Shown in pieces: positions 1 to 64,000 of a stretch of DNA of 64,000 bases (its first letter is position 1; each line of letters starts with the position of its first letter). Location: IMG/VR virus record IMGVR_UViG_3300025162_000043, positions 14,055 through 78,054 of that record. The stretch is one strand, 5' to 3'. The position numbers and the translations under genes were made by a program. Source of the stretch: a virus. The notes beneath the pieces were generated by a model. That model saw only the letters and a program-made list of their open reading frames with translations. It was not told the origin of the DNA and did not search any database.

Positions 1-971
1 TTAATCACAAGGTAACAACAAAGCGGCACTGTGTCCTGACATGTAACGTGGGTGCCATTCCCAAGGATTTGTATAACCTTGCTAATCGGCATATCATACG
101 GCAAATCCCTCGCTTTGGCAATTCCATTCCACACTTGACCTTTAAGAGTAAGGCGTAAGAGATTCTGGTAGAAAATCTTGTCTTGATTCGGATAGTCAAG
201 ATAGTTGTTAATAGCTGCATCTGTCACATTATGAGACAGGGTAGTAACAGCAATTGACCCCGCAATCCCTTCTGGATGACAATGGGTTACTTCGGCTTGT
301 AATGCTGCCTCTGAAACAATTCGTTTCTCAAATCCACATAAACTACTACCCTCGGACCATGCGTCTTCATCTCCATGCCACGTAGGCGCAAGAAACGCAC
401 CCAATGGGGCAACTCTCATGGCAGAACCATTGCCACAGGAACCTTGAAGTTCACCTCCCGTTTCGCCTTTCTTCTGCCTTTCCAAAACAAGATTGACCTC
501 ATGCATTGCTGCCTTCGTATCTTTCCCTTGGGAAAGACTATCAACCAAGCTATCAATGTGAGACGGCATACCTTCCGATTTTGGTTTAATAAACTTATTG
601 GCAACTGGCCACGGAATTCCCTCGTAGATGTCTCGGAGAACTTTGCGAGTGTTGAGTCCATAACCGAAAATTTCTCCGTCGGGATCTCGCGTCATATATC
701 GAGTCGCAAACTCCATAGCCAATTTATTTTGATTAATATATGGACTACTTTTAACGTCAACCGCCATTAAATGATTAAAAATTACAATCGACTCTTCCGT
801 ATCATCCGAATATTGAAATTGCTTTTGAAACTTATTCAACTGTCCCCCAAACTGTTTCATTCCTTTTTCAAGAGCTTTAAGTATATCACCTACAGCGTAC
901 ATTTGGCCCAAATTTCCAATACAATCTCCGACCCATAATCCTTCCAGTGATCTCTTTGCATAATTTATCAT
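1..971 (-). CDS. ADP-ribosylglycohydrolase (DraG/ARH family), 3' end beyond window edge
   Basis: Not in the ORF track because no stop is reached. Manual translation from ATG 971 is open to base 1: MINYAKRSLEGLWVGDCIG...YSDDTEES...GSCGNGSAMRVAP...AEVTHCHPEGIAG...QDTVP, the classic ARH motifs. Confidence 0.9.
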   Translation of the reverse strand, partial: MINYAKRSLEGLWVGDCIGNLGQMYAVGDILKALEKGMKQFGGQLNKFQKQFQYSDDTEESIVIFNHLMAVDVKSSPYINQNKLAMEFATRYMTRDPDGEIFGYGLNTRKVLRDIYEGIPWPVANKFIKPKSEGMPSHIDSLVDSLSQGKDTKAAMHEVNLVLERQKKGETGGELQGSCGNGSAMRVAPLGAFLAPTWHGDEDAWSEGSSLCGFEKRIVSEAALQAEVTHCHPEGIAGSIAVTTLSHNVTDAAINNYLDYPNQDKIFYQNLLRLTLKGQVWNGIAKARDLPYDMPISKVIQILGNGTHVTCQDTVPLCCYLVI

Positions 972-1005
972 GTTTATATTCTTTCTGTGTATGTATTTCT
1001 ATATG

Positions 1006-1341
1006 TTATTGTAACTTCTTCAGTGGTTTTAACGGAGTAAAACGTTTCGACGTTTCAATATCAGCATTGATCCTGTCTTGTATTTCTACAAGTTTTTGCT
1101 TCAAACGCTCTCGTCGCTGTGTTAACACCGTGAACATCTTAAGATTGTGTAAATATAACCCCTCATTTCGTGGATTTTTGAATTGTGGATTGGGGCCAAT
1201 AGCGGCGAGTTCAAGCTCTATTTTAGGAATTTGCTCATCAATCTGCGTAATCATATCCTTCGTGCGATTATAGTAATCTATCACAGTTAGATTGTCAAGC
1301 AGGTTTCCTCTTACAAATCCAAACTCTTTCTCTTCTCCCAT
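1006..1341 (-). CDS. hypothetical coiled-coil protein
   Basis: 111-aa ORF packed between co-oriented genes. Confidence 0.7.
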   Translation of the reverse strand: MGEEKEFGFVRGNLLDNLTVIDYYNRTKDMITQIDEQIPKIELELAAIGPNPQFKNPRNEGLYLHNLKMFTVLTQRRERLKQKLVEIQDRINADIETSKRFTPLKPLKKLQ

Positions 1342-1344
1342 AGG

Positions 1345-2439
1345 TTATCTCCTATTACGATCTTCTACAAAAGTATAAAGCACTCTCGCCGTTGCTACTA
1401 CTTCTTCGGGCGAAATTTTATTATCCCTATTATTGTGAAGTAATACCGTTACGGCGCACTCTAAAATATCTTCCCTAATTTCAAACGCGTTTCGCCCTGC
1501 CACAGGCTGGCGACGTGAATAAACATCTTCAGTTTGAATTGTATCATTCCCAACACTTGGATGTAGAGGTGCTCCCACGAGTTTTTGAATGCGTTTCTTA
1601 TCTAAGACTAATGTGTTTCCGACCATGACTTTCTCCCCATCTTTCTCGATTGGAACATTTGTCTCGGGACGATTTTGCGAATGAATAACTGTATTGAAAA
1701 ATTTAAATGGTAACGGAGGTTTTCCTTCGGCAATATAAGTAATAACAAAATCTCGGGTATCATCAAACTCAATTTTAATATGAGAATTGAATTCCTGAAG
1801 TTTTTTTAAAGCATCACTGGGAAGTTGAGATAGAATAAGTTCTCTGTCCACCAATGGAAGTCCATTAAGACTAATGGATTCGGATTCATTAATTGACAAC
1901 ATCACACACAAAACTACCGACCCCTCATAAGTAAGATATTTAGGATAGGTTGCAATTTTCTCTTTGAAAGTTTCTATTAACTTCTTGGTTTCAACCAGAT
2001 TTTTGGTTTGTTCAATTGGGATTCCGCTGGAAAAATTAGGAGGAAATGTTTTCAGAGTTCCACCAACTTCTGCAATGATAGCTTTGAGATCAGACGTAGT
2101 AAGTCCCTCTTGAGCTTTCTCCACAAGGGCAATTCGAGCAGCAATGCGCTCTTTTTGACCGTCGGCATAAAACTGTGCGGATGATGATAGCTCTTTTTTG
2201 CCTGTGGGAATCTGACAGCCCCGCTCTTCTGGTTGTGCCGCGAACTTTTCTGAGATATTCTTGAGCAAGGTAGTAGCAAGTTCTTTTTCTCGGGGGGATT
2301 TAGCTTGCTCCAAAATCGCAGTTGCTTTGGCGACGTGCTCGGGGGACGGAAACATCTGACTCAAAGCTTTTTCTTGACGATCCCGCTCTTCTGGCGTATT
2401 ATTCTGCATATGACTATCCTTTCTGTGTGTGATTTCCAA
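1345..2439 (-). CDS. hypothetical phage protein (likely start 2409)
   Basis: 364-aa ORF; C-terminal NAFEIREDIL...PEEVVATARVLYTFV resembles a small helical motif recurrent in large phages. Confidence 0.75.
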   Translation of the reverse strand: MEITHRKDSHMQNNTPEERDRQEKALSQMFPSPEHVAKATAILEQAKSPREKELATTLLKNISEKFAAQPEERGCQIPTGKKELSSSAQFYADGQKERIAARIALVEKAQEGLTTSDLKAIIAEVGGTLKTFPPNFSSGIPIEQTKNLVETKKLIETFKEKIATYPKYLTYEGSVVLCVMLSINESESISLNGLPLVDRELILSQLPSDALKKLQEFNSHIKIEFDDTRDFVITYIAEGKPPLPFKFFNTVIHSQNRPETNVPIEKDGEKVMVGNTLVLDKKRIQKLVGAPLHPSVGNDTIQTEDVYSRRQPVAGRNAFEIREDILECAVTVLLHNNRDNKISPEEVVATARVLYTFVEDRNRR

Positions 2440-2579
2440 AATGGAAATGTGTGTATTCTGCTAATACATAGAACACATCCATTAAAAACAGAAATAAAAA
2501 TATTATTTTCTGTGTTTTTCGTAAAAACAAATATATGGCTTCTCAATTAATAGAACATTCGCATGACTATTTATAACAA

Positions 2580-3050
2580 ATGACGCAAAACTTATTTAAT
2601 AAACTACAATCAAATTTTAATACGTTTATTCGCGAAGCATCCAATCTCTTGCCAGAGCATTCAAACGATTTTACATTCAATTCGTCCCATATTGGAAGAA
2701 GACTGAATGATATTGCCAAAGACATTCAAATCAAGTCCATGATTGGAAGTGGAATACCAGAAGAAATCATTAAGAAATCCCTTCGAGGAAAGAAGTGGGG
2801 ATGGGAAGTTTCTGTAAATAAAATATTTGATTTGGAGAAAACATTCATATTTGGTTACGGCGACAATGAGATCGGATATAAGATTAGTTTCACCGATACA
2901 CTTGGAAATGAATTCATATGTCTTGTTAATACAAACTTTGAACTAGAACTCGGAAATCATTGTGTTATTGACGGAACTATTTCGGAAATTACTCCCGATA
3001 GAAATCAAATCCGACTCAACCGTGTAAAAATCATCAGAAAAACACAATGA
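2580..3050 (+). CDS. hypothetical protein, possible C-terminal OB-like fold
   Basis: 156-aa ORF preceded by CTATTTATA motif; convergent with the giant ORF. Confidence 0.65.
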   Translation: MTQNLFNKLQSNFNTFIREASNLLPEHSNDFTFNSSHIGRRLNDIAKDIQIKSMIGSGIPEEIIKKSLRGKKWGWEVSVNKIFDLEKTFIFGYGDNEIGYKISFTDTLGNEFICLVNTNFELELGNHCVIDGTISEITPDRNQIRLNRVKIIRKTQ

Positions 3051-6000
3051 TTACTTGAGCAATTTTGCTGTATGAGGATGCTCCATTATCATACTCACTA
3101 AATCTTTAATTATTCCTTCTTCGATAAATACTGAATACTTATCCCACAAGAATTGCATTAAGTCTTTGACCGTATTATGATAGTATGGTCCATCCTCAGG
3201 AGTCTTCCAATACGCTCCTATACCACTTGCGAAGAAAAATGCACGATCAGTTCCTCCTTTATTTTCATATATAACTTTGAAGGCAATATCCGTATCTGGT
3301 CCATCGTTGATTTTCTCCACGAACCCTATCTTAGCCAACGTATGAACATCATCGGAATTCAATGCGATGGAAGTATTCGGCGGAACATCTGCCCAATAAT
3401 TCTTCCACCATTCGGCATAGTCCGTACCACTATATGTCATCTCGCCCGTAACCTTTGGTTTTTTTTGAGTAGATGGTTTATGTTTGTTCCACAAAAACTC
3501 CATTCCTTCTTTTACGGATGAAAACTTCGTGGGGTCTGTACTAATAACTAACAACGGCGCATTCGCGTCGGGTGTCGTCCACGTTCTCCACTGCGAAGTA
3601 CCATCATCAAATACTTCAAACACTTCGTCTATAGTATCGGAGATTTTCTTGAAATATCCTTTGACGTTCGTATCCCGCTCGAATCCTATAGACTTAAGAA
3701 CATTTTCATCATACAGATTCACCGTAGTTGGGTAATGATGCGAATCCTTTATTTTGTAAGTAGCACCGCTATATGGCATATCTTCCATATCCTCAGTGCC
3801 CGCCAACACTTTCTTTTTTTCATTTCCTTGTATGCTTGGCTTGAATTTATCCCATAAGAACTGTAAACATTCCTTCACAGTAGGGAATTGATCCTTCTTC
3901 GTCCCAGTTCCCATATCATTTATACTTGCATGACCGTCAGCAAAAAATTCAACAAATTGCCCAATCCCCGTTTTCTCATACCATATCACATTTTCAGTTT
4001 TCACACGGACAAACCCCATTTTATTCAAGGTTTCTTCGTCTTGTGGAATAAGACTAATAGTAGTGTAAACAGGCTTTTTCTTCGGGTCTTCAGATGGTTG
4101 ATTATAATCATGCCCACTATATGGAACTTCATCTGACTGTTTCGCAGACCCCTTGTTCTTCCATAGCCAACGAATAGGCATTTCAATCTCTTGCCAATTT
4201 TGAGTGGGCTGACCATTCTTGTCGCTCCAATACTCCGTAAATCCAGAAGGATGGAATATCATCTTTTCATTTCCATTTTCATAGGAATATCCAACCTTAC
4301 TATTACCTACTTCGTTCCAACCCATTTGCTTTAACGTATGCACTTCGGCTAGATGTATGCTCATACCCTTGCCAGTCCCTATAACTTTCAATGCCACCTT
4401 GCCCCATTGCAAATAGTCAGTCCCTGACCACGGCATATCCTCAGTGCCCGCCAACACTTTCTTTTTTTTGTTTCCTTTTATGCTCGGTGACCCCCCAAAT
4501 AAGGTTTCCAATTTTTCAATAGCTTCTGGCACACTCAGAGTCCACTCCTCCAAAATTTTGTGGTATCCTTTCGTCGGCTTTGCATTACTCTTAGTAAACT
4601 CTATCGTTTGTTTCTCAACATGATAATTAATAGCGTATTGAAACGTCGATGTAAACTTCGTGAATAGAATCGGATAACTCTTCGGAGAGTTTGTATCAAT
4701 ATATTTAAATCCAAATTCTTTTATCTTTTCTTTTATCTTTTCTACTATAGGTTCTTTCTCATGCGCGGTTGATAAAGGCGATGTTATCCACAACTGTTCC
4801 ATAACACTCTTGACTGTGATAAAATCAAACTTTTTACCAGTACTATCAATCATTCGAGCATGTCCATTCACGAAAAAGTATATGATGTCACCATTTTTAC
4901 TATTGGAATAATAATAGGCATCATTGTTATCTTGTGATGTAACCCATCCTAATTTCTGCATCACCAAATCATCGGCAGGCACAAGCTTAATGGTAGCATC
5001 GGGATTGTGCTTTGTATTTTTAGCCCATCCAGAATAATCATATTCCGAAAATGGCATTGGAGATGAAACTTTTCCTTTTGTCGATGTCCCAATCTCTTGT
5101 GGAGGAAGAATTTTTCCTTTTATCGTTGTCCCTATACCAGAAGTTGTCCCTGTGCCGCTTGGCTTGAATTTATCCCATAAGAACTGTAAACATTCCTTCA
5201 CAGTAGGGAATTGATCCTTTTTCGTCCCAATTCCCATATCCTTTATACTTGCATGACCATCCCCAAAAAATTCGACAAGTTGTGCAATCCCCACTTTCTC
5301 ATACCATATCATATGTTCAGTTTGCACACGGTGAAATCCCATTTTATTCAAGGTTTCTTCGTCTTGTAGAATAAGACTAATAGTAGTATAAACAGGCTTT
5401 TTCTTCGGGTCTTTAGATGGCTGATTATAATCATGCCCACTATATGGAACTTCATCTGACTGTTTTAATGACGACATCGTTGAATGTTCAGGTGTAGATG
5501 CTTCAAAGTTCTTAGATGCAGACCATAGGATGGCGTCATAAAAATTTGTAAACTTCTTTTCCTTCACTTCTTCATATCCCTCACTGTTATCAGGCCGCAT
5601 TAATTGCGCCTGTGCTTGTCCATTCCCAAAAAACGTAATGCATACTTTAAGTCCTCCACTGCCGAAGGCATGTTCATATCTCGTTTCTTCTGACACATAG
5701 ATAAATCCTTGGAGGATAAGTTCAGCAGAAAGATCAGTGGCAAGAAGCAATTTGATTCCACTCGTGTTATGATCTTCCAATACATGAAGGCCATATGTCA
5801 AACTCTCAAACACGAAAGAACCAAGCAGCCTGTCTACTCCAGCAGTATCATAAAGACAGAACTCCATAGTATGATTAGGAAACACCACTACCACTTCCTT
5901 GATTTTCAACGTCGTTTTATTATCAGGTAGAAGTTTATCGAAATACAAGTCATTAGGCACTAATTTGTTCGTCTGTTCTGCAAACCCAATTATCTTCATC

Positions 6001-9000
6001 TTACTTTTAAGTTGATCTATCTCATACTTTGACAAAGGATGGAATCCCCATTCAAGTTCGCCATACTTCGACTTAAGCATATCGAAGAAATGACCAATGC
6101 TGTTATCCATACCCCCGCCCTCACCCATACCAGTAAATTTATACCACACAAAACCTTCTTCAAAAATCTTGAACTTGTCTTTTGTCTTGTAATTCTCGTA
6201 TGTGTTAGTTGTTGCATTGAACACAAATCCTGCCTGTAGAACTGCTTTATGATCCGAGTCAATCAATTTAACTGCTTTATTTGTGACCGAATACGTATTC
6301 CATTCGGGAACCGTTGGTGAGTAATTCTTTGGGTCCAACGGATAGATTTTCTTTGGCGCTCCTGTGGATGTTCCCATAAGAAAATATTTCTCAATTCTCA
6401 ATTGAATTTGACTGAAATCTTTCGAGCAAAAATACCGTGGGTTTCCTTCTGCGGTATGATAAAAATAAACAATAGTCCCATTCTTATCGAAACGAACGGC
6501 CTGCCAACTAGTTCCAACTTTACCATTGATATCTTTCCAAGAGTACATCGCACTATCTGGCATCCATTCAAACCCATAAGCATCTAACTCTTTATGTATC
6601 CAATCTTCTGGCTTGATATTAGTCGGATTTTTTTTCGGTGCATACGGTTGATATGGCGTCCACCCATTTGGAGCATTGAAATAGTTGGCATCACCTTTCT
6701 TAAGAGCATCATCTTCGGATTGAACAAAATTTCCAAAGTCGGCATTCTCTATCTTTTTTATGGTGACCAAAACATAATATAAATCAGAACTTGAGAATTC
6801 TCTATAGGTATAAATTTTTTCATCCGTTGTATGAGGATGACTTATGACATAAACATTACCAGTCCATTTAATACATGTTCCCACGAACTCATTATACTTT
6901 TTGTAATAACTCTTCGTCGAGGGGTCATACTCAAATCCACGATTCCCAAAATCCTTATGAGCAAACGGCGGAGCTTGAAAACTATCTAAGTCGAGGAACG
7001 TCTGGGAAGCATTAGGCTTATTAATGGCAACATTAACTGGCTCCAAGGGTCCAGGCAAATCCTGCTGAGTATCAACAGGAATAGTCTTAATATTACCAGC
7101 TAATTTATGCTTCCATCGCTTCCAAATAAAAGCCAAGACGATAAGAATCTTACCTTCTTCCGTTTGTTCTTCTGTATCTTTCTCAAAGTATTGCCAAATA
7201 GCATAGCCCGTATCATACGCAGTAAATACTTCATATTTGTCATCTTTTATGGCGTCTTTATTTATGGCTTCTTGAACTTTAGACATATCATTCGAGCCAA
7301 GCTCTTTGATATACTTCATGTTTGCCTTATCAAAATGAAATCCGAGCTGTTTCATTATAGCATCATCATGAGGATTGAGTTGAATCTCCACTACATTGCC
7401 TCCAACATCGGACTTGTAATCTTGATTACTAAATACACTGTGTTTAACCACTACGAACTTCAAAGCATGAGGAATGTTATCAAACGTAGTAACCTCCCCG
7501 TTTTCAGGTTTATCGGGATGACCGAAATAATCAATATATTCCGCCTTTCCTGTATCAAAAAATTTAATAATATTTCCCTGCGGATTTTTATAGAGAGGAT
7601 TTTCCGATGGAAATGGCATAAACTCCATCAATTGGAGTAATTCCGCATCATGAACATTCAGCCAAATCATATCAGCATTTCCCTCAACATCATGAGTCTT
7701 GTATGCCTTGCCACTAGGAGTCATCGCACCCATTTCATGGTCTGTATCTTCCTGAGATGGCATGGCGGCAATAAACATCTGGTCAATAGCTTCTTCATTA
7801 ACACCAGGAGTAACATTCGCTAACGCCTTCTCCAAAAACTTAGGCTGGTCATCCTTGAGAATGCCAAATCCTTTCGCTCCTTGACTAAAATGCCAATTGA
7901 TGGCTTTCTCATACAATTCAAAGTAAAATCCACTCGGGTGAACCCACTTATTTCCATATGCGGACAGATTCTCAGACTTGAATCCTTTGCTCTTAAGAAG
8001 ATCAAGGATTTCGGGACCGGGATAATACATCTCACCCTGGTCATTCAATGGTCCTTCCGCCTGGCCAAGATTATGTCCATCGGCATCCTTAATAGACTTG
8101 TGAGTAACAAGGTTTGTAATATTATTCTTAATCCATTCGACCATCGCATCTTTATGATGCTCTACAAATGTGTAAACTCTGTACATGCCACTTGGATCGT
8201 CTGACACCGCCTGTCTAATATACCACACGACATTGGTTCCGACTATCTTTTTGCCGATAGCAAACTTCAAAACATTTCCGCCAAGAATATGAATTTCTCC
8301 ATTCTCACTGGCATGGCTGGATTGGAAATAAATACTATCAATACTTCCCGCTGGTGCTCCTATGTCTTTTAAATCCTTCGTGATAAGATTTTTAGCATTA
8401 AAATCATTCGTAAGAATACTACCATCATTCGTAGAGAATTTGTCAGGAGTAAGACCATAAGAGGCACTAGGATTTGCTTCCAAAAAGGTAACTACTTGAT
8501 ACGGATATTTATATAGATGCAGACCAAACTCCTTAACAAGTTTGTTCATATCAGAAATACGACAAACTGGTTTACTCTCATCAACCTTTCGGTTATAGAA
8601 TACTGCCCGATAACCATGCGAATTGTAGTAAGCGGCAACTGAATTGGTTTCATGACTTGGCTTAAAGATCCATCCCAGTTTCTTCATCCTATCGTCATCT
8701 TCTTTCGTCAGCCGAATAGAATAGACATTCGTGTAATGCCCGAGATCATCATAATAACTCTTGGCGTAATCATCGTCGGAAGATTGTTGTGATGGCCATT
8801 GAGACGTTGTTGACATTCCTGCAGCACCAGACAAATAATTCTTCAAATCTTGGTTGTTGGTAAATGCTAGATTCGCTTGGGTTGCGGGAAATACTATCTC
8901 GGAATTACCATCCAAGGTATAATAATGAAGTTTAGTTCCGTTAGAATGCAAGAATATAAGATCTGTGCCTTCTTGAGAATTTTCTTGGCCGTGATATACA

Positions 9001-12000
9001 AATCCCGATTTAATAATAATATCATTAAGTGATTCGTCCCCCGTGGACCATCCAAGGCCAACATAATCATCGCTATATTCCAACAATATATCAATGCGTT
9101 TAGCTAAATCGTATGTACTCTCATATGAAAACGATATTGGATCACTATCGTCCACCGTTTGCATAACACCGCCAGATGGAAATGGCACAACTATTAATTT
9201 ATCATTCGTCCATTTAAACCCCATCTCAGTTAATTGGTCTTCAATTTTCTGAAACTTTCCTTTCACAAGAACTTGAGTAAAATATGCATCAATCCAACTC
9301 TTCGGCTTCAAATACTTATCCGTAAGATATTGCTTTAAAATAGCATATGTATTGAAGAAAAATGACTTGGGCTTCGATGTCCCTGCCAGAACTGATCGGG
9401 CAGGAGTAACTGTAGAACTACCATCCGCATGAAGTTCAACATGGTCAATAACTGGTTTAAGATTTGAAATACTAGTCTTATCCCACTTCGTAGTCCATTG
9501 GTGAAACTTATTCTCGGTTTTGAATCCAATAACTTCCAACTGATTTTGTATATCTATGAGTTCAGAGGATACCTTATTCTCATACTTCATTTCCATCCAA
9601 GCAATAAGTTCAGGAATAGTCTTGAATCCCACCATCACTTTACTCCCACTTGGAGTTTCCTTAGTTTCCTTATACCATACACGAGAACTTCCATCGTCGA
9701 AGAGATAAATACGCTCATCCTCATCATTATCATACACTTTGGCATTCTTGGAAACATTAGCATCAAGCGCAAGCGTTGTTGTATTAATGTAATTATATCC
9801 AGCATTGGCCATCAACGAAGCCAACTTGCCTTCGGGCACAATATTTCCTTCATCAGGAAGAGGCTCATTTTTCATCTCCTTAGAAATAACATCATATATT
9901 TCCTCCCAAGAGTTTGCCGTGGATATAATTTTCCATTCGTCAAAACTATTATTGGCTTCAAATAACTTGTAAGTTCCGTCGGCCATCTTGGAAAGGACAT
10001 AATTCTTCCCGCCTGAATCTAATTCGCCCGTCTCAATAAAGACATATGGAACCTTTCCCCCCGACTCCTTGGAAGTCATATACTTTCGACGAACTTTAGC
10101 TTTCGGCTTATACTCCTTGACCAAATCCTTTATAATCTTTAATTCATCATCATCAATTTTATCTACTTCTGTCGGCTCTTCTTTAACATAACTGTTGAGG
10201 TAATAATCAAGATACACAAGCATTTTTTCAAATGTATTAAATTTCCTAATAGGGAAATAAGCATCATTAACTCCTTTGGAAATTACATATTCACCTTCAT
10301 CTTTAGTAATCTTCAACCACACCTTATGAACAGGATCGGAAATACCTAAACTATACGCTTCTTCTGGAGACGAAGTATCCTCCGTCAACTTTTTAGTGTA
10401 CATTGTGGAGATAGTAAGTTTAAACTTCTTAACCAACTTCTTCAACTCTTCCACTTCGGTTACAGATAATTTCTCAGGGTTATGAGATGGAGTTGTCTTT
10501 GCTAATGGATGCTTAAGCTTGGAATTCTTCAATGCTTTAGCAATATGAGTGACCAAATCTTCAATATAAGCCGTCAATTCATTGAACGTAGAAACTTGCT
10601 TCTGAATTATCCACTCGCCATTTTTATTCGTATGATTATCCGTATAAACTCGATAAACATTCTCTTCTTTTGTTATCTTGTAATTCACACTATTATCGCC
10701 TACCCATCCCCAAATAATCATCGCATCTCCCGTAGGATCATACCCACTAAGATTAGGTAAGTGTTCAATAACAATATCTCCGATTGTCTTTTTCTCGTCG
10801 TCAAGCAATTTGGTCGGCACATCACCAGCAGGTGGAGGTTCTCCTAAATGAACAAGGAACTCGTCATTGTTCCCATCCATGTTCGGCAACCCATGCAGCT
10901 TGATATAGTCCAAGAACTGACCGAGATTCTCAATGGCCCATTTAGTCTTTGCAAGGCCACACGGCCCGCCCGTAACTTGCATAATGTAAACCCGTAACGC
11001 CTTAATGGCATTTACTTTTTTCGAATGTAATATTGTAAATTTATCTTGCTCTAGAAACTCACCACTATTTAACAGATTAAGAATACTATTATTAAATTTC
11101 GCTGCCGTGTCTGGAACCTGCCCCTTCAAATAGTAAATCTGGAACCAATTTGTAAATACTTGTGGATTCTTAGTGTGAATTGGTCCCATCACTCCCTTAT
11201 GCGTATAAGTCACTGCACCATGTGGTCCCACTGAAATAGTTTCGTTACCACCTTTAACATAAGTAAGTGACTTACCTTCCTCGGGCTTAATGGAATTGAA
11301 ATTGGCACTCGTAGCTAAATCACCAATCATCTTCAATATTTCAGGATGAACTTCTGCTTGACTCGCTATCGCAGACAATATGGAGTGGATACGAGCAATA
11401 ATACCTGCTAAAGTTGGCGAATTGTCTTTGGGTTTGTTCTGGTCATCATTAATTTGATAAAAATTGCCAAGTTTCCCAATACTAAATATTATAGTCCCTG
11501 GTTCATCAAACTTTGGCTTATGAGTAACTTCAACATAAGCACTCTGTCCATATGCCGCATGAACATATTCGGACCATACACTTTCTCCATAGCTATCAAC
11601 TGCTTCTTTAATTTGTTGATAATCCTTTAATGTAATACCTTCTGCGGGTTTGTCTGTGGGTTTGTCTGGGGCCTCTATCTTATAAGGCTTCAATTGCTCA
11701 TGCAAATATAAAATTAATTTTTCCCACTCTGGCGCAATAACTACAGGTTCAAGTATTGGAGAATCAAACAACGGTATTTTTTGGAGGTGAAATTTATTAT
11801 CAAGTTTTCGAATGGTATAGAGCGTATCGACACCATCTTTAGCCACGATGTGAATATAAGCATTTCCAATCGGGTGATCAATATACTTAACTTTGGCAGT
11901 TAATCCATAACTAAACACAATCGCCTCAATGATTCCTATCTCTGTTTCCGATAAAGAATTATTCAAGTTTTGGAGAGATGGGTCTGCAGGCTCTATCTTA

Positions 12001-15000
12001 TAAGGCTTCAATTGCTCATGCAAACATGAAATCATCTTATCCCAATCTGGTGTAAAAACTATACTATTAGCAGATGATGGACCACTGAAACCAACCGAAG
12101 GCAGTTTGTTGAAATGAAATTTATTATCAAGTTTTCGAATGTTATAGAGCGTGTCGATACCATCTTTAGCCATGATGGCTATATAAGCATTTGCTCCAAT
12201 CTTGGAACCAATATGCTTAACTTTGGCAGTTAATCCATAGCTCTGCACAATCTCTTCAATGATTCCCATCTCTGTTTCCGATAAAGAATTAGCTGACTGC
12301 GAAAGGGATGGTATAGTTGCCAAATAATTAACTAGAACGTCAGGAGTATCAAAGTGTTGAGATTCTCCATCGGAAGTTTTAGATATAGACTTCTTATTGC
12401 TCTTATCATAGACAATAATTTGACCCGTTGAATTATTCTTATATACGTTAACAGTGTCAGAAGTCCCGTCTATTAACTTGAATCCAGAACTGGCGAGTAC
12501 TACATCAATCTCTTGGTCAGAAGGAGGGGTTAATATTTTTTTTTTGTCTTGCGGAATATTCTTAAGATATGCGACAAGTGCTGGTAAACTGTCAAAAGTA
12601 CTCATACTACCTGCGCCATCAACCAATGTGGACTTCGGGAAAGGCTTAATAGTAATAGTAGAATCATAACCAAAACTATTAGGCTTAATATACTTGCTTA
12701 TAACCGGATCCCAGTTAAACCCCGCAGTAGAAAGAATTTTTTCATACATTGCTCCCGCTTTGGACCCCTTTGGTGAATCCTGTGGTGGAGCTAAAATAGG
12801 AGACTGTGTGGCTCCTGAATAATTGACCTTTAACCATTCCAAAGCCTCTTCAATTTTCTTGGTAATAACAACCGAAATATGGTCCTTGTTGAGAACAAGA
12901 ATCTTGGCAACATCATTCGGAAAGAACTTGACTGTATCGGCAATAGTCTTATGAACATACCATACATCAGTGCCTACCATCTTTGGTTCAAATCCTAATT
13001 TCTTTATTTCATTCTCATCTTCTGTAGTTAGACGAATGGTATGAGAAGGTGGTTTATCAATGCCTACATGAGCCGTGTAAGATGCCTTTGATAACGAGGG
13101 ATAACCCATTGGAGTCGATGATACCTGCGCCATAATTGATGGACTAGTGGGCGCAAAGATTTGATGCGCTACCTCCGATGCAACTTGAGTAAGCAGCGAG
13201 AAATTATCTTCGACAAAACTATAAGTCTGATTCCAGTTGGCAAAATGCCAATTTTCATTTTTTCCATCAGTAAGAAAATGGGTAACCACATAGTTCTTGC
13301 CCTCGGAAGAAATAGCTTTCTTTTGAATAATAAGAGAAATAAAATCATACCCTCCAATCGTGATTGCAAAAGTCACACTTACACCTGGCATAGCATTGGG
13401 TACAACTTTAATGCCACTGTGTTGACTTGCGAGAATTTGTAATGTATGCACTTCGACCGAAGACATTGCATTGCTGGATTCAGGAGTAATATAAGTGACT
13501 GGTGGAGGTGCCCCCACAGATGGAGACGTAGGAACAGCTTTGGACGGAATAATCTTTGGCGGAGGCGCTGTCATCGACAAACCAATCCATGCCTTACCTT
13601 CATCATACTCTGAACTTGGTAATGGCAATGCATTAGCCGTCATATTTTTGCAATGCTCAAATGCAGCACTCCAATTGTCAGATTTAACACCAATCATTCC
13701 AGTGGACTTGACACATCCCATAAACGTTCCGTCGGAAAATGCATAGAACTGGAATCTATTATCGTTCGGAAGATGTGCCTTATAATAACTATTTGAAGGT
13801 CTCCATGCCATCTTGCATTCTTCTAGCAATTTGGTTTCCTTATCGGCACTCAACTTAATTTTAACCTTTTCCGAAAGATATTTATCCTTTTCCGACATTT
13901 TCGTCGGAGTTGATGGTGCATAATTATACTGCCCAGGCGTAGATTTAACGAAAGAACTAGCATAATGCTTTAGTATTTCTTCAAGCTCTGGCCAAGTGGC
14001 AAATACTTGAACATCGGCATCCATCGAATCTGCAATAGAAAATAATCCATTCTTATGAAACTTTACTGTATATTTGTAATTAACAGTCTCATTCTTCTTA
14101 TTCGTAAATGGAGCGTGAACAGTCCATTCCTCCCCCGACGGGGACTTCACAAATTTGTTCTTCTCCAAAAATGTCTGTTGCTCTGGTGTAAACGGTTGAA
14201 CAGGACTATGAATGGTCGATTGAATGTCCTTCTCTATCTCTGGATGTTTGCTAACATACGGAAGTACACGTAGAATAAGCCGCTGAATAAGTGTAGATAC
14301 ATTTGGAAGATAGCGAGATAAACTGATAATTTTAGCACGACGATCCAATTCAATTGTTGGAACATACATACCACCCTTATCCAAAAGTTCTCCATTATTA
14401 TGATACAAATCATAGATATGATCAATCTGACCCGCCATTGCCTCAATATCTTTGCTTTTCGCTTTTGGCATCAAACTCATGTATGCTTCTACACCAGCCC
14501 CCCACTTAGGTCCACCATAACCCTGATTCCATTTAAACTTGTTATAGCCAAGCATGATGTCGTTCCATGTTAATCCCGATTTATCAATTGCCTTCTTGAG
14601 TTTAAGAATAGTGTGAGGACTAAGACGACCAACAGCATAACTTGGGTTGTTAATACTCTCGGTGAATCCTGTAAGTCCTTTTTTATACTTAAGCAAATAC
14701 TTATTCGTAAGTACTTTTTTCTGATCTATCCACTGCTTAAGTTTGTCCTTATTAACTTTCTTAAGTTCATCCGAATAATCAACTGGATCATCTTCTGACT
14801 CGGCTCCTGGTGGAACTTCCACAGGAGGCATGTCATAATCAGTATCATCAGGCTCCAATGGCGTTTGAACTACTGAAGGTTCTTCTGGTTCTGGCTCAGG
14901 TTCAGCTTTCGGTTCAATAGGAGGCTTACCTACTATTGGCTCAACAGGCTCAGCGGAAGCCGCATCCGCAGGATCAGGAGACATTGGCGAGTAATACTTA

Positions 15001-15779
15001 CAGAACTTTAATAGACGCTTGACAGCATCTTCATTCCCCTTCATAACCGGAATTTTCTCGGCAACAGCAGCATTAAATTCTGATTTGGAAATCTTACCCG
15101 AATTTTTATTATAAATTCCAACCAACTTATGACGAAACAGTTGCCAGTCGGGACAAAGAGAAATAAAATATCGAAATTCTTGAACTAGCGTAAGACGCAA
15201 ATGCGCCATTAACATATCAGAAACTTGAATAACAACTTCGTCAAACACTTGATCAATAATCTTACGAAGTCTGAAAGGAACAATAGAAACTCCACTTGGA
15301 TGAAATTCAACATCATTCCAATCGGGAACAAAGAAAACACCCATAGTATTCCCACCTTGTAGACCAGCCTGAGCGATAGCACTTTTGTATTTATGTTTTT
15401 GCTGTGGAGTAAATTCCCCCGCATACTTCGGATTATTAAGATCTGGATCTGGTATCGGACTTCCCACAAATCTATGCATTAATTCTATCGCGTAAAAATC
15501 ATAAAATATCCGTGTAGCACTCTCACAAGTCTTGGGATCGCTCTTTCCTTTCTTAAGTATGTTCACAAAGGGAGCTTTATAGTGAAGCCTAATTGCAGTT
15601 GAAGAACCAGCTTTCGCTTTGGGATCATATTCAAATGTTGATTCTTCTCCCGCTGGATTAGTGTAATTCATCGTCGCTTCTGTCAAAGCGTTATCAATCT
15701 CAATTGAACTATACCCATGCATTATAGGTTGCCTTATTTGAATCGATTGATACAATTGGTCTTTAAGTAAAATAGCCAT
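3051..15779 (-). CDS. giant (4242 aa) modular phage protein built from many degenerate ~60-100-aa repeats; possibly virion-associated
   Basis: 12.7-kb uninterrupted ORF; recurring L..MGF...Y...I.FF.DG.A...F.T..E.L.FLW module; ATATTTAT motif upstream. Confidence 0.9.
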   Translation of the reverse strand: MAILLKDQLYQSIQIRQPIMHGYSSIEIDNALTEATMNYTNPAGEESTFEYDPKAKAGSSTAIRLHYKAPFVNILKKGKSDPKTCESATRIFYDFYAIELMHRFVGSPIPDPDLNNPKYAGEFTPQQKHKYKSAIAQAGLQGGNTMGVFFVPDWNDVEFHPSGVSIVPFRLRKIIDQVFDEVVIQVSDMLMAHLRLTLVQEFRYFISLCPDWQLFRHKLVGIYNKNSGKISKSEFNAAVAEKIPVMKGNEDAVKRLLKFCKYYSPMSPDPADAASAEPVEPIVGKPPIEPKAEPEPEPEEPSVVQTPLEPDDTDYDMPPVEVPPGAESEDDPVDYSDELKKVNKDKLKQWIDQKKVLTNKYLLKYKKGLTGFTESINNPSYAVGRLSPHTILKLKKAIDKSGLTWNDIMLGYNKFKWNQGYGGPKWGAGVEAYMSLMPKAKSKDIEAMAGQIDHIYDLYHNNGELLDKGGMYVPTIELDRRAKIISLSRYLPNVSTLIQRLILRVLPYVSKHPEIEKDIQSTIHSPVQPFTPEQQTFLEKNKFVKSPSGEEWTVHAPFTNKKNETVNYKYTVKFHKNGLFSIADSMDADVQVFATWPELEEILKHYASSFVKSTPGQYNYAPSTPTKMSEKDKYLSEKVKIKLSADKETKLLEECKMAWRPSNSYYKAHLPNDNRFQFYAFSDGTFMGCVKSTGMIGVKSDNWSAAFEHCKNMTANALPLPSSEYDEGKAWIGLSMTAPPPKIIPSKAVPTSPSVGAPPPVTYITPESSNAMSSVEVHTLQILASQHSGIKVVPNAMPGVSVTFAITIGGYDFISLIIQKKAISSEGKNYVVTHFLTDGKNENWHFANWNQTYSFVEDNFSLLTQVASEVAHQIFAPTSPSIMAQVSSTPMGYPSLSKASYTAHVGIDKPPSHTIRLTTEDENEIKKLGFEPKMVGTDVWYVHKTIADTVKFFPNDVAKILVLNKDHISVVITKKIEEALEWLKVNYSGATQSPILAPPQDSPKGSKAGAMYEKILSTAGFNWDPVISKYIKPNSFGYDSTITIKPFPKSTLVDGAGSMSTFDSLPALVAYLKNIPQDKKKILTPPSDQEIDVVLASSGFKLIDGTSDTVNVYKNNSTGQIIVYDKSNKKSISKTSDGESQHFDTPDVLVNYLATIPSLSQSANSLSETEMGIIEEIVQSYGLTAKVKHIGSKIGANAYIAIMAKDGIDTLYNIRKLDNKFHFNKLPSVGFSGPSSANSIVFTPDWDKMISCLHEQLKPYKIEPADPSLQNLNNSLSETEIGIIEAIVFSYGLTAKVKYIDHPIGNAYIHIVAKDGVDTLYTIRKLDNKFHLQKIPLFDSPILEPVVIAPEWEKLILYLHEQLKPYKIEAPDKPTDKPAEGITLKDYQQIKEAVDSYGESVWSEYVHAAYGQSAYVEVTHKPKFDEPGTIIFSIGKLGNFYQINDDQNKPKDNSPTLAGIIARIHSILSAIASQAEVHPEILKMIGDLATSANFNSIKPEEGKSLTYVKGGNETISVGPHGAVTYTHKGVMGPIHTKNPQVFTNWFQIYYLKGQVPDTAAKFNNSILNLLNSGEFLEQDKFTILHSKKVNAIKALRVYIMQVTGGPCGLAKTKWAIENLGQFLDYIKLHGLPNMDGNNDEFLVHLGEPPPAGDVPTKLLDDEKKTIGDIVIEHLPNLSGYDPTGDAMIIWGWVGDNSVNYKITKEENVYRVYTDNHTNKNGEWIIQKQVSTFNELTAYIEDLVTHIAKALKNSKLKHPLAKTTPSHNPEKLSVTEVEELKKLVKKFKLTISTMYTKKLTEDTSSPEEAYSLGISDPVHKVWLKITKDEGEYVISKGVNDAYFPIRKFNTFEKMLVYLDYYLNSYVKEEPTEVDKIDDDELKIIKDLVKEYKPKAKVRRKYMTSKESGGKVPYVFIETGELDSGGKNYVLSKMADGTYKLFEANNSFDEWKIISTANSWEEIYDVISKEMKNEPLPDEGNIVPEGKLASLMANAGYNYINTTTLALDANVSKNAKVYDNDEDERIYLFDDGSSRVWYKETKETPSGSKVMVGFKTIPELIAWMEMKYENKVSSELIDIQNQLEVIGFKTENKFHQWTTKWDKTSISNLKPVIDHVELHADGSSTVTPARSVLAGTSKPKSFFFNTYAILKQYLTDKYLKPKSWIDAYFTQVLVKGKFQKIEDQLTEMGFKWTNDKLIVVPFPSGGVMQTVDDSDPISFSYESTYDLAKRIDILLEYSDDYVGLGWSTGDESLNDIIIKSGFVYHGQENSQEGTDLIFLHSNGTKLHYYTLDGNSEIVFPATQANLAFTNNQDLKNYLSGAAGMSTTSQWPSQQSSDDDYAKSYYDDLGHYTNVYSIRLTKEDDDRMKKLGWIFKPSHETNSVAAYYNSHGYRAVFYNRKVDESKPVCRISDMNKLVKEFGLHLYKYPYQVVTFLEANPSASYGLTPDKFSTNDGSILTNDFNAKNLITKDLKDIGAPAGSIDSIYFQSSHASENGEIHILGGNVLKFAIGKKIVGTNVVWYIRQAVSDDPSGMYRVYTFVEHHKDAMVEWIKNNITNLVTHKSIKDADGHNLGQAEGPLNDQGEMYYPGPEILDLLKSKGFKSENLSAYGNKWVHPSGFYFELYEKAINWHFSQGAKGFGILKDDQPKFLEKALANVTPGVNEEAIDQMFIAAMPSQEDTDHEMGAMTPSGKAYKTHDVEGNADMIWLNVHDAELLQLMEFMPFPSENPLYKNPQGNIIKFFDTGKAEYIDYFGHPDKPENGEVTTFDNIPHALKFVVVKHSVFSNQDYKSDVGGNVVEIQLNPHDDAIMKQLGFHFDKANMKYIKELGSNDMSKVQEAINKDAIKDDKYEVFTAYDTGYAIWQYFEKDTEEQTEEGKILIVLAFIWKRWKHKLAGNIKTIPVDTQQDLPGPLEPVNVAINKPNASQTFLDLDSFQAPPFAHKDFGNRGFEYDPSTKSYYKKYNEFVGTCIKWTGNVYVISHPHTTDEKIYTYREFSSSDLYYVLVTIKKIENADFGNFVQSEDDALKKGDANYFNAPNGWTPYQPYAPKKNPTNIKPEDWIHKELDAYGFEWMPDSAMYSWKDINGKVGTSWQAVRFDKNGTIVYFYHTAEGNPRYFCSKDFSQIQLRIEKYFLMGTSTGAPKKIYPLDPKNYSPTVPEWNTYSVTNKAVKLIDSDHKAVLQAGFVFNATTNTYENYKTKDKFKIFEEGFVWYKFTGMGEGGGMDNSIGHFFDMLKSKYGELEWGFHPLSKYEIDQLKSKMKIIGFAEQTNKLVPNDLYFDKLLPDNKTTLKIKEVVVVFPNHTMEFCLYDTAGVDRLLGSFVFESLTYGLHVLEDHNTSGIKLLLATDLSAELILQGFIYVSEETRYEHAFGSGGLKVCITFFGNGQAQAQLMRPDNSEGYEEVKEKKFTNFYDAILWSASKNFEASTPEHSTMSSLKQSDEVPYSGHDYNQPSKDPKKKPVYTTISLILQDEETLNKMGFHRVQTEHMIWYEKVGIAQLVEFFGDGHASIKDMGIGTKKDQFPTVKECLQFLWDKFKPSGTGTTSGIGTTIKGKILPPQEIGTSTKGKVSSPMPFSEYDYSGWAKNTKHNPDATIKLVPADDLVMQKLGWVTSQDNNDAYYYSNSKNGDIIYFFVNGHARMIDSTGKKFDFITVKSVMEQLWITSPLSTAHEKEPIVEKIKEKIKEFGFKYIDTNSPKSYPILFTKFTSTFQYAINYHVEKQTIEFTKSNAKPTKGYHKILEEWTLSVPEAIEKLETLFGGSPSIKGNKKKKVLAGTEDMPWSGTDYLQWGKVALKVIGTGKGMSIHLAEVHTLKQMGWNEVGNSKVGYSYENGNEKMIFHPSGFTEYWSDKNGQPTQNWQEIEMPIRWLWKNKGSAKQSDEVPYSGHDYNQPSEDPKKKPVYTTISLIPQDEETLNKMGFVRVKTENVIWYEKTGIGQFVEFFADGHASINDMGTGTKKDQFPTVKECLQFLWDKFKPSIQGNEKKKVLAGTEDMEDMPYSGATYKIKDSHHYPTTVNLYDENVLKSIGFERDTNVKGYFKKISDTIDEVFEVFDDGTSQWRTWTTPDANAPLLVISTDPTKFSSVKEGMEFLWNKHKPSTQKKPKVTGEMTYSGTDYAEWWKNYWADVPPNTSIALNSDDVHTLAKIGFVEKINDGPDTDIAFKVIYENKGGTDRAFFFASGIGAYWKTPEDGPYYHNTVKDLMQFLWDKYSVFIEEGIIKDLVSMIMEHPHTAKLLK
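3834..5465. repeat. ~309-bp near-identical in-frame duplication (3834-4142 and 5157-5465) within the giant ORF
   Basis: KQSDEVPYSGHDYNQPS...KECLQFLWDKFKPS occurs twice; DNA also nearly identical. Confidence 0.95.
11673..12291. repeat. tandem ~300-bp in-frame duplication within the giant ORF
   Basis: NSLSETE.GIIE.IV.SYGLTAKVK...LHEQLKPYKIE occurs twice. Confidence 0.9.
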
Positions 15780-15862
15780 AATTTGTTACATAGTATAAAT
15801 ATACAGGAACAGTGGAAAGGAAAAAAAAAAAAGAATGGGACGAATATGATATATTTATTCTA

Positions 15863-16492
15863 ATGCAACAAAAAGATAAAATACCAAAATGGAAACGTAT
15901 CTTAGACTATACATTAATTATAATATTATCTCCTATCTTACTTATAATTGGTGCTGGTATAGCCCTATCGATAAAACTGAGTTCACATGGTCCAATACTA
16001 TTTTGCCAACAACGTATAGGACTAAACGGAAAAGAATTCACATGTTACAAATTTAGAACAATGCATCGGAATGCAAATGCTAAAATACACCACAATTACG
16101 TACGTCAGTTAATTGAGAAAGAAATTCCAATGATTAAATTGGATATTCGGGGTGATACTAGATTATTATTCTTCGGAGCCACTCTGCGCGCCACTGGATT
16201 AGATGAACTTCCACAACTAATCAACGTACTATGTGGAGACATGAGCATTGTCGGTCCACGCCCATGCACATTATATGAATACAAATTATATGCGCCTCGG
16301 GATTATAAAAGATTCAGTGTAGCCCCTGGACTAACTGGACTTTGGCAGGTTAGTGGTAAAAATAAAACCACATTCAAACACATGATTCACTTAGATATCG
16401 AATACTCCCAACATTTTAGTATTTGGTTGGATTTGAAAATTATACTGAAAACTTTTCCAACTCTCATTAAACAATGCTTGAATATTCACTAA
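15863..16492 (+). CDS. small monotopic phosphoglycosyl transferase (bacterial sugar transferase, WcaJ/WbaP/PglC catalytic domain)
   Basis: KRILD + hydrophobic helix, YKFRTM, LDELPQLINVLCGDMSIVGPRP, PGLTGLWQVSG; ATG 15863 follows an ATATTTAT motif (ORF track start 15812). Confidence 0.93.
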   Translation: MQQKDKIPKWKRILDYTLIIILSPILLIIGAGIALSIKLSSHGPILFCQQRIGLNGKEFTCYKFRTMHRNANAKIHHNYVRQLIEKEIPMIKLDIRGDTRLLFFGATLRATGLDELPQLINVLCGDMSIVGPRPCTLYEYKLYAPRDYKRFSVAPGLTGLWQVSGKNKTTFKHMIHLDIEYSQHFSIWLDLKIILKTFPTLIKQCLNIH

Positions 16493-16502
16493 TCGAACCC
16501 AC

Positions 16503-16552
16503 ATCAACAACCCCTACCCTAAAGGGACAGGGGCTTCCTTGCTCCCAAGGAT
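16503..16552 (-). mobile_element. IS200/IS605-family hybrid LE/RE hairpin scar
   Basis: minus strand TTCAC|atccttggGAGCAAGGAAGCCCCTGTCCCTTTAGGGTAGGGGTTGTTGAT; starts like the tnpB element left end and finishes like its right end. Confidence 0.75.
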
Positions 16553-16559
16553 GTGAAAT

Positions 16560-16959
16560 TGGTGGACCTGCCGAAGATCTGCCCTTCGGGTCTCTATAAT
16601 AGAAAACTTACAATACTACAAGTTTAGTTCGTTGGTGATTTCTGCCGTTTACTTACGAACACCTGAGCGGCATATCCATACACTGGTATGTCAGCAGTAA
16701 TATGATTGGAACCATATCAAGTTTCACCCGCTATAGAGCCGTGGATTTTGTAGCGAGTATCCTTATCCACGTCCGAATTATGCCAAAGCCAACTCGAAAA
16801 CTGACTCCTCAACATCGTTAAGCGACATCTCAAAATCAATTTCTGCAATCTTATTTAAGCGATTGTCATCTGTCTTCGGTCAGATTTTATGCTGTCCATC
16901 CGACCAACCAGCACTTGCATTATAAGCCATCAATCATAGATCGAATCTATTACAGGCCC
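16560..16959 (-). ncRNA. ssrA: tmRNA
   Basis: 5' GGGCCUG...AUUCGA and 3' CAGGUCC-ACCA form an acceptor stem with G3:U; T-arm CCGAAG-GGCAGAU-CUUCGG; internal tag frame ending FELALA-stop (16867-16778). Confidence 0.92.
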
Positions 16960-17006
16960 ATTTCAATAAATATACCAGACCCCATCAAAGGTGTCAAGTT
17001 TTTTCG

Positions 17007-17074
17007 GTCAACAACCCCTAGGTCGGAATTCCTCCCCAAGGCTAAAGCCGTTGGGGCTTCCTTCCTCCAAGTAA
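17007..17074 (-). mobile_element. IS200/IS605-family minimal LE+RE scar inside a gene 3' end
   Basis: TTCAC|ttacttgGAGGAAGGAAGCCCCAACGGCTTTAGCCTTGGGGAGGAATTCCGAC-CTAGGGGTTGTTGAC. Confidence 0.8.
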
Positions 17075-17505
17075 GTGAAAATCCCCTTCTCCTCAGAATA
17101 CATAACATCTTTGATAACTATCTTGTCAACTTTAACCTCTGACCCATTCTCAAAATATACATCCCCCTTAATAGTAAACTGAGTTTCGTGAATACTGTCA
17201 ATATCCCCCTCCTTTACCACAAGCCTTATGGCTAATGTATCATCACTCCTAAATGCCAGACTTAATACATCAACTTTAATGTGATCAAAATACATGCTCA
17301 CACAAGGACGCTTATCTAACTTCTGATTGAACTCTTCCACGGCCTCACGTAATATATAAGGATGAAACTCGTATTGCTTAAATACAGGCGGAGTCACAAT
17401 AGGATGATAATAATTAATCCCCCGATCCATTATCACACTCTCAGAATCAAATCTCATAGCAATGAATAAAAGACAAATGCAATATAATGCATATGAAATA
17501 AACAC
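17008..17505 (-). CDS. hypothetical protein (C-terminus supplied by the IS scar)
   Basis: 165-aa ORF with N-terminal hydrophobic stretch. Confidence 0.65.
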   Translation of the reverse strand: MFISYALYCICLLFIAMRFDSESVIMDRGINYYHPIVTPPVFKQYEFHPYILREAVEEFNQKLDKRPCVSMYFDHIKVDVLSLAFRSDDTLAIRLVVKEGDIDSIHETQFTIKGDVYFENGSEVKVDKIVIKDVMYSEEKGIFTYLEEGSPNGFSLGEEFRPRGC

Positions 17506-17508
17506 AAA

Positions 17509-17772
17509 TTATTGGCCATATTCAGGATTAATAAGTAGTTCATGAGATTTCTTTCTCCGTTCTTTATTCAACCGACGTTTCTTCTCTTGTAGTTTTTCTG
17601 CATCAGTCATCTCATTAATCCAATTATCAACTTCTTTGCGAAGCCCCCTTAATGTACGATTGCGCCGACGCATATCCCTGGAAAGAATTCGACTGCTCTC
17701 TATAAAACTCTCAGTAATAAGATCTTGAATCTCCGCTAATAACTTGATTCGACTCTTTTGAAATTGATGCAT
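17509..17772 (-). CDS. hypothetical basic helical protein
   Basis: ORF track 17509-17796; likely ATG 17772. Confidence 0.6.
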   Translation of the reverse strand: MHQFQKSRIKLLAEIQDLITESFIESSRILSRDMRRRNRTLRGLRKEVDNWINEMTDAEKLQEKKRRLNKERRKKSHELLINPEYGQ

Positions 17773-17848
17773 ATTCGATAATATATAGACGTTCACAATT
17801 CTAAAAATAGGAAGTTGACAAATATTTCAGATGTGCTATGTTGCACCC

Positions 17849-18118
17849 ATGAATACATCTTGGCCCGAAACCATTGACAAAGACAAATCTTGGCCCGAAA
17901 CCATTGCTAAAGAAAAAGAAAAAATAAAAATAACCTTCCGACTTATATGTGCATCCAAAGTAAAGAAGTTTGCCCTGGAATTTGCAAAAAATCAAATCCG
18001 TACCAAAAATCATACCCGCGTAAGTGAAGAATTCCTCATCTCTTGCGAAATAGCACTCAAGAATTATATCATCTCCCGAGTAAAAATGCAACCCACAAAA
18101 GGAAAAACTTTGACGTAA
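17849..18118 (+). CDS. putative histone-fold (bacterial/phage histone-like) protein
   Basis: LICASKVKKFA...TRVSEEFL...LKNYI...KGKTL parallels the bacterial histone pattern (LVV.SKVK...S.E....L...RKTV); TTGACA/TGCTATGT promoter directly upstream. Confidence 0.6.
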   Translation: MNTSWPETIDKDKSWPETIAKEKEKIKITFRLICASKVKKFALEFAKNQIRTKNHTRVSEEFLISCEIALKNYIISRVKMQPTKGKTLT

Positions 18119-18142
18119 TACTTATAACAAGGTAATATTACA

Positions 18143-18328
18143 ATGAATAACTATAACAAGAACGAAGAGGAAATTATAACCCAATGCCTAATGGTCTCTT
18201 CTTGCTGTGGTGCTGCCCCATTAGGATGCTTGGAAGAAAATATATGCGGACATATGATCGGAATATGTTCGGAATGTCACCAAGAAACTAACTTCGAGAA
18301 AGATACGGAAGATGAAAATAGTCGCTAA
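18143..18328 (+). CDS. small Cys-rich (Zn-binding) phage protein
   Basis: SSCCGA...GICSECH. Confidence 0.65.
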   Translation: MNNYNKNEEEIITQCLMVSSCCGAAPLGCLEENICGHMIGICSECHQETNFEKDTEDENSR

Positions 18329-18575
18329 ATATATCGGAAAAGTAAACGAATTCAACCAACCCCCAGCCCTATCCTATGTCACATTGAAAAATGTAGACAC
18401 CAATGAGGAAATTAATACACATGCCCTATCCCAAATGCTCCTGGATGCAGGAGTCGATTACGTGAAATGTGAATTCGAAGTCCTCGTCATGGAAAATGAT
18501 GAGGGAAAACATAAAGCAATAACTAAAGAATTAAAATCCCATAATAATACCCCAACTGATAATTTTGATATTTGA
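18312..18575 (+). CDS. hypothetical protein
   Basis: 87-aa ORF overlapping the upstream gene. Confidence 0.65.
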   Translation: MKIVAKYIGKVNEFNQPPALSYVTLKNVDTNEEINTHALSQMLLDAGVDYVKCEFEVLVMENDEGKHKAITKELKSHNNTPTDNFDI

Positions 18576-18578
18576 TAT

Positions 18579-19910
18579 GTCAACTACTCCTAGCCTAAAG
18601 GCATAGGGGCTTGTAATACTTCCTTACTAGCAGAAGATTTACATACAATTGGCGAATTGACTGTCGCCTGCCCATAAGTCAGATTCGAGGTCTGTGATAC
18701 GGGAAGTTTGGATAATTTTGCTATATTTATACTAGCATTGATATCCGCATCATAAACAAGACCGTTTTTAGAATAAAACCTACAACCATGTCTTTCACCT
18801 TCAATCTTACCGCTTACGCAGTCAGTTTGAGAAGTATAAGATGGGCGAACGAAAGTTATGGTTTTACCCATATTCTCTGCCTTATATGTTATTATTCTAC
18901 GGAGTTCAAACATCGGTACTTGACTAATGTTTCTCTTATTTTGATATCTATTTTTCTTTTTCTTTATTCCTTTGAGATTTTCTAATACAATGGTGTCGGC
19001 ATTAGTTTTTAATACTTCATTGGCAATTAAATGAGTTTGATTTTTATTTTGGTTATGCTCTTTATGACGCAGTTTGTTAAGATGTTTTTTGGATGATTTA
19101 TTACTTTTAGATTTAAGACAATCTTTTAAATGTCTTAACTTACGTTTATTACCATTAAATTTTTTATCAATAATTAATCTACCATCTGATGTGGCGGCAC
19201 TACGTCTAATTCCTATATCAACCCCCAATGCTAATTTCTGGTTTAACATTTCTTTTGGTTTATTTTCAAAACAAAAAGAAATAAACAATTTTCCATTATT
19301 TTCGTAAATAAGCGGATCTTTATATTGATATTTATCCAATAGTTTCTTAAGTTGTGGATAAACAACAAATTTAAAAGACTGTCGTTTGTTATTAGTGGTA
19401 ATTCGGATGGAATATTTATCTTTTTTATCTTGAGAATAAAGTCGTTTATCAAGACGCATTGATAAATTCTTCTTAATAATTGGAAATTTTAATTTGTGTT
19501 TATTAGATTTTGTGGATTTGTAACTGGAAAGACACTCCTGTTCCGCTTTAATAATTACTTGAGATGGAATGTTTGAATATTGTTTTCGAATATTATTATA
19601 AACTTTAGAATGGAGAATTATCAGCGAATTCTTTTTTTCAGTAAATTGAAGTTGGGAAGCGAAGTTAAATACTATTTTATGCATATCAAGAATTGATTTC
19701 AGCGAATCAAAATCTTCTTCATTTTTCATTAAAAGTTGAGTATTATAACTTAGCACACTAATATATATCATTGAAATTATCAAAACATCAAATTATTTCA
19801 AAATAAATGATTTTTCTTTTGTTGACATTTGGAAAGGATGTGTTAACATTAAGAATGGTCGCAATTCCTCCGCTACCCTAAAGGGATAGCGGTTTCCTTG
19901 CTCCAAAAAT
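18579..19910 (-). mobile_element. tnpB-only IS200/IS605-family (IS1341-like) element
   Basis: LE hairpin ~19858-19904; RE hairpin 18579-18613 ending GTAGTTGAC; preceded by TTCAT; removing it joins the stop at 18575 + TAT to ATG 19911. Confidence 0.85.
18590..19783 (-). CDS. tnpB: TnpB RNA-guided endonuclease (Zn-finger-less variant)
   Basis: RuvC motifs LGVDIG / IVLENL / DADINAS all intact; YTSQ present but no CxxC pairs; C-terminal QAP overlaps the RE. Confidence 0.92.
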   Translation of the reverse strand: MIISMIYISVLSYNTQLLMKNEEDFDSLKSILDMHKIVFNFASQLQFTEKKNSLIILHSKVYNNIRKQYSNIPSQVIIKAEQECLSSYKSTKSNKHKLKFPIIKKNLSMRLDKRLYSQDKKDKYSIRITTNNKRQSFKFVVYPQLKKLLDKYQYKDPLIYENNGKLFISFCFENKPKEMLNQKLALGVDIGIRRSAATSDGRLIIDKKFNGNKRKLRHLKDCLKSKSNKSSKKHLNKLRHKEHNQNKNQTHLIANEVLKTNADTIVLENLKGIKKKKNRYQNKRNISQVPMFELRRIITYKAENMGKTITFVRPSYTSQTDCVSGKIEGERHGCRFYSKNGLVYDADINASINIAKLSKLPVSQTSNLTYGQATVNSPIVCKSSASKEVLQAPMPLG

Positions 19911-20144
19911 ATGAATATGCCGTTCAAATCACCCCAAGAAGCTATCGATGCCTGTGAAGCCGAATCCCTACGAGCCTGGCAAGAATACCTCGTAACTAAT
20001 AAACTCGACCCCGAGAAATCTCCCAAAGCCTGCGCAGCCGCTCATCGTGTGTTCCACGCAGGTTATATCGCAGGCGCTAAATGGGTCAGCGGTGCCATCA
20101 TCGAAAAAATGATGGCAAATGACAATCCAAACTTAATATGGTAA
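19911..20144 (+). CDS. hypothetical protein
   Basis: 77-aa ORF starting at the element boundary. Confidence 0.65.
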   Translation: MNMPFKSPQEAIDACEAESLRAWQEYLVTNKLDPEKSPKACAAAHRVFHAGYIAGAKWVSGAIIEKMMANDNPNLIW

Positions 20145-20330
20145 CTGCCCACTCGGTGATGGCCTCATCCGCCGACCACTGTTCATTAACCAATCATCCA
20201 CCTCAACCGTGTGCTCTCGATAATATTGCCACCCCAAAGGATTAACCGGATCCTTCTTCCCACTCTCGCAAATCAAAAATGACGGCACATTCTCCAAATA
20301 TACAACCTTACCTTTTAATTCTTTTTTCAT
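20133..20330 (-). CDS. hypothetical protein
   Basis: 65-aa ORF overlapping the upstream gene. Confidence 0.5.
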   Translation of the reverse strand: MKKELKGKVVYLENVPSFLICESGKKDPVNPLGWQYYREHTVEVDDWLMNSGRRMRPSPSGQLPY

Positions 20331-20760
20331 ATTTTTTTACCTTCTTGGGCCTCTTTACCCATGTCACCTTCGCAGGTTCTAAATCATACATAACAAAATA
20401 TCCGCAAATAGTTCCATATTCTTCACTCCGATCATCCCCGTTGTCATATAATATCCCCCCGTTAAAAGCAATCGCCGCGTGCCCAAACCTATCGTCAACC
20501 ATCGAAAGACTAACAATACTGTAACCCTCTGGCCCAATCGGACCGTTTAATCGTAACCCCCCAGTCTCCATAAACGCACGAGCAGGAATATATACCAACC
20601 CCCTCCGAAAATTCTTCTTCAACCATACCCGAGTCATGTTCATATACTTCTCCCCATATAACTTCACAAACTTCGGAACCCGCTCAGGCTCTATCTCCAA
20701 TAAACATGCCAAACAATCCGACCAACATGTGTTCTCTGTGTTAGTTATATACTTTTTCAT
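20308..20760 (-). CDS. hypothetical protein, possible papain/C39-like Cys peptidase
   Basis: CWSDCLACLL...VPKF...GHAAIAFNGGILYD (Cys-His-Asp spacing). Confidence 0.55.
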   Translation of the reverse strand: MKKYITNTENTCWSDCLACLLEIEPERVPKFVKLYGEKYMNMTRVWLKKNFRRGLVYIPARAFMETGGLRLNGPIGPEGYSIVSLSMVDDRFGHAAIAFNGGILYDNGDDRSEEYGTICGYFVMYDLEPAKVTWVKRPKKVKKYEKRIKR

Positions 20761-20927
20761 ATCCCACTACATTACCATACCCAATTCCAAAAAGCAAGCT
20801 ATAAAATTTGTTTTCCAGGATTTTTTTGAAACACCTATACCTCTACTACAAATTCTATGCCTATAAAATACGCATATGCATGAATACGTATATGTAGCTA
20901 TTAAAAGTAGTATCCATATGTTAAACA

Positions 20928-21010
20928 GGTAGGGGGGGCGATTGGGAGGGGTGTTTTCAGGCCTGTTCAGACACACACCCCCGGGGGAGCCGGGGGGGAG
21001 TCTGGGGGAC
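20928..21010 (+). other. G-run tract at a compositional boundary (candidate terminus/packaging site or origin; G-quadruplex potential)
   Basis: six runs of 3-7 G within ~80 bp in an AT-rich genome, plus a CCCCCGGGGG palindrome. Confidence 0.5.
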
Positions 21011-21012
21011 TA

Positions 21013-21495
21013 TTAGGTTTTCTTAACTAAGTACCATTTAGATCGGGGAATATTGCTTTCCCGATCAATGTCTTCGTCTGGCGTCAAGTCGATTTTTCCG
21101 ATAGTTCCATCTTGTGTCCCGTACGTGGACAAACAATTCCGTACCGATTGCGGCCGGTATCTTGTCGTACCATTGGCAAACCTTACGCCGACCATGTCAA
21201 TCACTTCGGTCGTGAATAGACTGACGCCGATTGCCACTGGCCGAATTTCAGTCTTCTCAATACCTCTTGGCAATTCGGCATTGGCCATTCTAAGAATGTC
21301 CCGGACTAACTCCATGATGCCAATTACAGATGATTGCTTGCTCTTGCCAAGCTTGGCATAATGCGCTTGGAAGTGTGGCCGGACACCGGCAATGGTCAGC
21401 GTATTGTTGATCGCTTTGCAATTGTCAAGAATTTCAGAGGACATGGCTATAGCCGCCTCTTGATCCGCGTTCACTGATTCAATTTTATTTTGCAT
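21013..21495 (-). CDS. hypothetical early protein
   Basis: ATG 21495 follows a TTGACA promoter; the longer ORF-track start runs through the repeat. Confidence 0.7.
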   Translation of the reverse strand: MQNKIESVNADQEAAIAMSSEILDNCKAINNTLTIAGVRPHFQAHYAKLGKSKQSSVIGIMELVRDILRMANAELPRGIEKTEIRPVAIGVSLFTTEVIDMVGVRFANGTTRYRPQSVRNCLSTYGTQDGTIGKIDLTPDEDIDRESNIPRSKWYLVKKT

Positions 21496-21664
21496 ACTTG
21501 CCACTAAGATCGCACAACCAAGCTCAATTGTCAAAAAGTATTTGAAACTACTTTTTGCGCCAGCGAGGGAGGGAAGAAATACTGGCCAGTAAATGATTCG
21601 GTGAAACGAGGGCAAAAAAAGAAATACTGGCCAGTAAATGGTTCGGTGAAACGAGGGCAGGAAA

Positions 21665-21691
21665 AGGCTCCCGGGAGCAATTCCCGGGAGC
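21665..21691 (-). terminator. intrinsic terminator (example of the hairpin present in each intergenic unit)
   Basis: GCTCCCGGGA..TCCCGGGAGC followed by CTTTT on the minus strand; similar at ~22355, 23769, 25187, 26651, 27172, 28726. Confidence 0.75.
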
Positions 21692-21707
21692 GTGAGATTA
21701 GGAATCG

Positions 21708-22082
21708 TTATGCTTCGTTGGGATCGCTAGGCCATCCCTGAATTGCATTGGCCGGGAGCAGCCAAGTGCAATTGCCCTGCCCCGGACCGCTAACATAGGT
21801 TCGGAGCGTGCGCCCAAAGTAGGTCACGCGGTTGGCAGACCCATCTGCCGGCTTATAGCTGATGGTGCAGACCATCTTGACCTGCGCCTTGCCATCGGCA
21901 ATGGCTTTGTTCAACCGGCTAACGGTCACGCTTCGGGTCTTGCCGACCTGCACGCCAACGGCAACGGCAACCGCGTCAAGTTCCTCCGTGGACATAGACG
22001 CAATAAGGACGGATGCGGCAGCAGGCTTGCTGGTTTCAGGGGCAGCGGCAATGATGTTTTCGGCAGTATTTTCAGTATTCAT
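21708..22082 (-). CDS. hypothetical early protein
   Basis: 124-aa ORF, GC-rich relative to the window. Confidence 0.75.
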   Translation of the reverse strand: MNTENTAENIIAAAPETSKPAAASVLIASMSTEELDAVAVAVGVQVGKTRSVTVSRLNKAIADGKAQVKMVCTISYKPADGSANRVTYFGRTLRTYVSGPGQGNCTWLLPANAIQGWPSDPNEA

Positions 22083-22397
22083 TTGATTGTCTTTCCAACA
22101 CAGTATTTTTCGAGACTTGGCGGGCTTACGTATCCCGCTCTCAACATATAGACCATAACACAGGTTCTCTGTTTGTCAAAAAGTATTTGAAACTATTTTT
22201 GATCGCTATCGTCCGAGCTGAGGTTCTCCGGCATGGGGGAAGAAATACTGGCCAGTAAATATTCAAAGAAATACTGGCCAGTAATTCTTGCCATGCACAG
22301 TAAATGATTCGGTGAGCACAGTATTTAATTCGGTGAGATTTGGGCAGGGAAAAGGCCCCGGATGTCTGCCTCCGGGGATGAGTGATGATGCTTTCCG

Positions 22398-22649
22398 TTA
22401 TTTATCAGCGTGCAACGCGATTGAACACCTGACATGGTGCAAATCGCTTTGATGGGTATATGTCGCGCCATCAATTGACCATGCATACCGGCATCCTTCG
22501 TAGCTACCATCGAAACCCCAATAGGTGCCAACTTCTATCACGGTACAGGTTACTGCTACACTTATCAGTTTTGATCGCCGACCGTTGCCAGTCCGGTGGT
22601 GAACTAAATTTCTAAACTTCATTCCCAGAACAATGGGTGTATCATTCAT
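22398..22649 (-). CDS. hypothetical early protein
   Basis: ORF downstream of TTGACA...TATGAT promoter. Confidence 0.6.
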   Translation of the reverse strand: MNDTPIVLGMKFRNLVHHRTGNGRRSKLISVAVTCTVIEVGTYWGFDGSYEGCRYAWSIDGATYTHQSDLHHVRCSIALHADK

Positions 22650-22906
22650 GTCCATATCATACATCATCCAGGTAATTTGTCAAAAAATATTTACAACTAC
22701 TTTTGATCGCCAACCCGGCTTCCCTGCCTTGACCGAAGAAATACTGGCCAGTAAATATTCTTATATCGCCTAATGTATTTAGAAATACTGGCCAGTAATT
22801 CTTGCGGAGCACAGTATTTAATTCGGTGAAATTTGGGCAGGAAAAAGCGAAGGACCGTACCATTTCTGGCACGATCCTTGCTCGTGTTGTGTTCTCGAAT
22901 GGCCAA

Positions 22907-23509
22907 CTAATCGGCTAAAATGGATTCGACTTCGGCCATTTCTGGCATTTCAACTACTACGCCAGATGCTCTTAGATAATAGACGTTTTTGAGATTGACG
23001 GCAATCACGGAGGGCTTAAAGTCTGGTTTTTCAGTTTCCTTGTAAAGCCAGGGAGCAACCACTTCATCAAACTCTGGTTCATTGGCTTCATTACAATAGG
23101 CACGTGTGGACTTATGCGGGAAGTATTGGAGATAGTATTGACCATCACGCTTGGCTTCGTCCTTGTGTTGGACCAACGGAAGATTTTTGCCGTCTATGGT
23201 CTTAAGGTGTTCATACCATGTTTCGCCGTTCTGGTACTCAACTTGGGACAATTCGACGCCAAGCTTAGCAGCAATCCGAGTGCAAACGCTAGTATTATAG
23301 TTAGCGTTGACAATGCCAATCTTCCGGGATACCTTATACAAGCCATTTTTGGACTTGGCAGATGCTCCCCAGGGGTTTCCTGCCTTGATCTTGACCACTG
23401 GCGTTTTGCTAAGGATAGCGACAAACCGGCAAGCTGTTCCATTGGTCTTGATAAAACCGAGCATCTCTAACACGGATACCATTTGAACCACATTTTTCTT
23501 GTCTAACAT
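22907..23509 (-). CDS. hypothetical phage protein
   Basis: 200-aa ORF with own promoter and terminator. Confidence 0.8.
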   Translation of the reverse strand: MLDKKNVVQMVSVLEMLGFIKTNGTACRFVAILSKTPVVKIKAGNPWGASAKSKNGLYKVSRKIGIVNANYNTSVCTRIAAKLGVELSQVEYQNGETWYEHLKTIDGKNLPLVQHKDEAKRDGQYYLQYFPHKSTRAYCNEANEPEFDEVVAPWLYKETEKPDFKPSVIAVNLKNVYYLRASGVVVEMPEMAEVESILAD

Positions 23510-23808
23510 ATTTTTACTTTCGAGTTAACACTAGAGAGCGTGTTGCTCTCTTACACCAACACCATACCACAGGTTCTCTGTTTGTCAAAAAGTATTTGAA
23601 ACTATTTTTGATCGCTATCGTCCGAGCTGAGGTTCCCCGGCATGGGGAAGAAATACTGGCCAGTAATTCTTAATTATATTATTCCACGGGTATTATATTA
23701 AGAAATGTTTACTGGCCAGTAATTCTTACGATGCACAGTAAATGATTCGGTGAGAAGTACAAAAAAAAGGCCCGAGGTTTATACCCCGGGCGTGATCGAC
23801 CAGATAAT

Positions 23809-24846
23809 TTATGCGGTAGTATTCGCCAATAGCTGTTTGCCTAAGTCAACACAACCGTTGAATGATTCGTCATCATCATCCCTAGTAACCAATCGCCAAA
23901 AATCGGCTTTAGATTGCTGCCCCGAACCGTATTCGGAGGAAAGGAATTGACGCATTGGATTGGTGTCTTTGCCACTAGAGTAATGCGTATAGTAATCAGT
24001 CACCGCTGAAAATGCGTCGGCACGAGTACTACCGCCATTCCCCTTGCCAGACTCATAAAGGTTTACAAGTTGCAATATAGTATTGTTTGCCCGAGTGGAA
24101 AGACCTTTTTCCACGGTCTTTGCATCGGTTATTCTACGCCCGAGGAAGCCAGCAAAGAGATTTGTAGCGACTGGACTAGACAACGGCACTTGGCTTAGTT
24201 TTTGAAATTCAAGTTGAAATTCAGCTTGAACGCCAATTGCCTTATCGATCAATTTCGCCATCTCTGGCAACCGCATGATTGCGTTTTTTGTGTGGCGCTG
24301 GCGGATACGAATATCATCGGAATTATCGGAATGTTTATTTTCCACGCTAAACAGATTGGAAGAAAATGTATTGTCGCAAACCGTGCATGTATTACTAGTA
24401 TTGACCCACAACACCGAGGATTTATCGTGTCCGTTGCCGAAATTGAGGTAGGCGGAGAATGAACGACCGCCAGCGACAAATGCTTCCATACCATTTAGCT
24501 TAGTGGAAACAAAGACCCTGCCCCTGTTGCGGACACTTCCCACGGAAACAATTTCATGCGAAGTTCCGGCGATACTAGCCCTGACCAGTTCAAGGAAGGA
24601 TTTGTTGTCAACCGGCTTGAAAGTTTCGGGGTTGTAGGGTTGCCCTATTTCAACGTCGGGAATGTCAGAGCATTCAAGGACTGCCCATTTCGATGGTTTC
24701 CCACGTTTTTCCAGGAGAATGGGTTGCACATCCCATTCTGTTAGCCAATTATCTTCTAACGTGATAACTGGCTTGATCTTAGTAAGACCGTGCCATGCCT
24801 GTTGAATACCTTGCTGTTGATCGTTCTGTTCTATTCTATGAGCCAT
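23809..24846 (-). CDS. DUF932/DUF945-family phage protein
   Basis: AWHGL...GSVRNRGRVFV...NGHDKS...TVCDNT...RHT...AFSAVTDY. Confidence 0.8.
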   Translation of the reverse strand: MAHRIEQNDQQQGIQQAWHGLTKIKPVITLEDNWLTEWDVQPILLEKRGKPSKWAVLECSDIPDVEIGQPYNPETFKPVDNKSFLELVRASIAGTSHEIVSVGSVRNRGRVFVSTKLNGMEAFVAGGRSFSAYLNFGNGHDKSSVLWVNTSNTCTVCDNTFSSNLFSVENKHSDNSDDIRIRQRHTKNAIMRLPEMAKLIDKAIGVQAEFQLEFQKLSQVPLSSPVATNLFAGFLGRRITDAKTVEKGLSTRANNTILQLVNLYESGKGNGGSTRADAFSAVTDYYTHYSSGKDTNPMRQFLSSEYGSGQQSKADFWRLVTRDDDDESFNGCVDLGKQLLANTTA

Positions 24847-25246
24847 ATTTTGATTCTTTCAATTTAATTGTTTTTTACTCTAACAATTACACACTACATC
24901 TAAACAGGAAAAAGTCAAATTGTTTTTGATTTATTTTGGATTTATTTGATGCACTAAAAAGAATTTAAGCACCGACGGCAGAGAGCGGCGGAGGCCGAAG
25001 AAATACTGGCCAGTATTTCTTATACTATATTTCAATAGTATTCCGCCCGTTATTATATTAAGAATTTGAAGAAATACTGGCCAGTAAATATTCAAAGAAA
25101 TACTGGCCAGTAATTCTTACGATGCACAGTAAATGATTCGGTGAGAATAGTATTTAATTCGGTGAGCGAAGGATGAAAAACAAAAATGCCTCTGGTTCCG
25201 ACCAGAGGCACCTATACAATATGAATATAGAACCGCCAAAGAAATC

Positions 25247-25960
25247 TTACATTTTCACAGTCTCTTGTTCTCCAACATGGAGGACTTCTGTTTTATATTC
25301 TTCTGATTGACTGCAATAACCACCTTCATAATGCCCATAGTAAACATTCTGAGGATCAAAGATTGTTCCGAGTTTTACTTTTTTGCATTCACATGCATAA
25401 AGATTGCCCCGAGGAGTACAGAACAATCCACCACAGCAACCAGCTTTTTGACTGCGATTGCCCCAGTTTTTAGCCCTGCCCATTGCTTGAACATAAGTTA
25501 TTTCGCCATTTATGTCCCTGCAATCGTATTCATTCTGAAAGTTAGACGCATATAAATCTTTTTTAGGGCGTTGAAATGCTTTGCGTACTTTATCAGTAAC
25601 CATACTTTTATCATGGTATTGATCTTGAGATAAACGACACCCAATAACTCCGCGCTCTGCCAAGTGTGCAAGCGTAAGAGAAACATTCTCATTGGTGCCG
25701 TTAGTTACCATAAACACAGCAGGAGACCCCAGACTATTGGATTGGGATGCTAATTCCCATACAGCATACATAAGGAATTCCTGAAAAAGTGGATGCAAAG
25801 TAGGTTCTCCGCCTCCAATAGTAATTGAACAATCCTGATCGGAGACAAGTTTAATTGCCGCGTGGAAAGTTTCCCTGCTCATATCGGTTCCCTTGGCAGT
25901 GCAAGCAAAACAGCAGTGACTGCAAGTCATATTACATTTTGTCGAAATCTGTATATACAT
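25247..25960 (-). CDS. radical SAM protein
   Basis: CNMTCSHCCFAC (CxxxCxxC), GGGEPTLHP, TNG, Cys-rich C-terminus. Confidence 0.9.
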   Translation of the reverse strand: MYIQISTKCNMTCSHCCFACTAKGTDMSRETFHAAIKLVSDQDCSITIGGGEPTLHPLFQEFLMYAVWELASQSNSLGSPAVFMVTNGTNENVSLTLAHLAERGVIGCRLSQDQYHDKSMVTDKVRKAFQRPKKDLYASNFQNEYDCRDINGEITYVQAMGRAKNWGNRSQKAGCCGGLFCTPRGNLYACECKKVKLGTIFDPQNVYYGHYEGGYCSQSEEYKTEVLHVGEQETVKM

Positions 25961-25996
25961 ATATCGTCTCCTACATTAACACAGTCTATCCTGTTG

Positions 25997-26419
25997 TCAA
26001 ATGGTTATTCCTGAAAGTTTGTTCACGATTGAATGCTCTGCACAGACAGGGAATTCCAATCCGTTTGTTTCCCGTCCTTCTGCTTGTTCCAGGAGGTTCC
26101 GCAAGTGAGCATCATTTGACACACAAGAATAAGACAGCGTAGAATACAATGACCCTGGCTTAGGTGGAGCGTATGGAGTCCAACCGTCCAAATAGCTTTG
26201 CATCCATTCTGGCAATTTATCACATTGATTCCAATCTTCATTGCACTTTGTTTTGAATTCCGCATTGGCAATATCCCAGAGACGATCAAGGATTTGATCG
26301 TTTGGCATGAATTCAAACTTATTCAAGTATGCTTGTGCAAGCTCGTCTATTTGATTAGTTCGGAATAAAATTGCGGCGAAGTAATTCATTAACGGTTGTG
26401 ATTCAATTTTTTGTTTCAT
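25997..26419 (-). CDS. hypothetical protein
   Basis: 140-aa ORF with upstream TTGACA promoter. Confidence 0.7.
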   Translation of the reverse strand: MKQKIESQPLMNYFAAILFRTNQIDELAQAYLNKFEFMPNDQILDRLWDIANAEFKTKCNEDWNQCDKLPEWMQSYLDGWTPYAPPKPGSLYSTLSYSCVSNDAHLRNLLEQAEGRETNGLEFPVCAEHSIVNKLSGITI

Positions 26420-26742
26420 ATTGTATTAACACCTTACACCATAAGCATATAAATGTCAAACGGAATTTTCAAATATCTTTTAGGCACCGCCGACGAAGAT
26501 CATACGAAGAAATACTGGACATTATTTCTTGGTGGAACCGTGAGCATCCTATGAACATCCTGTGAGCATCCTATGAGCATAGCAGAATAATTACTGGACA
26601 TTATTTCTTGTCTGAGCACAGTAAATGATTCGGTGAGAAGTACAGAAAAAAGCCCCAGCATTGAATGCTAGGGCCACATGGATTATTTATATTGTATATT
26701 AGTATTTCATATTATTTTATTGTGTTATAGTTTAGTCATTCG

Positions 26743-26988
26743 TCAGAGAAGAGGCGAGAAATTCTCGTGATATTCAGCTATGCAAAAAGATGTCATATCA
26801 TTCAACTTTGCATATCCTCGTTCATCAAGATCAAGGGCACCGCTGAAAAGTGATTGAAACTTGTCAAGAGCAGTTTTAAAGTCACATGGAGCAGATTCGG
26901 CTAAAACTTTGTTGGCTCCATATTCTAACCGAATTAAAGCATATCGTTTCATACTGTTGTAAACTCTATCATTGTTCCCGTATGTCAT
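26743..26988 (-). CDS. hypothetical protein
   Basis: 81-aa ORF with own promoter. Confidence 0.65.
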   Translation of the reverse strand: MTYGNNDRVYNSMKRYALIRLEYGANKVLAESAPCDFKTALDKFQSLFSGALDLDERGYAKLNDMTSFCIAEYHENFSPLL

Positions 26989-27216
26989 ATCTATTACACC
27001 ATAACATACTCCTGTAAAATGTCAAAAAGTTTCTTCAAATATCTTTTATACACCACCGACGAAGATCAGGCGAAGAAATACTGGCCAGTAATTCTATATC
27101 ATAGATATACATTTACTGGATATTATTTCTTGCCAGGCACAGTAAATGATTCGGTGAGAAGTACAAAAAAAGCCCCCAGCTTAAAGAAGCTAGGGGCTTC
27201 GCTCACTACAAACCAA

Positions 27217-27915
27217 TCATTGGCGCATTACTTTTTCGCTAAACAGTTTTTCGGCCAATGTATATTCATCAGGAGCAAGGTCCGCGACATGCAACAACTC
27301 ATCCCAATTGCGGGCTAAATCATTTTCCGAACCGAGAAAATGGTTATATCCGCTATTACCTTTAACTTGTGCGAGAACAAAGCCATCACCTGTTACCACC
27401 AAGCTATTAACTTGCGGAGTAACCCATTCTTGCCCGAGAATATAAGCAACAATGCTACCCATCTTTGGGGTCATAAGCCTAAAGCCTTTGGGATTAAGTT
27501 TTTCCACAAGTGTAAATATTGAAGCGGGAAGATTCCAAATTTCTCGATATTCATGCAGGACAATTTTCTGACAATCTTTGGGCAATTCAGAAAAAGGAAT
27601 GCGCGTGCCAAGATAATTTTTGCGACCAATAGCAGGAGCAAATCCTGCCTTATTCACGTCAACTTGACGCTTGCTTTCACTACGTTCAAAAGTACCTTTA
27701 GAATCAAACGGATTCTCCGACATGTAAATCCATAGGAATCCAGTAGGACCAGTTTTCGTACAACACTGCCGATTCGGGATTGAACGATATTTGCCCGAGT
27801 AAATAACAACATATCGCTCATCAGAACCTAAACAACAATTGTCATAAACTCGAATGTATCTTGGAATGCCTTTAGGCATTAGTGACCAAACTCTATTTGC
27901 AGTTTTTTTATTCAT
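27217..27915 (-). CDS. hypothetical phage protein
   Basis: 232-aa ORF with own promoter and terminator. Confidence 0.75.
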   Translation of the reverse strand: MNKKTANRVWSLMPKGIPRYIRVYDNCCLGSDERYVVIYSGKYRSIPNRQCCTKTGPTGFLWIYMSENPFDSKGTFERSESKRQVDVNKAGFAPAIGRKNYLGTRIPFSELPKDCQKIVLHEYREIWNLPASIFTLVEKLNPKGFRLMTPKMGSIVAYILGQEWVTPQVNSLVVTGDGFVLAQVKGNSGYNHFLGSENDLARNWDELLHVADLAPDEYTLAEKLFSEKVMRQ

Positions 27916-27953
27916 AGTAATACCTTACACCTATTTATATTTTTGTCAACCGA

Positions 27954-28244
27954 TTAGTTAAAGAATCTTGCGCTAGTAACTAGCTGCCGAACAAGACATT
28001 TGGCATCCCGTCTGCTACTTGCCCGAACAAAGACCTGAACTGGTTCAAATTCAGACCAAGCACAATACATGTTGGTTTCTGGAGTGTATCCCCAATACGC
28101 CCCGCTTTTATCATAATCTAAATCAATCCATTTAAGTTTTTCCATGTGCAATTTAATAGGGGCATTAACATCTTGAGGCAAACGAGTTAACCTGCCCATA
28201 CTTGCGCCGAACATATTACATGCTTTAGGAAGAATTAGTTTCAT
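27954..28244 (-). CDS. hypothetical phage protein (YDxxGAYWG motif)
   Basis: 96-aa ORF, GASMGR...YDKSGAYWG. Confidence 0.7.
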   Translation of the reverse strand: MKLILPKACNMFGASMGRLTRLPQDVNAPIKLHMEKLKWIDLDYDKSGAYWGYTPETNMYCAWSEFEPVQVFVRASSRRDAKCLVRQLVTSARFFN

Positions 28245-28281
28245 ATTATTACCTTAGCATAGTTATTGAAATTGTCAAATA

Positions 28282-28551
28282 TTATCTACAATCTTTTTTA
28301 TATTGTTTACGCCATTCTACCGGGGAAAGTGTCTGAGTGGTATGTGGGCGAAATTCTAATTCACCATCTTCCCGCGAGCCAATATAACCATGTTCTGTTT
28401 TAGTGGTTGCGGGAATACTGAAATAAGTGTCGGGGATAGTTGCTTTGCATCTTACTAGTTTACCAGTAACGGAATGAAAAACGATTGCTTGACGAGTGAA
28501 CATGCCATAATCCCGACATTGTTCCTCAGATCCAATTGAAGTTATATTCAT
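28282..28551 (-). CDS. hypothetical protein
   Basis: 89-aa ORF with own promoter. Confidence 0.65.
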   Translation of the reverse strand: MNITSIGSEEQCRDYGMFTRQAIVFHSVTGKLVRCKATIPDTYFSIPATTKTEHGYIGSREDGELEFRPHTTQTLSPVEWRKQYKKDCR

Positions 28552-28975
28552 GCTTCACACTATACCATAAAATACAAATGTCAAAAACTTTCGTCAAATA
28601 TCTTTTGGACACCGCCAGCCATACGAAGAAATACTGGCCAGTATTTCTTTATCATAATATAAGAAATACTGGACATTATTTATTGCCAGACACAGTAAAT
28701 GATTCGGTGAGAAGTACAAAAAAAAGCCCCCGGGAGTGAGAATCCCGGGGTATAGCGCCTGGCCAGCGTTATTTAATGGTTAGATGCTGAAATATATTGT
28801 GGCATAAGAGGCCTAAGCATTTACAGTTTATTCTGCTGTTCTATCGGCTACTCTCTATTAGAACCATTCGATGCCACGAAATGTTATTTGCTATCAGTTA
28901 TTTCGTATTTTTCAATGTCCAATGTTTCAATGTTTACTTCGTCATAAATCTAATTGTTATCAAACGGAATTCATC

Positions 28976-29167
28976 TTAAGAAAACAGGTCATAACTCATT
29001 GGCAAGGATTGAACCGCTTCTGAGGCATGTTTCCTGGCACAAATAAAGCCAATGCAAAAAGAACGGGCTTGTTTATAGTCATCAAAGGTGTATATATCTT
29101 TTGCAAGTACACCAGATTGAACTTCAACTGTAATATGATCTTCGTGGTTAGTGATAATTAGTTTCAT
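28976..29167 (-). CDS. hypothetical protein
   Basis: 63-aa ORF. Confidence 0.6.
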   Translation of the reverse strand: MKLIITNHEDHITVEVQSGVLAKDIYTFDDYKQARSFCIGFICARKHASEAVQSLPMSYDLFS

Positions 29168-29172
29168 ATAAG

Positions 29173-29421
29173 TTAATGGCTTTTACTTAAATCATCTGTC
29201 TTATCGGGAATAGCATCCCACAAAGTATCTGCTTTACTCTTAGCTTCTTCCATAGCAGTTTTGTATTCCCGCTCCATTGTTGGTGTGAGCCAAGACATGT
29301 ACCAGCTAAGGGTTGCTTGATAGATGTCCCTGTAGTTTTTTGCCGCTTTGAGATATTCGCGGTGCGCGTCATTGAAGCAAACAACCGTACCCCAGTTCCC
29401 GAGATAAACTTCAGTTTTCAT
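29173..29421 (-). CDS. hypothetical protein
   Basis: 82-aa ORF with TTGACA/TGCTAATGT promoter. Confidence 0.65.
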   Translation of the reverse strand: MKTEVYLGNWGTVVCFNDAHREYLKAAKNYRDIYQATLSWYMSWLTPTMEREYKTAMEEAKSKADTLWDAIPDKTDDLSKSH

Positions 29422-39555: not shown

Positions 39556-40342
39556 TTTTCGGAGTAATCTTTACAGCGGGCACACTGACAGTTTTATTTT
39601 TAGACTTAGCATAATGACCAAAATAATCAGACTTGTAACCACCTTTGCCAGACTTAATAATCTTATACCATGCTTTCCCTGCCTCCGAATTTTTAGGCTG
39701 TTGGCCATGAATCACAATAGCAAAGTCTTTATCACCCTTCCAACACAAACAATCATCATGATCAATCTCAAGATTCAATTTCTCCGCCTCATCCTCCGAA
39801 AATACAACCCTCACCGAACGCAACCCCAGTGCATCAATCAATATATCATGCGTACCACCACGAGAAGCAACTAACTTCATATTGAAAGGAATTGAATTAA
39901 GCCGCTTGGCCCAATACGGCAATGCCTTAGTATAACCATATACTACAAATTCAGAATGTTGTTCAGCAAATAATACCCAAGCATCAAAATATGCCTGACT
40001 AAAGAAATCACCACTGGAATGCATCCGAACTAACTTGATATTCTCCTTTCCAAACAAAGAGGATTCAATTAGATTTGCCATTCCGATTGTTGTTTTTGCC
40101 TCTTTAATCAATTCAAAATTCCGCCAGCGGGATTTTCTCACGTTCGGAAAAAGACATTCTGCCCCAGTAGCATAACAACGGAATTTGCAATCCTTCCCAT
40201 CTTCAATCTTCCCAGTAACTTTATTCACATGACTCCTACAATCCTTGGCAAAAGGACAACTATATCCCGCAGGCAAAGAAAGAATCGCGGTATCTCTTTC
40301 TAACTTAGCATTCCCCAATCCAAAAGTTAATTTGTTAATCAT
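39500..40342 (-). CDS. GP88-family (radical-SAM-related) phage protein
   Basis: LSLPAGYSCPFAKDC...CYA...VRMHSSGDFFSQAYF..W...YTK. Confidence 0.8.
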   Translation of the reverse strand: MINKLTFGLGNAKLERDTAILSLPAGYSCPFAKDCRSHVNKVTGKIEDGKDCKFRCYATGAECLFPNVRKSRWRNFELIKEAKTTIGMANLIESSLFGKENIKLVRMHSSGDFFSQAYFDAWVLFAEQHSEFVVYGYTKALPYWAKRLNSIPFNMKLVASRGGTHDILIDALGLRSVRVVFSEDEAEKLNLEIDHDDCLCWKGDKDFAIVIHGQQPKNSEAGKAWYKIIKSGKGGYKSDYFGHYAKSKNKTVSVPAVKITPKIDTMRANYDSIFRKVTYA

Positions 40343-40456
40343 ATTATACCCCAACACACAATCGATAATTGTCAAATTCTTTTTATATAAATAATGCTCT
40401 CGTCACTGCTATCCTATGAAAAATACAATAACGAGAGCATTCACAATCCCACGTTC

Positions 40457-41161
40457 TTAAATGTTTACCAGATTAGTCTCAAGCACAGGAATAGCTTCAG
40501 GAGTAGCTTCGGCTTGATTAGTCTCAAACGCAGCAGCAGCCTCAGGAGCAACTTCAACTTGAACAAGAGTAACTTCAGCAACAATGGCAGGAGTAACGAC
40601 AGAAACCACTTCAGGCGTAATTGTCACAGCAGGAATGGTCAATGAGGGGATAATTTCAGGAGTAGCAAGAATAGCATGAATTGCATCAAGCTTATCAGCG
40701 GTTGGTGTCTGGCTCTTGCTAATAGGTGTTTTCTCCTTAGCAACCTTAGTAACCGCAGTAACCGCAGTATCCTTCCCCGCACGAAGACTAAACAGTAAAG
40801 CCCTACGGCCAAGCCCCTTCTTGGAATTAGGCTCCGCTGTTATACCCCGTATGGCAATGATAATACTACGCGGATTTGCCTGCGTTCTATTCGCAGCAAT
40901 AATACGCTCCCCCTTCTTGTGAAAATACATGTCCCGCTCTATTGCCTTGCGAAGTGTAAGCATAGAACATAATGGACCTTTCCCAAATGTCTTGCTCTCC
41001 GAATCAGTATCAATATCGTTCGCTATCATCCAATCCGTAAATGTCCACTCCTTAGACTTGGGAAACTTCGGCGAATACTTTGGACGACCAGGACGATCAT
41101 ATTGCTTCTCAATAATTGCTTTCTTCGCGGCATTTACTTTGTTTTTACTATTCTTCTTCAT
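40457..41161 (-). CDS. basic hypothetical protein with low-complexity tail, possibly DNA-binding
   Basis: RPGRPK, GLGRRALLF, A/V/T/E-rich C-terminus. Confidence 0.7.
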   Translation of the reverse strand: MKKNSKNKVNAAKKAIIEKQYDRPGRPKYSPKFPKSKEWTFTDWMIANDIDTDSESKTFGKGPLCSMLTLRKAIERDMYFHKKGERIIAANRTQANPRSIIIAIRGITAEPNSKKGLGRRALLFSLRAGKDTAVTAVTKVAKEKTPISKSQTPTADKLDAIHAILATPEIIPSLTIPAVTITPEVVSVVTPAIVAEVTLVQVEVAPEAAAAFETNQAEATPEAIPVLETNLVNI

Positions 41162-41274
41162 AACTATTTTTTCTTTCTATCTATTTTTGTTTTTGGCTTA
41201 ACTATTTTTTTCTTAACTATGTCAATACGTTACTACATGTATATGCATCTGTCAAATTCTTTTTTATATTTCTT

Positions 41275-41836
41275 TCACCACTTACAATTCGCAGTTATAT
41301 ACAACGGCGCAATAAATCCTAATGGAGTAAGAATGTTCTCCAAATCATCGTAAGTATAATCTACATTCCTTTTCGCCACATCAACGGCAGCATCAACTAT
41401 TCGGATTGCTTCGTCTGTCTTCATTCCTTGGGGAATAATAAAATGTAAATCATACTCCCTATCAGAATCTTTGTCTTGTACTGTAATCAATCTCATATTA
41501 TTTTTCATATTTTGTTTACCAGTGTTAACTTGTTTTCTCTCTTTTGTATGGTGAAATTGGTATAAAATGCCAAAACAAGTTAACGCTCTCTCAATCAAAT
41601 TGACTCATTCCCCGTATAGCATCGGGTTGTACCATAGTAAACGGGCAATATGGCTCTACCCTGCCACAATCTTCCCCCGATCTCCACCACTTAATGTCAT
41701 AATAAGAAAGAGGTTCTCCCTTCTCATCTTCGTAAGTTACTTCATCCCCCGCAATAAATTCCTGAGACAAAAGAAATTCTTTCTCAGTGTCAAATGTTTG
41801 AACTACAAATCCAATTGTTATTTTTTTAATAATCAT
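41275..41836 (-). CDS. two hypothetical proteins (41275-~41508, 41591-41836)
   Basis: ORF track. Confidence 0.55.
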
Positions 41837-41879
41837 ATATGCACTTTCGCATGTCTTTCGTAATTGTCAAATTCTTTCT

Positions 41880-42600
41880 CTCTATTTTTCTTTTTCTTTT
41901 CTCAACCCCCACCAAAAAACAAATACTGGCCAGTAATTGTTTGAAGAAATACTGGATAGTATTTGTTTTTTATGCCAGTAAATAAGCATACTTATGTTCG
42001 GTGAGAATAGACACATTTATATACGTATATATATGTGTAAAGAATATTTACACTTTGTAATGCAAAGTGATTTGCAGCGCAAAGTATATATACCAGTAAA
42101 TAGTATAGATAACGCTCGGTGAAATTGGGTAAATATATGCTGTTTTGCTAAGGAATATGCATATTTATCACTCGGTGAGATTGAAATGTATTTATATACG
42201 TATTGCTTTCTATTGGAATATATGTGTATGTATTCTTTATATTTCATTCAAATTGCTCTGTATCACAGAGTAAATTACAAGAAATATAAAAACTGAGAAT
42301 TTAACAAGTGAATACGTATTCAAAAATGAATTATAATATATCTATACGTTGCATTAGAATTACTGGATAGTAATTATTTCATAAACATTAGAGTTACTGG
42401 ATAGTATTTGTTTACGCATACCAGTAAATAAGCATACTTTAATTCGGTGACATTTGCATGGATAGGCGAAAGGAAACTGGAATATGGATATATGCACGTC
42501 TATACACCAGTAATAAGCATACTTTAATTCGGTGACATTTGCATGGATACAACGTATATTTTACGATGATATCTGGGATATGTATTGGCAAAAAGAAGTA
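41880..42600. other. AT-rich non-coding repeat block at the C-to-G skew switch (candidate origin or end of first-transferred region)
   Basis: TATATACGTATATA and TGAATACGTATTCA palindromes; repeated CCAGTAAATAAGCATACTT and TTCGGTGA. Confidence 0.5.
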
Positions 42601-42610
42601 AGGAATAATT

Positions 42611-43069
42611 ATGATTGAAATACAGAAATCTAAAACTGCCGACACTCGGACTTGTGATTATGTCAATACTAGCAAGTCAACACTTTTGGCATCAAGCCGC
42701 CAGCACATTGGGGACATTGCGAAGGCATTGGCGTTCTTCAGCGGCAAGATGACTGAGGCCGCAGCAGAGCACGACTACGACAAGCTGACAGCAATCGACG
42801 GGTTTCATGCCGACTTTGTGACTGGGTTCAAGCAGACTGGATGGTGGGACAACCACCGAAAGGTCCATCGTCATCATCTTTCCGCTCCTGACGGCGTGCC
42901 AGAGAACGTGAACCTGTTGGACGTGTTGGAATACATTTCAGACTGCGTGATGGCTGGAATGGGACGCAGTGGAAGCGTTTACGAACTAAAGGTTCAAGAC
43001 GAGTTACTACAGCGTGCTTTCCGAAATACGGTTGAACTTCTGAAGGCTGAGATTGTGGTAAAGGAATAA
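42611..43069 (+). CDS. HD-like (DUF5662-type) protein
   Basis: HI...HDYDK...HRKVHRHH...DVLEYISDCVMAG; GC-rich relative to flanks. Confidence 0.7.
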   Translation: MIEIQKSKTADTRTCDYVNTSKSTLLASSRQHIGDIAKALAFFSGKMTEAAAEHDYDKLTAIDGFHADFVTGFKQTGWWDNHRKVHRHHLSAPDGVPENVNLLDVLEYISDCVMAGMGRSGSVYELKVQDELLQRAFRNTVELLKAEIVVKE

Positions 43070-43215
43070 ATAATATAAAGTAATTATTTCATACACCAGT
43101 AATTAGTATTAAGAACGTTCGGTGACATGGATAGAAAGCAGGCACCGATGGATTAGAATATGGATATATGCATACCTGTATATCAGCACATTAGTATATT
43201 CAATGTTCGGTGGGA

Positions 43216-43491
43216 TCAGAGGGTAAGGTACCATTTATTATTTGCGGTATTGATTTCGGAGATTAGGCTATGGTAAGCATGTTCCAGAGTTAATTTACAA
43301 TGACCAGTTATTTTTAAACTAGGGGACCATTGGGCGGAGAGAATATATCCACATTTCCCCTCATATTTTCCATAGGAGAGGATAAGGGTATTGAAGGGGA
43401 ATGTTTCCATGACAGAGTTACCGTTGGGGTTTATTCCGTTATATTTTAAGGTACTACCTTTTAGTTGCAGTTCTATTTCTTCGTATGTCAT
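43216..43491 (-). CDS. hypothetical protein
   Basis: 91-aa ORF. Confidence 0.6.
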   Translation of the reverse strand: MTYEEIELQLKGSTLKYNGINPNGNSVMETFPFNTLILSYGKYEGKCGYILSAQWSPSLKITGHCKLTLEHAYHSLISEINTANNKWYLTL

Positions 43492-43564
43492 TGGTTGATT
43501 TGTATAGTATGTATATGCGTGAGTAAATATTATAAGAATAATAACCCCCGACGGGATTAGCCGT

Positions 43565-43607
43565 GGGGTTTAGTATTGGGGTTTAGTATTGGGGTTTAGT
43601 ATTGGGG
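43565..43607 (+). repeat. (GGGGTTTAGTATT)3-GGGG tandem repeat
   Basis: direct reading. Confidence 0.9.
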
Positions 43608-43611
43608 TATA

Positions 43612-44380
43612 TTATTTAATCATTTGGACGATGGTTTGGGCGGCAAAGAATTCTGGGTTACAGATTTTGCCTATGGTATCACTTCCCAAGAGCATGATAT
43701 TAAAGAAGATGATAACACCGAGTACAGTTCCAGCGAAATACCCGAACATTGATTTATCTCCGCCTTCATCCAATTTGCCATTAGCGATGCCCATACGAAT
43801 TAGCAAGACAGACATGATGACACCTACAGCCATTAGGAGCAATTGAGAGATACCTGTGATGACTTGTTGTCTGACGAAGATTGGGTAGAAGTGATCTGTA
43901 GCGACGCCAGCTTTTGATGCTAAGATGGCAATACCTTTCTCTAATTTATCTCCGAGTTTACTAAAGACTTGGGTAGTATCATTAATTGACACGAAGATAT
44001 TTGTTTGGGTATTTGGTTCACTAGCGGAAGCCAGTGATGGGAGTGAGAGGGCTATTGATGTAAGTATGGATGCAAGTATTGATGTATGTAATTTCATATT
44101 TTGATTAATGTTTTGACTATTGTTTTTGACTATTTGTTCTTGGATTTTGGTCATATTGGCTGATTTATTTATTATTGATTTGTTCCATGCGTTGCATTAT
44201 GCAAGTACCGACTAGGGCAATTGAAGTGATGGTAGCGATGATACCATTACGGAGGACTTCGATTTCTTCTTTAGCGGAATTCATACGGTTCATATGATAG
44301 ATAACTATCCATGCCAGGAAGATGAGGATACCGACATCGAATAGGGTTGAGATAACGGGTTTATTTTGTTTATTTTGCAT
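43612..44380 (-). CDS. two membrane proteins (43612-44154, 44165-44380)
   Basis: multiple hydrophobic helices. Confidence 0.65.
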
Positions 44381-44412
44381 ATATTTTTAATATAGCACAG
44401 TTCTTTGGGTTG

Positions 44413-45009
44413 TCAAATTCTTTCCAGGTATACACCGAGGGATATAATAAGATTACGCACCGCGTTATGTTTCATTAATTCTGGATTGAAGGCACCGCCA
44501 GCGGAGAGGTAATTTTGTATTTGGGTGAGCAATGCTATTTTCTCGCTATTATATCCTGGTGGATTAAACACTACGATAGCACTTGGGAAGGGTGCCGAGC
44601 TTAGGACGCGGTTATTTTGTAGGAATTTGACTCTTCCTTTAATGAACTCAATATTTCCTTTCATGCAATAATCGTGCCAAACCTTAGTATCTGGTCTGGC
44701 AGGTACTAAAAGGACGACTGTGGCACCTCTGAGGGATTCTTCGTATGCTTTTTTAATCCATTTTGCTTGGGTTCCACGGGAGTAGGGGGGGTTACAGAAT
44801 ACGCGGTGTCCTGTCCAGGGTTGGGACAGTCCATCTTCTTTAACGGTAAAGTGTTTAATGCATTTGGCAGTTTTGTGAGTACAGCAGGGGTCTAGGGTAA
44901 AGTTATAGGTAGCGTTTAATTTGGCGAACAATTCGGGTGGGGTTTCCCATTCATCTGTATTACTGGAGAAGTGGACATTTGATTTGGTGTTTAATTTATT
45001 CATACCCAC
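44413..45009 (-). CDS. dam: phage DNA N6-adenine methyltransferase (T1/HP1 Dam family)
   Basis: DEWETP, FTLDPC, EDGLSQPW, FCNPPY, LVPARPDT.VWH, APFPSA. Confidence 0.9.
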   Translation of the reverse strand: MGMNKLNTKSNVHFSSNTDEWETPPELFAKLNATYNFTLDPCCTHKTAKCIKHFTVKEDGLSQPWTGHRVFCNPPYSRGTQAKWIKKAYEESLRGATVVLLVPARPDTKVWHDYCMKGNIEFIKGRVKFLQNNRVLSSAPFPSAIVVFNPPGYNSEKIALLTQIQNYLSAGGAFNPELMKHNAVRNLIISLGVYLERI

Positions 45010-45073
45010 AACGTAGCACAGGTTGGGTATTTGTCAAATTATTAATGAATGTTCCACGTGGAACATTACAGAT

Positions 45074-46158
45074 TCAAGAGGAATTGGAGCCGACGGAGAC
45101 AATTTTGACTTTGAGTGGTTTATATTCCCTGCCGAGGTAATATGCCATTGTAGATTCCATATAATTCTCTATATCTTGTCTTAGTCGTTCAACTGTTGTG
45201 TCGGTGATATTATCGGGCAATTCAATTTTTAGATAGTGGGTGATTTTACTCATAACATGTGAACCTCTAATTTTTAACTCATCCATATTTGTTTTGAACG
45301 TCTTGTCGGTTTTATTAATTGTGTTATCATATTTTGTGTTATATTAGATTATAATTGATTTTTTATCGAGCCAATCGAATGATATAGTAAATAATCCACA
45401 CCCGAAATAGAATCTACTATGTCCATTATATTTGTCCACATAAGGCCAACAAAATCCATTTAGGGTAAGTAATGTAAAAACAAACCATTTACTATATCCA
45501 TTAGCTATGCCATATGGAAATTCTATATAAATTAAACAATTATTACAATTTCCCTTGTTAGAATAGGAAGGTGATGTTAATCTAAAACGTTTGTAAGACA
45601 ATTCCATATAACAGGGTGTTTCTTTTTTTTAATAATTCAATATTAGTCATAATTTTTTAATTTATAATATTCTTTAGTAGCATCTACCGCCAACTTCTTA
45701 TAATATTCTTTTATAGCATCTTCCATCATGTTAAATTGGGCCAGACATTGTTCACAGGGTTTAGTACCAAAACATTGATTACAATTAATCCATGAGAAGC
45801 AATGAATCAATGCTAGATTTAATTTTTTGGCAACTTCCTTCCACGTATCTAATTCAGTTTCATTATTATTCATAATTTTGCCAATATTACAGTGTAGATT
45901 CCATGCTCATGTTACCTCCATTTTAATTTCGTAACGTACTTCGTCCAAAAAATCATGTAATAATGTCATTTCATCGATTTTATTCTGTATTTCTTTAATA
46001 TAACATTCCAACTTAGTTTGATGTTTAGAATCTATTACGTTTCCACGTTTAATCATTGTACACCATCCCATTCGATATTTATTAAATTGTGCTTTAAATT
46101 TATAACCACGTTTTGTTAGGGTAAATATGGTGGTATTTTTAGGTTTTTTAATTTTCAT
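45074..46158 (-). CDS. cluster of small hypothetical proteins (45074-45286, 45344-45607, 45643-45873, 45907-46158)
   Basis: co-oriented ORFs. Confidence 0.55.
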
Positions 46159-46220
46159 ATTTTGTGGTGTATCATTACTACGTCATTGTTTTCGATTTTT
46201 ATTATATGTGGTTTTATATT

Positions 46221-46568
46221 TTAATCCATTACTGCTCGTTGCATTTTTTGGAAATAGTCATATTCTTGGACCCGACCAATTTCCCAAATGCCCGCGTCCA
46301 GTGTTACGGGACCGTGTTCTTCGTGGACCACGGTAGCAGGAGCTACGAGATTGAGCAACATACGATTGCCGATTTCAATTAACTCCGATTCATCGTCTTC
46401 AACAACGTGTGAATGCCCAGACTCTCCGTGAGCCAATATCATTTTCTTCATTGTAATCTTAGTTATGGTTCCCTCTGGCATTTCTGTCAGTTTTCGCATA
46501 AGAACATCACCCTGCTGCACCGACGTTATCATTTTATTTTTCATAATTTTCATTTTATCAATATACAT
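46221..46568 (-). CDS. His-rich phage protein (QGDV/GHxH/HEEH family)
   Basis: QQGDVL...AHGESGHSH...HEEHGP...QEYD. Confidence 0.75.
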   Translation of the reverse strand: MYIDKMKIMKNKMITSVQQGDVLMRKLTEMPEGTITKITMKKMILAHGESGHSHVVEDDESELIEIGNRMLLNLVAPATVVHEEHGPVTLDAGIWEIGRVQEYDYFQKMQRAVMD

Positions 46569-46597
46569 TGTATCTATTACTTTACTATTGTCAATCT

Positions 46598-48304
46598 CTA
46601 TGTCAAAATTTCAGCATCTTCATACCAATTATTATTTCTCCATTTAAGTGCCTCGGTAATAGTTGAAATTCCCGGTTCTATACCTTCAATATGCCAAGTT
46701 TTAATGGATGGATTTAACATTTTAAGATACCGAGCATCTTTAACTTCATTACTCAAATCAATACTATATAATTCATAATTTCCTCTTTTTTCGAGTAATT
46801 TATGGGGCAGTGAGTTCATTGCTCTTTCAACACCAACTTTCCTCAGCAATTCCCGACGTACCTCTGTATTAGTTTCCTTTAATATCATTTCACCAGAAAT
46901 TTCATGGCTCGGAGTCATTACATATTCTTTTTTCATAACAACTCCATTCAACGCATAAATCTCATTATCTCCATTATAAGATAATGCTGGACCATTTTCG
47001 CAATGTAAGCCACTATTATTCTTCTTAATTATTGTTGGTGGCTGACAGACGATGCATAATTCATCAAGAGGAAAAACCATTCCATAGTCCTGACAATTTT
47101 TAAATGTATCATATTCGGGTGGATAGTTAATACCGCATTCATTTCTAAAGAATTCATAGAAAGAGAACCATCCTGCCCAGAATTGGCAATCAAAGTAAGG
47201 ATACACGAAAGTCAACTCTTGTCCATTTAACTTAACTTGTTCCCCAACTTGTGAATCAACTTGTGACTCAACTTGTGACCGAACCTGCGAATAAACTTGT
47301 GATCTAACTTGTGAATCAACTTGTGACTCAACTTGTGACCGAACCTGTGAATTAACTTGTGATCTAACTTGTGAATTAACGTGTAGCCTAACTTGCGAAT
47401 AAATTTGTGACCTAACGTGTGATCCCACTTGTAACCATACTTGTGAATTAACTTGTGAACCAACTTGTGACCTAATTTGTTCCCCAACTTGTGAATTAAC
47501 TTGTGAACCAACTTGTGACTGAACCTGTGAATAAACTTGTGACCAAACTTGTGGATTAACTTGTGATGCAACCTGTGACCTAACTTGTGACCCAAATTCA
47601 TAATGAATTTGCGATACAACTTGTGAATTAACTTGTGACCAAACTTGTGAACTAACTTGTGACCAAACTTGTGACCCAACTTGCAATGCAACTTGTGACC
47701 AAACTTGTGAATTAACTTGTGATGCAACTTGTGAATTAACTTGTTCCCTAACTTGTGATCTAACTTGTGAACTAACTTGTGAACTAACTTGTGAATTAAC
47801 TTGTTCCCTAACTTGTTCCCTAACTTGTGAACTAACTTGTGAACTAACTTGTGAATTAACTTGTTCCCTAACTTGTGACCAAACTTGTGAATCAACTTGC
47901 GAATAAACTTGTTCCCTAACTTGTGACCCAACTTGCAATGCAACTTGTGACCCAACTTGTGACCAAACTCGTGAATAAACTTGTGACTCAACTTGTGAAT
48001 TAACTTGTGAACTAACTTGTGAATAAACTTGTGACCAAACTTGTGGTCTGACTTGCGATTTGATTTGTTCTTGAGATTTATTAAAAAGTAATTTAACAAT
48101 ACTGACCGCAATCCAGCATTTTAATGGAGAATCAAGAATTACGACTGGAGCCACGGATTTTTTTAAGATGTTTTTTTGAAACAGACTAAAATCAATGATG
48201 GCATTTTCCAGAGATTTCGGTTTAATAGTCAGTCCCTTTTCTGTCCAAAGTTTAACATATTCTGGAAACTTGTTGATTTGTAACTGTGATAAAGTGTTAA
48301 TCAT
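46598..48304 (-). CDS. DUF6745-type protein with ~70 SQVx tetrapeptide repeats
   Basis: SQVx array; C-terminal W..FYEFF...LHCENGPAL.Y...YALNGV...NTEVRR. Confidence 0.85.
   Translation of the reverse strand: MINTLSQLQINKFPEYVKLWTEKGLTIKPKSLENAIIDFSLFQKNILKKSVAPVVILDSPLKCWIAVSIVKLLFNKSQEQIKSQVRPQVWSQVYSQVSSQVNSQVESQVYSRVWSQVGSQVALQVGSQVREQVYSQVDSQVWSQVREQVNSQVSSQVSSQVREQVREQVNSQVSSQVSSQVRSQVREQVNSQVASQVNSQVWSQVALQVGSQVWSQVSSQVWSQVNSQVVSQIHYEFGSQVRSQVASQVNPQVWSQVYSQVQSQVGSQVNSQVGEQIRSQVGSQVNSQVWLQVGSHVRSQIYSQVRLHVNSQVRSQVNSQVRSQVESQVDSQVRSQVYSQVRSQVESQVDSQVGEQVKLNGQELTFVYPYFDCQFWAGWFSFYEFFRNECGINYPPEYDTFKNCQDYGMVFPLDELCIVCQPPTIIKKNNSGLHCENGPALSYNGDNEIYALNGVVMKKEYVMTPSHEISGEMILKETNTEVRRELLRKVGVERAMNSLPHKLLEKRGNYELYSIDLSNEVKDARYLKMLNPSIKTWHIEGIEPGISTITEALKWRNNNWYEDAEILT
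47230..48062. repeat. 12-bp minisatellite (TCACAAGTTNNN on the minus strand)
   Basis: continuous AACTTGTGA periodicity on the plus strand. Confidence 0.95.
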
Positions 48305-49286
48305 ATTCTCTAAAACTTACATTTTTGAGACACTCACATTGGAGTAGAAAATCTCCTATAGTCATCACTGCATCAACCTGTGCGGTAATTCCATTCGTGC
48401 AAACTCCTGCGTTAAGTACGGAAATTATGTCTCCGTGACACAGTTTATAGAAAACTCCTGTATCATAATTGGCATAGGTTATTTCGGCTCCATTTTTTAA
48501 TTCTTCGATTGCTTGTTCCGCATTCATATTTTAATTATAATGTTTACCGCACCAACAATATATTACAAACCATTTGTTTGGTTTGATGATAACCCAATGT
48601 TGATTTTTTACCCAATGTATTTCAAATGGACTTCTTTCGATCATTAGGTGATGGCACCCGAATCTAATATTAAACCACAAATTGCTCATGATATATAAAC
48701 TTTTAGTTCTTTCTTACTTCTACTTTTCAATAGTTTCTCAATATTTTCTATTTCTTCATCCACCCATTTTTTAATATATTCAAAGTCTTTCGTATTGTTA
48801 AACACCCCATCTGTTTTACCTCGAATCCATCGAATATAAATCTGCAAAGCGTGTTTTGCTTTCTGACCTGTTACCGCCGGTGAAACTTTCCCATTTGGTT
48901 GGACCATACACATATATGTGATATGTGTTGGCGTTTGTTGCAATTCTATCCTGTTACAATGTAGATTCATGCTCATATTTTTATTAACTTAATCCCCAAA
49001 ACCTTTTCATTTCAGGATTAGGATGATCTTTATAGGTGGATGCGGCAGCATCTTTAAGTTCCTTATTTATTTCATCAAGCTGATTGGATGACTCTAAGAA
49101 AATCTTATGTGCTTTATCCCTTCCTGACAACTTATTTCCTCTTACCATCTCGGATGGAATATACTTGCAAGCGGTTTGAAATTCTTTTTCCAGCTTTTTC
49201 TGTTGGTCTTCAATCAAGGACCGCAAATAAGCATAAGTTTCATAGGACATTCTGGTATTAGTTCTATCTTGTAAATTGTTTTTCAC
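48297..49286 (-). CDS. three hypothetical proteins (48297-48527, 48686-48976, 48984-49286)
   Basis: ORF track, co-oriented. Confidence 0.6.
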
Positions 49287-49831
49287 TTATTTTTTAATAA
49301 TTCTGGATTTTCAAAGATATTACCGATAACTTTTGAATGGGTTGCATATAGGAGTGGAAAAGTCATATGGGTACTATTAGGATTTCCACATACAATGTCC
49401 AAATTCACCGATGTTAGATTACATTGAATTACTCCTGTATAGTGTTTACCGATCATCCCACATTGAGCAAATGCCTCCGTCTCTGTCAAATTTTCCCACG
49501 CAAAATCTCCAACAAAATACTTAAATTTGATAATATCGCCCTCAAATATTTCTTTTTTGGATTTATCTTTGATACCAATATATTGTTGAATGACAAAATT
49601 AAGTGGATTGGGTAATGGATTAAACACTGAATCTGCGGAATTATCTCCGTTTCCACTTGGATATAAAGCGACTCTAATATTTCCACTAAAATCTAGCAGG
49701 AGTTTCCCCACTTCTCCGTATCGGCCATATTTAGTTTTTTCAAAATATTCACCCCAACAATATTTTTCGGAATCAATAAAACATTTGTGGGAAATATCCC
49801 AAACTCTAAATTTTAATTCTCTGTTATTCAT
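49283..49831 (-). CDS. YopX-family protein
   Basis: KFRVWD...QQYIGIKDKSKKEIFEGDI...VIGNIFENPELL. Confidence 0.9.
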   Translation of the reverse strand: MNNRELKFRVWDISHKCFIDSEKYCWGEYFEKTKYGRYGEVGKLLLDFSGNIRVALYPSGNGDNSADSVFNPLPNPLNFVIQQYIGIKDKSKKEIFEGDIIKFKYFVGDFAWENLTETEAFAQCGMIGKHYTGVIQCNLTSVNLDIVCGNPNSTHMTFPLLYATHSKVIGNIFENPELLKNK

Positions 49832-50237
49832 TTTTTAATAATCCTGGGGTTTCTGAGATATTGCTTATTACCTCTCCATGAGTAGATACATTACGAATCC
49901 AGTTCCAATATTTACCTTTTCTGTGGGTTAATACAAATGCACTATATGTTTCATTATAATCTACCACGAAAATATCCATTTCTTTATCTGTAACCATGCT
50001 GGATACTCTGTCCAAAACTATGTCACCTTCGTAAATTTCTTTTCCATTCTTATCATTCAATCCAGTATATTGCTGAATCGTTAATCCTTGAGGATGTTGT
50101 TTCCAATGAATAGCAGGTGGTGCTATTTCGCCAATCCCATTATCATTAGTCCTGATTCTCCAAATGTCTCTGTTTGATACCCAATGTTCTTTTAAGTTGT
50201 CCCACACTCTAAACTTTAATATTCTTTGAGTGTTCAT
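49824..50237 (-). CDS. YopX-family protein
   Basis: KFRVWD...QYTGLNDKNGKEIYEGDIV. Confidence 0.9.
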   Translation of the reverse strand: MNTQRILKFRVWDNLKEHWVSNRDIWRIRTNDNGIGEIAPPAIHWKQHPQGLTIQQYTGLNDKNGKEIYEGDIVLDRVSSMVTDKEMDIFVVDYNETYSAFVLTHRKGKYWNWIRNVSTHGEVISNISETPGLLKNE

Positions 50238-50596
50238 TTTTTTAATAGTTCTGGGTTTTCAAACATGTTACCAATTATTTTGAAATTCAGCATATAATCC
50301 AAATTAAGGAATGCACCGCCGCTGGTTTTATCTATTCTTCTCACTTGGAAGGCAGCATTGTCCTCGGCCCAGATTATTTCTGCGATGAAGTCTCTATTAA
50401 ATTTTACAATGTCGCCTTCGCATATTTCGTTTTTATTTTTATCATTAAGTCCAATATATTGTTGGATGACATATCTGTTACCACAGCAATCATCGGTATG
50501 GCATAAAGTAGCATCAATATACAATCCGAATCCCATCATATTCTTCAAGAATTTATGATCTTTTTTATCCCAAACTCTAACTCTTGTATCGTTCAT
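50234..50596 (-). CDS. YopX-family protein
   Basis: RVWD...QYIGLNDKNKNEICEGDIV...IGNMFENPELL. Confidence 0.9.
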   Translation of the reverse strand: MNDTRVRVWDKKDHKFLKNMMGFGLYIDATLCHTDDCCGNRYVIQQYIGLNDKNKNEICEGDIVKFNRDFIAEIIWAEDNAAFQVRRIDKTSGGAFLNLDYMLNFKIIGNMFENPELLKK

Positions 50597-50938
50597 AATT
50601 ATTAGTTTTCTTCGTGGAATCCAATAGACAGAAGGTCTTTCTTAATGAGGGTACGGGAGTATTGGTGTTCTCTTTGTTTATCCCTAGAGCGTGCCCGTTT
50701 TGAACGTCGAGAGTGATACGTCTCATTGGGCCATTCGTCATGCCCTGGGCAGCATCCATTAACGGTTCTACGTAATTTATAATTGAAGATTTCCCGTTTC
50801 ATTGCCAGTAATATAACACACTTTGAGTGGTTGTCAACGGATCTTTTGTAATTCGGAGGAAGGATGCTGTGCCAGTAGTTATCTATATTTAATATTCGGT
50901 GAGGAAGGGTTAAATATACATTGACAATGAGATAAGAA

Positions 50939-51403
50939 TTGGATATAGTAAGAAACAATATGGATAATAACAACAATTCGATTTATATCATAGAGCCATA
51001 TAGAAAGTATGGGACGTGGGTATTTGATGACGATAAACGGGGGTTAGTGGAGGAGCCATTCGTATTTGGAATGCCTGCGATAATAAACAAGGTGGTAAAT
51101 GATAATGAATGCCATCAGTGTCGATTTATATTTTCGGATACGGAAATACCCGAGTATGATTTGGTATTAAACAAGATGAAAGATAAACCTGACATTATAG
51201 GAGCGTGGTATGAGTCATCGCAATTAAAAATGAGTGGATGGTTATGTCCAGCATTAGGATTATATTTTAAGACACCGCCAGAAAGTATTTATATCAAGGT
51301 TGAGAAGATAGATAGAATCCACGAAATTTCGATGAATAAAGTAAATCAGAATATGCCCGAATCAAGAATATTAGAAAAGGAGATATTATATGGAAAAACA
51401 TAA
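50939..51403 (+). CDS. DUF6717-type protein (likely start 50960)
   Basis: NSIYIIEPY..GTWVFDD..GLVEEPFV.G...GWLCPAL..YF..PPE.IY. Confidence 0.7.
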   Translation: MDIVRNNMDNNNNSIYIIEPYRKYGTWVFDDDKRGLVEEPFVFGMPAIINKVVNDNECHQCRFIFSDTEIPEYDLVLNKMKDKPDIIGAWYESSQLKMSGWLCPALGLYFKTPPESIYIKVEKIDRIHEISMNKVNQNMPESRILEKEILYGKT

Positions 51404-51419
51404 GAACGTGAAATTATTA

Positions 51420-51986
51420 TCATGTTATTCCCCGTACAATTTTCTCTTGTTCGGTGGTCAACTGTTCGGGCATTTTTAAAACCATGTGTAGTTGCAAAAT
51501 AATTTCAGAGTTATTTGTTTGTGATACTTTTAGATGAAACGTCTTACCTGGTTCTGTTTTCGGTGGTAGATTGAACTTTATCTTCCCATGTGGAGTTGTT
51601 GCGGTATATTCTTTATCACCGAAGATCATTTGGGGAATCGTCATTATTCCTTCTGCGCTGATTATTTGTTGTTGGTGGAATGAGAATCCTCTGTTTTGAT
51701 CCATATTGATATTAATACCTCCCATAAATTGGGAGAAGAATGATTCAAATGGGTCGTGTCGTATATTATGGCGAGGTGTTGAGCGATTATCATATTCGGC
51801 CTTTTTTTCTTCGTCAAGAAGAATATCACGGGCGGCATTTAAATTTTTGCATAATTCTTCATTGCCACCGACATCTGGATGGGCATCTTTTATTTTTGTT
51901 TTATAGGCAGATTGGATTTCTTCTGGGGTAGAATTTTTATTTACCCCAAGTGTTTCGTATGGATTTATAGTTGTCGGTGATTTCAT
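51420..51986 (-). CDS. DnaJ-domain co-chaperone
   Basis: NPYETLGV...AHPDVGG...YD; partial DnaJ C-terminal region. Confidence 0.88.
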   Translation of the reverse strand: MKSPTTINPYETLGVNKNSTPEEIQSAYKTKIKDAHPDVGGNEELCKNLNAARDILLDEEKKAEYDNRSTPRHNIRHDPFESFFSQFMGGININMDQNRGFSFHQQQIISAEGIMTIPQMIFGDKEYTATTPHGKIKFNLPPKTEPGKTFHLKVSQTNNSEIILQLHMVLKMPEQLTTEQEKIVRGIT

Positions 51987-52049
51987 GTTTGCCGTTAATC
52001 TAGCATATTTTCTCCAATTGTCAACCAGGAAGTGAATATATATTAAGGT

Positions 52050-52343
52050 ATGAAGGCTTTATTGAAGAAATTGGACATGATAATTGAATTGCTTTTGAAG
52101 GACCGAGAGGACCGAAAGAAAGAAGCAGACGCAAGGGAAGAAAAGAAGAAAGCAAAAGAGAGTGCTGAGGTTGAGCAAATGTTAGTAGAGTATGCTAAAA
52201 GAAAGGGCAAGAGAGTTCCAACGGGTGGGATATGGAATAGTCGGGAGGCTCAAGACAGACCTATCAATAGCGGGGGCGAGTTAATCCCCGCAAATCTTTC
52301 TTCTACAGAAAAACAGATATTGAGGGATTTCTATGATTCTTAA
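52050..52343 (+). CDS. hypothetical protein
   Basis: 97-aa ORF. Confidence 0.65.
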   Translation: MKALLKKLDMIIELLLKDREDRKKEADAREEKKKAKESAEVEQMLVEYAKRKGKRVPTGGIWNSREAQDRPINSGGELIPANLSSTEKQILRDFYDS

Positions 52344-52358
52344 TGATATTTATAGTGC

Positions 52359-53324
52359 ATGACTAAAACATGCACTCAATGCAATCATAATAAATCTACA
52401 AACGATTTTTACAAACATCCGACTACGATTGATAAATTGCTGCCCATTTGCAAACAATGCCAAAAAGAACGAAGCAAATTGTATCAGCAAACACATAGGG
52501 AAGTTCAGAGACGAAGCAATCAAAAGTGGAGAGAAAAAATAAAAGGATTCTACGGGCAATGGAAAAAGAATTGTCCATCATGTGGGAAAGAACAAATTTA
52601 TACTAATGAATACGCATTGAAACAATCAATATCTGAAAATTGGAAATGCCGTAAATGTAAATATCACCTTCCCCCGTTGCCCAAAGAAATATGGAAAAGA
52701 AATTGTCCCACCTGCGGTAAAGAAATCATTTATTCTTCAAAAGGGAATCTTGGCAGGGCAATAAAGAGTAACAGTAGTTGTTGTCACGTACGGAGGGGTC
52801 CAATGCCTGAGTGGGCATGTCGTAATCGTTCTGCCAAAATGAAAGGAAAGTTCATTGGACCCAAACATCACTTTTTTGGTAAACATCATCCCGAAGCTAC
52901 TCGGGAAAAGATAAGTGCAGCATTAACTGGTAAAATTCGAGGACCGGCATCGGAAGAAACGAAAAGAAAACTTAGAATAAGTAACCTCAAAAGGTTGAAT
53001 GAATTAAATATAGGTACGGCTATAGATAAGGGTTCTGTTGAATGGTTTTCTAAATACAACGGAGAAACACATAGCAACTTTGCCCCGAAAAGATTTATGA
53101 AAATTGGGTATGATGCCGATGGCTATGACTCCGATAAACACATATGGATTGAATATGATACTCCATATCACTCCTTGCGTCGTCAAAGAAAAAATGACAT
53201 TCTGAGAGAACACCGCATTATAAAATACTTTGAAGACCTTGGGGAGCCACTCGTAGAGTTCAAACGAGTATTAGCATATAATGGTGAAGAACTTATAACC
53301 AAATATAGGGGATATGGATATTAA
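52359..53324 (+). CDS. free-standing homing-type endonuclease (Zn ribbons + NUMOD3 + PD-(D/E)XK-like domain)
   Basis: CxxC repeats, FFGKHHPEATREKIS, DADGYD...IEYD..YH. Confidence 0.75.
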   Translation: MTKTCTQCNHNKSTNDFYKHPTTIDKLLPICKQCQKERSKLYQQTHREVQRRSNQKWREKIKGFYGQWKKNCPSCGKEQIYTNEYALKQSISENWKCRKCKYHLPPLPKEIWKRNCPTCGKEIIYSSKGNLGRAIKSNSSCCHVRRGPMPEWACRNRSAKMKGKFIGPKHHFFGKHHPEATREKISAALTGKIRGPASEETKRKLRISNLKRLNELNIGTAIDKGSVEWFSKYNGETHSNFAPKRFMKIGYDADGYDSDKHIWIEYDTPYHSLRRQRKNDILREHRIIKYFEDLGEPLVEFKRVLAYNGEELITKYRGYGY

Positions 53325-53362
53325 GGCTATTCTCGATGAGTTTTATAATGGACCACGTTAGT

Positions 53363-53956
53363 TCACGTGATTTCGCCTGGAGTTACTAAATTGTATCTAC
53401 TTCCATCATAAGATACTTGTGCTGGAGTAAATGATTTAACATCTCGGGGAGAACCTCGATAATCATTAAATCCCGTTAAATTCTCGAATTTATGAGCTGT
53501 CGTCGGATATGGTATAACAAAGTCCTTTCCGTGAACAGTTAGCAAATAATATCGAAATGGATTTCCTTCTCGGTATTTTGTCCAATATATTTCGTGTGAT
53601 CCCCCGTTTCTAAACACTAAGTCTATGTTTACGTCTTTTGGTAACATTCGTTTTAAATTAGCTACTAATGGCTCGTTAAATGTCTTAAAAAATGTTACAA
53701 TAATTGATGGAATATCATTCGATGTCGAAGAAGGTTGTGATTGAGATGACTGAGTATCATTTGATTGATTACCACTCAATTGCATTATTATTTTAGTTAA
53801 TGCGTTTTTTATTTCGCTGATATCATTCAGTTTCAAGATCGCATTAATTTCGGCAATTAAAACTGATTTCGGGTTGTTTTGCTGATCGGAATCTTCATTC
53901 ATTACAATTTTAAATTGATTTCCTTCAACACGTTCAAACAGATTTCGTTTATTCAT
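53363..53956 (-). CDS. hypothetical protein
   Basis: 197-aa ORF, S/Q-rich linker. Confidence 0.7.
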   Translation of the reverse strand: MNKRNLFERVEGNQFKIVMNEDSDQQNNPKSVLIAEINAILKLNDISEIKNALTKIIMQLSGNQSNDTQSSQSQPSSTSNDIPSIIVTFFKTFNEPLVANLKRMLPKDVNIDLVFRNGGSHEIYWTKYREGNPFRYYLLTVHGKDFVIPYPTTAHKFENLTGFNDYRGSPRDVKSFTPAQVSYDGSRYNLVTPGEIT

Positions 53957-53960
53957 ATGT

Positions 53961-54515
53961 CTAATATAAAGGATGTATCCAACTCTGGGAAATCATATTT
54001 TGGCTTACTACCATCGAAGTAACCCCGCCTGCTGTTTGTAGCCCAGCGATATAGTAATTTCCATCGGAAATATTTTGGAGAATCAGGTTCGGTTTTGAAA
54101 TATCAAATATTGCGCCATAGCTATTAGTAATGAATGCTTTTCCATATGCTGATTGGCTTACGGTGAGAGTAACAGTTGGTGCTGTACCATTGAGATAAAC
54201 GGCATAAGCATTGCCGTCAGTTGATGCTATGAGTTGATACGGATAATTTTGTTCAAAGAAGGATGGAGCCATTGTATAAGAGGCAGTGTATTCATTCTGG
54301 GTATAGGATGGACCAGAAGTAAAGCCAAGAGCAGATTGACTCACATACACATCTACAGCCCCTGCAGAGCCACTACTTGTTACCATATACCATTTTGCAT
54401 CATCGGCTGACTTCATAACGAGTTGGCCTATGGCAAAGCCAGCACCAACTCCATCATCAGTTGGACAGTTCACCAAATATGTTTTTCCTTTAGATTTTAT
54501 AAATCGTTGTTGCAT
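53961..54515 (-). CDS. hypothetical, possibly structural, protein with three internal beta-repeats
   Basis: L.S.D..Y.V...G....VSQS x3; CTATTTATA motif upstream. Confidence 0.7.
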   Translation of the reverse strand: MQQRFIKSKGKTYLVNCPTDDGVGAGFAIGQLVMKSADDAKWYMVTSSGSAGAVDVYVSQSALGFTSGPSYTQNEYTASYTMAPSFFEQNYPYQLIASTDGNAYAVYLNGTAPTVTLTVSQSAYGKAFITNSYGAIFDISKPNLILQNISDGNYYIAGLQTAGGVTSMVVSQNMISQSWIHPLY

Positions 54516-54708
54516 GAATATAAATAGTTTATTACTGGTCCTTTAAGTATAATCATAAAAGACAATAAAATTAGTGACTATTGCGCTCTCTATCTTTCTT
54601 CTTCAATAACTCTATTTCTTTCTCAAGCGTTTCTATCTTTCTGTAATGCCCCATACATCGCCACTTGGCGACTTAATCATTATAACTTAATATTCAGGAT
54701 TAATGCGG

Positions 54709-57515
54709 TCATCCCTTGGGGTTCTCGAAAACTAGATGATTTCCCAAGTCCTTAATCATTTTTCTAATCTGAGATGTGGTATCAAATGAGCTAACTTCCG
54801 CACTCGGATCTTCTTTCACTCGAAGTCTGTCAGTATTTAAATAAACAAATTCAAGTAAATTGGAAATGTCAGCTAGGTCTTTAATGGGCATTTCGTCATT
54901 ATCTATAGTCTCAGACGCACTTCCATTAGTTCTCCACCAATCGAAAGTACGGTAAGTGAAATTGAAACAGAAAAAACGAGAATCAGGAGAATAGGTACTT
55001 GCATATGTGGCAGCAGAAGCAACCACCCACCCTGGCATATACTCAAATGTATTCTGCACACACTGAACGATTTCAGCCCTGTTATTGGCTTGAATATCTA
55101 TTATTATTAATGTATCACCGCAGTGCATTAGATTTTAGATTGTGGCTTATTGGTCTTACCAAGATTGTATGCAGCTTCCACTGCCATTTCAATACAAGTC
55201 GAAACCTCAGCCAAAGAAGCCATATCCGAAAGAATAATGAATAAACTGTAGCGAGCAATCATTTTCATGTCCTTAATTTCCTCGGGTAATTCTTTCCGCT
55301 GTTCCAATTCTTGGCAGCACCATTCTGCAAGAGTTCTTATAGCACGCTTACGTTCAATTTCAAGTTTATCCGTAGTATAATCCGATCCTAACTGTTTAAT
55401 TACGTCGTCAATTTTCTTTTTTTGTTCTGGCGTCATTCAATGTCCTTTCGCATCTAGCTTAAGTAAATCCAGAGTTGTAAGATTGGGGTTAAGACATTGA
55501 GGACATGGAAAACTCTGAGGTTTCTTGCCATTTACTACGGTGCAATAAAAATTATCTTCTCCATACCTGCACCCATGTTTTATGCAACAACGTTCGGTAT
55601 GTATGTCCTTAATAACACGCCGTTTCTTTTTTATGCGAATTTTCATGTAGGCTCATTCAGAGCGAACCGTTGCATTCCTATATAAGCATATTCTTTACTA
55701 ATGAACCCTTCACTTTGTAAATATTTAATCACTGTATTTTCAGTGTTTACTTGGGCGGCTGTTAATTCATCAACGGACTTGGAAAGTTTATCTACTAGTG
55801 CTACAACATAAATATTGTCGCCGATATAGACTTCTATTTGGCCCACGGGCACTCGCTTCCACTTCTTGGGCTTCGATATTGGAATAATAGCTTCCTCTGG
55901 CAAATTACGAATAATTGAATCTAATTCTTGGGGAGTTAACATATTAATATCTTGGACTTATGTATCCGAAATCACTTTTTATCAATTTCAAGCAATATAT
56001 TCTTTGAGAGTGATAATTCCACCACAGTTCCCATTGGGACATTTTATCTGATATATAGGATTGGACCGAGAATATGGAAGCACAGCCATGTCTTTTGGAC
56101 TACATTTCACCTGACAACCACAGTGCTCGCATTCACCGCGATAGTCTTCATTAGGCTTATGGATTGGGCGTCCTGGTTTTAATATTTCCATATATATTTA
56201 TTCCTCAAAATTATTTGTATTGATATTATTTGTCTCAAGAATTAACACCCGTGCTTCGAGGTCGGAAATTCGTTTGACAATTGGTTGCATATCCATTTGC
56301 ACTTGGTTCTGATAGCTAAATTTGTAATTCCACGCCTTCCGAATTCGCCAACTACCATATGCAACGAAAATGAAAACTGCGAATGCAAGAATATAAACAA
56401 GAATATTTCTCATATTCACAATATTATTGTTTGTGTCGGTAATACATGAACAGGAGGTCTCCACAGAAGGACCATGAAGCAATCACAAGACCAATGGCAA
56501 ATGGCCACGAGAAAAATATCCCAATGGGAACTGCTCCAATCGTAACAAGGACCGCTTCTTGCACTGCCCATCTTTTAATGTTAAACATAGCATCAATATA
56601 ACACATTCGGGAGGTTTGTCAAGCGGGCACTGTTATTTCCCACTTGTGATCGGGGTCATGATCATCATCGCCCACGAAAATCTTTTTTGTCTTTATTTGT
56701 CTTTTTGCCTGTCGCTTTAGAGATTTGGGTCTTTCGGGACATAAATCGGAGATTACCAGTTCATCATAAATGACGCCGCCACTGTATTTGGGATGCTGAC
56801 ACATTGGAAGGGTCGCTTGCCCGTCCTTCTCCCACACAAACCACGGGCACTCTTGGCACTCAGTCACCGTCTTAGTTACTGGTTCCCACGTTCGAGTAAT
56901 AATTAATTTCATATCACTCCACAAAGGGGATTGCCACTCATCCATAGCCGTTTCTGATACTCGGGATTGTCTTGGGATTGACGTGTTAAATGGTATCCGG
57001 CGCAAACAGGACATTGATAGACCCGCCAAGTCTTAATTGCATTTTCGGAATACCTGCCAAGCATTGTTCCGAGAGCACAGTGAGCCTTAATCATGCTCGG
57101 GTATCGCCGCTTGGTGTAACACATTCTGTCAGCCTTGGTGAATTTCACAATTGTTTTCCAATACAATAGCCTACAGAGGCAGTAACTAATATAATAACAA
57201 CATCTAAAAATCCACCCCGCATATAGGCAACAATAGCAGCAATGGACATAATAGAAACGAATGTAATTTGATGCTTCATACGTTCGGTTCCATTTTAGAA
57301 ATATCCTGCCATCCATAAACTCTGACTATTTCGACTCCTGTCCACGTGCCCTTAGGAAGGACATCTCCATTGACTTTCTCTTTGGACAAGGCACACCAGA
57401 ACATGCCATTCCAATATCCGATATGCACATGGTCAATACTGTCACTTAACTCTCGTATAGCTACGAGTTGATAAGGTGGCGGTTTATCTTGTCTCCATCC
57501 AGAACACATACTCAT
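54709..57515 (-). CDS. cluster of small hypothetical proteins (54709-55128, 55128-55436, 55437-55646, 55643-55942, 55988-56191, 56198-56413, 56424-56588, 56619-56912, 56909-57124, 57276-57515)
   Basis: tightly coupled ORFs, several Cys-rich (e.g. YQCPVCAGYHLT). Confidence 0.6.
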
Positions 57516-57559
57516 ACAAGCAATGTAGCACATATGGGAGATTTGTCAAATGGAATGTG

Positions 57560-58651
57560 TCATTTCTTTAACACCTGCCAGAAAATTTTCTTCACTTGAT
57601 CGTCTGACAACGGTTTGCTGTCCAGTCTTGTGAAAACCATTGCGCTTCTACTGCTTATAGAATATGACGCCAATACCTTCTCTGCCTGTGCTTTACGAGT
57701 TGGCAAAAGACGAAGAGTATTTTCTACAAAATTATCAATTCCATCTACAATCTGTCGGACTTGTTTGGCGGCATCACATATATTACTCGCAAATCCTCTC
57801 ACCATATTCCAACATTCATAGTCAAACTGCGATTGTAGTTGTTTCTCAAACTCTTGGTAAGATGGTTTCCCATATTCGAAAAATAACTCCAATGTATTTT
57901 CAAGCGTGGCATTCTCTTTGAATCTATGAAGTCGCAAATAAGTATTTGCTTTTATTTTATGAATTTCGCGAGAATTATTAGAATAAAGACAAATACCTTC
58001 TTTCGTTGTCCATTTTGATATCTCGTCCAACAATTCTTCGGTGGAATTAAACGAAAATGATTCTGGTCGTTTTATCCCAAGGTCTTTTCCTAATCTATCC
58101 AAGTCAGGTTGATGCATTAAGGAATAGTCATTTTTATTTACAACACCGACAAGCCAAAATTGAGGTTCAGAACCATAATCAATTACTATTTTTAAATTTG
58201 GAGTAGTTATTTCTGCAAGTAGGGTACAATGAGAATTTACAGTTAACCATTCTTTAATCTTGGGAGATTTAAATAAGCAATATTCAAAATCGGAGGCGTT
58301 ATCAATGGTGGAGTAAGAAAACGTTCCTCGTGTTCTCATGCATAATTGTCCATTGACATAATCGAGGCAAACAAGTGAACCATCAATTTTTTCGACAAAA
58401 GAACAATTATCAATAGATAATGGAATTGGAAAATTTTCGGGGTTTTCTCCGAAATTTACAAATTTGAAAAATCCTCCACTCAAAAGTTCTCCCGTATCTG
58501 CCACCCATATACTTGAGCGAAATATCTTATTCTTTTGTGTAAACTTAGTTCCGATGTGGATTGGGGTTATTAATTTGGACGCCATACCGCCGAAGACTCC
58601 TTCTTTGAGTACGAAATCGGTAAAGTCGTAATCTGCGAAATTTATTTTCAT
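57560..58651 (-). CDS. RNA ligase (T4 Rnl1-like nucleotidyltransferase)
   Basis: FFKFVNFGE, EKIDGSL (motif I), EGIC, KIK. Confidence 0.85.
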   Translation of the reverse strand: MKINFADYDFTDFVLKEGVFGGMASKLITPIHIGTKFTQKNKIFRSSIWVADTGELLSGGFFKFVNFGENPENFPIPLSIDNCSFVEKIDGSLVCLDYVNGQLCMRTRGTFSYSTIDNASDFEYCLFKSPKIKEWLTVNSHCTLLAEITTPNLKIVIDYGSEPQFWLVGVVNKNDYSLMHQPDLDRLGKDLGIKRPESFSFNSTEELLDEISKWTTKEGICLYSNNSREIHKIKANTYLRLHRFKENATLENTLELFFEYGKPSYQEFEKQLQSQFDYECWNMVRGFASNICDAAKQVRQIVDGIDNFVENTLRLLPTRKAQAEKVLASYSISSRSAMVFTRLDSKPLSDDQVKKIFWQVLKK

Positions 58652-58681
58652 ACCATCAACATAGCACAGACATATAAAATG

Positions 58682-59092
58682 TCAAATGGAAAGTTGGAAT
58701 TTTTGAAACCGATCATTTTTCTGGTTGTTACAGCAGTGACAAAGTACTTGGAAATTGGTTGGGTCTCTCCACGCTCCTCCGGCAGCAATTTCAATTTTAT
58801 GATCCATCACCGCTTGCATATTGCCATCCGTTGTCCAAGGTTGAAGTCCTTGGCGTTTGCATTGGGCACAGGTAAGCCCATTCTTCTCGTCCATATGTTC
58901 TTTCATTTGTATTTTCATCCATTTATTACGGAGAAAATGCATACGGGTTTCTGTGTAAATACTCTTATCGGCAGCAAAATATTTTCTAGCTAAGAGACAC
59001 AGGTGAGCAGCAGAATTAATGGGAGGGTCTTTAATATGGACAACTTGAGTTGCCCAACTTTTAATCTCTCGGCTTTTAGAGCGAGTCATCAT
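58682..59092 (-). CDS. HNH endonuclease
   Basis: CAQC...DHKIEIAAGG..DPTNFQVLCHCCNNQK. Confidence 0.8.
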   Translation of the reverse strand: MMTRSKSREIKSWATQVVHIKDPPINSAAHLCLLARKYFAADKSIYTETRMHFLRNKWMKIQMKEHMDEKNGLTCAQCKRQGLQPWTTDGNMQAVMDHKIEIAAGGAWRDPTNFQVLCHCCNNQKNDRFQKFQLSI

Positions 59093-59175
59093 GCTATTTG
59101 TGAAGCATAATATTACCACCATTCGGGAAAAAGTCAAATAAAAAAGTAACTTTTTTCGCTTGGCGTGATATTTAT

Positions 59176-59458
59176 TTTGGTCGTCGCAGAAAACTCCTTG
59201 GTCTTCAGCCAAGGAGATGAATGCGACCCACAAATATAATTAGTTGACTTCTTCTGTGTCATAATATATATTGGTAATATGATTGAATAAGAGACGATAA
59301 TCAAGTCTCACAACACAATCAAAAAATAATTTTCTGGACATTCCCGCTGATTTAAGTCATCATGTTAATTTTAACTGGGGATACCCACAATCCGAAATCT
59401 GGGACGAATAACATTCAAATTAATACCCCCCGAGGCTAAAATCTCGGGGGTTTTTCAC
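59176..59458 (+). mobile_element. probable second gene-less IS200/IS605 derivative
   Basis: LE-like hairpin GTCGCAGAAAACTCCTTGGTCTTCAGCCAAGGAGATGAATGCGAC; RE-like hairpin CCCCGAGGCTAAAATCTCGGGG..TTCAC. Confidence 0.5.
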
Positions 59459-59476
59459 TGTTTTCGAAATCTTCGT

Positions 59477-60007
59477 TCATATTTCTTGCGCCAGTTTCTT
59501 CAATGTTGCATTTACCGTATCATCCAGCGTATTATAAATCGGGCACCATTTATCATTATCCATGCGTAATCCTTTTCGCTTGGAATCCTCTACCCACATG
59601 ATGTCTAAATACGTAATTCTATAAGCATTATCAGGTCGGCCATAGATCACCTTGCTTCGGTCACGAGCCATCCAATATCCTAATTCATGGTTCGTTGTAA
59701 GTCCAATTAATTCTCGGGTTCTTGGAATCCAGAACATAATGACATGAGACATACGCAAACAAGTGTATTCCCATATAGGAATATCGTAACGATACTTATC
59801 CGATTCAGTTTTATCGGTGAATTCGGGAATAATAAGATTGCCTTCAAACCCTTTGCTGGCGAATAGTCTAATTGCCTCAAATCGCCAAGAAGTTAAATGT
59901 GGTTGATTTCCTCTGACTGTCGGCCCCGCCAAGAACAGGGATGGTTTTGTAAAATCAATATCCGCAATTGGCGTTTCATATCTAATTTCTTTCAGTGGTG
60001 TTTTCAT
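59477..60007 (-). CDS. nucleoside 2-deoxyribosyltransferase-like protein
   Basis: LFLAGP...SWR...IPE...WEY...IMFWIP...TTNHELG. Confidence 0.82.
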   Translation of the reverse strand: MKTPLKEIRYETPIADIDFTKPSLFLAGPTVRGNQPHLTSWRFEAIRLFASKGFEGNLIIPEFTDKTESDKYRYDIPIWEYTCLRMSHVIMFWIPRTRELIGLTTNHELGYWMARDRSKVIYGRPDNAYRITYLDIMWVEDSKRKGLRMDNDKWCPIYNTLDDTVNATLKKLAQEI

Positions 60008-60010
60008 ATT

Positions 60011-60277
60011 TTATGTATGTGGATTAAATCCGCGTTTATTAATGTAACCAGCAGGACCATGCCCTACTCGTTGAACCATTTCACAGCGGTTACCGCCAAC
60101 GGTAGCAGACTTCTTACGCCATATCTCGGCACCATCCTCGGCAGGAACAATAGAGTGCCATCCCTTTACAGAAGGAAGTCGGGCATCCCGATAGTTCTCA
60201 CATTTGGAGAGTTTATCAGTCATTATACAATGCATTCTGTCTTTAGCCCTGCCATACATCAGATTAAAAAGTTTCAT
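60011..60277 (-). CDS. hypothetical protein
   Basis: 88-aa ORF. Confidence 0.6.
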   Translation of the reverse strand: MKLFNLMYGRAKDRMHCIMTDKLSKCENYRDARLPSVKGWHSIVPAEDGAEIWRKKSATVGGNRCEMVQRVGHGPAGYINKRGFNPHT

Positions 60278-60456
60278 GATTTCTTGCCTTTTTGTTTTGG
60301 GGTTGGTTTACCGTAATCACAATTGGGACAGATGCACCGAGGTTCACCACTTGGGACTAACCACGTAAGAATAGTCCAATGCGACTGAGTTATGTCTTTC
60401 GCATCGGCGAAAATACTTTTCTTTCCACAAATATTACATATTACAGTCCAGCGCAT
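60274..60456 (-). CDS. small Zn-ribbon protein
   Basis: CNICGK...CICPNC. Confidence 0.6.
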   Translation of the reverse strand: MRWTVICNICGKKSIFADAKDITQSHWTILTWLVPSGEPRCICPNCDYGKPTPKQKGKKS

Positions 60457-60681
60457 ATATCTACAATATAACATACTCCTTACCATTGTCAAACTGAATT
60501 TTGCGAAATCCATTTGACAGATGGGATAGTTTCGAGTATATTGGAACCATGAAGAAATTCTTGAAGTGGATAGGCGAATGGTTATTTATCATTTTTGTCC
60601 TCATCCCACTTCTTGTGGTGTCCTTATGTCTGTGGAAAAAAGAAATGGAAGACCATGATCGATCTAAATAAAGTTCGCAGT

Positions 60682-60749
60682 GTCAACAACCCCTAGCCTA
60701 AAGGCGTAGGGACCCTGAAGGGATAGGGGTTTCCGCAACGATAGAAAAT
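60682..60749 (-). mobile_element. IS200/IS605-family hybrid LE/RE scar
   Basis: TTCAT|attttctatCGTTGCGGAAACCCCTATCCCTTCAGGGT-CCCTACGCCTTTAGGCTAGGGGTTGTTGAC. Confidence 0.8.
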
Positions 60750-60965
60750 ATGAAAACTCTTGAAGCCTTGCATAAGCCGCTCAAGGAATTCGTTAATTTT
60801 GATTATGCTACTATGATCTCGGTCTACACCAAAAGTTATGGATGGGGCGAAGATGATTACGAAGCAGACAAGGAACGAGCAGAGTATTTGCTCGAACAAG
60901 TCGAACGCCGCATGAAGAGCCTTGGGCATTATTTGGCTAAAGAGAATAAGACCGTAGTTTTTTAG
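60750..60965 (+). CDS. hypothetical protein
   Basis: 71-aa ORF starting at the scar boundary. Confidence 0.6.
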   Translation: MKTLEALHKPLKEFVNFDYATMISVYTKSYGWGEDDYEADKERAEYLLEQVERRMKSLGHYLAKENKTVVF

Positions 60966-60976
60966 GTATTTCACTA

Positions 60977-64000: not shown

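Follow-up and report, generated by a model that had tools for sequence, protein, structure and literature searches.

Where can a transposon survive in a phage genome that is 92% coding? The question is raised by the 64,000-nt stretch of DNA analyzed here (the window; positions 14,055-78,054 of IMG/VR record IMGVR_UViG_3300025162_000043), in which an earlier note had placed six insertions next to TTCAT or TTCAC, four of them directly before a start codon. The carrier is a large freshwater phage, of which this is a fragment only (the record spans 78 kb and is an estimated ~22% complete). Our analysis recovered all six elements where that note had placed them, with TTCAT at four left-end flanks, TTCAC at two, and GTTGAC or GTTGAT as the right-end terminus of each, and identified a seventh in the record, outside the window.

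The seven elements comprise one TnpB-type transposon and six gene-less derivatives, and fall into three size classes: one 1,332-bp tnpB-only element, two 396-bp copies, and four relics of 50-68 bp. The full-length, tnpB-only IS200/IS605 element, E3, occupies positions 18579-19910 (-) and is flanked by TTCAT at 19911-19915 (-). The 396-bp derivatives are E5 (32698-33093, +; TTCAT at 32693-32697, +) and E7 (record positions 8396-8791; flank TTCAT, with an antisense ATG adjoining), which share 98% identity at two unrelated sites. The relics include two solo hairpins, E1 (16503-16552, -; 50 bp; TTCAC at 16553-16557, -) and E4 (30808-30858, -; 51 bp; TTCAT at 30859-30863, -), and two 68-bp derivatives, E2 (17007-17074, -; TTCAC at 17075-17079, -) and E6 (60682-60749, -; TTCAT at 60750-60754, -). 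The record has a perfect inverted terminal repeat of 4,836 bp that includes E6, and consequently holds two copies of this element. The elements represent a known transposon family, of which they are a clear and recently mobile example, and not a new kind of system.

The earlier note had proposed TTCAY as the target, and several lines of evidence support this. Because TTCAT and TTCAC cover only ~0.35% of positions per strand (324 and 168 sites, respectively, in 70.9 kb, both strands), their presence at 6/6 flanks in the window is not due to chance; all seven elements of the record have one of these flanks. TTCAT is also found at the left-end junction of 10 out of 12 related full-length TnpB elements (56-84% protein identity), and a wider tabulation of flanks found the motif in 28/28 further left-end contexts from other phage contigs (27 TTCAT and one TTCAC). 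Position 5 of the motif is T as a rule and C in a minority of cases. A G+C-rich subterminal stem with a CTTTAG-type loop is present at either end, and neither end is an inverted copy of the other. With subterminal hairpins, a fixed motif at the left end and no terminal inverted repeats, the elements belong to the IS200/IS605 family; the lack of target-site duplication typical of this family was found at E2, E5, and E7, at the protein level. No match to the Y1 (HUH) transposase TnpA (PF01797) was detected in this record and four related phage records (~450 kb, all of them incomplete at 16-72%), while positive controls matched. This makes the elements non-autonomous, like those of the recognized IS1341-type subgroup.

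The tnpB gene of E3 (18590-19729, -) is predicted to encode 379 amino acids from its ATG, or 397 from an upstream TTG at 19783, with a Cas12f1-like_TNB domain (Pfam). The protein scores 47.6 bits against PF07282 (cut-off 26.3) and 21.7 bits against PF01385, below the cut-off of 30.5. Its RuvC residues D, E, and D align with those of solved TnpB-like chains (motifs GVDIGI, VLENL, and DADINA) and, judged by this alignment, the gene looks intact; only two cysteines of the zinc-finger region are kept in the alignment, and similarity to solved TnpBs amounts to just ~27-33 bits. Conservation and compensatory pairs delimit a putative guide-RNA (omegaRNA) scaffold with the right-end hairpin at 18579-18710 (-), with compensatory changes in 15 of its 31 predicted pairs and conservation ending exactly at GTTGAC; no Rfam family matched. 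In the IS200/IS605 family the TAM equals the transposase target, and in ISGst5 the measured TAM is TTCAT and the transposon-end motif TTCAC (bioRxiv 10.1101/2023.03.14.532601). By this family rule, TTCAT/TTCAC is the predicted TAM of E3 TnpB, which represents a candidate compact nuclease with TTCAT as its predicted TAM. A possible reverse strand of E3 kept open for ribosomes to read across was ruled out, as each frame of that strand contains 23-32 stops. Separately, a TnpB search of genome contigs returned a single 2.6-kb contig labeled as an archaeal MAG, which does not point to a host.

The remaining elements are reduced to different degrees. E5 has both transposon ends and ~100 nt of guide-RNA scaffold; E5 and E7 both retain part of the scaffold, which is missing from E1, E2, E4, and E6. 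As expected of gene-less derivatives, E5 and E7 are short and non-coding, carry the parental ends and motif, and occupy more than one site. E1 is built from the 5' arm of a left end, a single hybrid hairpin, and a right-end tail finishing in GTTGAT; it has no adjoining protein gene and starts 7 nt past the CCA that forms the 3' end of a tmRNA gene. E2 combines the hairpin of a left end with AGGAATTCCGACC and the terminal 14 nt of a right end. Three other phage contigs contain similarly built units of 49-50 bp, and hybrid left/right stems are present both in the 49-51-bp elements described here and in L051, L056, and L063. The single-hairpin units are most simply explained as left-by-right hairpin crossover products, and the 50-68-bp elements as a whole would have arisen by crossovers between near-identical left-end and right-end hairpins. 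A composite element spanning E2 to E1 was also considered and ruled out, as the allele without E2 continues directly into the right flank of E2 itself.

If the elements inserted as proposed, their removal should restore plausible gene junctions. The junctions reconstructed in the earlier note read as claimed: TGA-tat-ATG at E3, TAA-ct-ATG at E4 (the TAA belonging to 30413-30805, the ATG to 30859-31065), an ATGA overlap at E5, and an in-frame IFTEKT-stop at E2; the empty site of E7 would likewise be an ATGA overlap. E2 is inserted close to the 3' end of gene 17008-17505 (-), within its final codons, where it swaps the C-terminus IFTEKT-stop for a 22-residue tail encoded by the element, and its TTCAC flank corresponds to the conserved I-F-T codons (ATT TTC ACn). 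E5 lengthens the upstream gene, which would otherwise end in GVKI-stop, to an 84-aa product. On the element strand, the predicted empty junctions are TTCAC joined to CGAAAA, TTCAT joined to ATTTTTACACC, and TTCAT joined to AATCTTCC.

The note had further predicted that relatives would carry such empty alleles, and in public assemblies these were found, as proteins, ending exactly in GIFTEKT (E2; P0121 empty, P0141 filled), KGVKI (E5; P0145/P0147 empty, P0142 filled), and CNGTGRL (E7; P0152 empty, P0150 filled). This confirmation covers three of the seven sites. At the three sites, filled and empty alleles differ, at the protein level, exactly as simple excision without duplication would leave them, and both were found in near-identical phage backgrounds. 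Searches for the exact empty-junction pattern of E3 in metagenome contigs and of E5 in viral contigs found none. Viral and metagenome contigs likewise yielded no relatives of the flanking proteins 30413-30805, 19911-20144, 17075-17457, and 33094-33302, nor of alignment A1. By blastn, 8 kb of the window matched no deposited phage genome, and four related phage records, searched with 20 kb of DNA, matched only in the TnpB element itself. None of the Logan contigs from four lake runs compared with positions 16000-35999 skips an element exactly; these contigs break at repeats and are therefore uninformative on allele frequencies. Loose ends of some Logan contigs carry other element copies flanked by TTCAT or TTCAC.

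The positions of the insertions relate to the motif itself. The reverse complement of TTCAT is ATGAA, with which 38 of 142 genes (27%) start, and a landed element therefore sits backwards before the start codon and breaks no frame. The claim that four inserts abut an ATG is borne out, at real-looking ORFs of 61-77 codons: the flanks are the antisense of the ATGAA starts of 19911-20144 (+, 77 aa) at E3, 30859-31065 (68 aa) at E4, 32512-32697 (-, 61 aa) at E5, and 60750-60965 (+, 71 aa) at E6. With E7, all five TTCAT-flanked insertions of the record are located at starts. The suggestion that ATG starts act as safe havens holds as a survivorship effect. Among the 324 TTCAT sites, 257 are intragenic, while the others coincide with starts (38), lie in spacers (19), or fall within the final six codons of a gene (10), and start codons make up 38 of the 67 non-disruptive sites (~57%, by a crude gene model). 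Of 25 insertions in other phages whose position could be determined, 14 (56%) coincide with the start of an ORF of 50 codons or more, which fits the ~57% expected from gene-sparing alone. The docking pattern fits TTCAT targeting combined with selection against gene-breaking insertions, and a further preference is not needed.

The earlier note had also proposed that the left end supplies a new AAAAT leader that may alter translation. The first part stands, as the antisense of the left-end terminus places AAAAT or AAAAAT before the docked ATG. The native phage consensus at -5 to -1 is also AAAAT, so that the immediate start context is preserved and no large effect on translation is predicted. 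The scores of filled leaders fall inside the range of native ones, with the exception of the opening energy of E4 (a predicted 15.6 kcal/mol, compared with a native 95th percentile of 12.8). A search for a Shine-Dalgarno signal upstream of the phage starts found no G enrichment. A replacement Shine-Dalgarno in the left end was rejected, since AAGGA at -11 to -7 is present only in E5 and E7 and the phage shows no use of Shine-Dalgarno sequences.

We consider it very probable that this locus reflects repeated insertion of tnpB-only IS200/IS605 elements at TTCAT/TTCAC, with gene-breaking insertions purged by selection. At least three sub-lineages of such elements (IS1341 type) would have entered the phage on repeated occasions, through single-strand integration directly 3' of TTCAT, at times TTCAC, without target duplication and with TTGAC or TTGAT at the right end. 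Gene-breaking insertions would be lost by selection in a genome so densely coding, and survivors would be confined to start codons, the final codons of a gene (as with E2), and spacers (as with E1, next to the tmRNA gene); docking before an ATG may cost translation little. It is plausible that E3 TnpB and its guide RNA cut empty alleles (TTCAT plus right-flank sequence) in co-infecting genomes, so that the insertion is copied back. New insertions would need a Y1 transposase, presumably coming from the host or from phage sequence missing from the record.

Other explanations can be weighed against this history. As G+C-rich hairpins in intergenic positions, with E1 matching a terminator-like pattern directly after a tmRNA gene, the 50-68-bp units might be native phage regulatory hairpins (terminators or RNA-stabilizing stem-loops) and not transposon derivatives. 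This is hardly credible: their 5' arms and 3' tails agree base for base with the ends (left and right, respectively) of the TnpB elements, they have the same TTCAY and GTTGAY borders, their stems are left/right hybrids, and an otherwise identical allele exists from which E2 is exactly absent; on these comparisons, the native-hairpin reading is already contradicted. It is also improbable that docking is adaptive, i.e., that TTCAT and the A/T-rich left-end terminus were selected for harmless entry at ATGAA starts and that docking exceeds the gene-sparing expectation. If starts make up 57% of harmless sites, finding all five TTCAT-flanked insertions there has a probability of ~0.06, and the left-end antisense terminus equals the native leader consensus, as adaptive docking would have it. 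However, the independent sample from other phages is indistinguishable from the survivorship value, TTCAT is also used by ISGst5 in a bacterial chromosome, and left-end starts vary in more distant relatives (AATG, TGTAG, and AAAACAG).

A further possibility, to which we give limited but real weight, is that spread and presence/absence polymorphism are due mainly to TnpB/guide-RNA homing or to ordinary recombination between co-infecting phages, with TnpA activity rare and past. The ~450 kb of element-carrying phage sequence without a Y1 transposase match points in this direction, and the intact look of tnpB, the conserved guide scaffold, and the occurrence of both alleles in near-identical phage backgrounds are consistent with homing. 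Against this, the 98% identity of E5 and E7 at unrelated sites requires transposition, E1, E2, E4, and E6 lack the guide scaffold and yet E2 is polymorphic, and the incompleteness of every phage record searched weakens the argument from Y1 absence. More speculatively, the TTCAT-targeting TnpB clade might be phage-adapted, its left end shaped to mimic a Shine-Dalgarno-free leader, its docking at ATGAA near-neutral, and its spread by homing independent of a transposase of its own; we regard this as doubtful. Repeated insertion followed by purging of gene-breaking copies remains our preferred explanation, and the locus offers a natural case in which a 5-nt transposon target explains where survival is possible in a tightly packed phage genome. 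Since public lake metagenomes contain three of these sites in both the filled and the empty state, RNA-guided phage homing and the cost of an insertion before a start codon can be tested on real alleles.

The family, motif, and mechanism are already known from other systems. The closest parallel in target is ISGst5 of Geobacillus stearothermophilus (Meers et al., 2023), where TTCAT likewise abuts the left end and is the TAM, as predicted here, and where the end motif TTCAC, like TTGAC/TTGAT in the phage elements, is a near-copy of TTCAT. Both have subterminal hairpins, no target duplication, and a right-end guide RNA, but ISGst5 encodes IscB and resides in a bacterial chromosome with TnpA, whereas the phage elements encode TnpB and TnpA was not found. 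ISDra2 and IS1341-type elements (Karvelis et al., 2021, PMC8612924; PDB 8exa, 8h1j) share a tnpB-type nuclease with RuvC D/E/D and a guide RNA that overlaps the tnpB 3' end and extends to the right end. The TAM of ISDra2 is TTGAT, a TTNAT-type pentamer; E3 differs from ISDra2 and the solved TnpBs in its low similarity, its partly missing zinc-finger cysteines, and its TTCAT motif. E5 and E7 resemble PATEs and other gene-less IS200/IS605 derivatives, which are short, non-coding, and multi-copy, with the ends and target motif of the family, whereas the four 50-68-bp units are cut down to a single hybrid hairpin. Finally, the free-standing homing endonuclease genes of T4-like phages are also selfish nucleases located between phage genes, with filled and empty alleles among relatives; the phage elements differ from them in having transposon ends and in a recognition that would be RNA-guided and TAM-dependent.

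The window harbors six IS200/IS605-type elements, each of which was read at its site and extracted on its own strand: E1 (16503-16552, minus strand, 50 bp), E2 (17007-17074, minus, 68 bp), E3 (18579-19910, minus, 1,332 bp), E4 (30808-30858, minus, 51 bp), E5 (32698-33093, plus, 396 bp), and E6 (60682-60749, minus, 68 bp). All six terminate in GTTGAC or GTTGAT, and re-reading the sequence bore out the earlier note's positions and flanks (TTCAC for E1 and E2; TTCAT for E3 to E6; 6/6). As TTCAT and TTCAC together occupy only ~0.35% of positions per strand, this agreement lies far beyond chance. Querying the whole record (78,054 bp) with the elements by blastn revealed a seventh, E7 (record positions 8396-8791), which is flanked by TTCAT and shares 98% identity with E5.

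The flanks of related elements agree with those in the window. Of 12 TnpB relatives (56-84% identity, IMG/VR contigs), 10 have TTCAT abutting the left end, and a scan of all viral contigs with two left-end patterns returned 28 distinct contexts, many on 300-370 kb contigs, with TTCAT in 27 and TTCAC in one. More element copies with TTCAT or TTCAC flanks were present at the ends of lake-run contigs. Because these sources concur, we conclude from sequence that the insertion motif is TTCAT, with C accepted as the fifth base, as the earlier note had proposed in naming TTCAY the target. In the IS200/IS605 family the transposase target and the nuclease TAM are the same motif, and the measured TAM of ISGst5 is TTCAT, with the end motif TTCAC (bioRxiv 10.1101/2023.03.14.532601); the TnpB of E3 can thus, on good grounds, be expected to use TTCAT as its TAM. 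Among the other phages, one record (G001, contexts L020-L022) carries several elements of the clade with two full TnpB copies, and another (G004, L027-L035) carries at least two left ends and a right end finishing in TTCAC.

The TTCAT flanks of E3 to E6 are the antisense of ATGAA, so that these four inserts do abut an ATG, opening ORFs of 77, 68, 61, and 71 codons, respectively; E7 likewise adjoins an antisense ATG and, like that of E5, its empty site when reconstructed is an ATGA stop/start overlap. To place these sites in context, we took a census of 70.9 kb of DNA (elements and one terminal-repeat copy removed) using a crude gene model (142 genes, 92% coding), in which 38 genes start with ATGAA. 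Of the 324 TTCAT sites, 257 are internal to genes, 38 coincide with start codons, 19 lie in spacers, and 10 fall within a gene's last six codons. Were insertions spread at random over all TTCAT sites, 15-20% would be expected at start-like sites, making five of five TTCAT insertions at starts very unlikely (about 3e-4). Start codons, however, represent 57% of the 67 harmless TTCAT sites under this crude gene model, and in an independent sample from other phages 14 of 25 insertions (56%) were docked at start codons, the rest lying in spacers or gene ends. Since these shares agree, TTCAT targeting plus loss of gene-breaking insertions explains the docking and no extra preference is required, in line with the proposal that such starts act as safe havens. 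None of the papers searched describes docking at start codons as something that follows from a TTCAT motif.

Docking may also cost the phage little in translation. The sequences ahead of 75 confident starts lack a G-rich Shine-Dalgarno signal; they are A-rich from -11 to -2 and carry T at -1 in 61% of cases, giving the consensus AAAAT-ATG-A. Read antisense, the left-end terminus supplies AAAAT in E4 and E6 and AAAAAT in E3, E5, and E7. For the filled sites (those with an inserted element), leader scores and predicted opening energies lie inside the native range; E4 is the exception, with a start region predicted to be unusually structured. Docking would thus be low-cost in a phage initiating without Shine-Dalgarno pairing. 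Read-through coupling across E3 is excluded, as its reverse strand is full of stop codons.

Insertion of E2, E5, and E7 each alters the C-terminus of a neighboring protein, which allowed empty sites to be compared as proteins from public assemblies. At E2, the filled form P0141 (149 aa) and the empty form P0121 (131 aa) are identical through ...GIFT, after which P0121 ends in EKT and a stop, exactly the predicted ...IFTEKT. At E5, the predicted ...GVKI ending occurs in the empty forms P0145 and P0147 (70 aa, ...KGVKI; filled P0142, 84 aa). For E7 (filled P0150, 118 aa), the empty allele forecast before look-up (104 aa, ...CNGTGRL) matched P0152. At the protein level, all three empty endings are a simple join of the flanks, without duplication or scar. 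Apart from these endings, filled and empty forms show little or no difference, so the insertions, or their precise excisions, are recent.

The TnpB encoded by E3 (379 aa, counted from the ATG) has a Pfam Cas12f1-like TNB domain, and its motifs GVDIGI, VLENL, and DADINA align with the three catalytic RuvC positions in solved TnpB-type structures. When the final ~130 nt of E3 were aligned with those of six related elements, conservation stopped exactly at GTTGAC, and compensatory changes affected 15 of the 31 predicted pairs; judged by this covariation, the region is a guide-RNA scaffold, as expected for the family. E5 and E7 encode no protein and retain the 3' ~100 nt of this scaffold, including a covarying stem. 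E1 and E4 consist of a left-end 5' arm, one hairpin, and an 8-nt right-end tail; slightly more is retained in E2 and E6. A full element has nearly identical hairpins at its left and right ends, the small units have stems that are left/right hybrids, and 49-50-bp units of the same build recur in three other phage contigs; the small units are therefore best read as products of crossover between the two hairpins. At least three sequence types can be told apart among the left ends, matching different related elements, so the phage lineage was invaded more than once.

Across the ends of all the elements, a conserved GGAA[A/G] lies directly 5' of the left hairpin (e.g., 19885-19893) and a conserved CAAG directly 5' of the right hairpin (e.g., 18612-18618). 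GAA complements the TTC of TTCAT and CAA the TTG of TTGAC, the relation expected if these were internal guide sequences for the two cleavage sites, for which they are candidates. A hairpin resembling a right end, GGAAACACCTACGTCTTTAGCGTAGGGGTAGTTCAT, lies outside the window at record position ~5736 (minus strand; about -8318 in window coordinates); its terminus is TTCAT, not TTGAC, and it is possibly a transposon end that was stranded or rearranged.

No ORF lies between E1 and E2; this stretch is a full-length tmRNA gene (16560-16959, minus), which matches Rfam RF00023 over its full length (48.9 bits; gathering threshold 47) and has the acceptor stem GGGCCUG/CAGGUCC plus ACCA; ARAGORN and a whole-window Rfam run with default filters did not detect it. 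A near-consensus sigma-70-type site (TTGACA-17-TATATT, 11/12 matches, TG extension) at 16997-16969 (minus) is a putative promoter positioned to drive this gene. This site lies 9 nt downstream of the end of E2, and E1, which looks like a weak terminator, starts 7 nt past the CCA end.

The window spans positions 14055-78054 of the IMG/VR record, whose completeness CheckV puts at 22%; the whole phage would then measure several hundred kb. Near-identical DNA is present in freshwater and lake metagenomes from 2016-2020 across several studies. Window G+C is ~38%, and the small genes flanking the elements match no PHROG family. One minus-strand ORF of 4,242 codons (3051-15779) takes up a fifth of the window. 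A nucleoside 2-deoxyribosyltransferase-like gene (59477-60007, minus; score just under the Pfam cut-off) and a nicotinate phosphoribosyltransferase gene (61685-62857, minus) look like nucleotide/NAD salvage functions of the phage. A perfect 4,836-bp inverted terminal repeat (one copy at 59165-64000, the other at record positions 1-4836), whose inner boundaries coincide with no element, could be a genuine phage end structure or an assembly fold-back; just inside its left boundary (record ~4870-4920, minus strand, outside the window) lies a tRNA-like 3' half (…GGTGGCACCGAAGGGATTCGAACCC…).

The elements show every defining IS200/IS605 feature tested save a transposase in cis, placing them in the recognized tnpB-only, non-autonomous subgroup; no Y1 transposase was found in the record or in four related phage records, in searches whose positive controls matched. 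The value of this set lies mainly in seven insertions within 78 kb together with documented filled and empty alleles, the TTCAT motif having already been published for a fellow family member, ISGst5.

Follow-up and report, generated by a model that had tools for sequence, protein, structure and literature searches.

In an uncultured freshwater phage an exact 7-8 base word, TTCGGTGA, is concentrated in the early-gene region, where it lies almost entirely on one strand and is at background in genes of the opposite strand. We tentatively interpret this word, with a probability of roughly 0.4, as an orientation-dependent barrier or operator element acting on transcription, similar to stoperators or to Ter/TTF-I sites, and read by a conserved phage factor. 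TTCGGTGA would then be the invariant core of an asymmetric cis-element, built into early-gene cassettes that resemble PeSL (promoter-early stem-loop) modules, and its most likely reader would be a conserved DNA-binding factor from the phages' own genomes; these phages form a clade of uncultured and apparently large freshwater viruses. The element would act on the transcribing RNA polymerase in an orientation-dependent manner, insulating the leftward early transcription units and controlling the few rightward genes; such an action is suggested by the sites being located beyond leftward terminators as well as in the promoter spacers and genes of rightward units, with no enrichment in leftward genes. 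A protein would bind the word, and the bound complex would block polymerase arriving from one particular direction. A broader proposal, in which we place less confidence, is that the word marks the host-takeover region and that, by means of a bound protein or a strand-specific break, it may allow RNA polymerase only one direction of travel.

The window (the whole 64-kb stretch of DNA that was analysed) contains 45 exact copies of TCGGTGA, 38 on the plus strand and 7 on the minus strand, versus about 5 expected (mean 4.98 and maximum 12 in dinucleotide-preserving shuffles). Between 21,598 and 43,125 we counted 32 plus-strand copies and only three on the minus strand (32202, 39149 and 39811; binomial p = 4e-7), in agreement with the original prediction of about 30 plus-strand and about two reverse copies between 21.6 and 43.1 kb. 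A strand-specific k-mer comparison within the window points the same way: among the 7-mers of 21.0-43.5 kb TCGGTGA ranks first both in frequency and in strand asymmetry, with 32 plus and 3 minus copies inside this interval and 7 and 3 outside. The enrichment is limited to 21.6-43.1 kb, and the rest of the 78-kb contig, which is a genome fragment, shows background counts. The extended consensus is G-R-T-TCGGTGA-R-A, and a CAGTA half-site, which is also half of the palindrome TACTG-NN-CAGTA, often lies 5-6 bp upstream of TTCGGTGA. Tandem copies are spaced by 9-14 bp or 21-22 bp, and the complement of the arrays is rich in C and poor in G. None of 21 one-mismatch variants of TCGGTGA is enriched or strand-biased in six phage contigs that contain 137 exact dominant-strand copies; such near-absolute exactness is seen more often in enzyme recognition sites than in operator families, and it counts against the barrier or operator reading.

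Most copies are part of a repeated intergenic cassette with a fixed order and orientation. Read along the minus strand, it comprises an intrinsic terminator, one to three TCACCGAA units, the palindrome TACTGGCCAGTA, a strong sigma70-type promoter and a small early gene. The units between 21.6 and 29.7 kb are flanked by predicted promoters (TTGACA-N16-TAnnnT, mostly with an upstream TG) and by predicted terminators made of a GC-rich hairpin and a T-run. The features of the region are as follows:

21598..43125, plus strand: motif-rich early-gene region (32 plus-strand and 3 minus-strand TCGGTGA)
21580..21691, minus strand: cassette 1, with palindromes at 21580 and 21625, TTCGGTGA directly after each (21598, 21643), and a terminator at 21667-21691
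22152..22377, minus strand: cassette 2, with a promoter at 22152-22179 (TTGACA, N16, TATGGT with TG), palindromes at 22246 and 22272, and a terminator at 22356-22377
22309 and 22330: motif units of cassette 2, 21 bp apart
22656..22879, minus strand: cassette 3, with a promoter at 22656-22683, palindromes at 22742 and 22786, a motif at 22823 and a terminator at 22850-22879
23561..23791, minus strand: cassette 4, with a promoter at 23561-23588, palindromes at 23654 and 23710, a motif at 23747 and a terminator at 23770-23791
25004..25213, minus strand: cassette 5, with palindromes at 25004, 25075 and 25101, motifs at 25138 and 25159, and a terminator at 25184-25213
26431..26675, minus strand: cassette 6, with a promoter at 26431-26459, TACTGGACATTA palindrome variants at 26513 and 26592, a motif at 26630 and a terminator at 26651-26675
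26998..27200, minus strand: cassette 7, with a promoter at 26998-27025, a palindrome at 27079, a variant at 27114, a motif at 27151 and a terminator at 27169-27200
28557..28750, minus strand: cassette 8, with a promoter at 28557-28584, a palindrome at 28632, a variant at 28667, a motif at 28704 and a terminator at 28728-28750
29613..29847, both strands: divergent control region, with a minus-strand promoter at 29613-29640, palindrome variants at 29688 and 29723, and a plus-strand promoter at 29820-29847
29749, 29771 and 29793: three motif units of the divergent control region, 22 bp apart
29854..31706, plus strand: gene block with sense motifs at 30032, 30314, 31030, 31059 and 31224
30101: motif in the spacer of the plus-strand promoter 30093-30120, within the 29854..31706 block
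32421..32496, minus strand: short cassette, with a palindrome at 32421, a motif at 32452 and a terminator at 32469-32496
34617..35015, plus strand: gene divergent from the minus-strand promoter 34529-34556, with sense motifs at 34645, 34782 and 34809
38009..38169, minus strand: cassette with palindromes at 38009 and 38104, a variant at 38080, and motifs at 38141 and 38163
41924..43125, plus strand: AT-rich stretch with few ORFs, six longer-form copies (CCAGTAA, N16-19, TCGGTGA) and other short repeats, forming the right edge of the motif-rich region

The cassettes are mutually 84-98% identical over 79-129 nt; for instance, cassette 5 shares 96% identity over 99 nt with cassette 2, and its left part 95% over 95 nt with the cassette at 38009..38169. 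TACTGGCCAGTA is present in 19 exact copies and one copy with a single mismatch, versus 0.05 expected, and is represented in cassette 6 by the variant TACTGGACATTA. The 19 exact copies are all preceded by AGAAA and followed by A(A/T)T, the latter starting with A instead of the T expected of a true palindrome, and this asymmetry is the same in the copies beside plus-strand genes (31789, 35428), so that the flanks indeed keep one orientation beside genes of both strands, as had been noticed earlier.

Analysis of the placement of dominant-strand copies, pooled over the six phage contigs (115.6 kb), reveals 96 intergenic copies (2.48 per kb), 34 copies within same-strand genes (1.50 per kb) and only 7 within opposite-strand genes (0.13 per kb, i.e. 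background), an 11-fold dependence on gene direction (Fisher p = 2e-12). Minority-strand copies occur at 0.06-0.22 per kb. Codon usage is not the cause of the motif, because sense copies in majority-direction genes are at background (0.06 per kb). The in-gene copies of the window (30032, 30314, 31030, 31059, 31224, 34645, 34782, 34809) fall in differing reading frames. Six of these eight had been listed before and are real, while 31059 and 31224 are additional. Relative to local transcription the orientation of the motif varies: past leftward units it is on the antisense side, whereas in rightward units it is sense, a point against the barrier or operator reading. The motif is thus polar at the DNA level, yet its placement depends on the direction of transcription. 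The original prediction of a DNA-level polarity signal is supported as regards orientation, since the word keeps one absolute strand here and in five relatives, but not as regards independence from transcription, which is contradicted by 2.48 and 1.50 copies per kb against 0.13 in opposite-strand genes.

The dependence on gene direction also bears on the idea that the word is a Chi- or KOPS-like signal, or another polarity signal for translocation, nuclease action, replication or packaging, read by a host or phage motor from one end. The exact, short, G-rich word, its single absolute orientation and its clustered and tandem copies would suit such a signal, as would the local minimum of cumulative GC skew at ~42 kb, adjoining the AT-rich array, at which three related contigs end. 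However, an 11-fold effect of gene direction is not predicted for a motor-directed word, the motif is tied to the palindrome, terminators and promoters, and the enrichment is regional (~22 kb), with no mirrored enrichment found across the AT-rich region. The assemblies of G000, G001 and G003 run straight through the AT-rich array, which is therefore not established as a physical end. When 185,579 species genomes were scanned for the palindrome and the motif as a pair, only single, chance-level matches appeared; hence no host use of the cassette was found, and none of these genomes carries it. A genome-wide role of the KOPS/Chi-like kind proposed earlier is accordingly not supported, and we regard a polarity signal of any such kind as improbable, at about the level of an outside chance.

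At nine of the ten strongest minus-strand terminators between 21 and 36 kb the motif follows the stem at a distance of 10-20 nt, and 51 of 125 arrays (41%) have the start of an opposite-strand terminator within 40 nt on their 3' side, mostly at 0-11 nt, compared to 9.9% for randomly chosen positions and 8.8% for the mirror side. The distance from the motif to the next promoter is loose (90 to about 220 nt). In five promoters from four contigs the motif is located within the -35/-10 spacer, in the sense orientation in all of them, and no promoter with an antisense motif in the spacer was found. Copies inside terminator/palindrome/promoter cassettes, on one side of terminators and in five promoter spacers look like a regulatory or barrier site, so that a protein-binding site remains a candidate, contrary to the statement that the word is not a transcription-factor site. 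Some features of this geometry count against a barrier or operator, namely that only 41% of the arrays adjoin terminators, that no inverted copies were found after plus-strand terminators, and that many early promoters between 32.5 and 41.8 kb have no cassette.

The same distribution makes it very improbable that the word functions at the RNA level, where a ribonuclease, small RNA or termination factor would recognise UCGGUGA in rightward mRNAs or else UCACCGA in read-through RNA of the leftward units. Such a function would agree with nearly all in-gene copies being sense, with the C-rich, G-poor complement of the arrays, and with two copies in G001 located 4 nt ahead of a start codon, where GGUGA could serve as a Shine-Dalgarno sequence. 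But 96 of the 137 dominant-strand copies are in non-transcribed spacers, past terminators and upstream of promoters, the five promoter-spacer copies precede the start site, and no Rfam family matches the motif.

Five related IMG/VR contigs were retrieved via a common 200-aa early protein. All five retain the cassette and the exact word (motif strand counts 26/5, 25/2, 11/24, 27/6 and 15/4), as do about a dozen metagenome contigs (GC 36-56%), and the core together with the palindrome is present in metagenome relatives with GC of 0.41-0.56. In the five related phage contigs the motif keeps one absolute strand beside minus- and plus-strand genes, as here, and in L039 and G003 the motif strand inverts along with gene direction. 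G001-G005 all retain the core genes 21013, 21708, 22907 and 23809; G001 lacks the genes that separate the cassettes at 25-29 kb, and G002 has its DUF932 gene at another location. Arrays equivalent to 41924..43125 occupy the same relative place in G001, G002, G004 and G005. Homologs of the gene 34617..35015 in three other phage contigs also contain sense copies (4 of 4 family members), mostly at non-aligned positions, and comparison of these sequences suggests repeated gain. A comparison with 50,697 phage records gave no nucleotide match, and proteins gave distant matches only (an RNA ligase, 25% identity to Bacillus and Rhodococcus phages).

These comparisons allow another explanation to be weighed, in which the word is an ordinary upstream activator or repressor site of the early-promoter cassette, and its strand bias results from recombinational copying and shared gene direction, as in PeSL-like shuffling. 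The close similarity among cassettes, the inversion of the motif with promoter direction in relatives and the variable gene content between cassettes fit this explanation, and T4-type PeSL cassettes show the same promoter-plus-terminator repetition and shuffling (PMC2839356). It leaves unexplained, however, the 34 same-strand in-gene copies (1.50 per kb versus a background of 0.06-0.2), the repeated gain at differing positions in homologs, the sense copies in promoter spacers, and the tight distance to terminators as opposed to the loose distance to promoters. We consider it unlikely, although less so than any other alternative to the barrier or operator.

The main rival to the barrier, to which we assign a slightly lower probability than to the ordinary promoter site, is a strand-specific nick site or enzymatic mark, with a phage nickase cutting the plus strand at TCGGTGA. 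This would account for the exactness of the word and the absence of enriched one-mismatch variants; its occurrence on almost one strand only and its retention in related phages fit the reports on tf, T5 and phiKMV-like phages (PMC3517423). It would also account for the non-enrichment in opposite-strand genes. Polymerase would stall at a template-strand break, and sites would therefore be tolerated only intergenically or on the non-template strand. On the other hand, a density of about 35 sites in 22 kb is far above the known cases (4-14 per genome), nicking of all tandem sites at their 9-14 bp or 21-22 bp spacing would release tiny unstable oligonucleotides, the CAGTA half-site, the palindrome and the promoter-spacer placement resemble a protein-binding architecture, and our search gave no nickase candidate. 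As for the protein that would read the element as a barrier or operator, the conserved early proteins have no helix-turn-helix match in Pfam or PHROGs, and no HTH family or gp71-like repressor was matched among 38 proteins scanned (about a fifth of the genome). In a 124-aa protein the only domain recognised is a weak SAP/HeH-like one at the N-terminus (best Z 5.6), and fold comparison of the 200-aa protein gave nothing significant. That these searches produced no DNA-binding protein counts against the barrier or operator. No sign of lysogeny was found.

If the one-way system is real, it would provide a fail-safe stop past each terminator and protect or silence the few opposite-strand genes, with the word also written into the coding sequences of genes in the permissive direction. 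A polar barrier of this kind would be a compact portable part (8 bp and one factor) for one-way transcription or gene insulation, and a new example of early-gene organisation in large lytic phages. The placement rule itself, i.e. enrichment in intergenic spaces and co-oriented genes with background levels in opposite genes, is a signature that can be searched for in other phage genomes. Whatever the mechanism, the motif can serve to trace this phage clade in metagenomes and is a concrete target for identifying a binding or cutting factor.

Among known systems, the Sal-box arrays of Pol I bound by TTF-I/Reb1, as well as Tus-Ter, employ asymmetric, one-orientation sites just past a T-rich release or terminator element; they involve unrelated organisms and proteins, and the analogy concerns mechanism only. 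Chi and KOPS words show a genome-wide excess, switch orientation at the origin or terminus and are read by a host motor (RecBCD/AddAB or FtsK), whereas in this 78-kb fragment the enrichment of the word is confined to one region. The single-strand interruption sites of T5, phiKMV-like phages and tf likewise have an exact one-strand consensus at similar places in related phages, as exemplified by the 14 nick sites of tf (TACT/RTGMC, top strand only, common to its relatives) (PMC3517423), but they are 4-14 isolated sites, as opposed to about 35 putative ones in 22 kb here, many of them in tandem and associated with palindromes. The PeSLs of T4-type phages are modules of a strong sigma70-like early promoter and a stem-loop terminator between small non-essential early genes (PMC2839356). 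The cassettes resemble them, by sequence, in being repeated promoter/terminator modules between small early genes, which shuffle among close relatives; neither a conserved palindrome nor an additional exact polar word, both of which are present here, has been described for PeSLs, and no T4 hallmark genes were seen in the 78 kb. The stoperators of cluster A mycobacteriophages (repressors of L5, i.e. gp71, and TipsytheTRex) are likewise short asymmetric sites with many dispersed copies in promoters and short intergenic spaces. The L5-type repressor is a monomer with two DNA-binding domains that binds an asymmetric 13-mer, present in promoters and at over 20 scattered sites and active in one orientation only (PMC9283540); the site described here is also bipartite, as would fit a two-domain monomer, and orientation-dependent action, established in L5 (PMC9283540), is what we propose for it. 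In L5 the orientation is constant with respect to local transcription and the whole prophage is silenced, whereas here, where no gp71-like repressor was found among the 38 proteins scanned, the orientation is absolute and the sites lie within about 22 kb, often in tandem, and adjoin intrinsic terminators.

The word TCGGTGA, the core of the oriented motif TTCGGTGA, has 45 copies in the 64-kb window (38 plus-strand and 7 minus-strand), whereas dinucleotide-preserving shuffles average 4.98 and never exceed 12. A table of all 7-mers ranks it first in both frequency and strand asymmetry at 21.0-43.5 kb, with plus/minus counts of 32/3 inside this region and 7/3 outside. The roughly 30 plus-strand and few reverse copies of the original prediction correspond to 32 and 3 copies between 21,598 and 43,125 (binomial p = 4e-7). 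The in-gene copies that it had named are all real; they lie in differing reading frames and encode F-G-E/D, L-G-E or S-V-x, and one of them supplies a stop codon. The palindrome TACTGGCCAGTA is present in 19 exact copies (0.05 expected), and its asymmetric flanks keep a single orientation in 19 of 19, including two copies beside plus-strand genes. The initial observation, including the retention of one strand beside both plus and minus genes, was confirmed in full. The word is exact: none of its 21 one-mismatch variants is enriched or strand-biased, as compared with 137 exact copies on the dominant strand (the strand with most copies in a contig, plus in the window). Avoidance of Type III restriction could bias strand use, but it would not produce the 9-fold enrichment.

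Analysis of the placement relative to gene direction was carried out with genes from our own codon-log-odds caller, pooling six motif-rich regions (115.6 kb in total).

Copies of TCGGTGA by location in the pooled motif-rich regions
Between genes: 96 dominant-strand copies, 2.48 per kb
Inside same-strand genes (sense): 34 dominant-strand copies, 1.50 per kb
Inside opposite-strand genes: 7 dominant-strand copies, 0.13 per kb
Minority strand, all three locations: 15 copies, 0.06-0.22 per kb

The motif had been proposed to be independent of transcription, which the densities in same-strand and opposite-strand genes (1.50 vs 0.13 per kb; Fisher p = 2e-12) contradict. The window's two "opposite-strand" copies sit in a questionable 76-aa ORF overlapping a cassette. 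A cause in codon usage or peptide sequence was rejected, since sense copies in majority-direction genes reach only 0.06 per kb. The plus-strand gene at 34617-35015 has homologues in three related contigs (G001, G002 and G003), and sense copies are found in all four genes; because they occupy mostly non-aligned positions, they indicate that the motif has been gained repeatedly in this family.

Between 21.6 and 29.7 kb the window contains a row of minus-strand units of one or two genes each. Read on the minus strand, each unit closes with a strong intrinsic terminator, followed by one to three units TCACCGAA-N5-TACTG (tandem spacing 21-22 bp), one to three palindromes (GAAA-TACTGGCCAGTA-AWT or a variant) and, ~50 nt past the palindrome, an A/T-rich stretch with the promoter TTGACA-N16-TAnnnT, in most cases with an upstream TG, and then the next small gene. 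Identity from cassette to cassette is 84-98% over 79-129 nt. The motif unit and the palindrome TACTG-NN-CAGTA share CAGTA, which makes up half of the latter, and therefore the full unit CAGTA-N5/6-TTCGGTGA is a putative bipartite asymmetric site of about 18-19 bp. A LexA-box reading was dropped: the half-sites TACTG/CAGTA match, but are separated by 2 nt instead of 10. The same polarity would result from a strand-specific nick at the word, and the exactness of the word and the precedents in T5, phiKMV-like phages and tf (PMC3517423) agree with it, whereas the tandem arrays and the palindrome architecture speak against it. The unit also recurs in a longer form to the right:

41924-43300: AT-rich repeat stretch with few ORFs, with six copies of CCAGTAA-N16-19-TCGGTGA within 41.9-43.1 kb

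This stretch contains two further repeat families, GAATATGGATATATGCA and TATATACGTAT, and coincides with a local minimum of cumulative GC skew; equivalent arrays are found at 46.1-46.5 kb in G001 and at the extreme contig ends in G002, G004 and G005. The stretch may function as an origin or as a regulatory hub, or it may simply be a repeat that breaks assemblies.

The motif lies 10-20 nt past the stem in 9 of the 10 strongest minus-strand terminators at 21-36 kb. Considering all contigs, 51 of 125 arrays have an opposite-strand terminator that starts no more than 40 nt 3' of TCGGTGA, mostly with a gap of 0-11 nt (controls: 9.9% for random positions, 8.8% for the mirror side). Spacing to the next promoter is loose (90 to about 220 nt from the motif, 46-113 nt from the palindrome), and in the window the stretches from leftward promoters to their terminators contain no plus-strand copy. 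A polarity word directed at a motor (Chi, KOPS, packaging), as originally envisaged, fails on these grounds: its density depends 11-fold on gene direction, its enrichment is confined to one region, and its copies are linked with terminators, the palindrome and promoters. The word was also found within the -35/-10 spacer of five promoters of same-strand genes in four contigs, always sense and never antisense, and in divergent control regions (e.g. window 29.6-29.85 kb; ~35.3 kb in G001) the array sits between the two promoters. Readings as a sigma54, MotA-box-like, ECF-like or phage-RNAP promoter were dropped by eye, as the spacing to a -10/-12-like element is inconstant (0-12 nt over the five spacer cases). 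Pure copying of cassettes fails as an explanation of the pattern, leaving the in-gene and in-spacer copies unaccounted for, and so does a signal acting at the RNA level, since the majority of copies are in untranscribed spacers.

With cassette copying, a motor-directed word and an RNA-level signal failing, what remains is a DNA element whose effect would be set by the direction from which polymerase meets it. Two sub-models fit the geometry equally well. In the first, a complex on the word would stop leftward polymerase, providing a fail-safe stop just past each leftward terminator and shielding rightward genes from antisense read-through; the word would be absent inside leftward genes because it would be harmful there. 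In the second, the complex would stop rightward polymerase, so that the word would serve as operator plus stoperators for rightward genes and keep head-on transcription away from the 3' ends of leftward genes.

Scanning metagenomes for the palindrome with TTCGGTGA 5-30 nt behind it returned 32 loci, of which about 13-14 are true relatives with the same cassette logic, some with GC 0.50-0.56. L017, L021, L024, L027, L034 and L071 (several GC 0.52 metagenome contigs and one contig binned as Bathyarchaeota) share the same 26-nt palindrome-plus-motif match, flanks included; as each contig has one copy, the match probably arose by chance within a single widespread sequence. A locus search with a single protein as query gave no loci, and a 4-sequence alignment of the conserved 200-aa early protein (22907-23509) led to five IMG/VR contigs (G001-G005; 21-91 kb) that share synteny with the window, with amino-acid identities of 33-71%. 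All carry the word in a regional, strongly strand-biased cluster, with strand counts of 26/5, 25/2, 11/24, 27/6 and 15/4 (0-6 for the reversed-word control). In G003 and the metagenome relative L039, whose early genes run opposite to those of the window, the motif is on the other strand. The consensus common to relatives is G-R-T-TCGGTGA-R-A, and some possess arrays without CAGTA, in which as many as seven copies are spaced alternately by 10 and 14 bp. Exact pattern scans of IMG/VR gave seven single chance-level matches for the 18-mer unit and zero for the palindrome with flanks. The cassette has only 13 single matches in 185,579 species genomes, all chance-level; thus, the element appears to belong to the phages.

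The source contig (78,054 bp, IMG/VR; the window comprises bases 14,055-78,054) has a CheckV completeness of 22%, an estimate that would suggest a large (jumbo-size) phage. Near-identical DNA is present in 11 metagenome runs (5 studies) of freshwater and lakes, with no RNA listed among these public runs, and several lake metagenomes contain the phage in abundance. A 22.5-kb megablast query gave zero nucleotide matches to close cultured relatives among 50,697 phage records, tblastn gave only distant protein matches, and Rfam and tRNA scans gave none. The contig also encodes an RNA ligase, NAPRTase, a DUF932 protein and a GP88-family protein, in addition to the following:

3051-15779, minus strand: 4,242-aa ORF, no Pfam/PHROG match
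18590-19783, minus strand: TnpB/IS605 OrfB-like gene, Cas12f1-like TNB domain (PHROG transposase, 3e-42)
21708-22082, minus strand: conserved 124-aa early protein, in most relatives, GC-rich ones included
25247-25960, minus strand: radical-SAM-domain protein (Pfam 9e-8), in its own cassette

Homologues of the 4,242-aa ORF in G001, G004 and G005 (30-47% identity) occupy the same position adjoining the early region. The TnpB-like gene lies ~1.8 kb left of the first cassette, within the window's lowest-GC stretch (0.327), and G003 has a 38%-identical copy located elsewhere. Two radical-SAM paralogues are found in L039 (5615-6298 and 7240-8007), and Vibrio siphophages have homologues that are 30-35% identical. 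GC is 0.44-0.47 in the region 20000-24000 (~0.38 elsewhere), where the early genes of highest conservation lie together with the first cassettes' GC-rich spacers. At 45613-46214, in a small-gene region right of the motif cluster, 600 bp are swapped for 33 other letters in a contig from three runs, an indel or replacement at the strain level. The contig's "inverted terminal repeat" consists of a 4,836-bp segment (window 59165-64000) and its perfect reverse complement (contig bases 1-4836). Its unitig depth equals that of the unique flank in four public runs (e.g. 16.4 vs 16.4 in X1), unitigs break at 59194/59302 at a ~110-170-bp element of about 3-fold depth, and a third copy of this element (86% identical) lies at contig bases 5863-6041; the repeat segment also has alternative left neighbours at 59165-59167. 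Most likely, then, the repeat is no real genome end but an artefact that arose when a short, repeated, promoter-like element was assembled.

Searches for the binder by Pfam and PHROGs found zero DNA-binding families among 38 proteins, the PDB sequence search with alignment A1 zero matches, and the ESM Atlas nothing usable for candidate binders. AlphaFold models of the 124-aa and 200-aa early proteins have pLDDT of about 70 each. The former shows a weak resemblance of three N-terminal helices to SAP/HeH domains, followed by a small beta domain, and its best structure matches, both weak, are the T4 endonuclease VII C-terminus (Z 5.6) and the Rho N-terminal helices (Z 5.4). The latter has no match above Z 4.4, the best being Sm/WYL/YaeO-like and within noise. 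As candidate binders, the two modelled proteins are leads only; further candidates are a conserved 160-aa protein, encoded with these two at 21013-23509, and the proteins at 39500-41161.

A literature search for the word, the palindrome and the placement rule found no description of them. The nearest documented case is the L5-type repressor, a monomer with two DNA-binding domains that recognizes an asymmetric 13-mer both at promoters and at over 20 dispersed "stoperators", active in one orientation only (PMC9283540). The likeness lies in the dispersed asymmetric site; the defining feature of L5 stoperators, however, is a constant orientation to local transcription, which the phage motif fails to keep. 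The promoter-terminator repetition of the window resembles PeSL (PMC2839356). The motif also resembles phage nick sites, which are defined by a physical break. We rate the motif as a putative dispersed, oriented phage control site, of a kind already known; what is unusual is that it follows an absolute-strand rule and that some copies are embedded in coding sequence.
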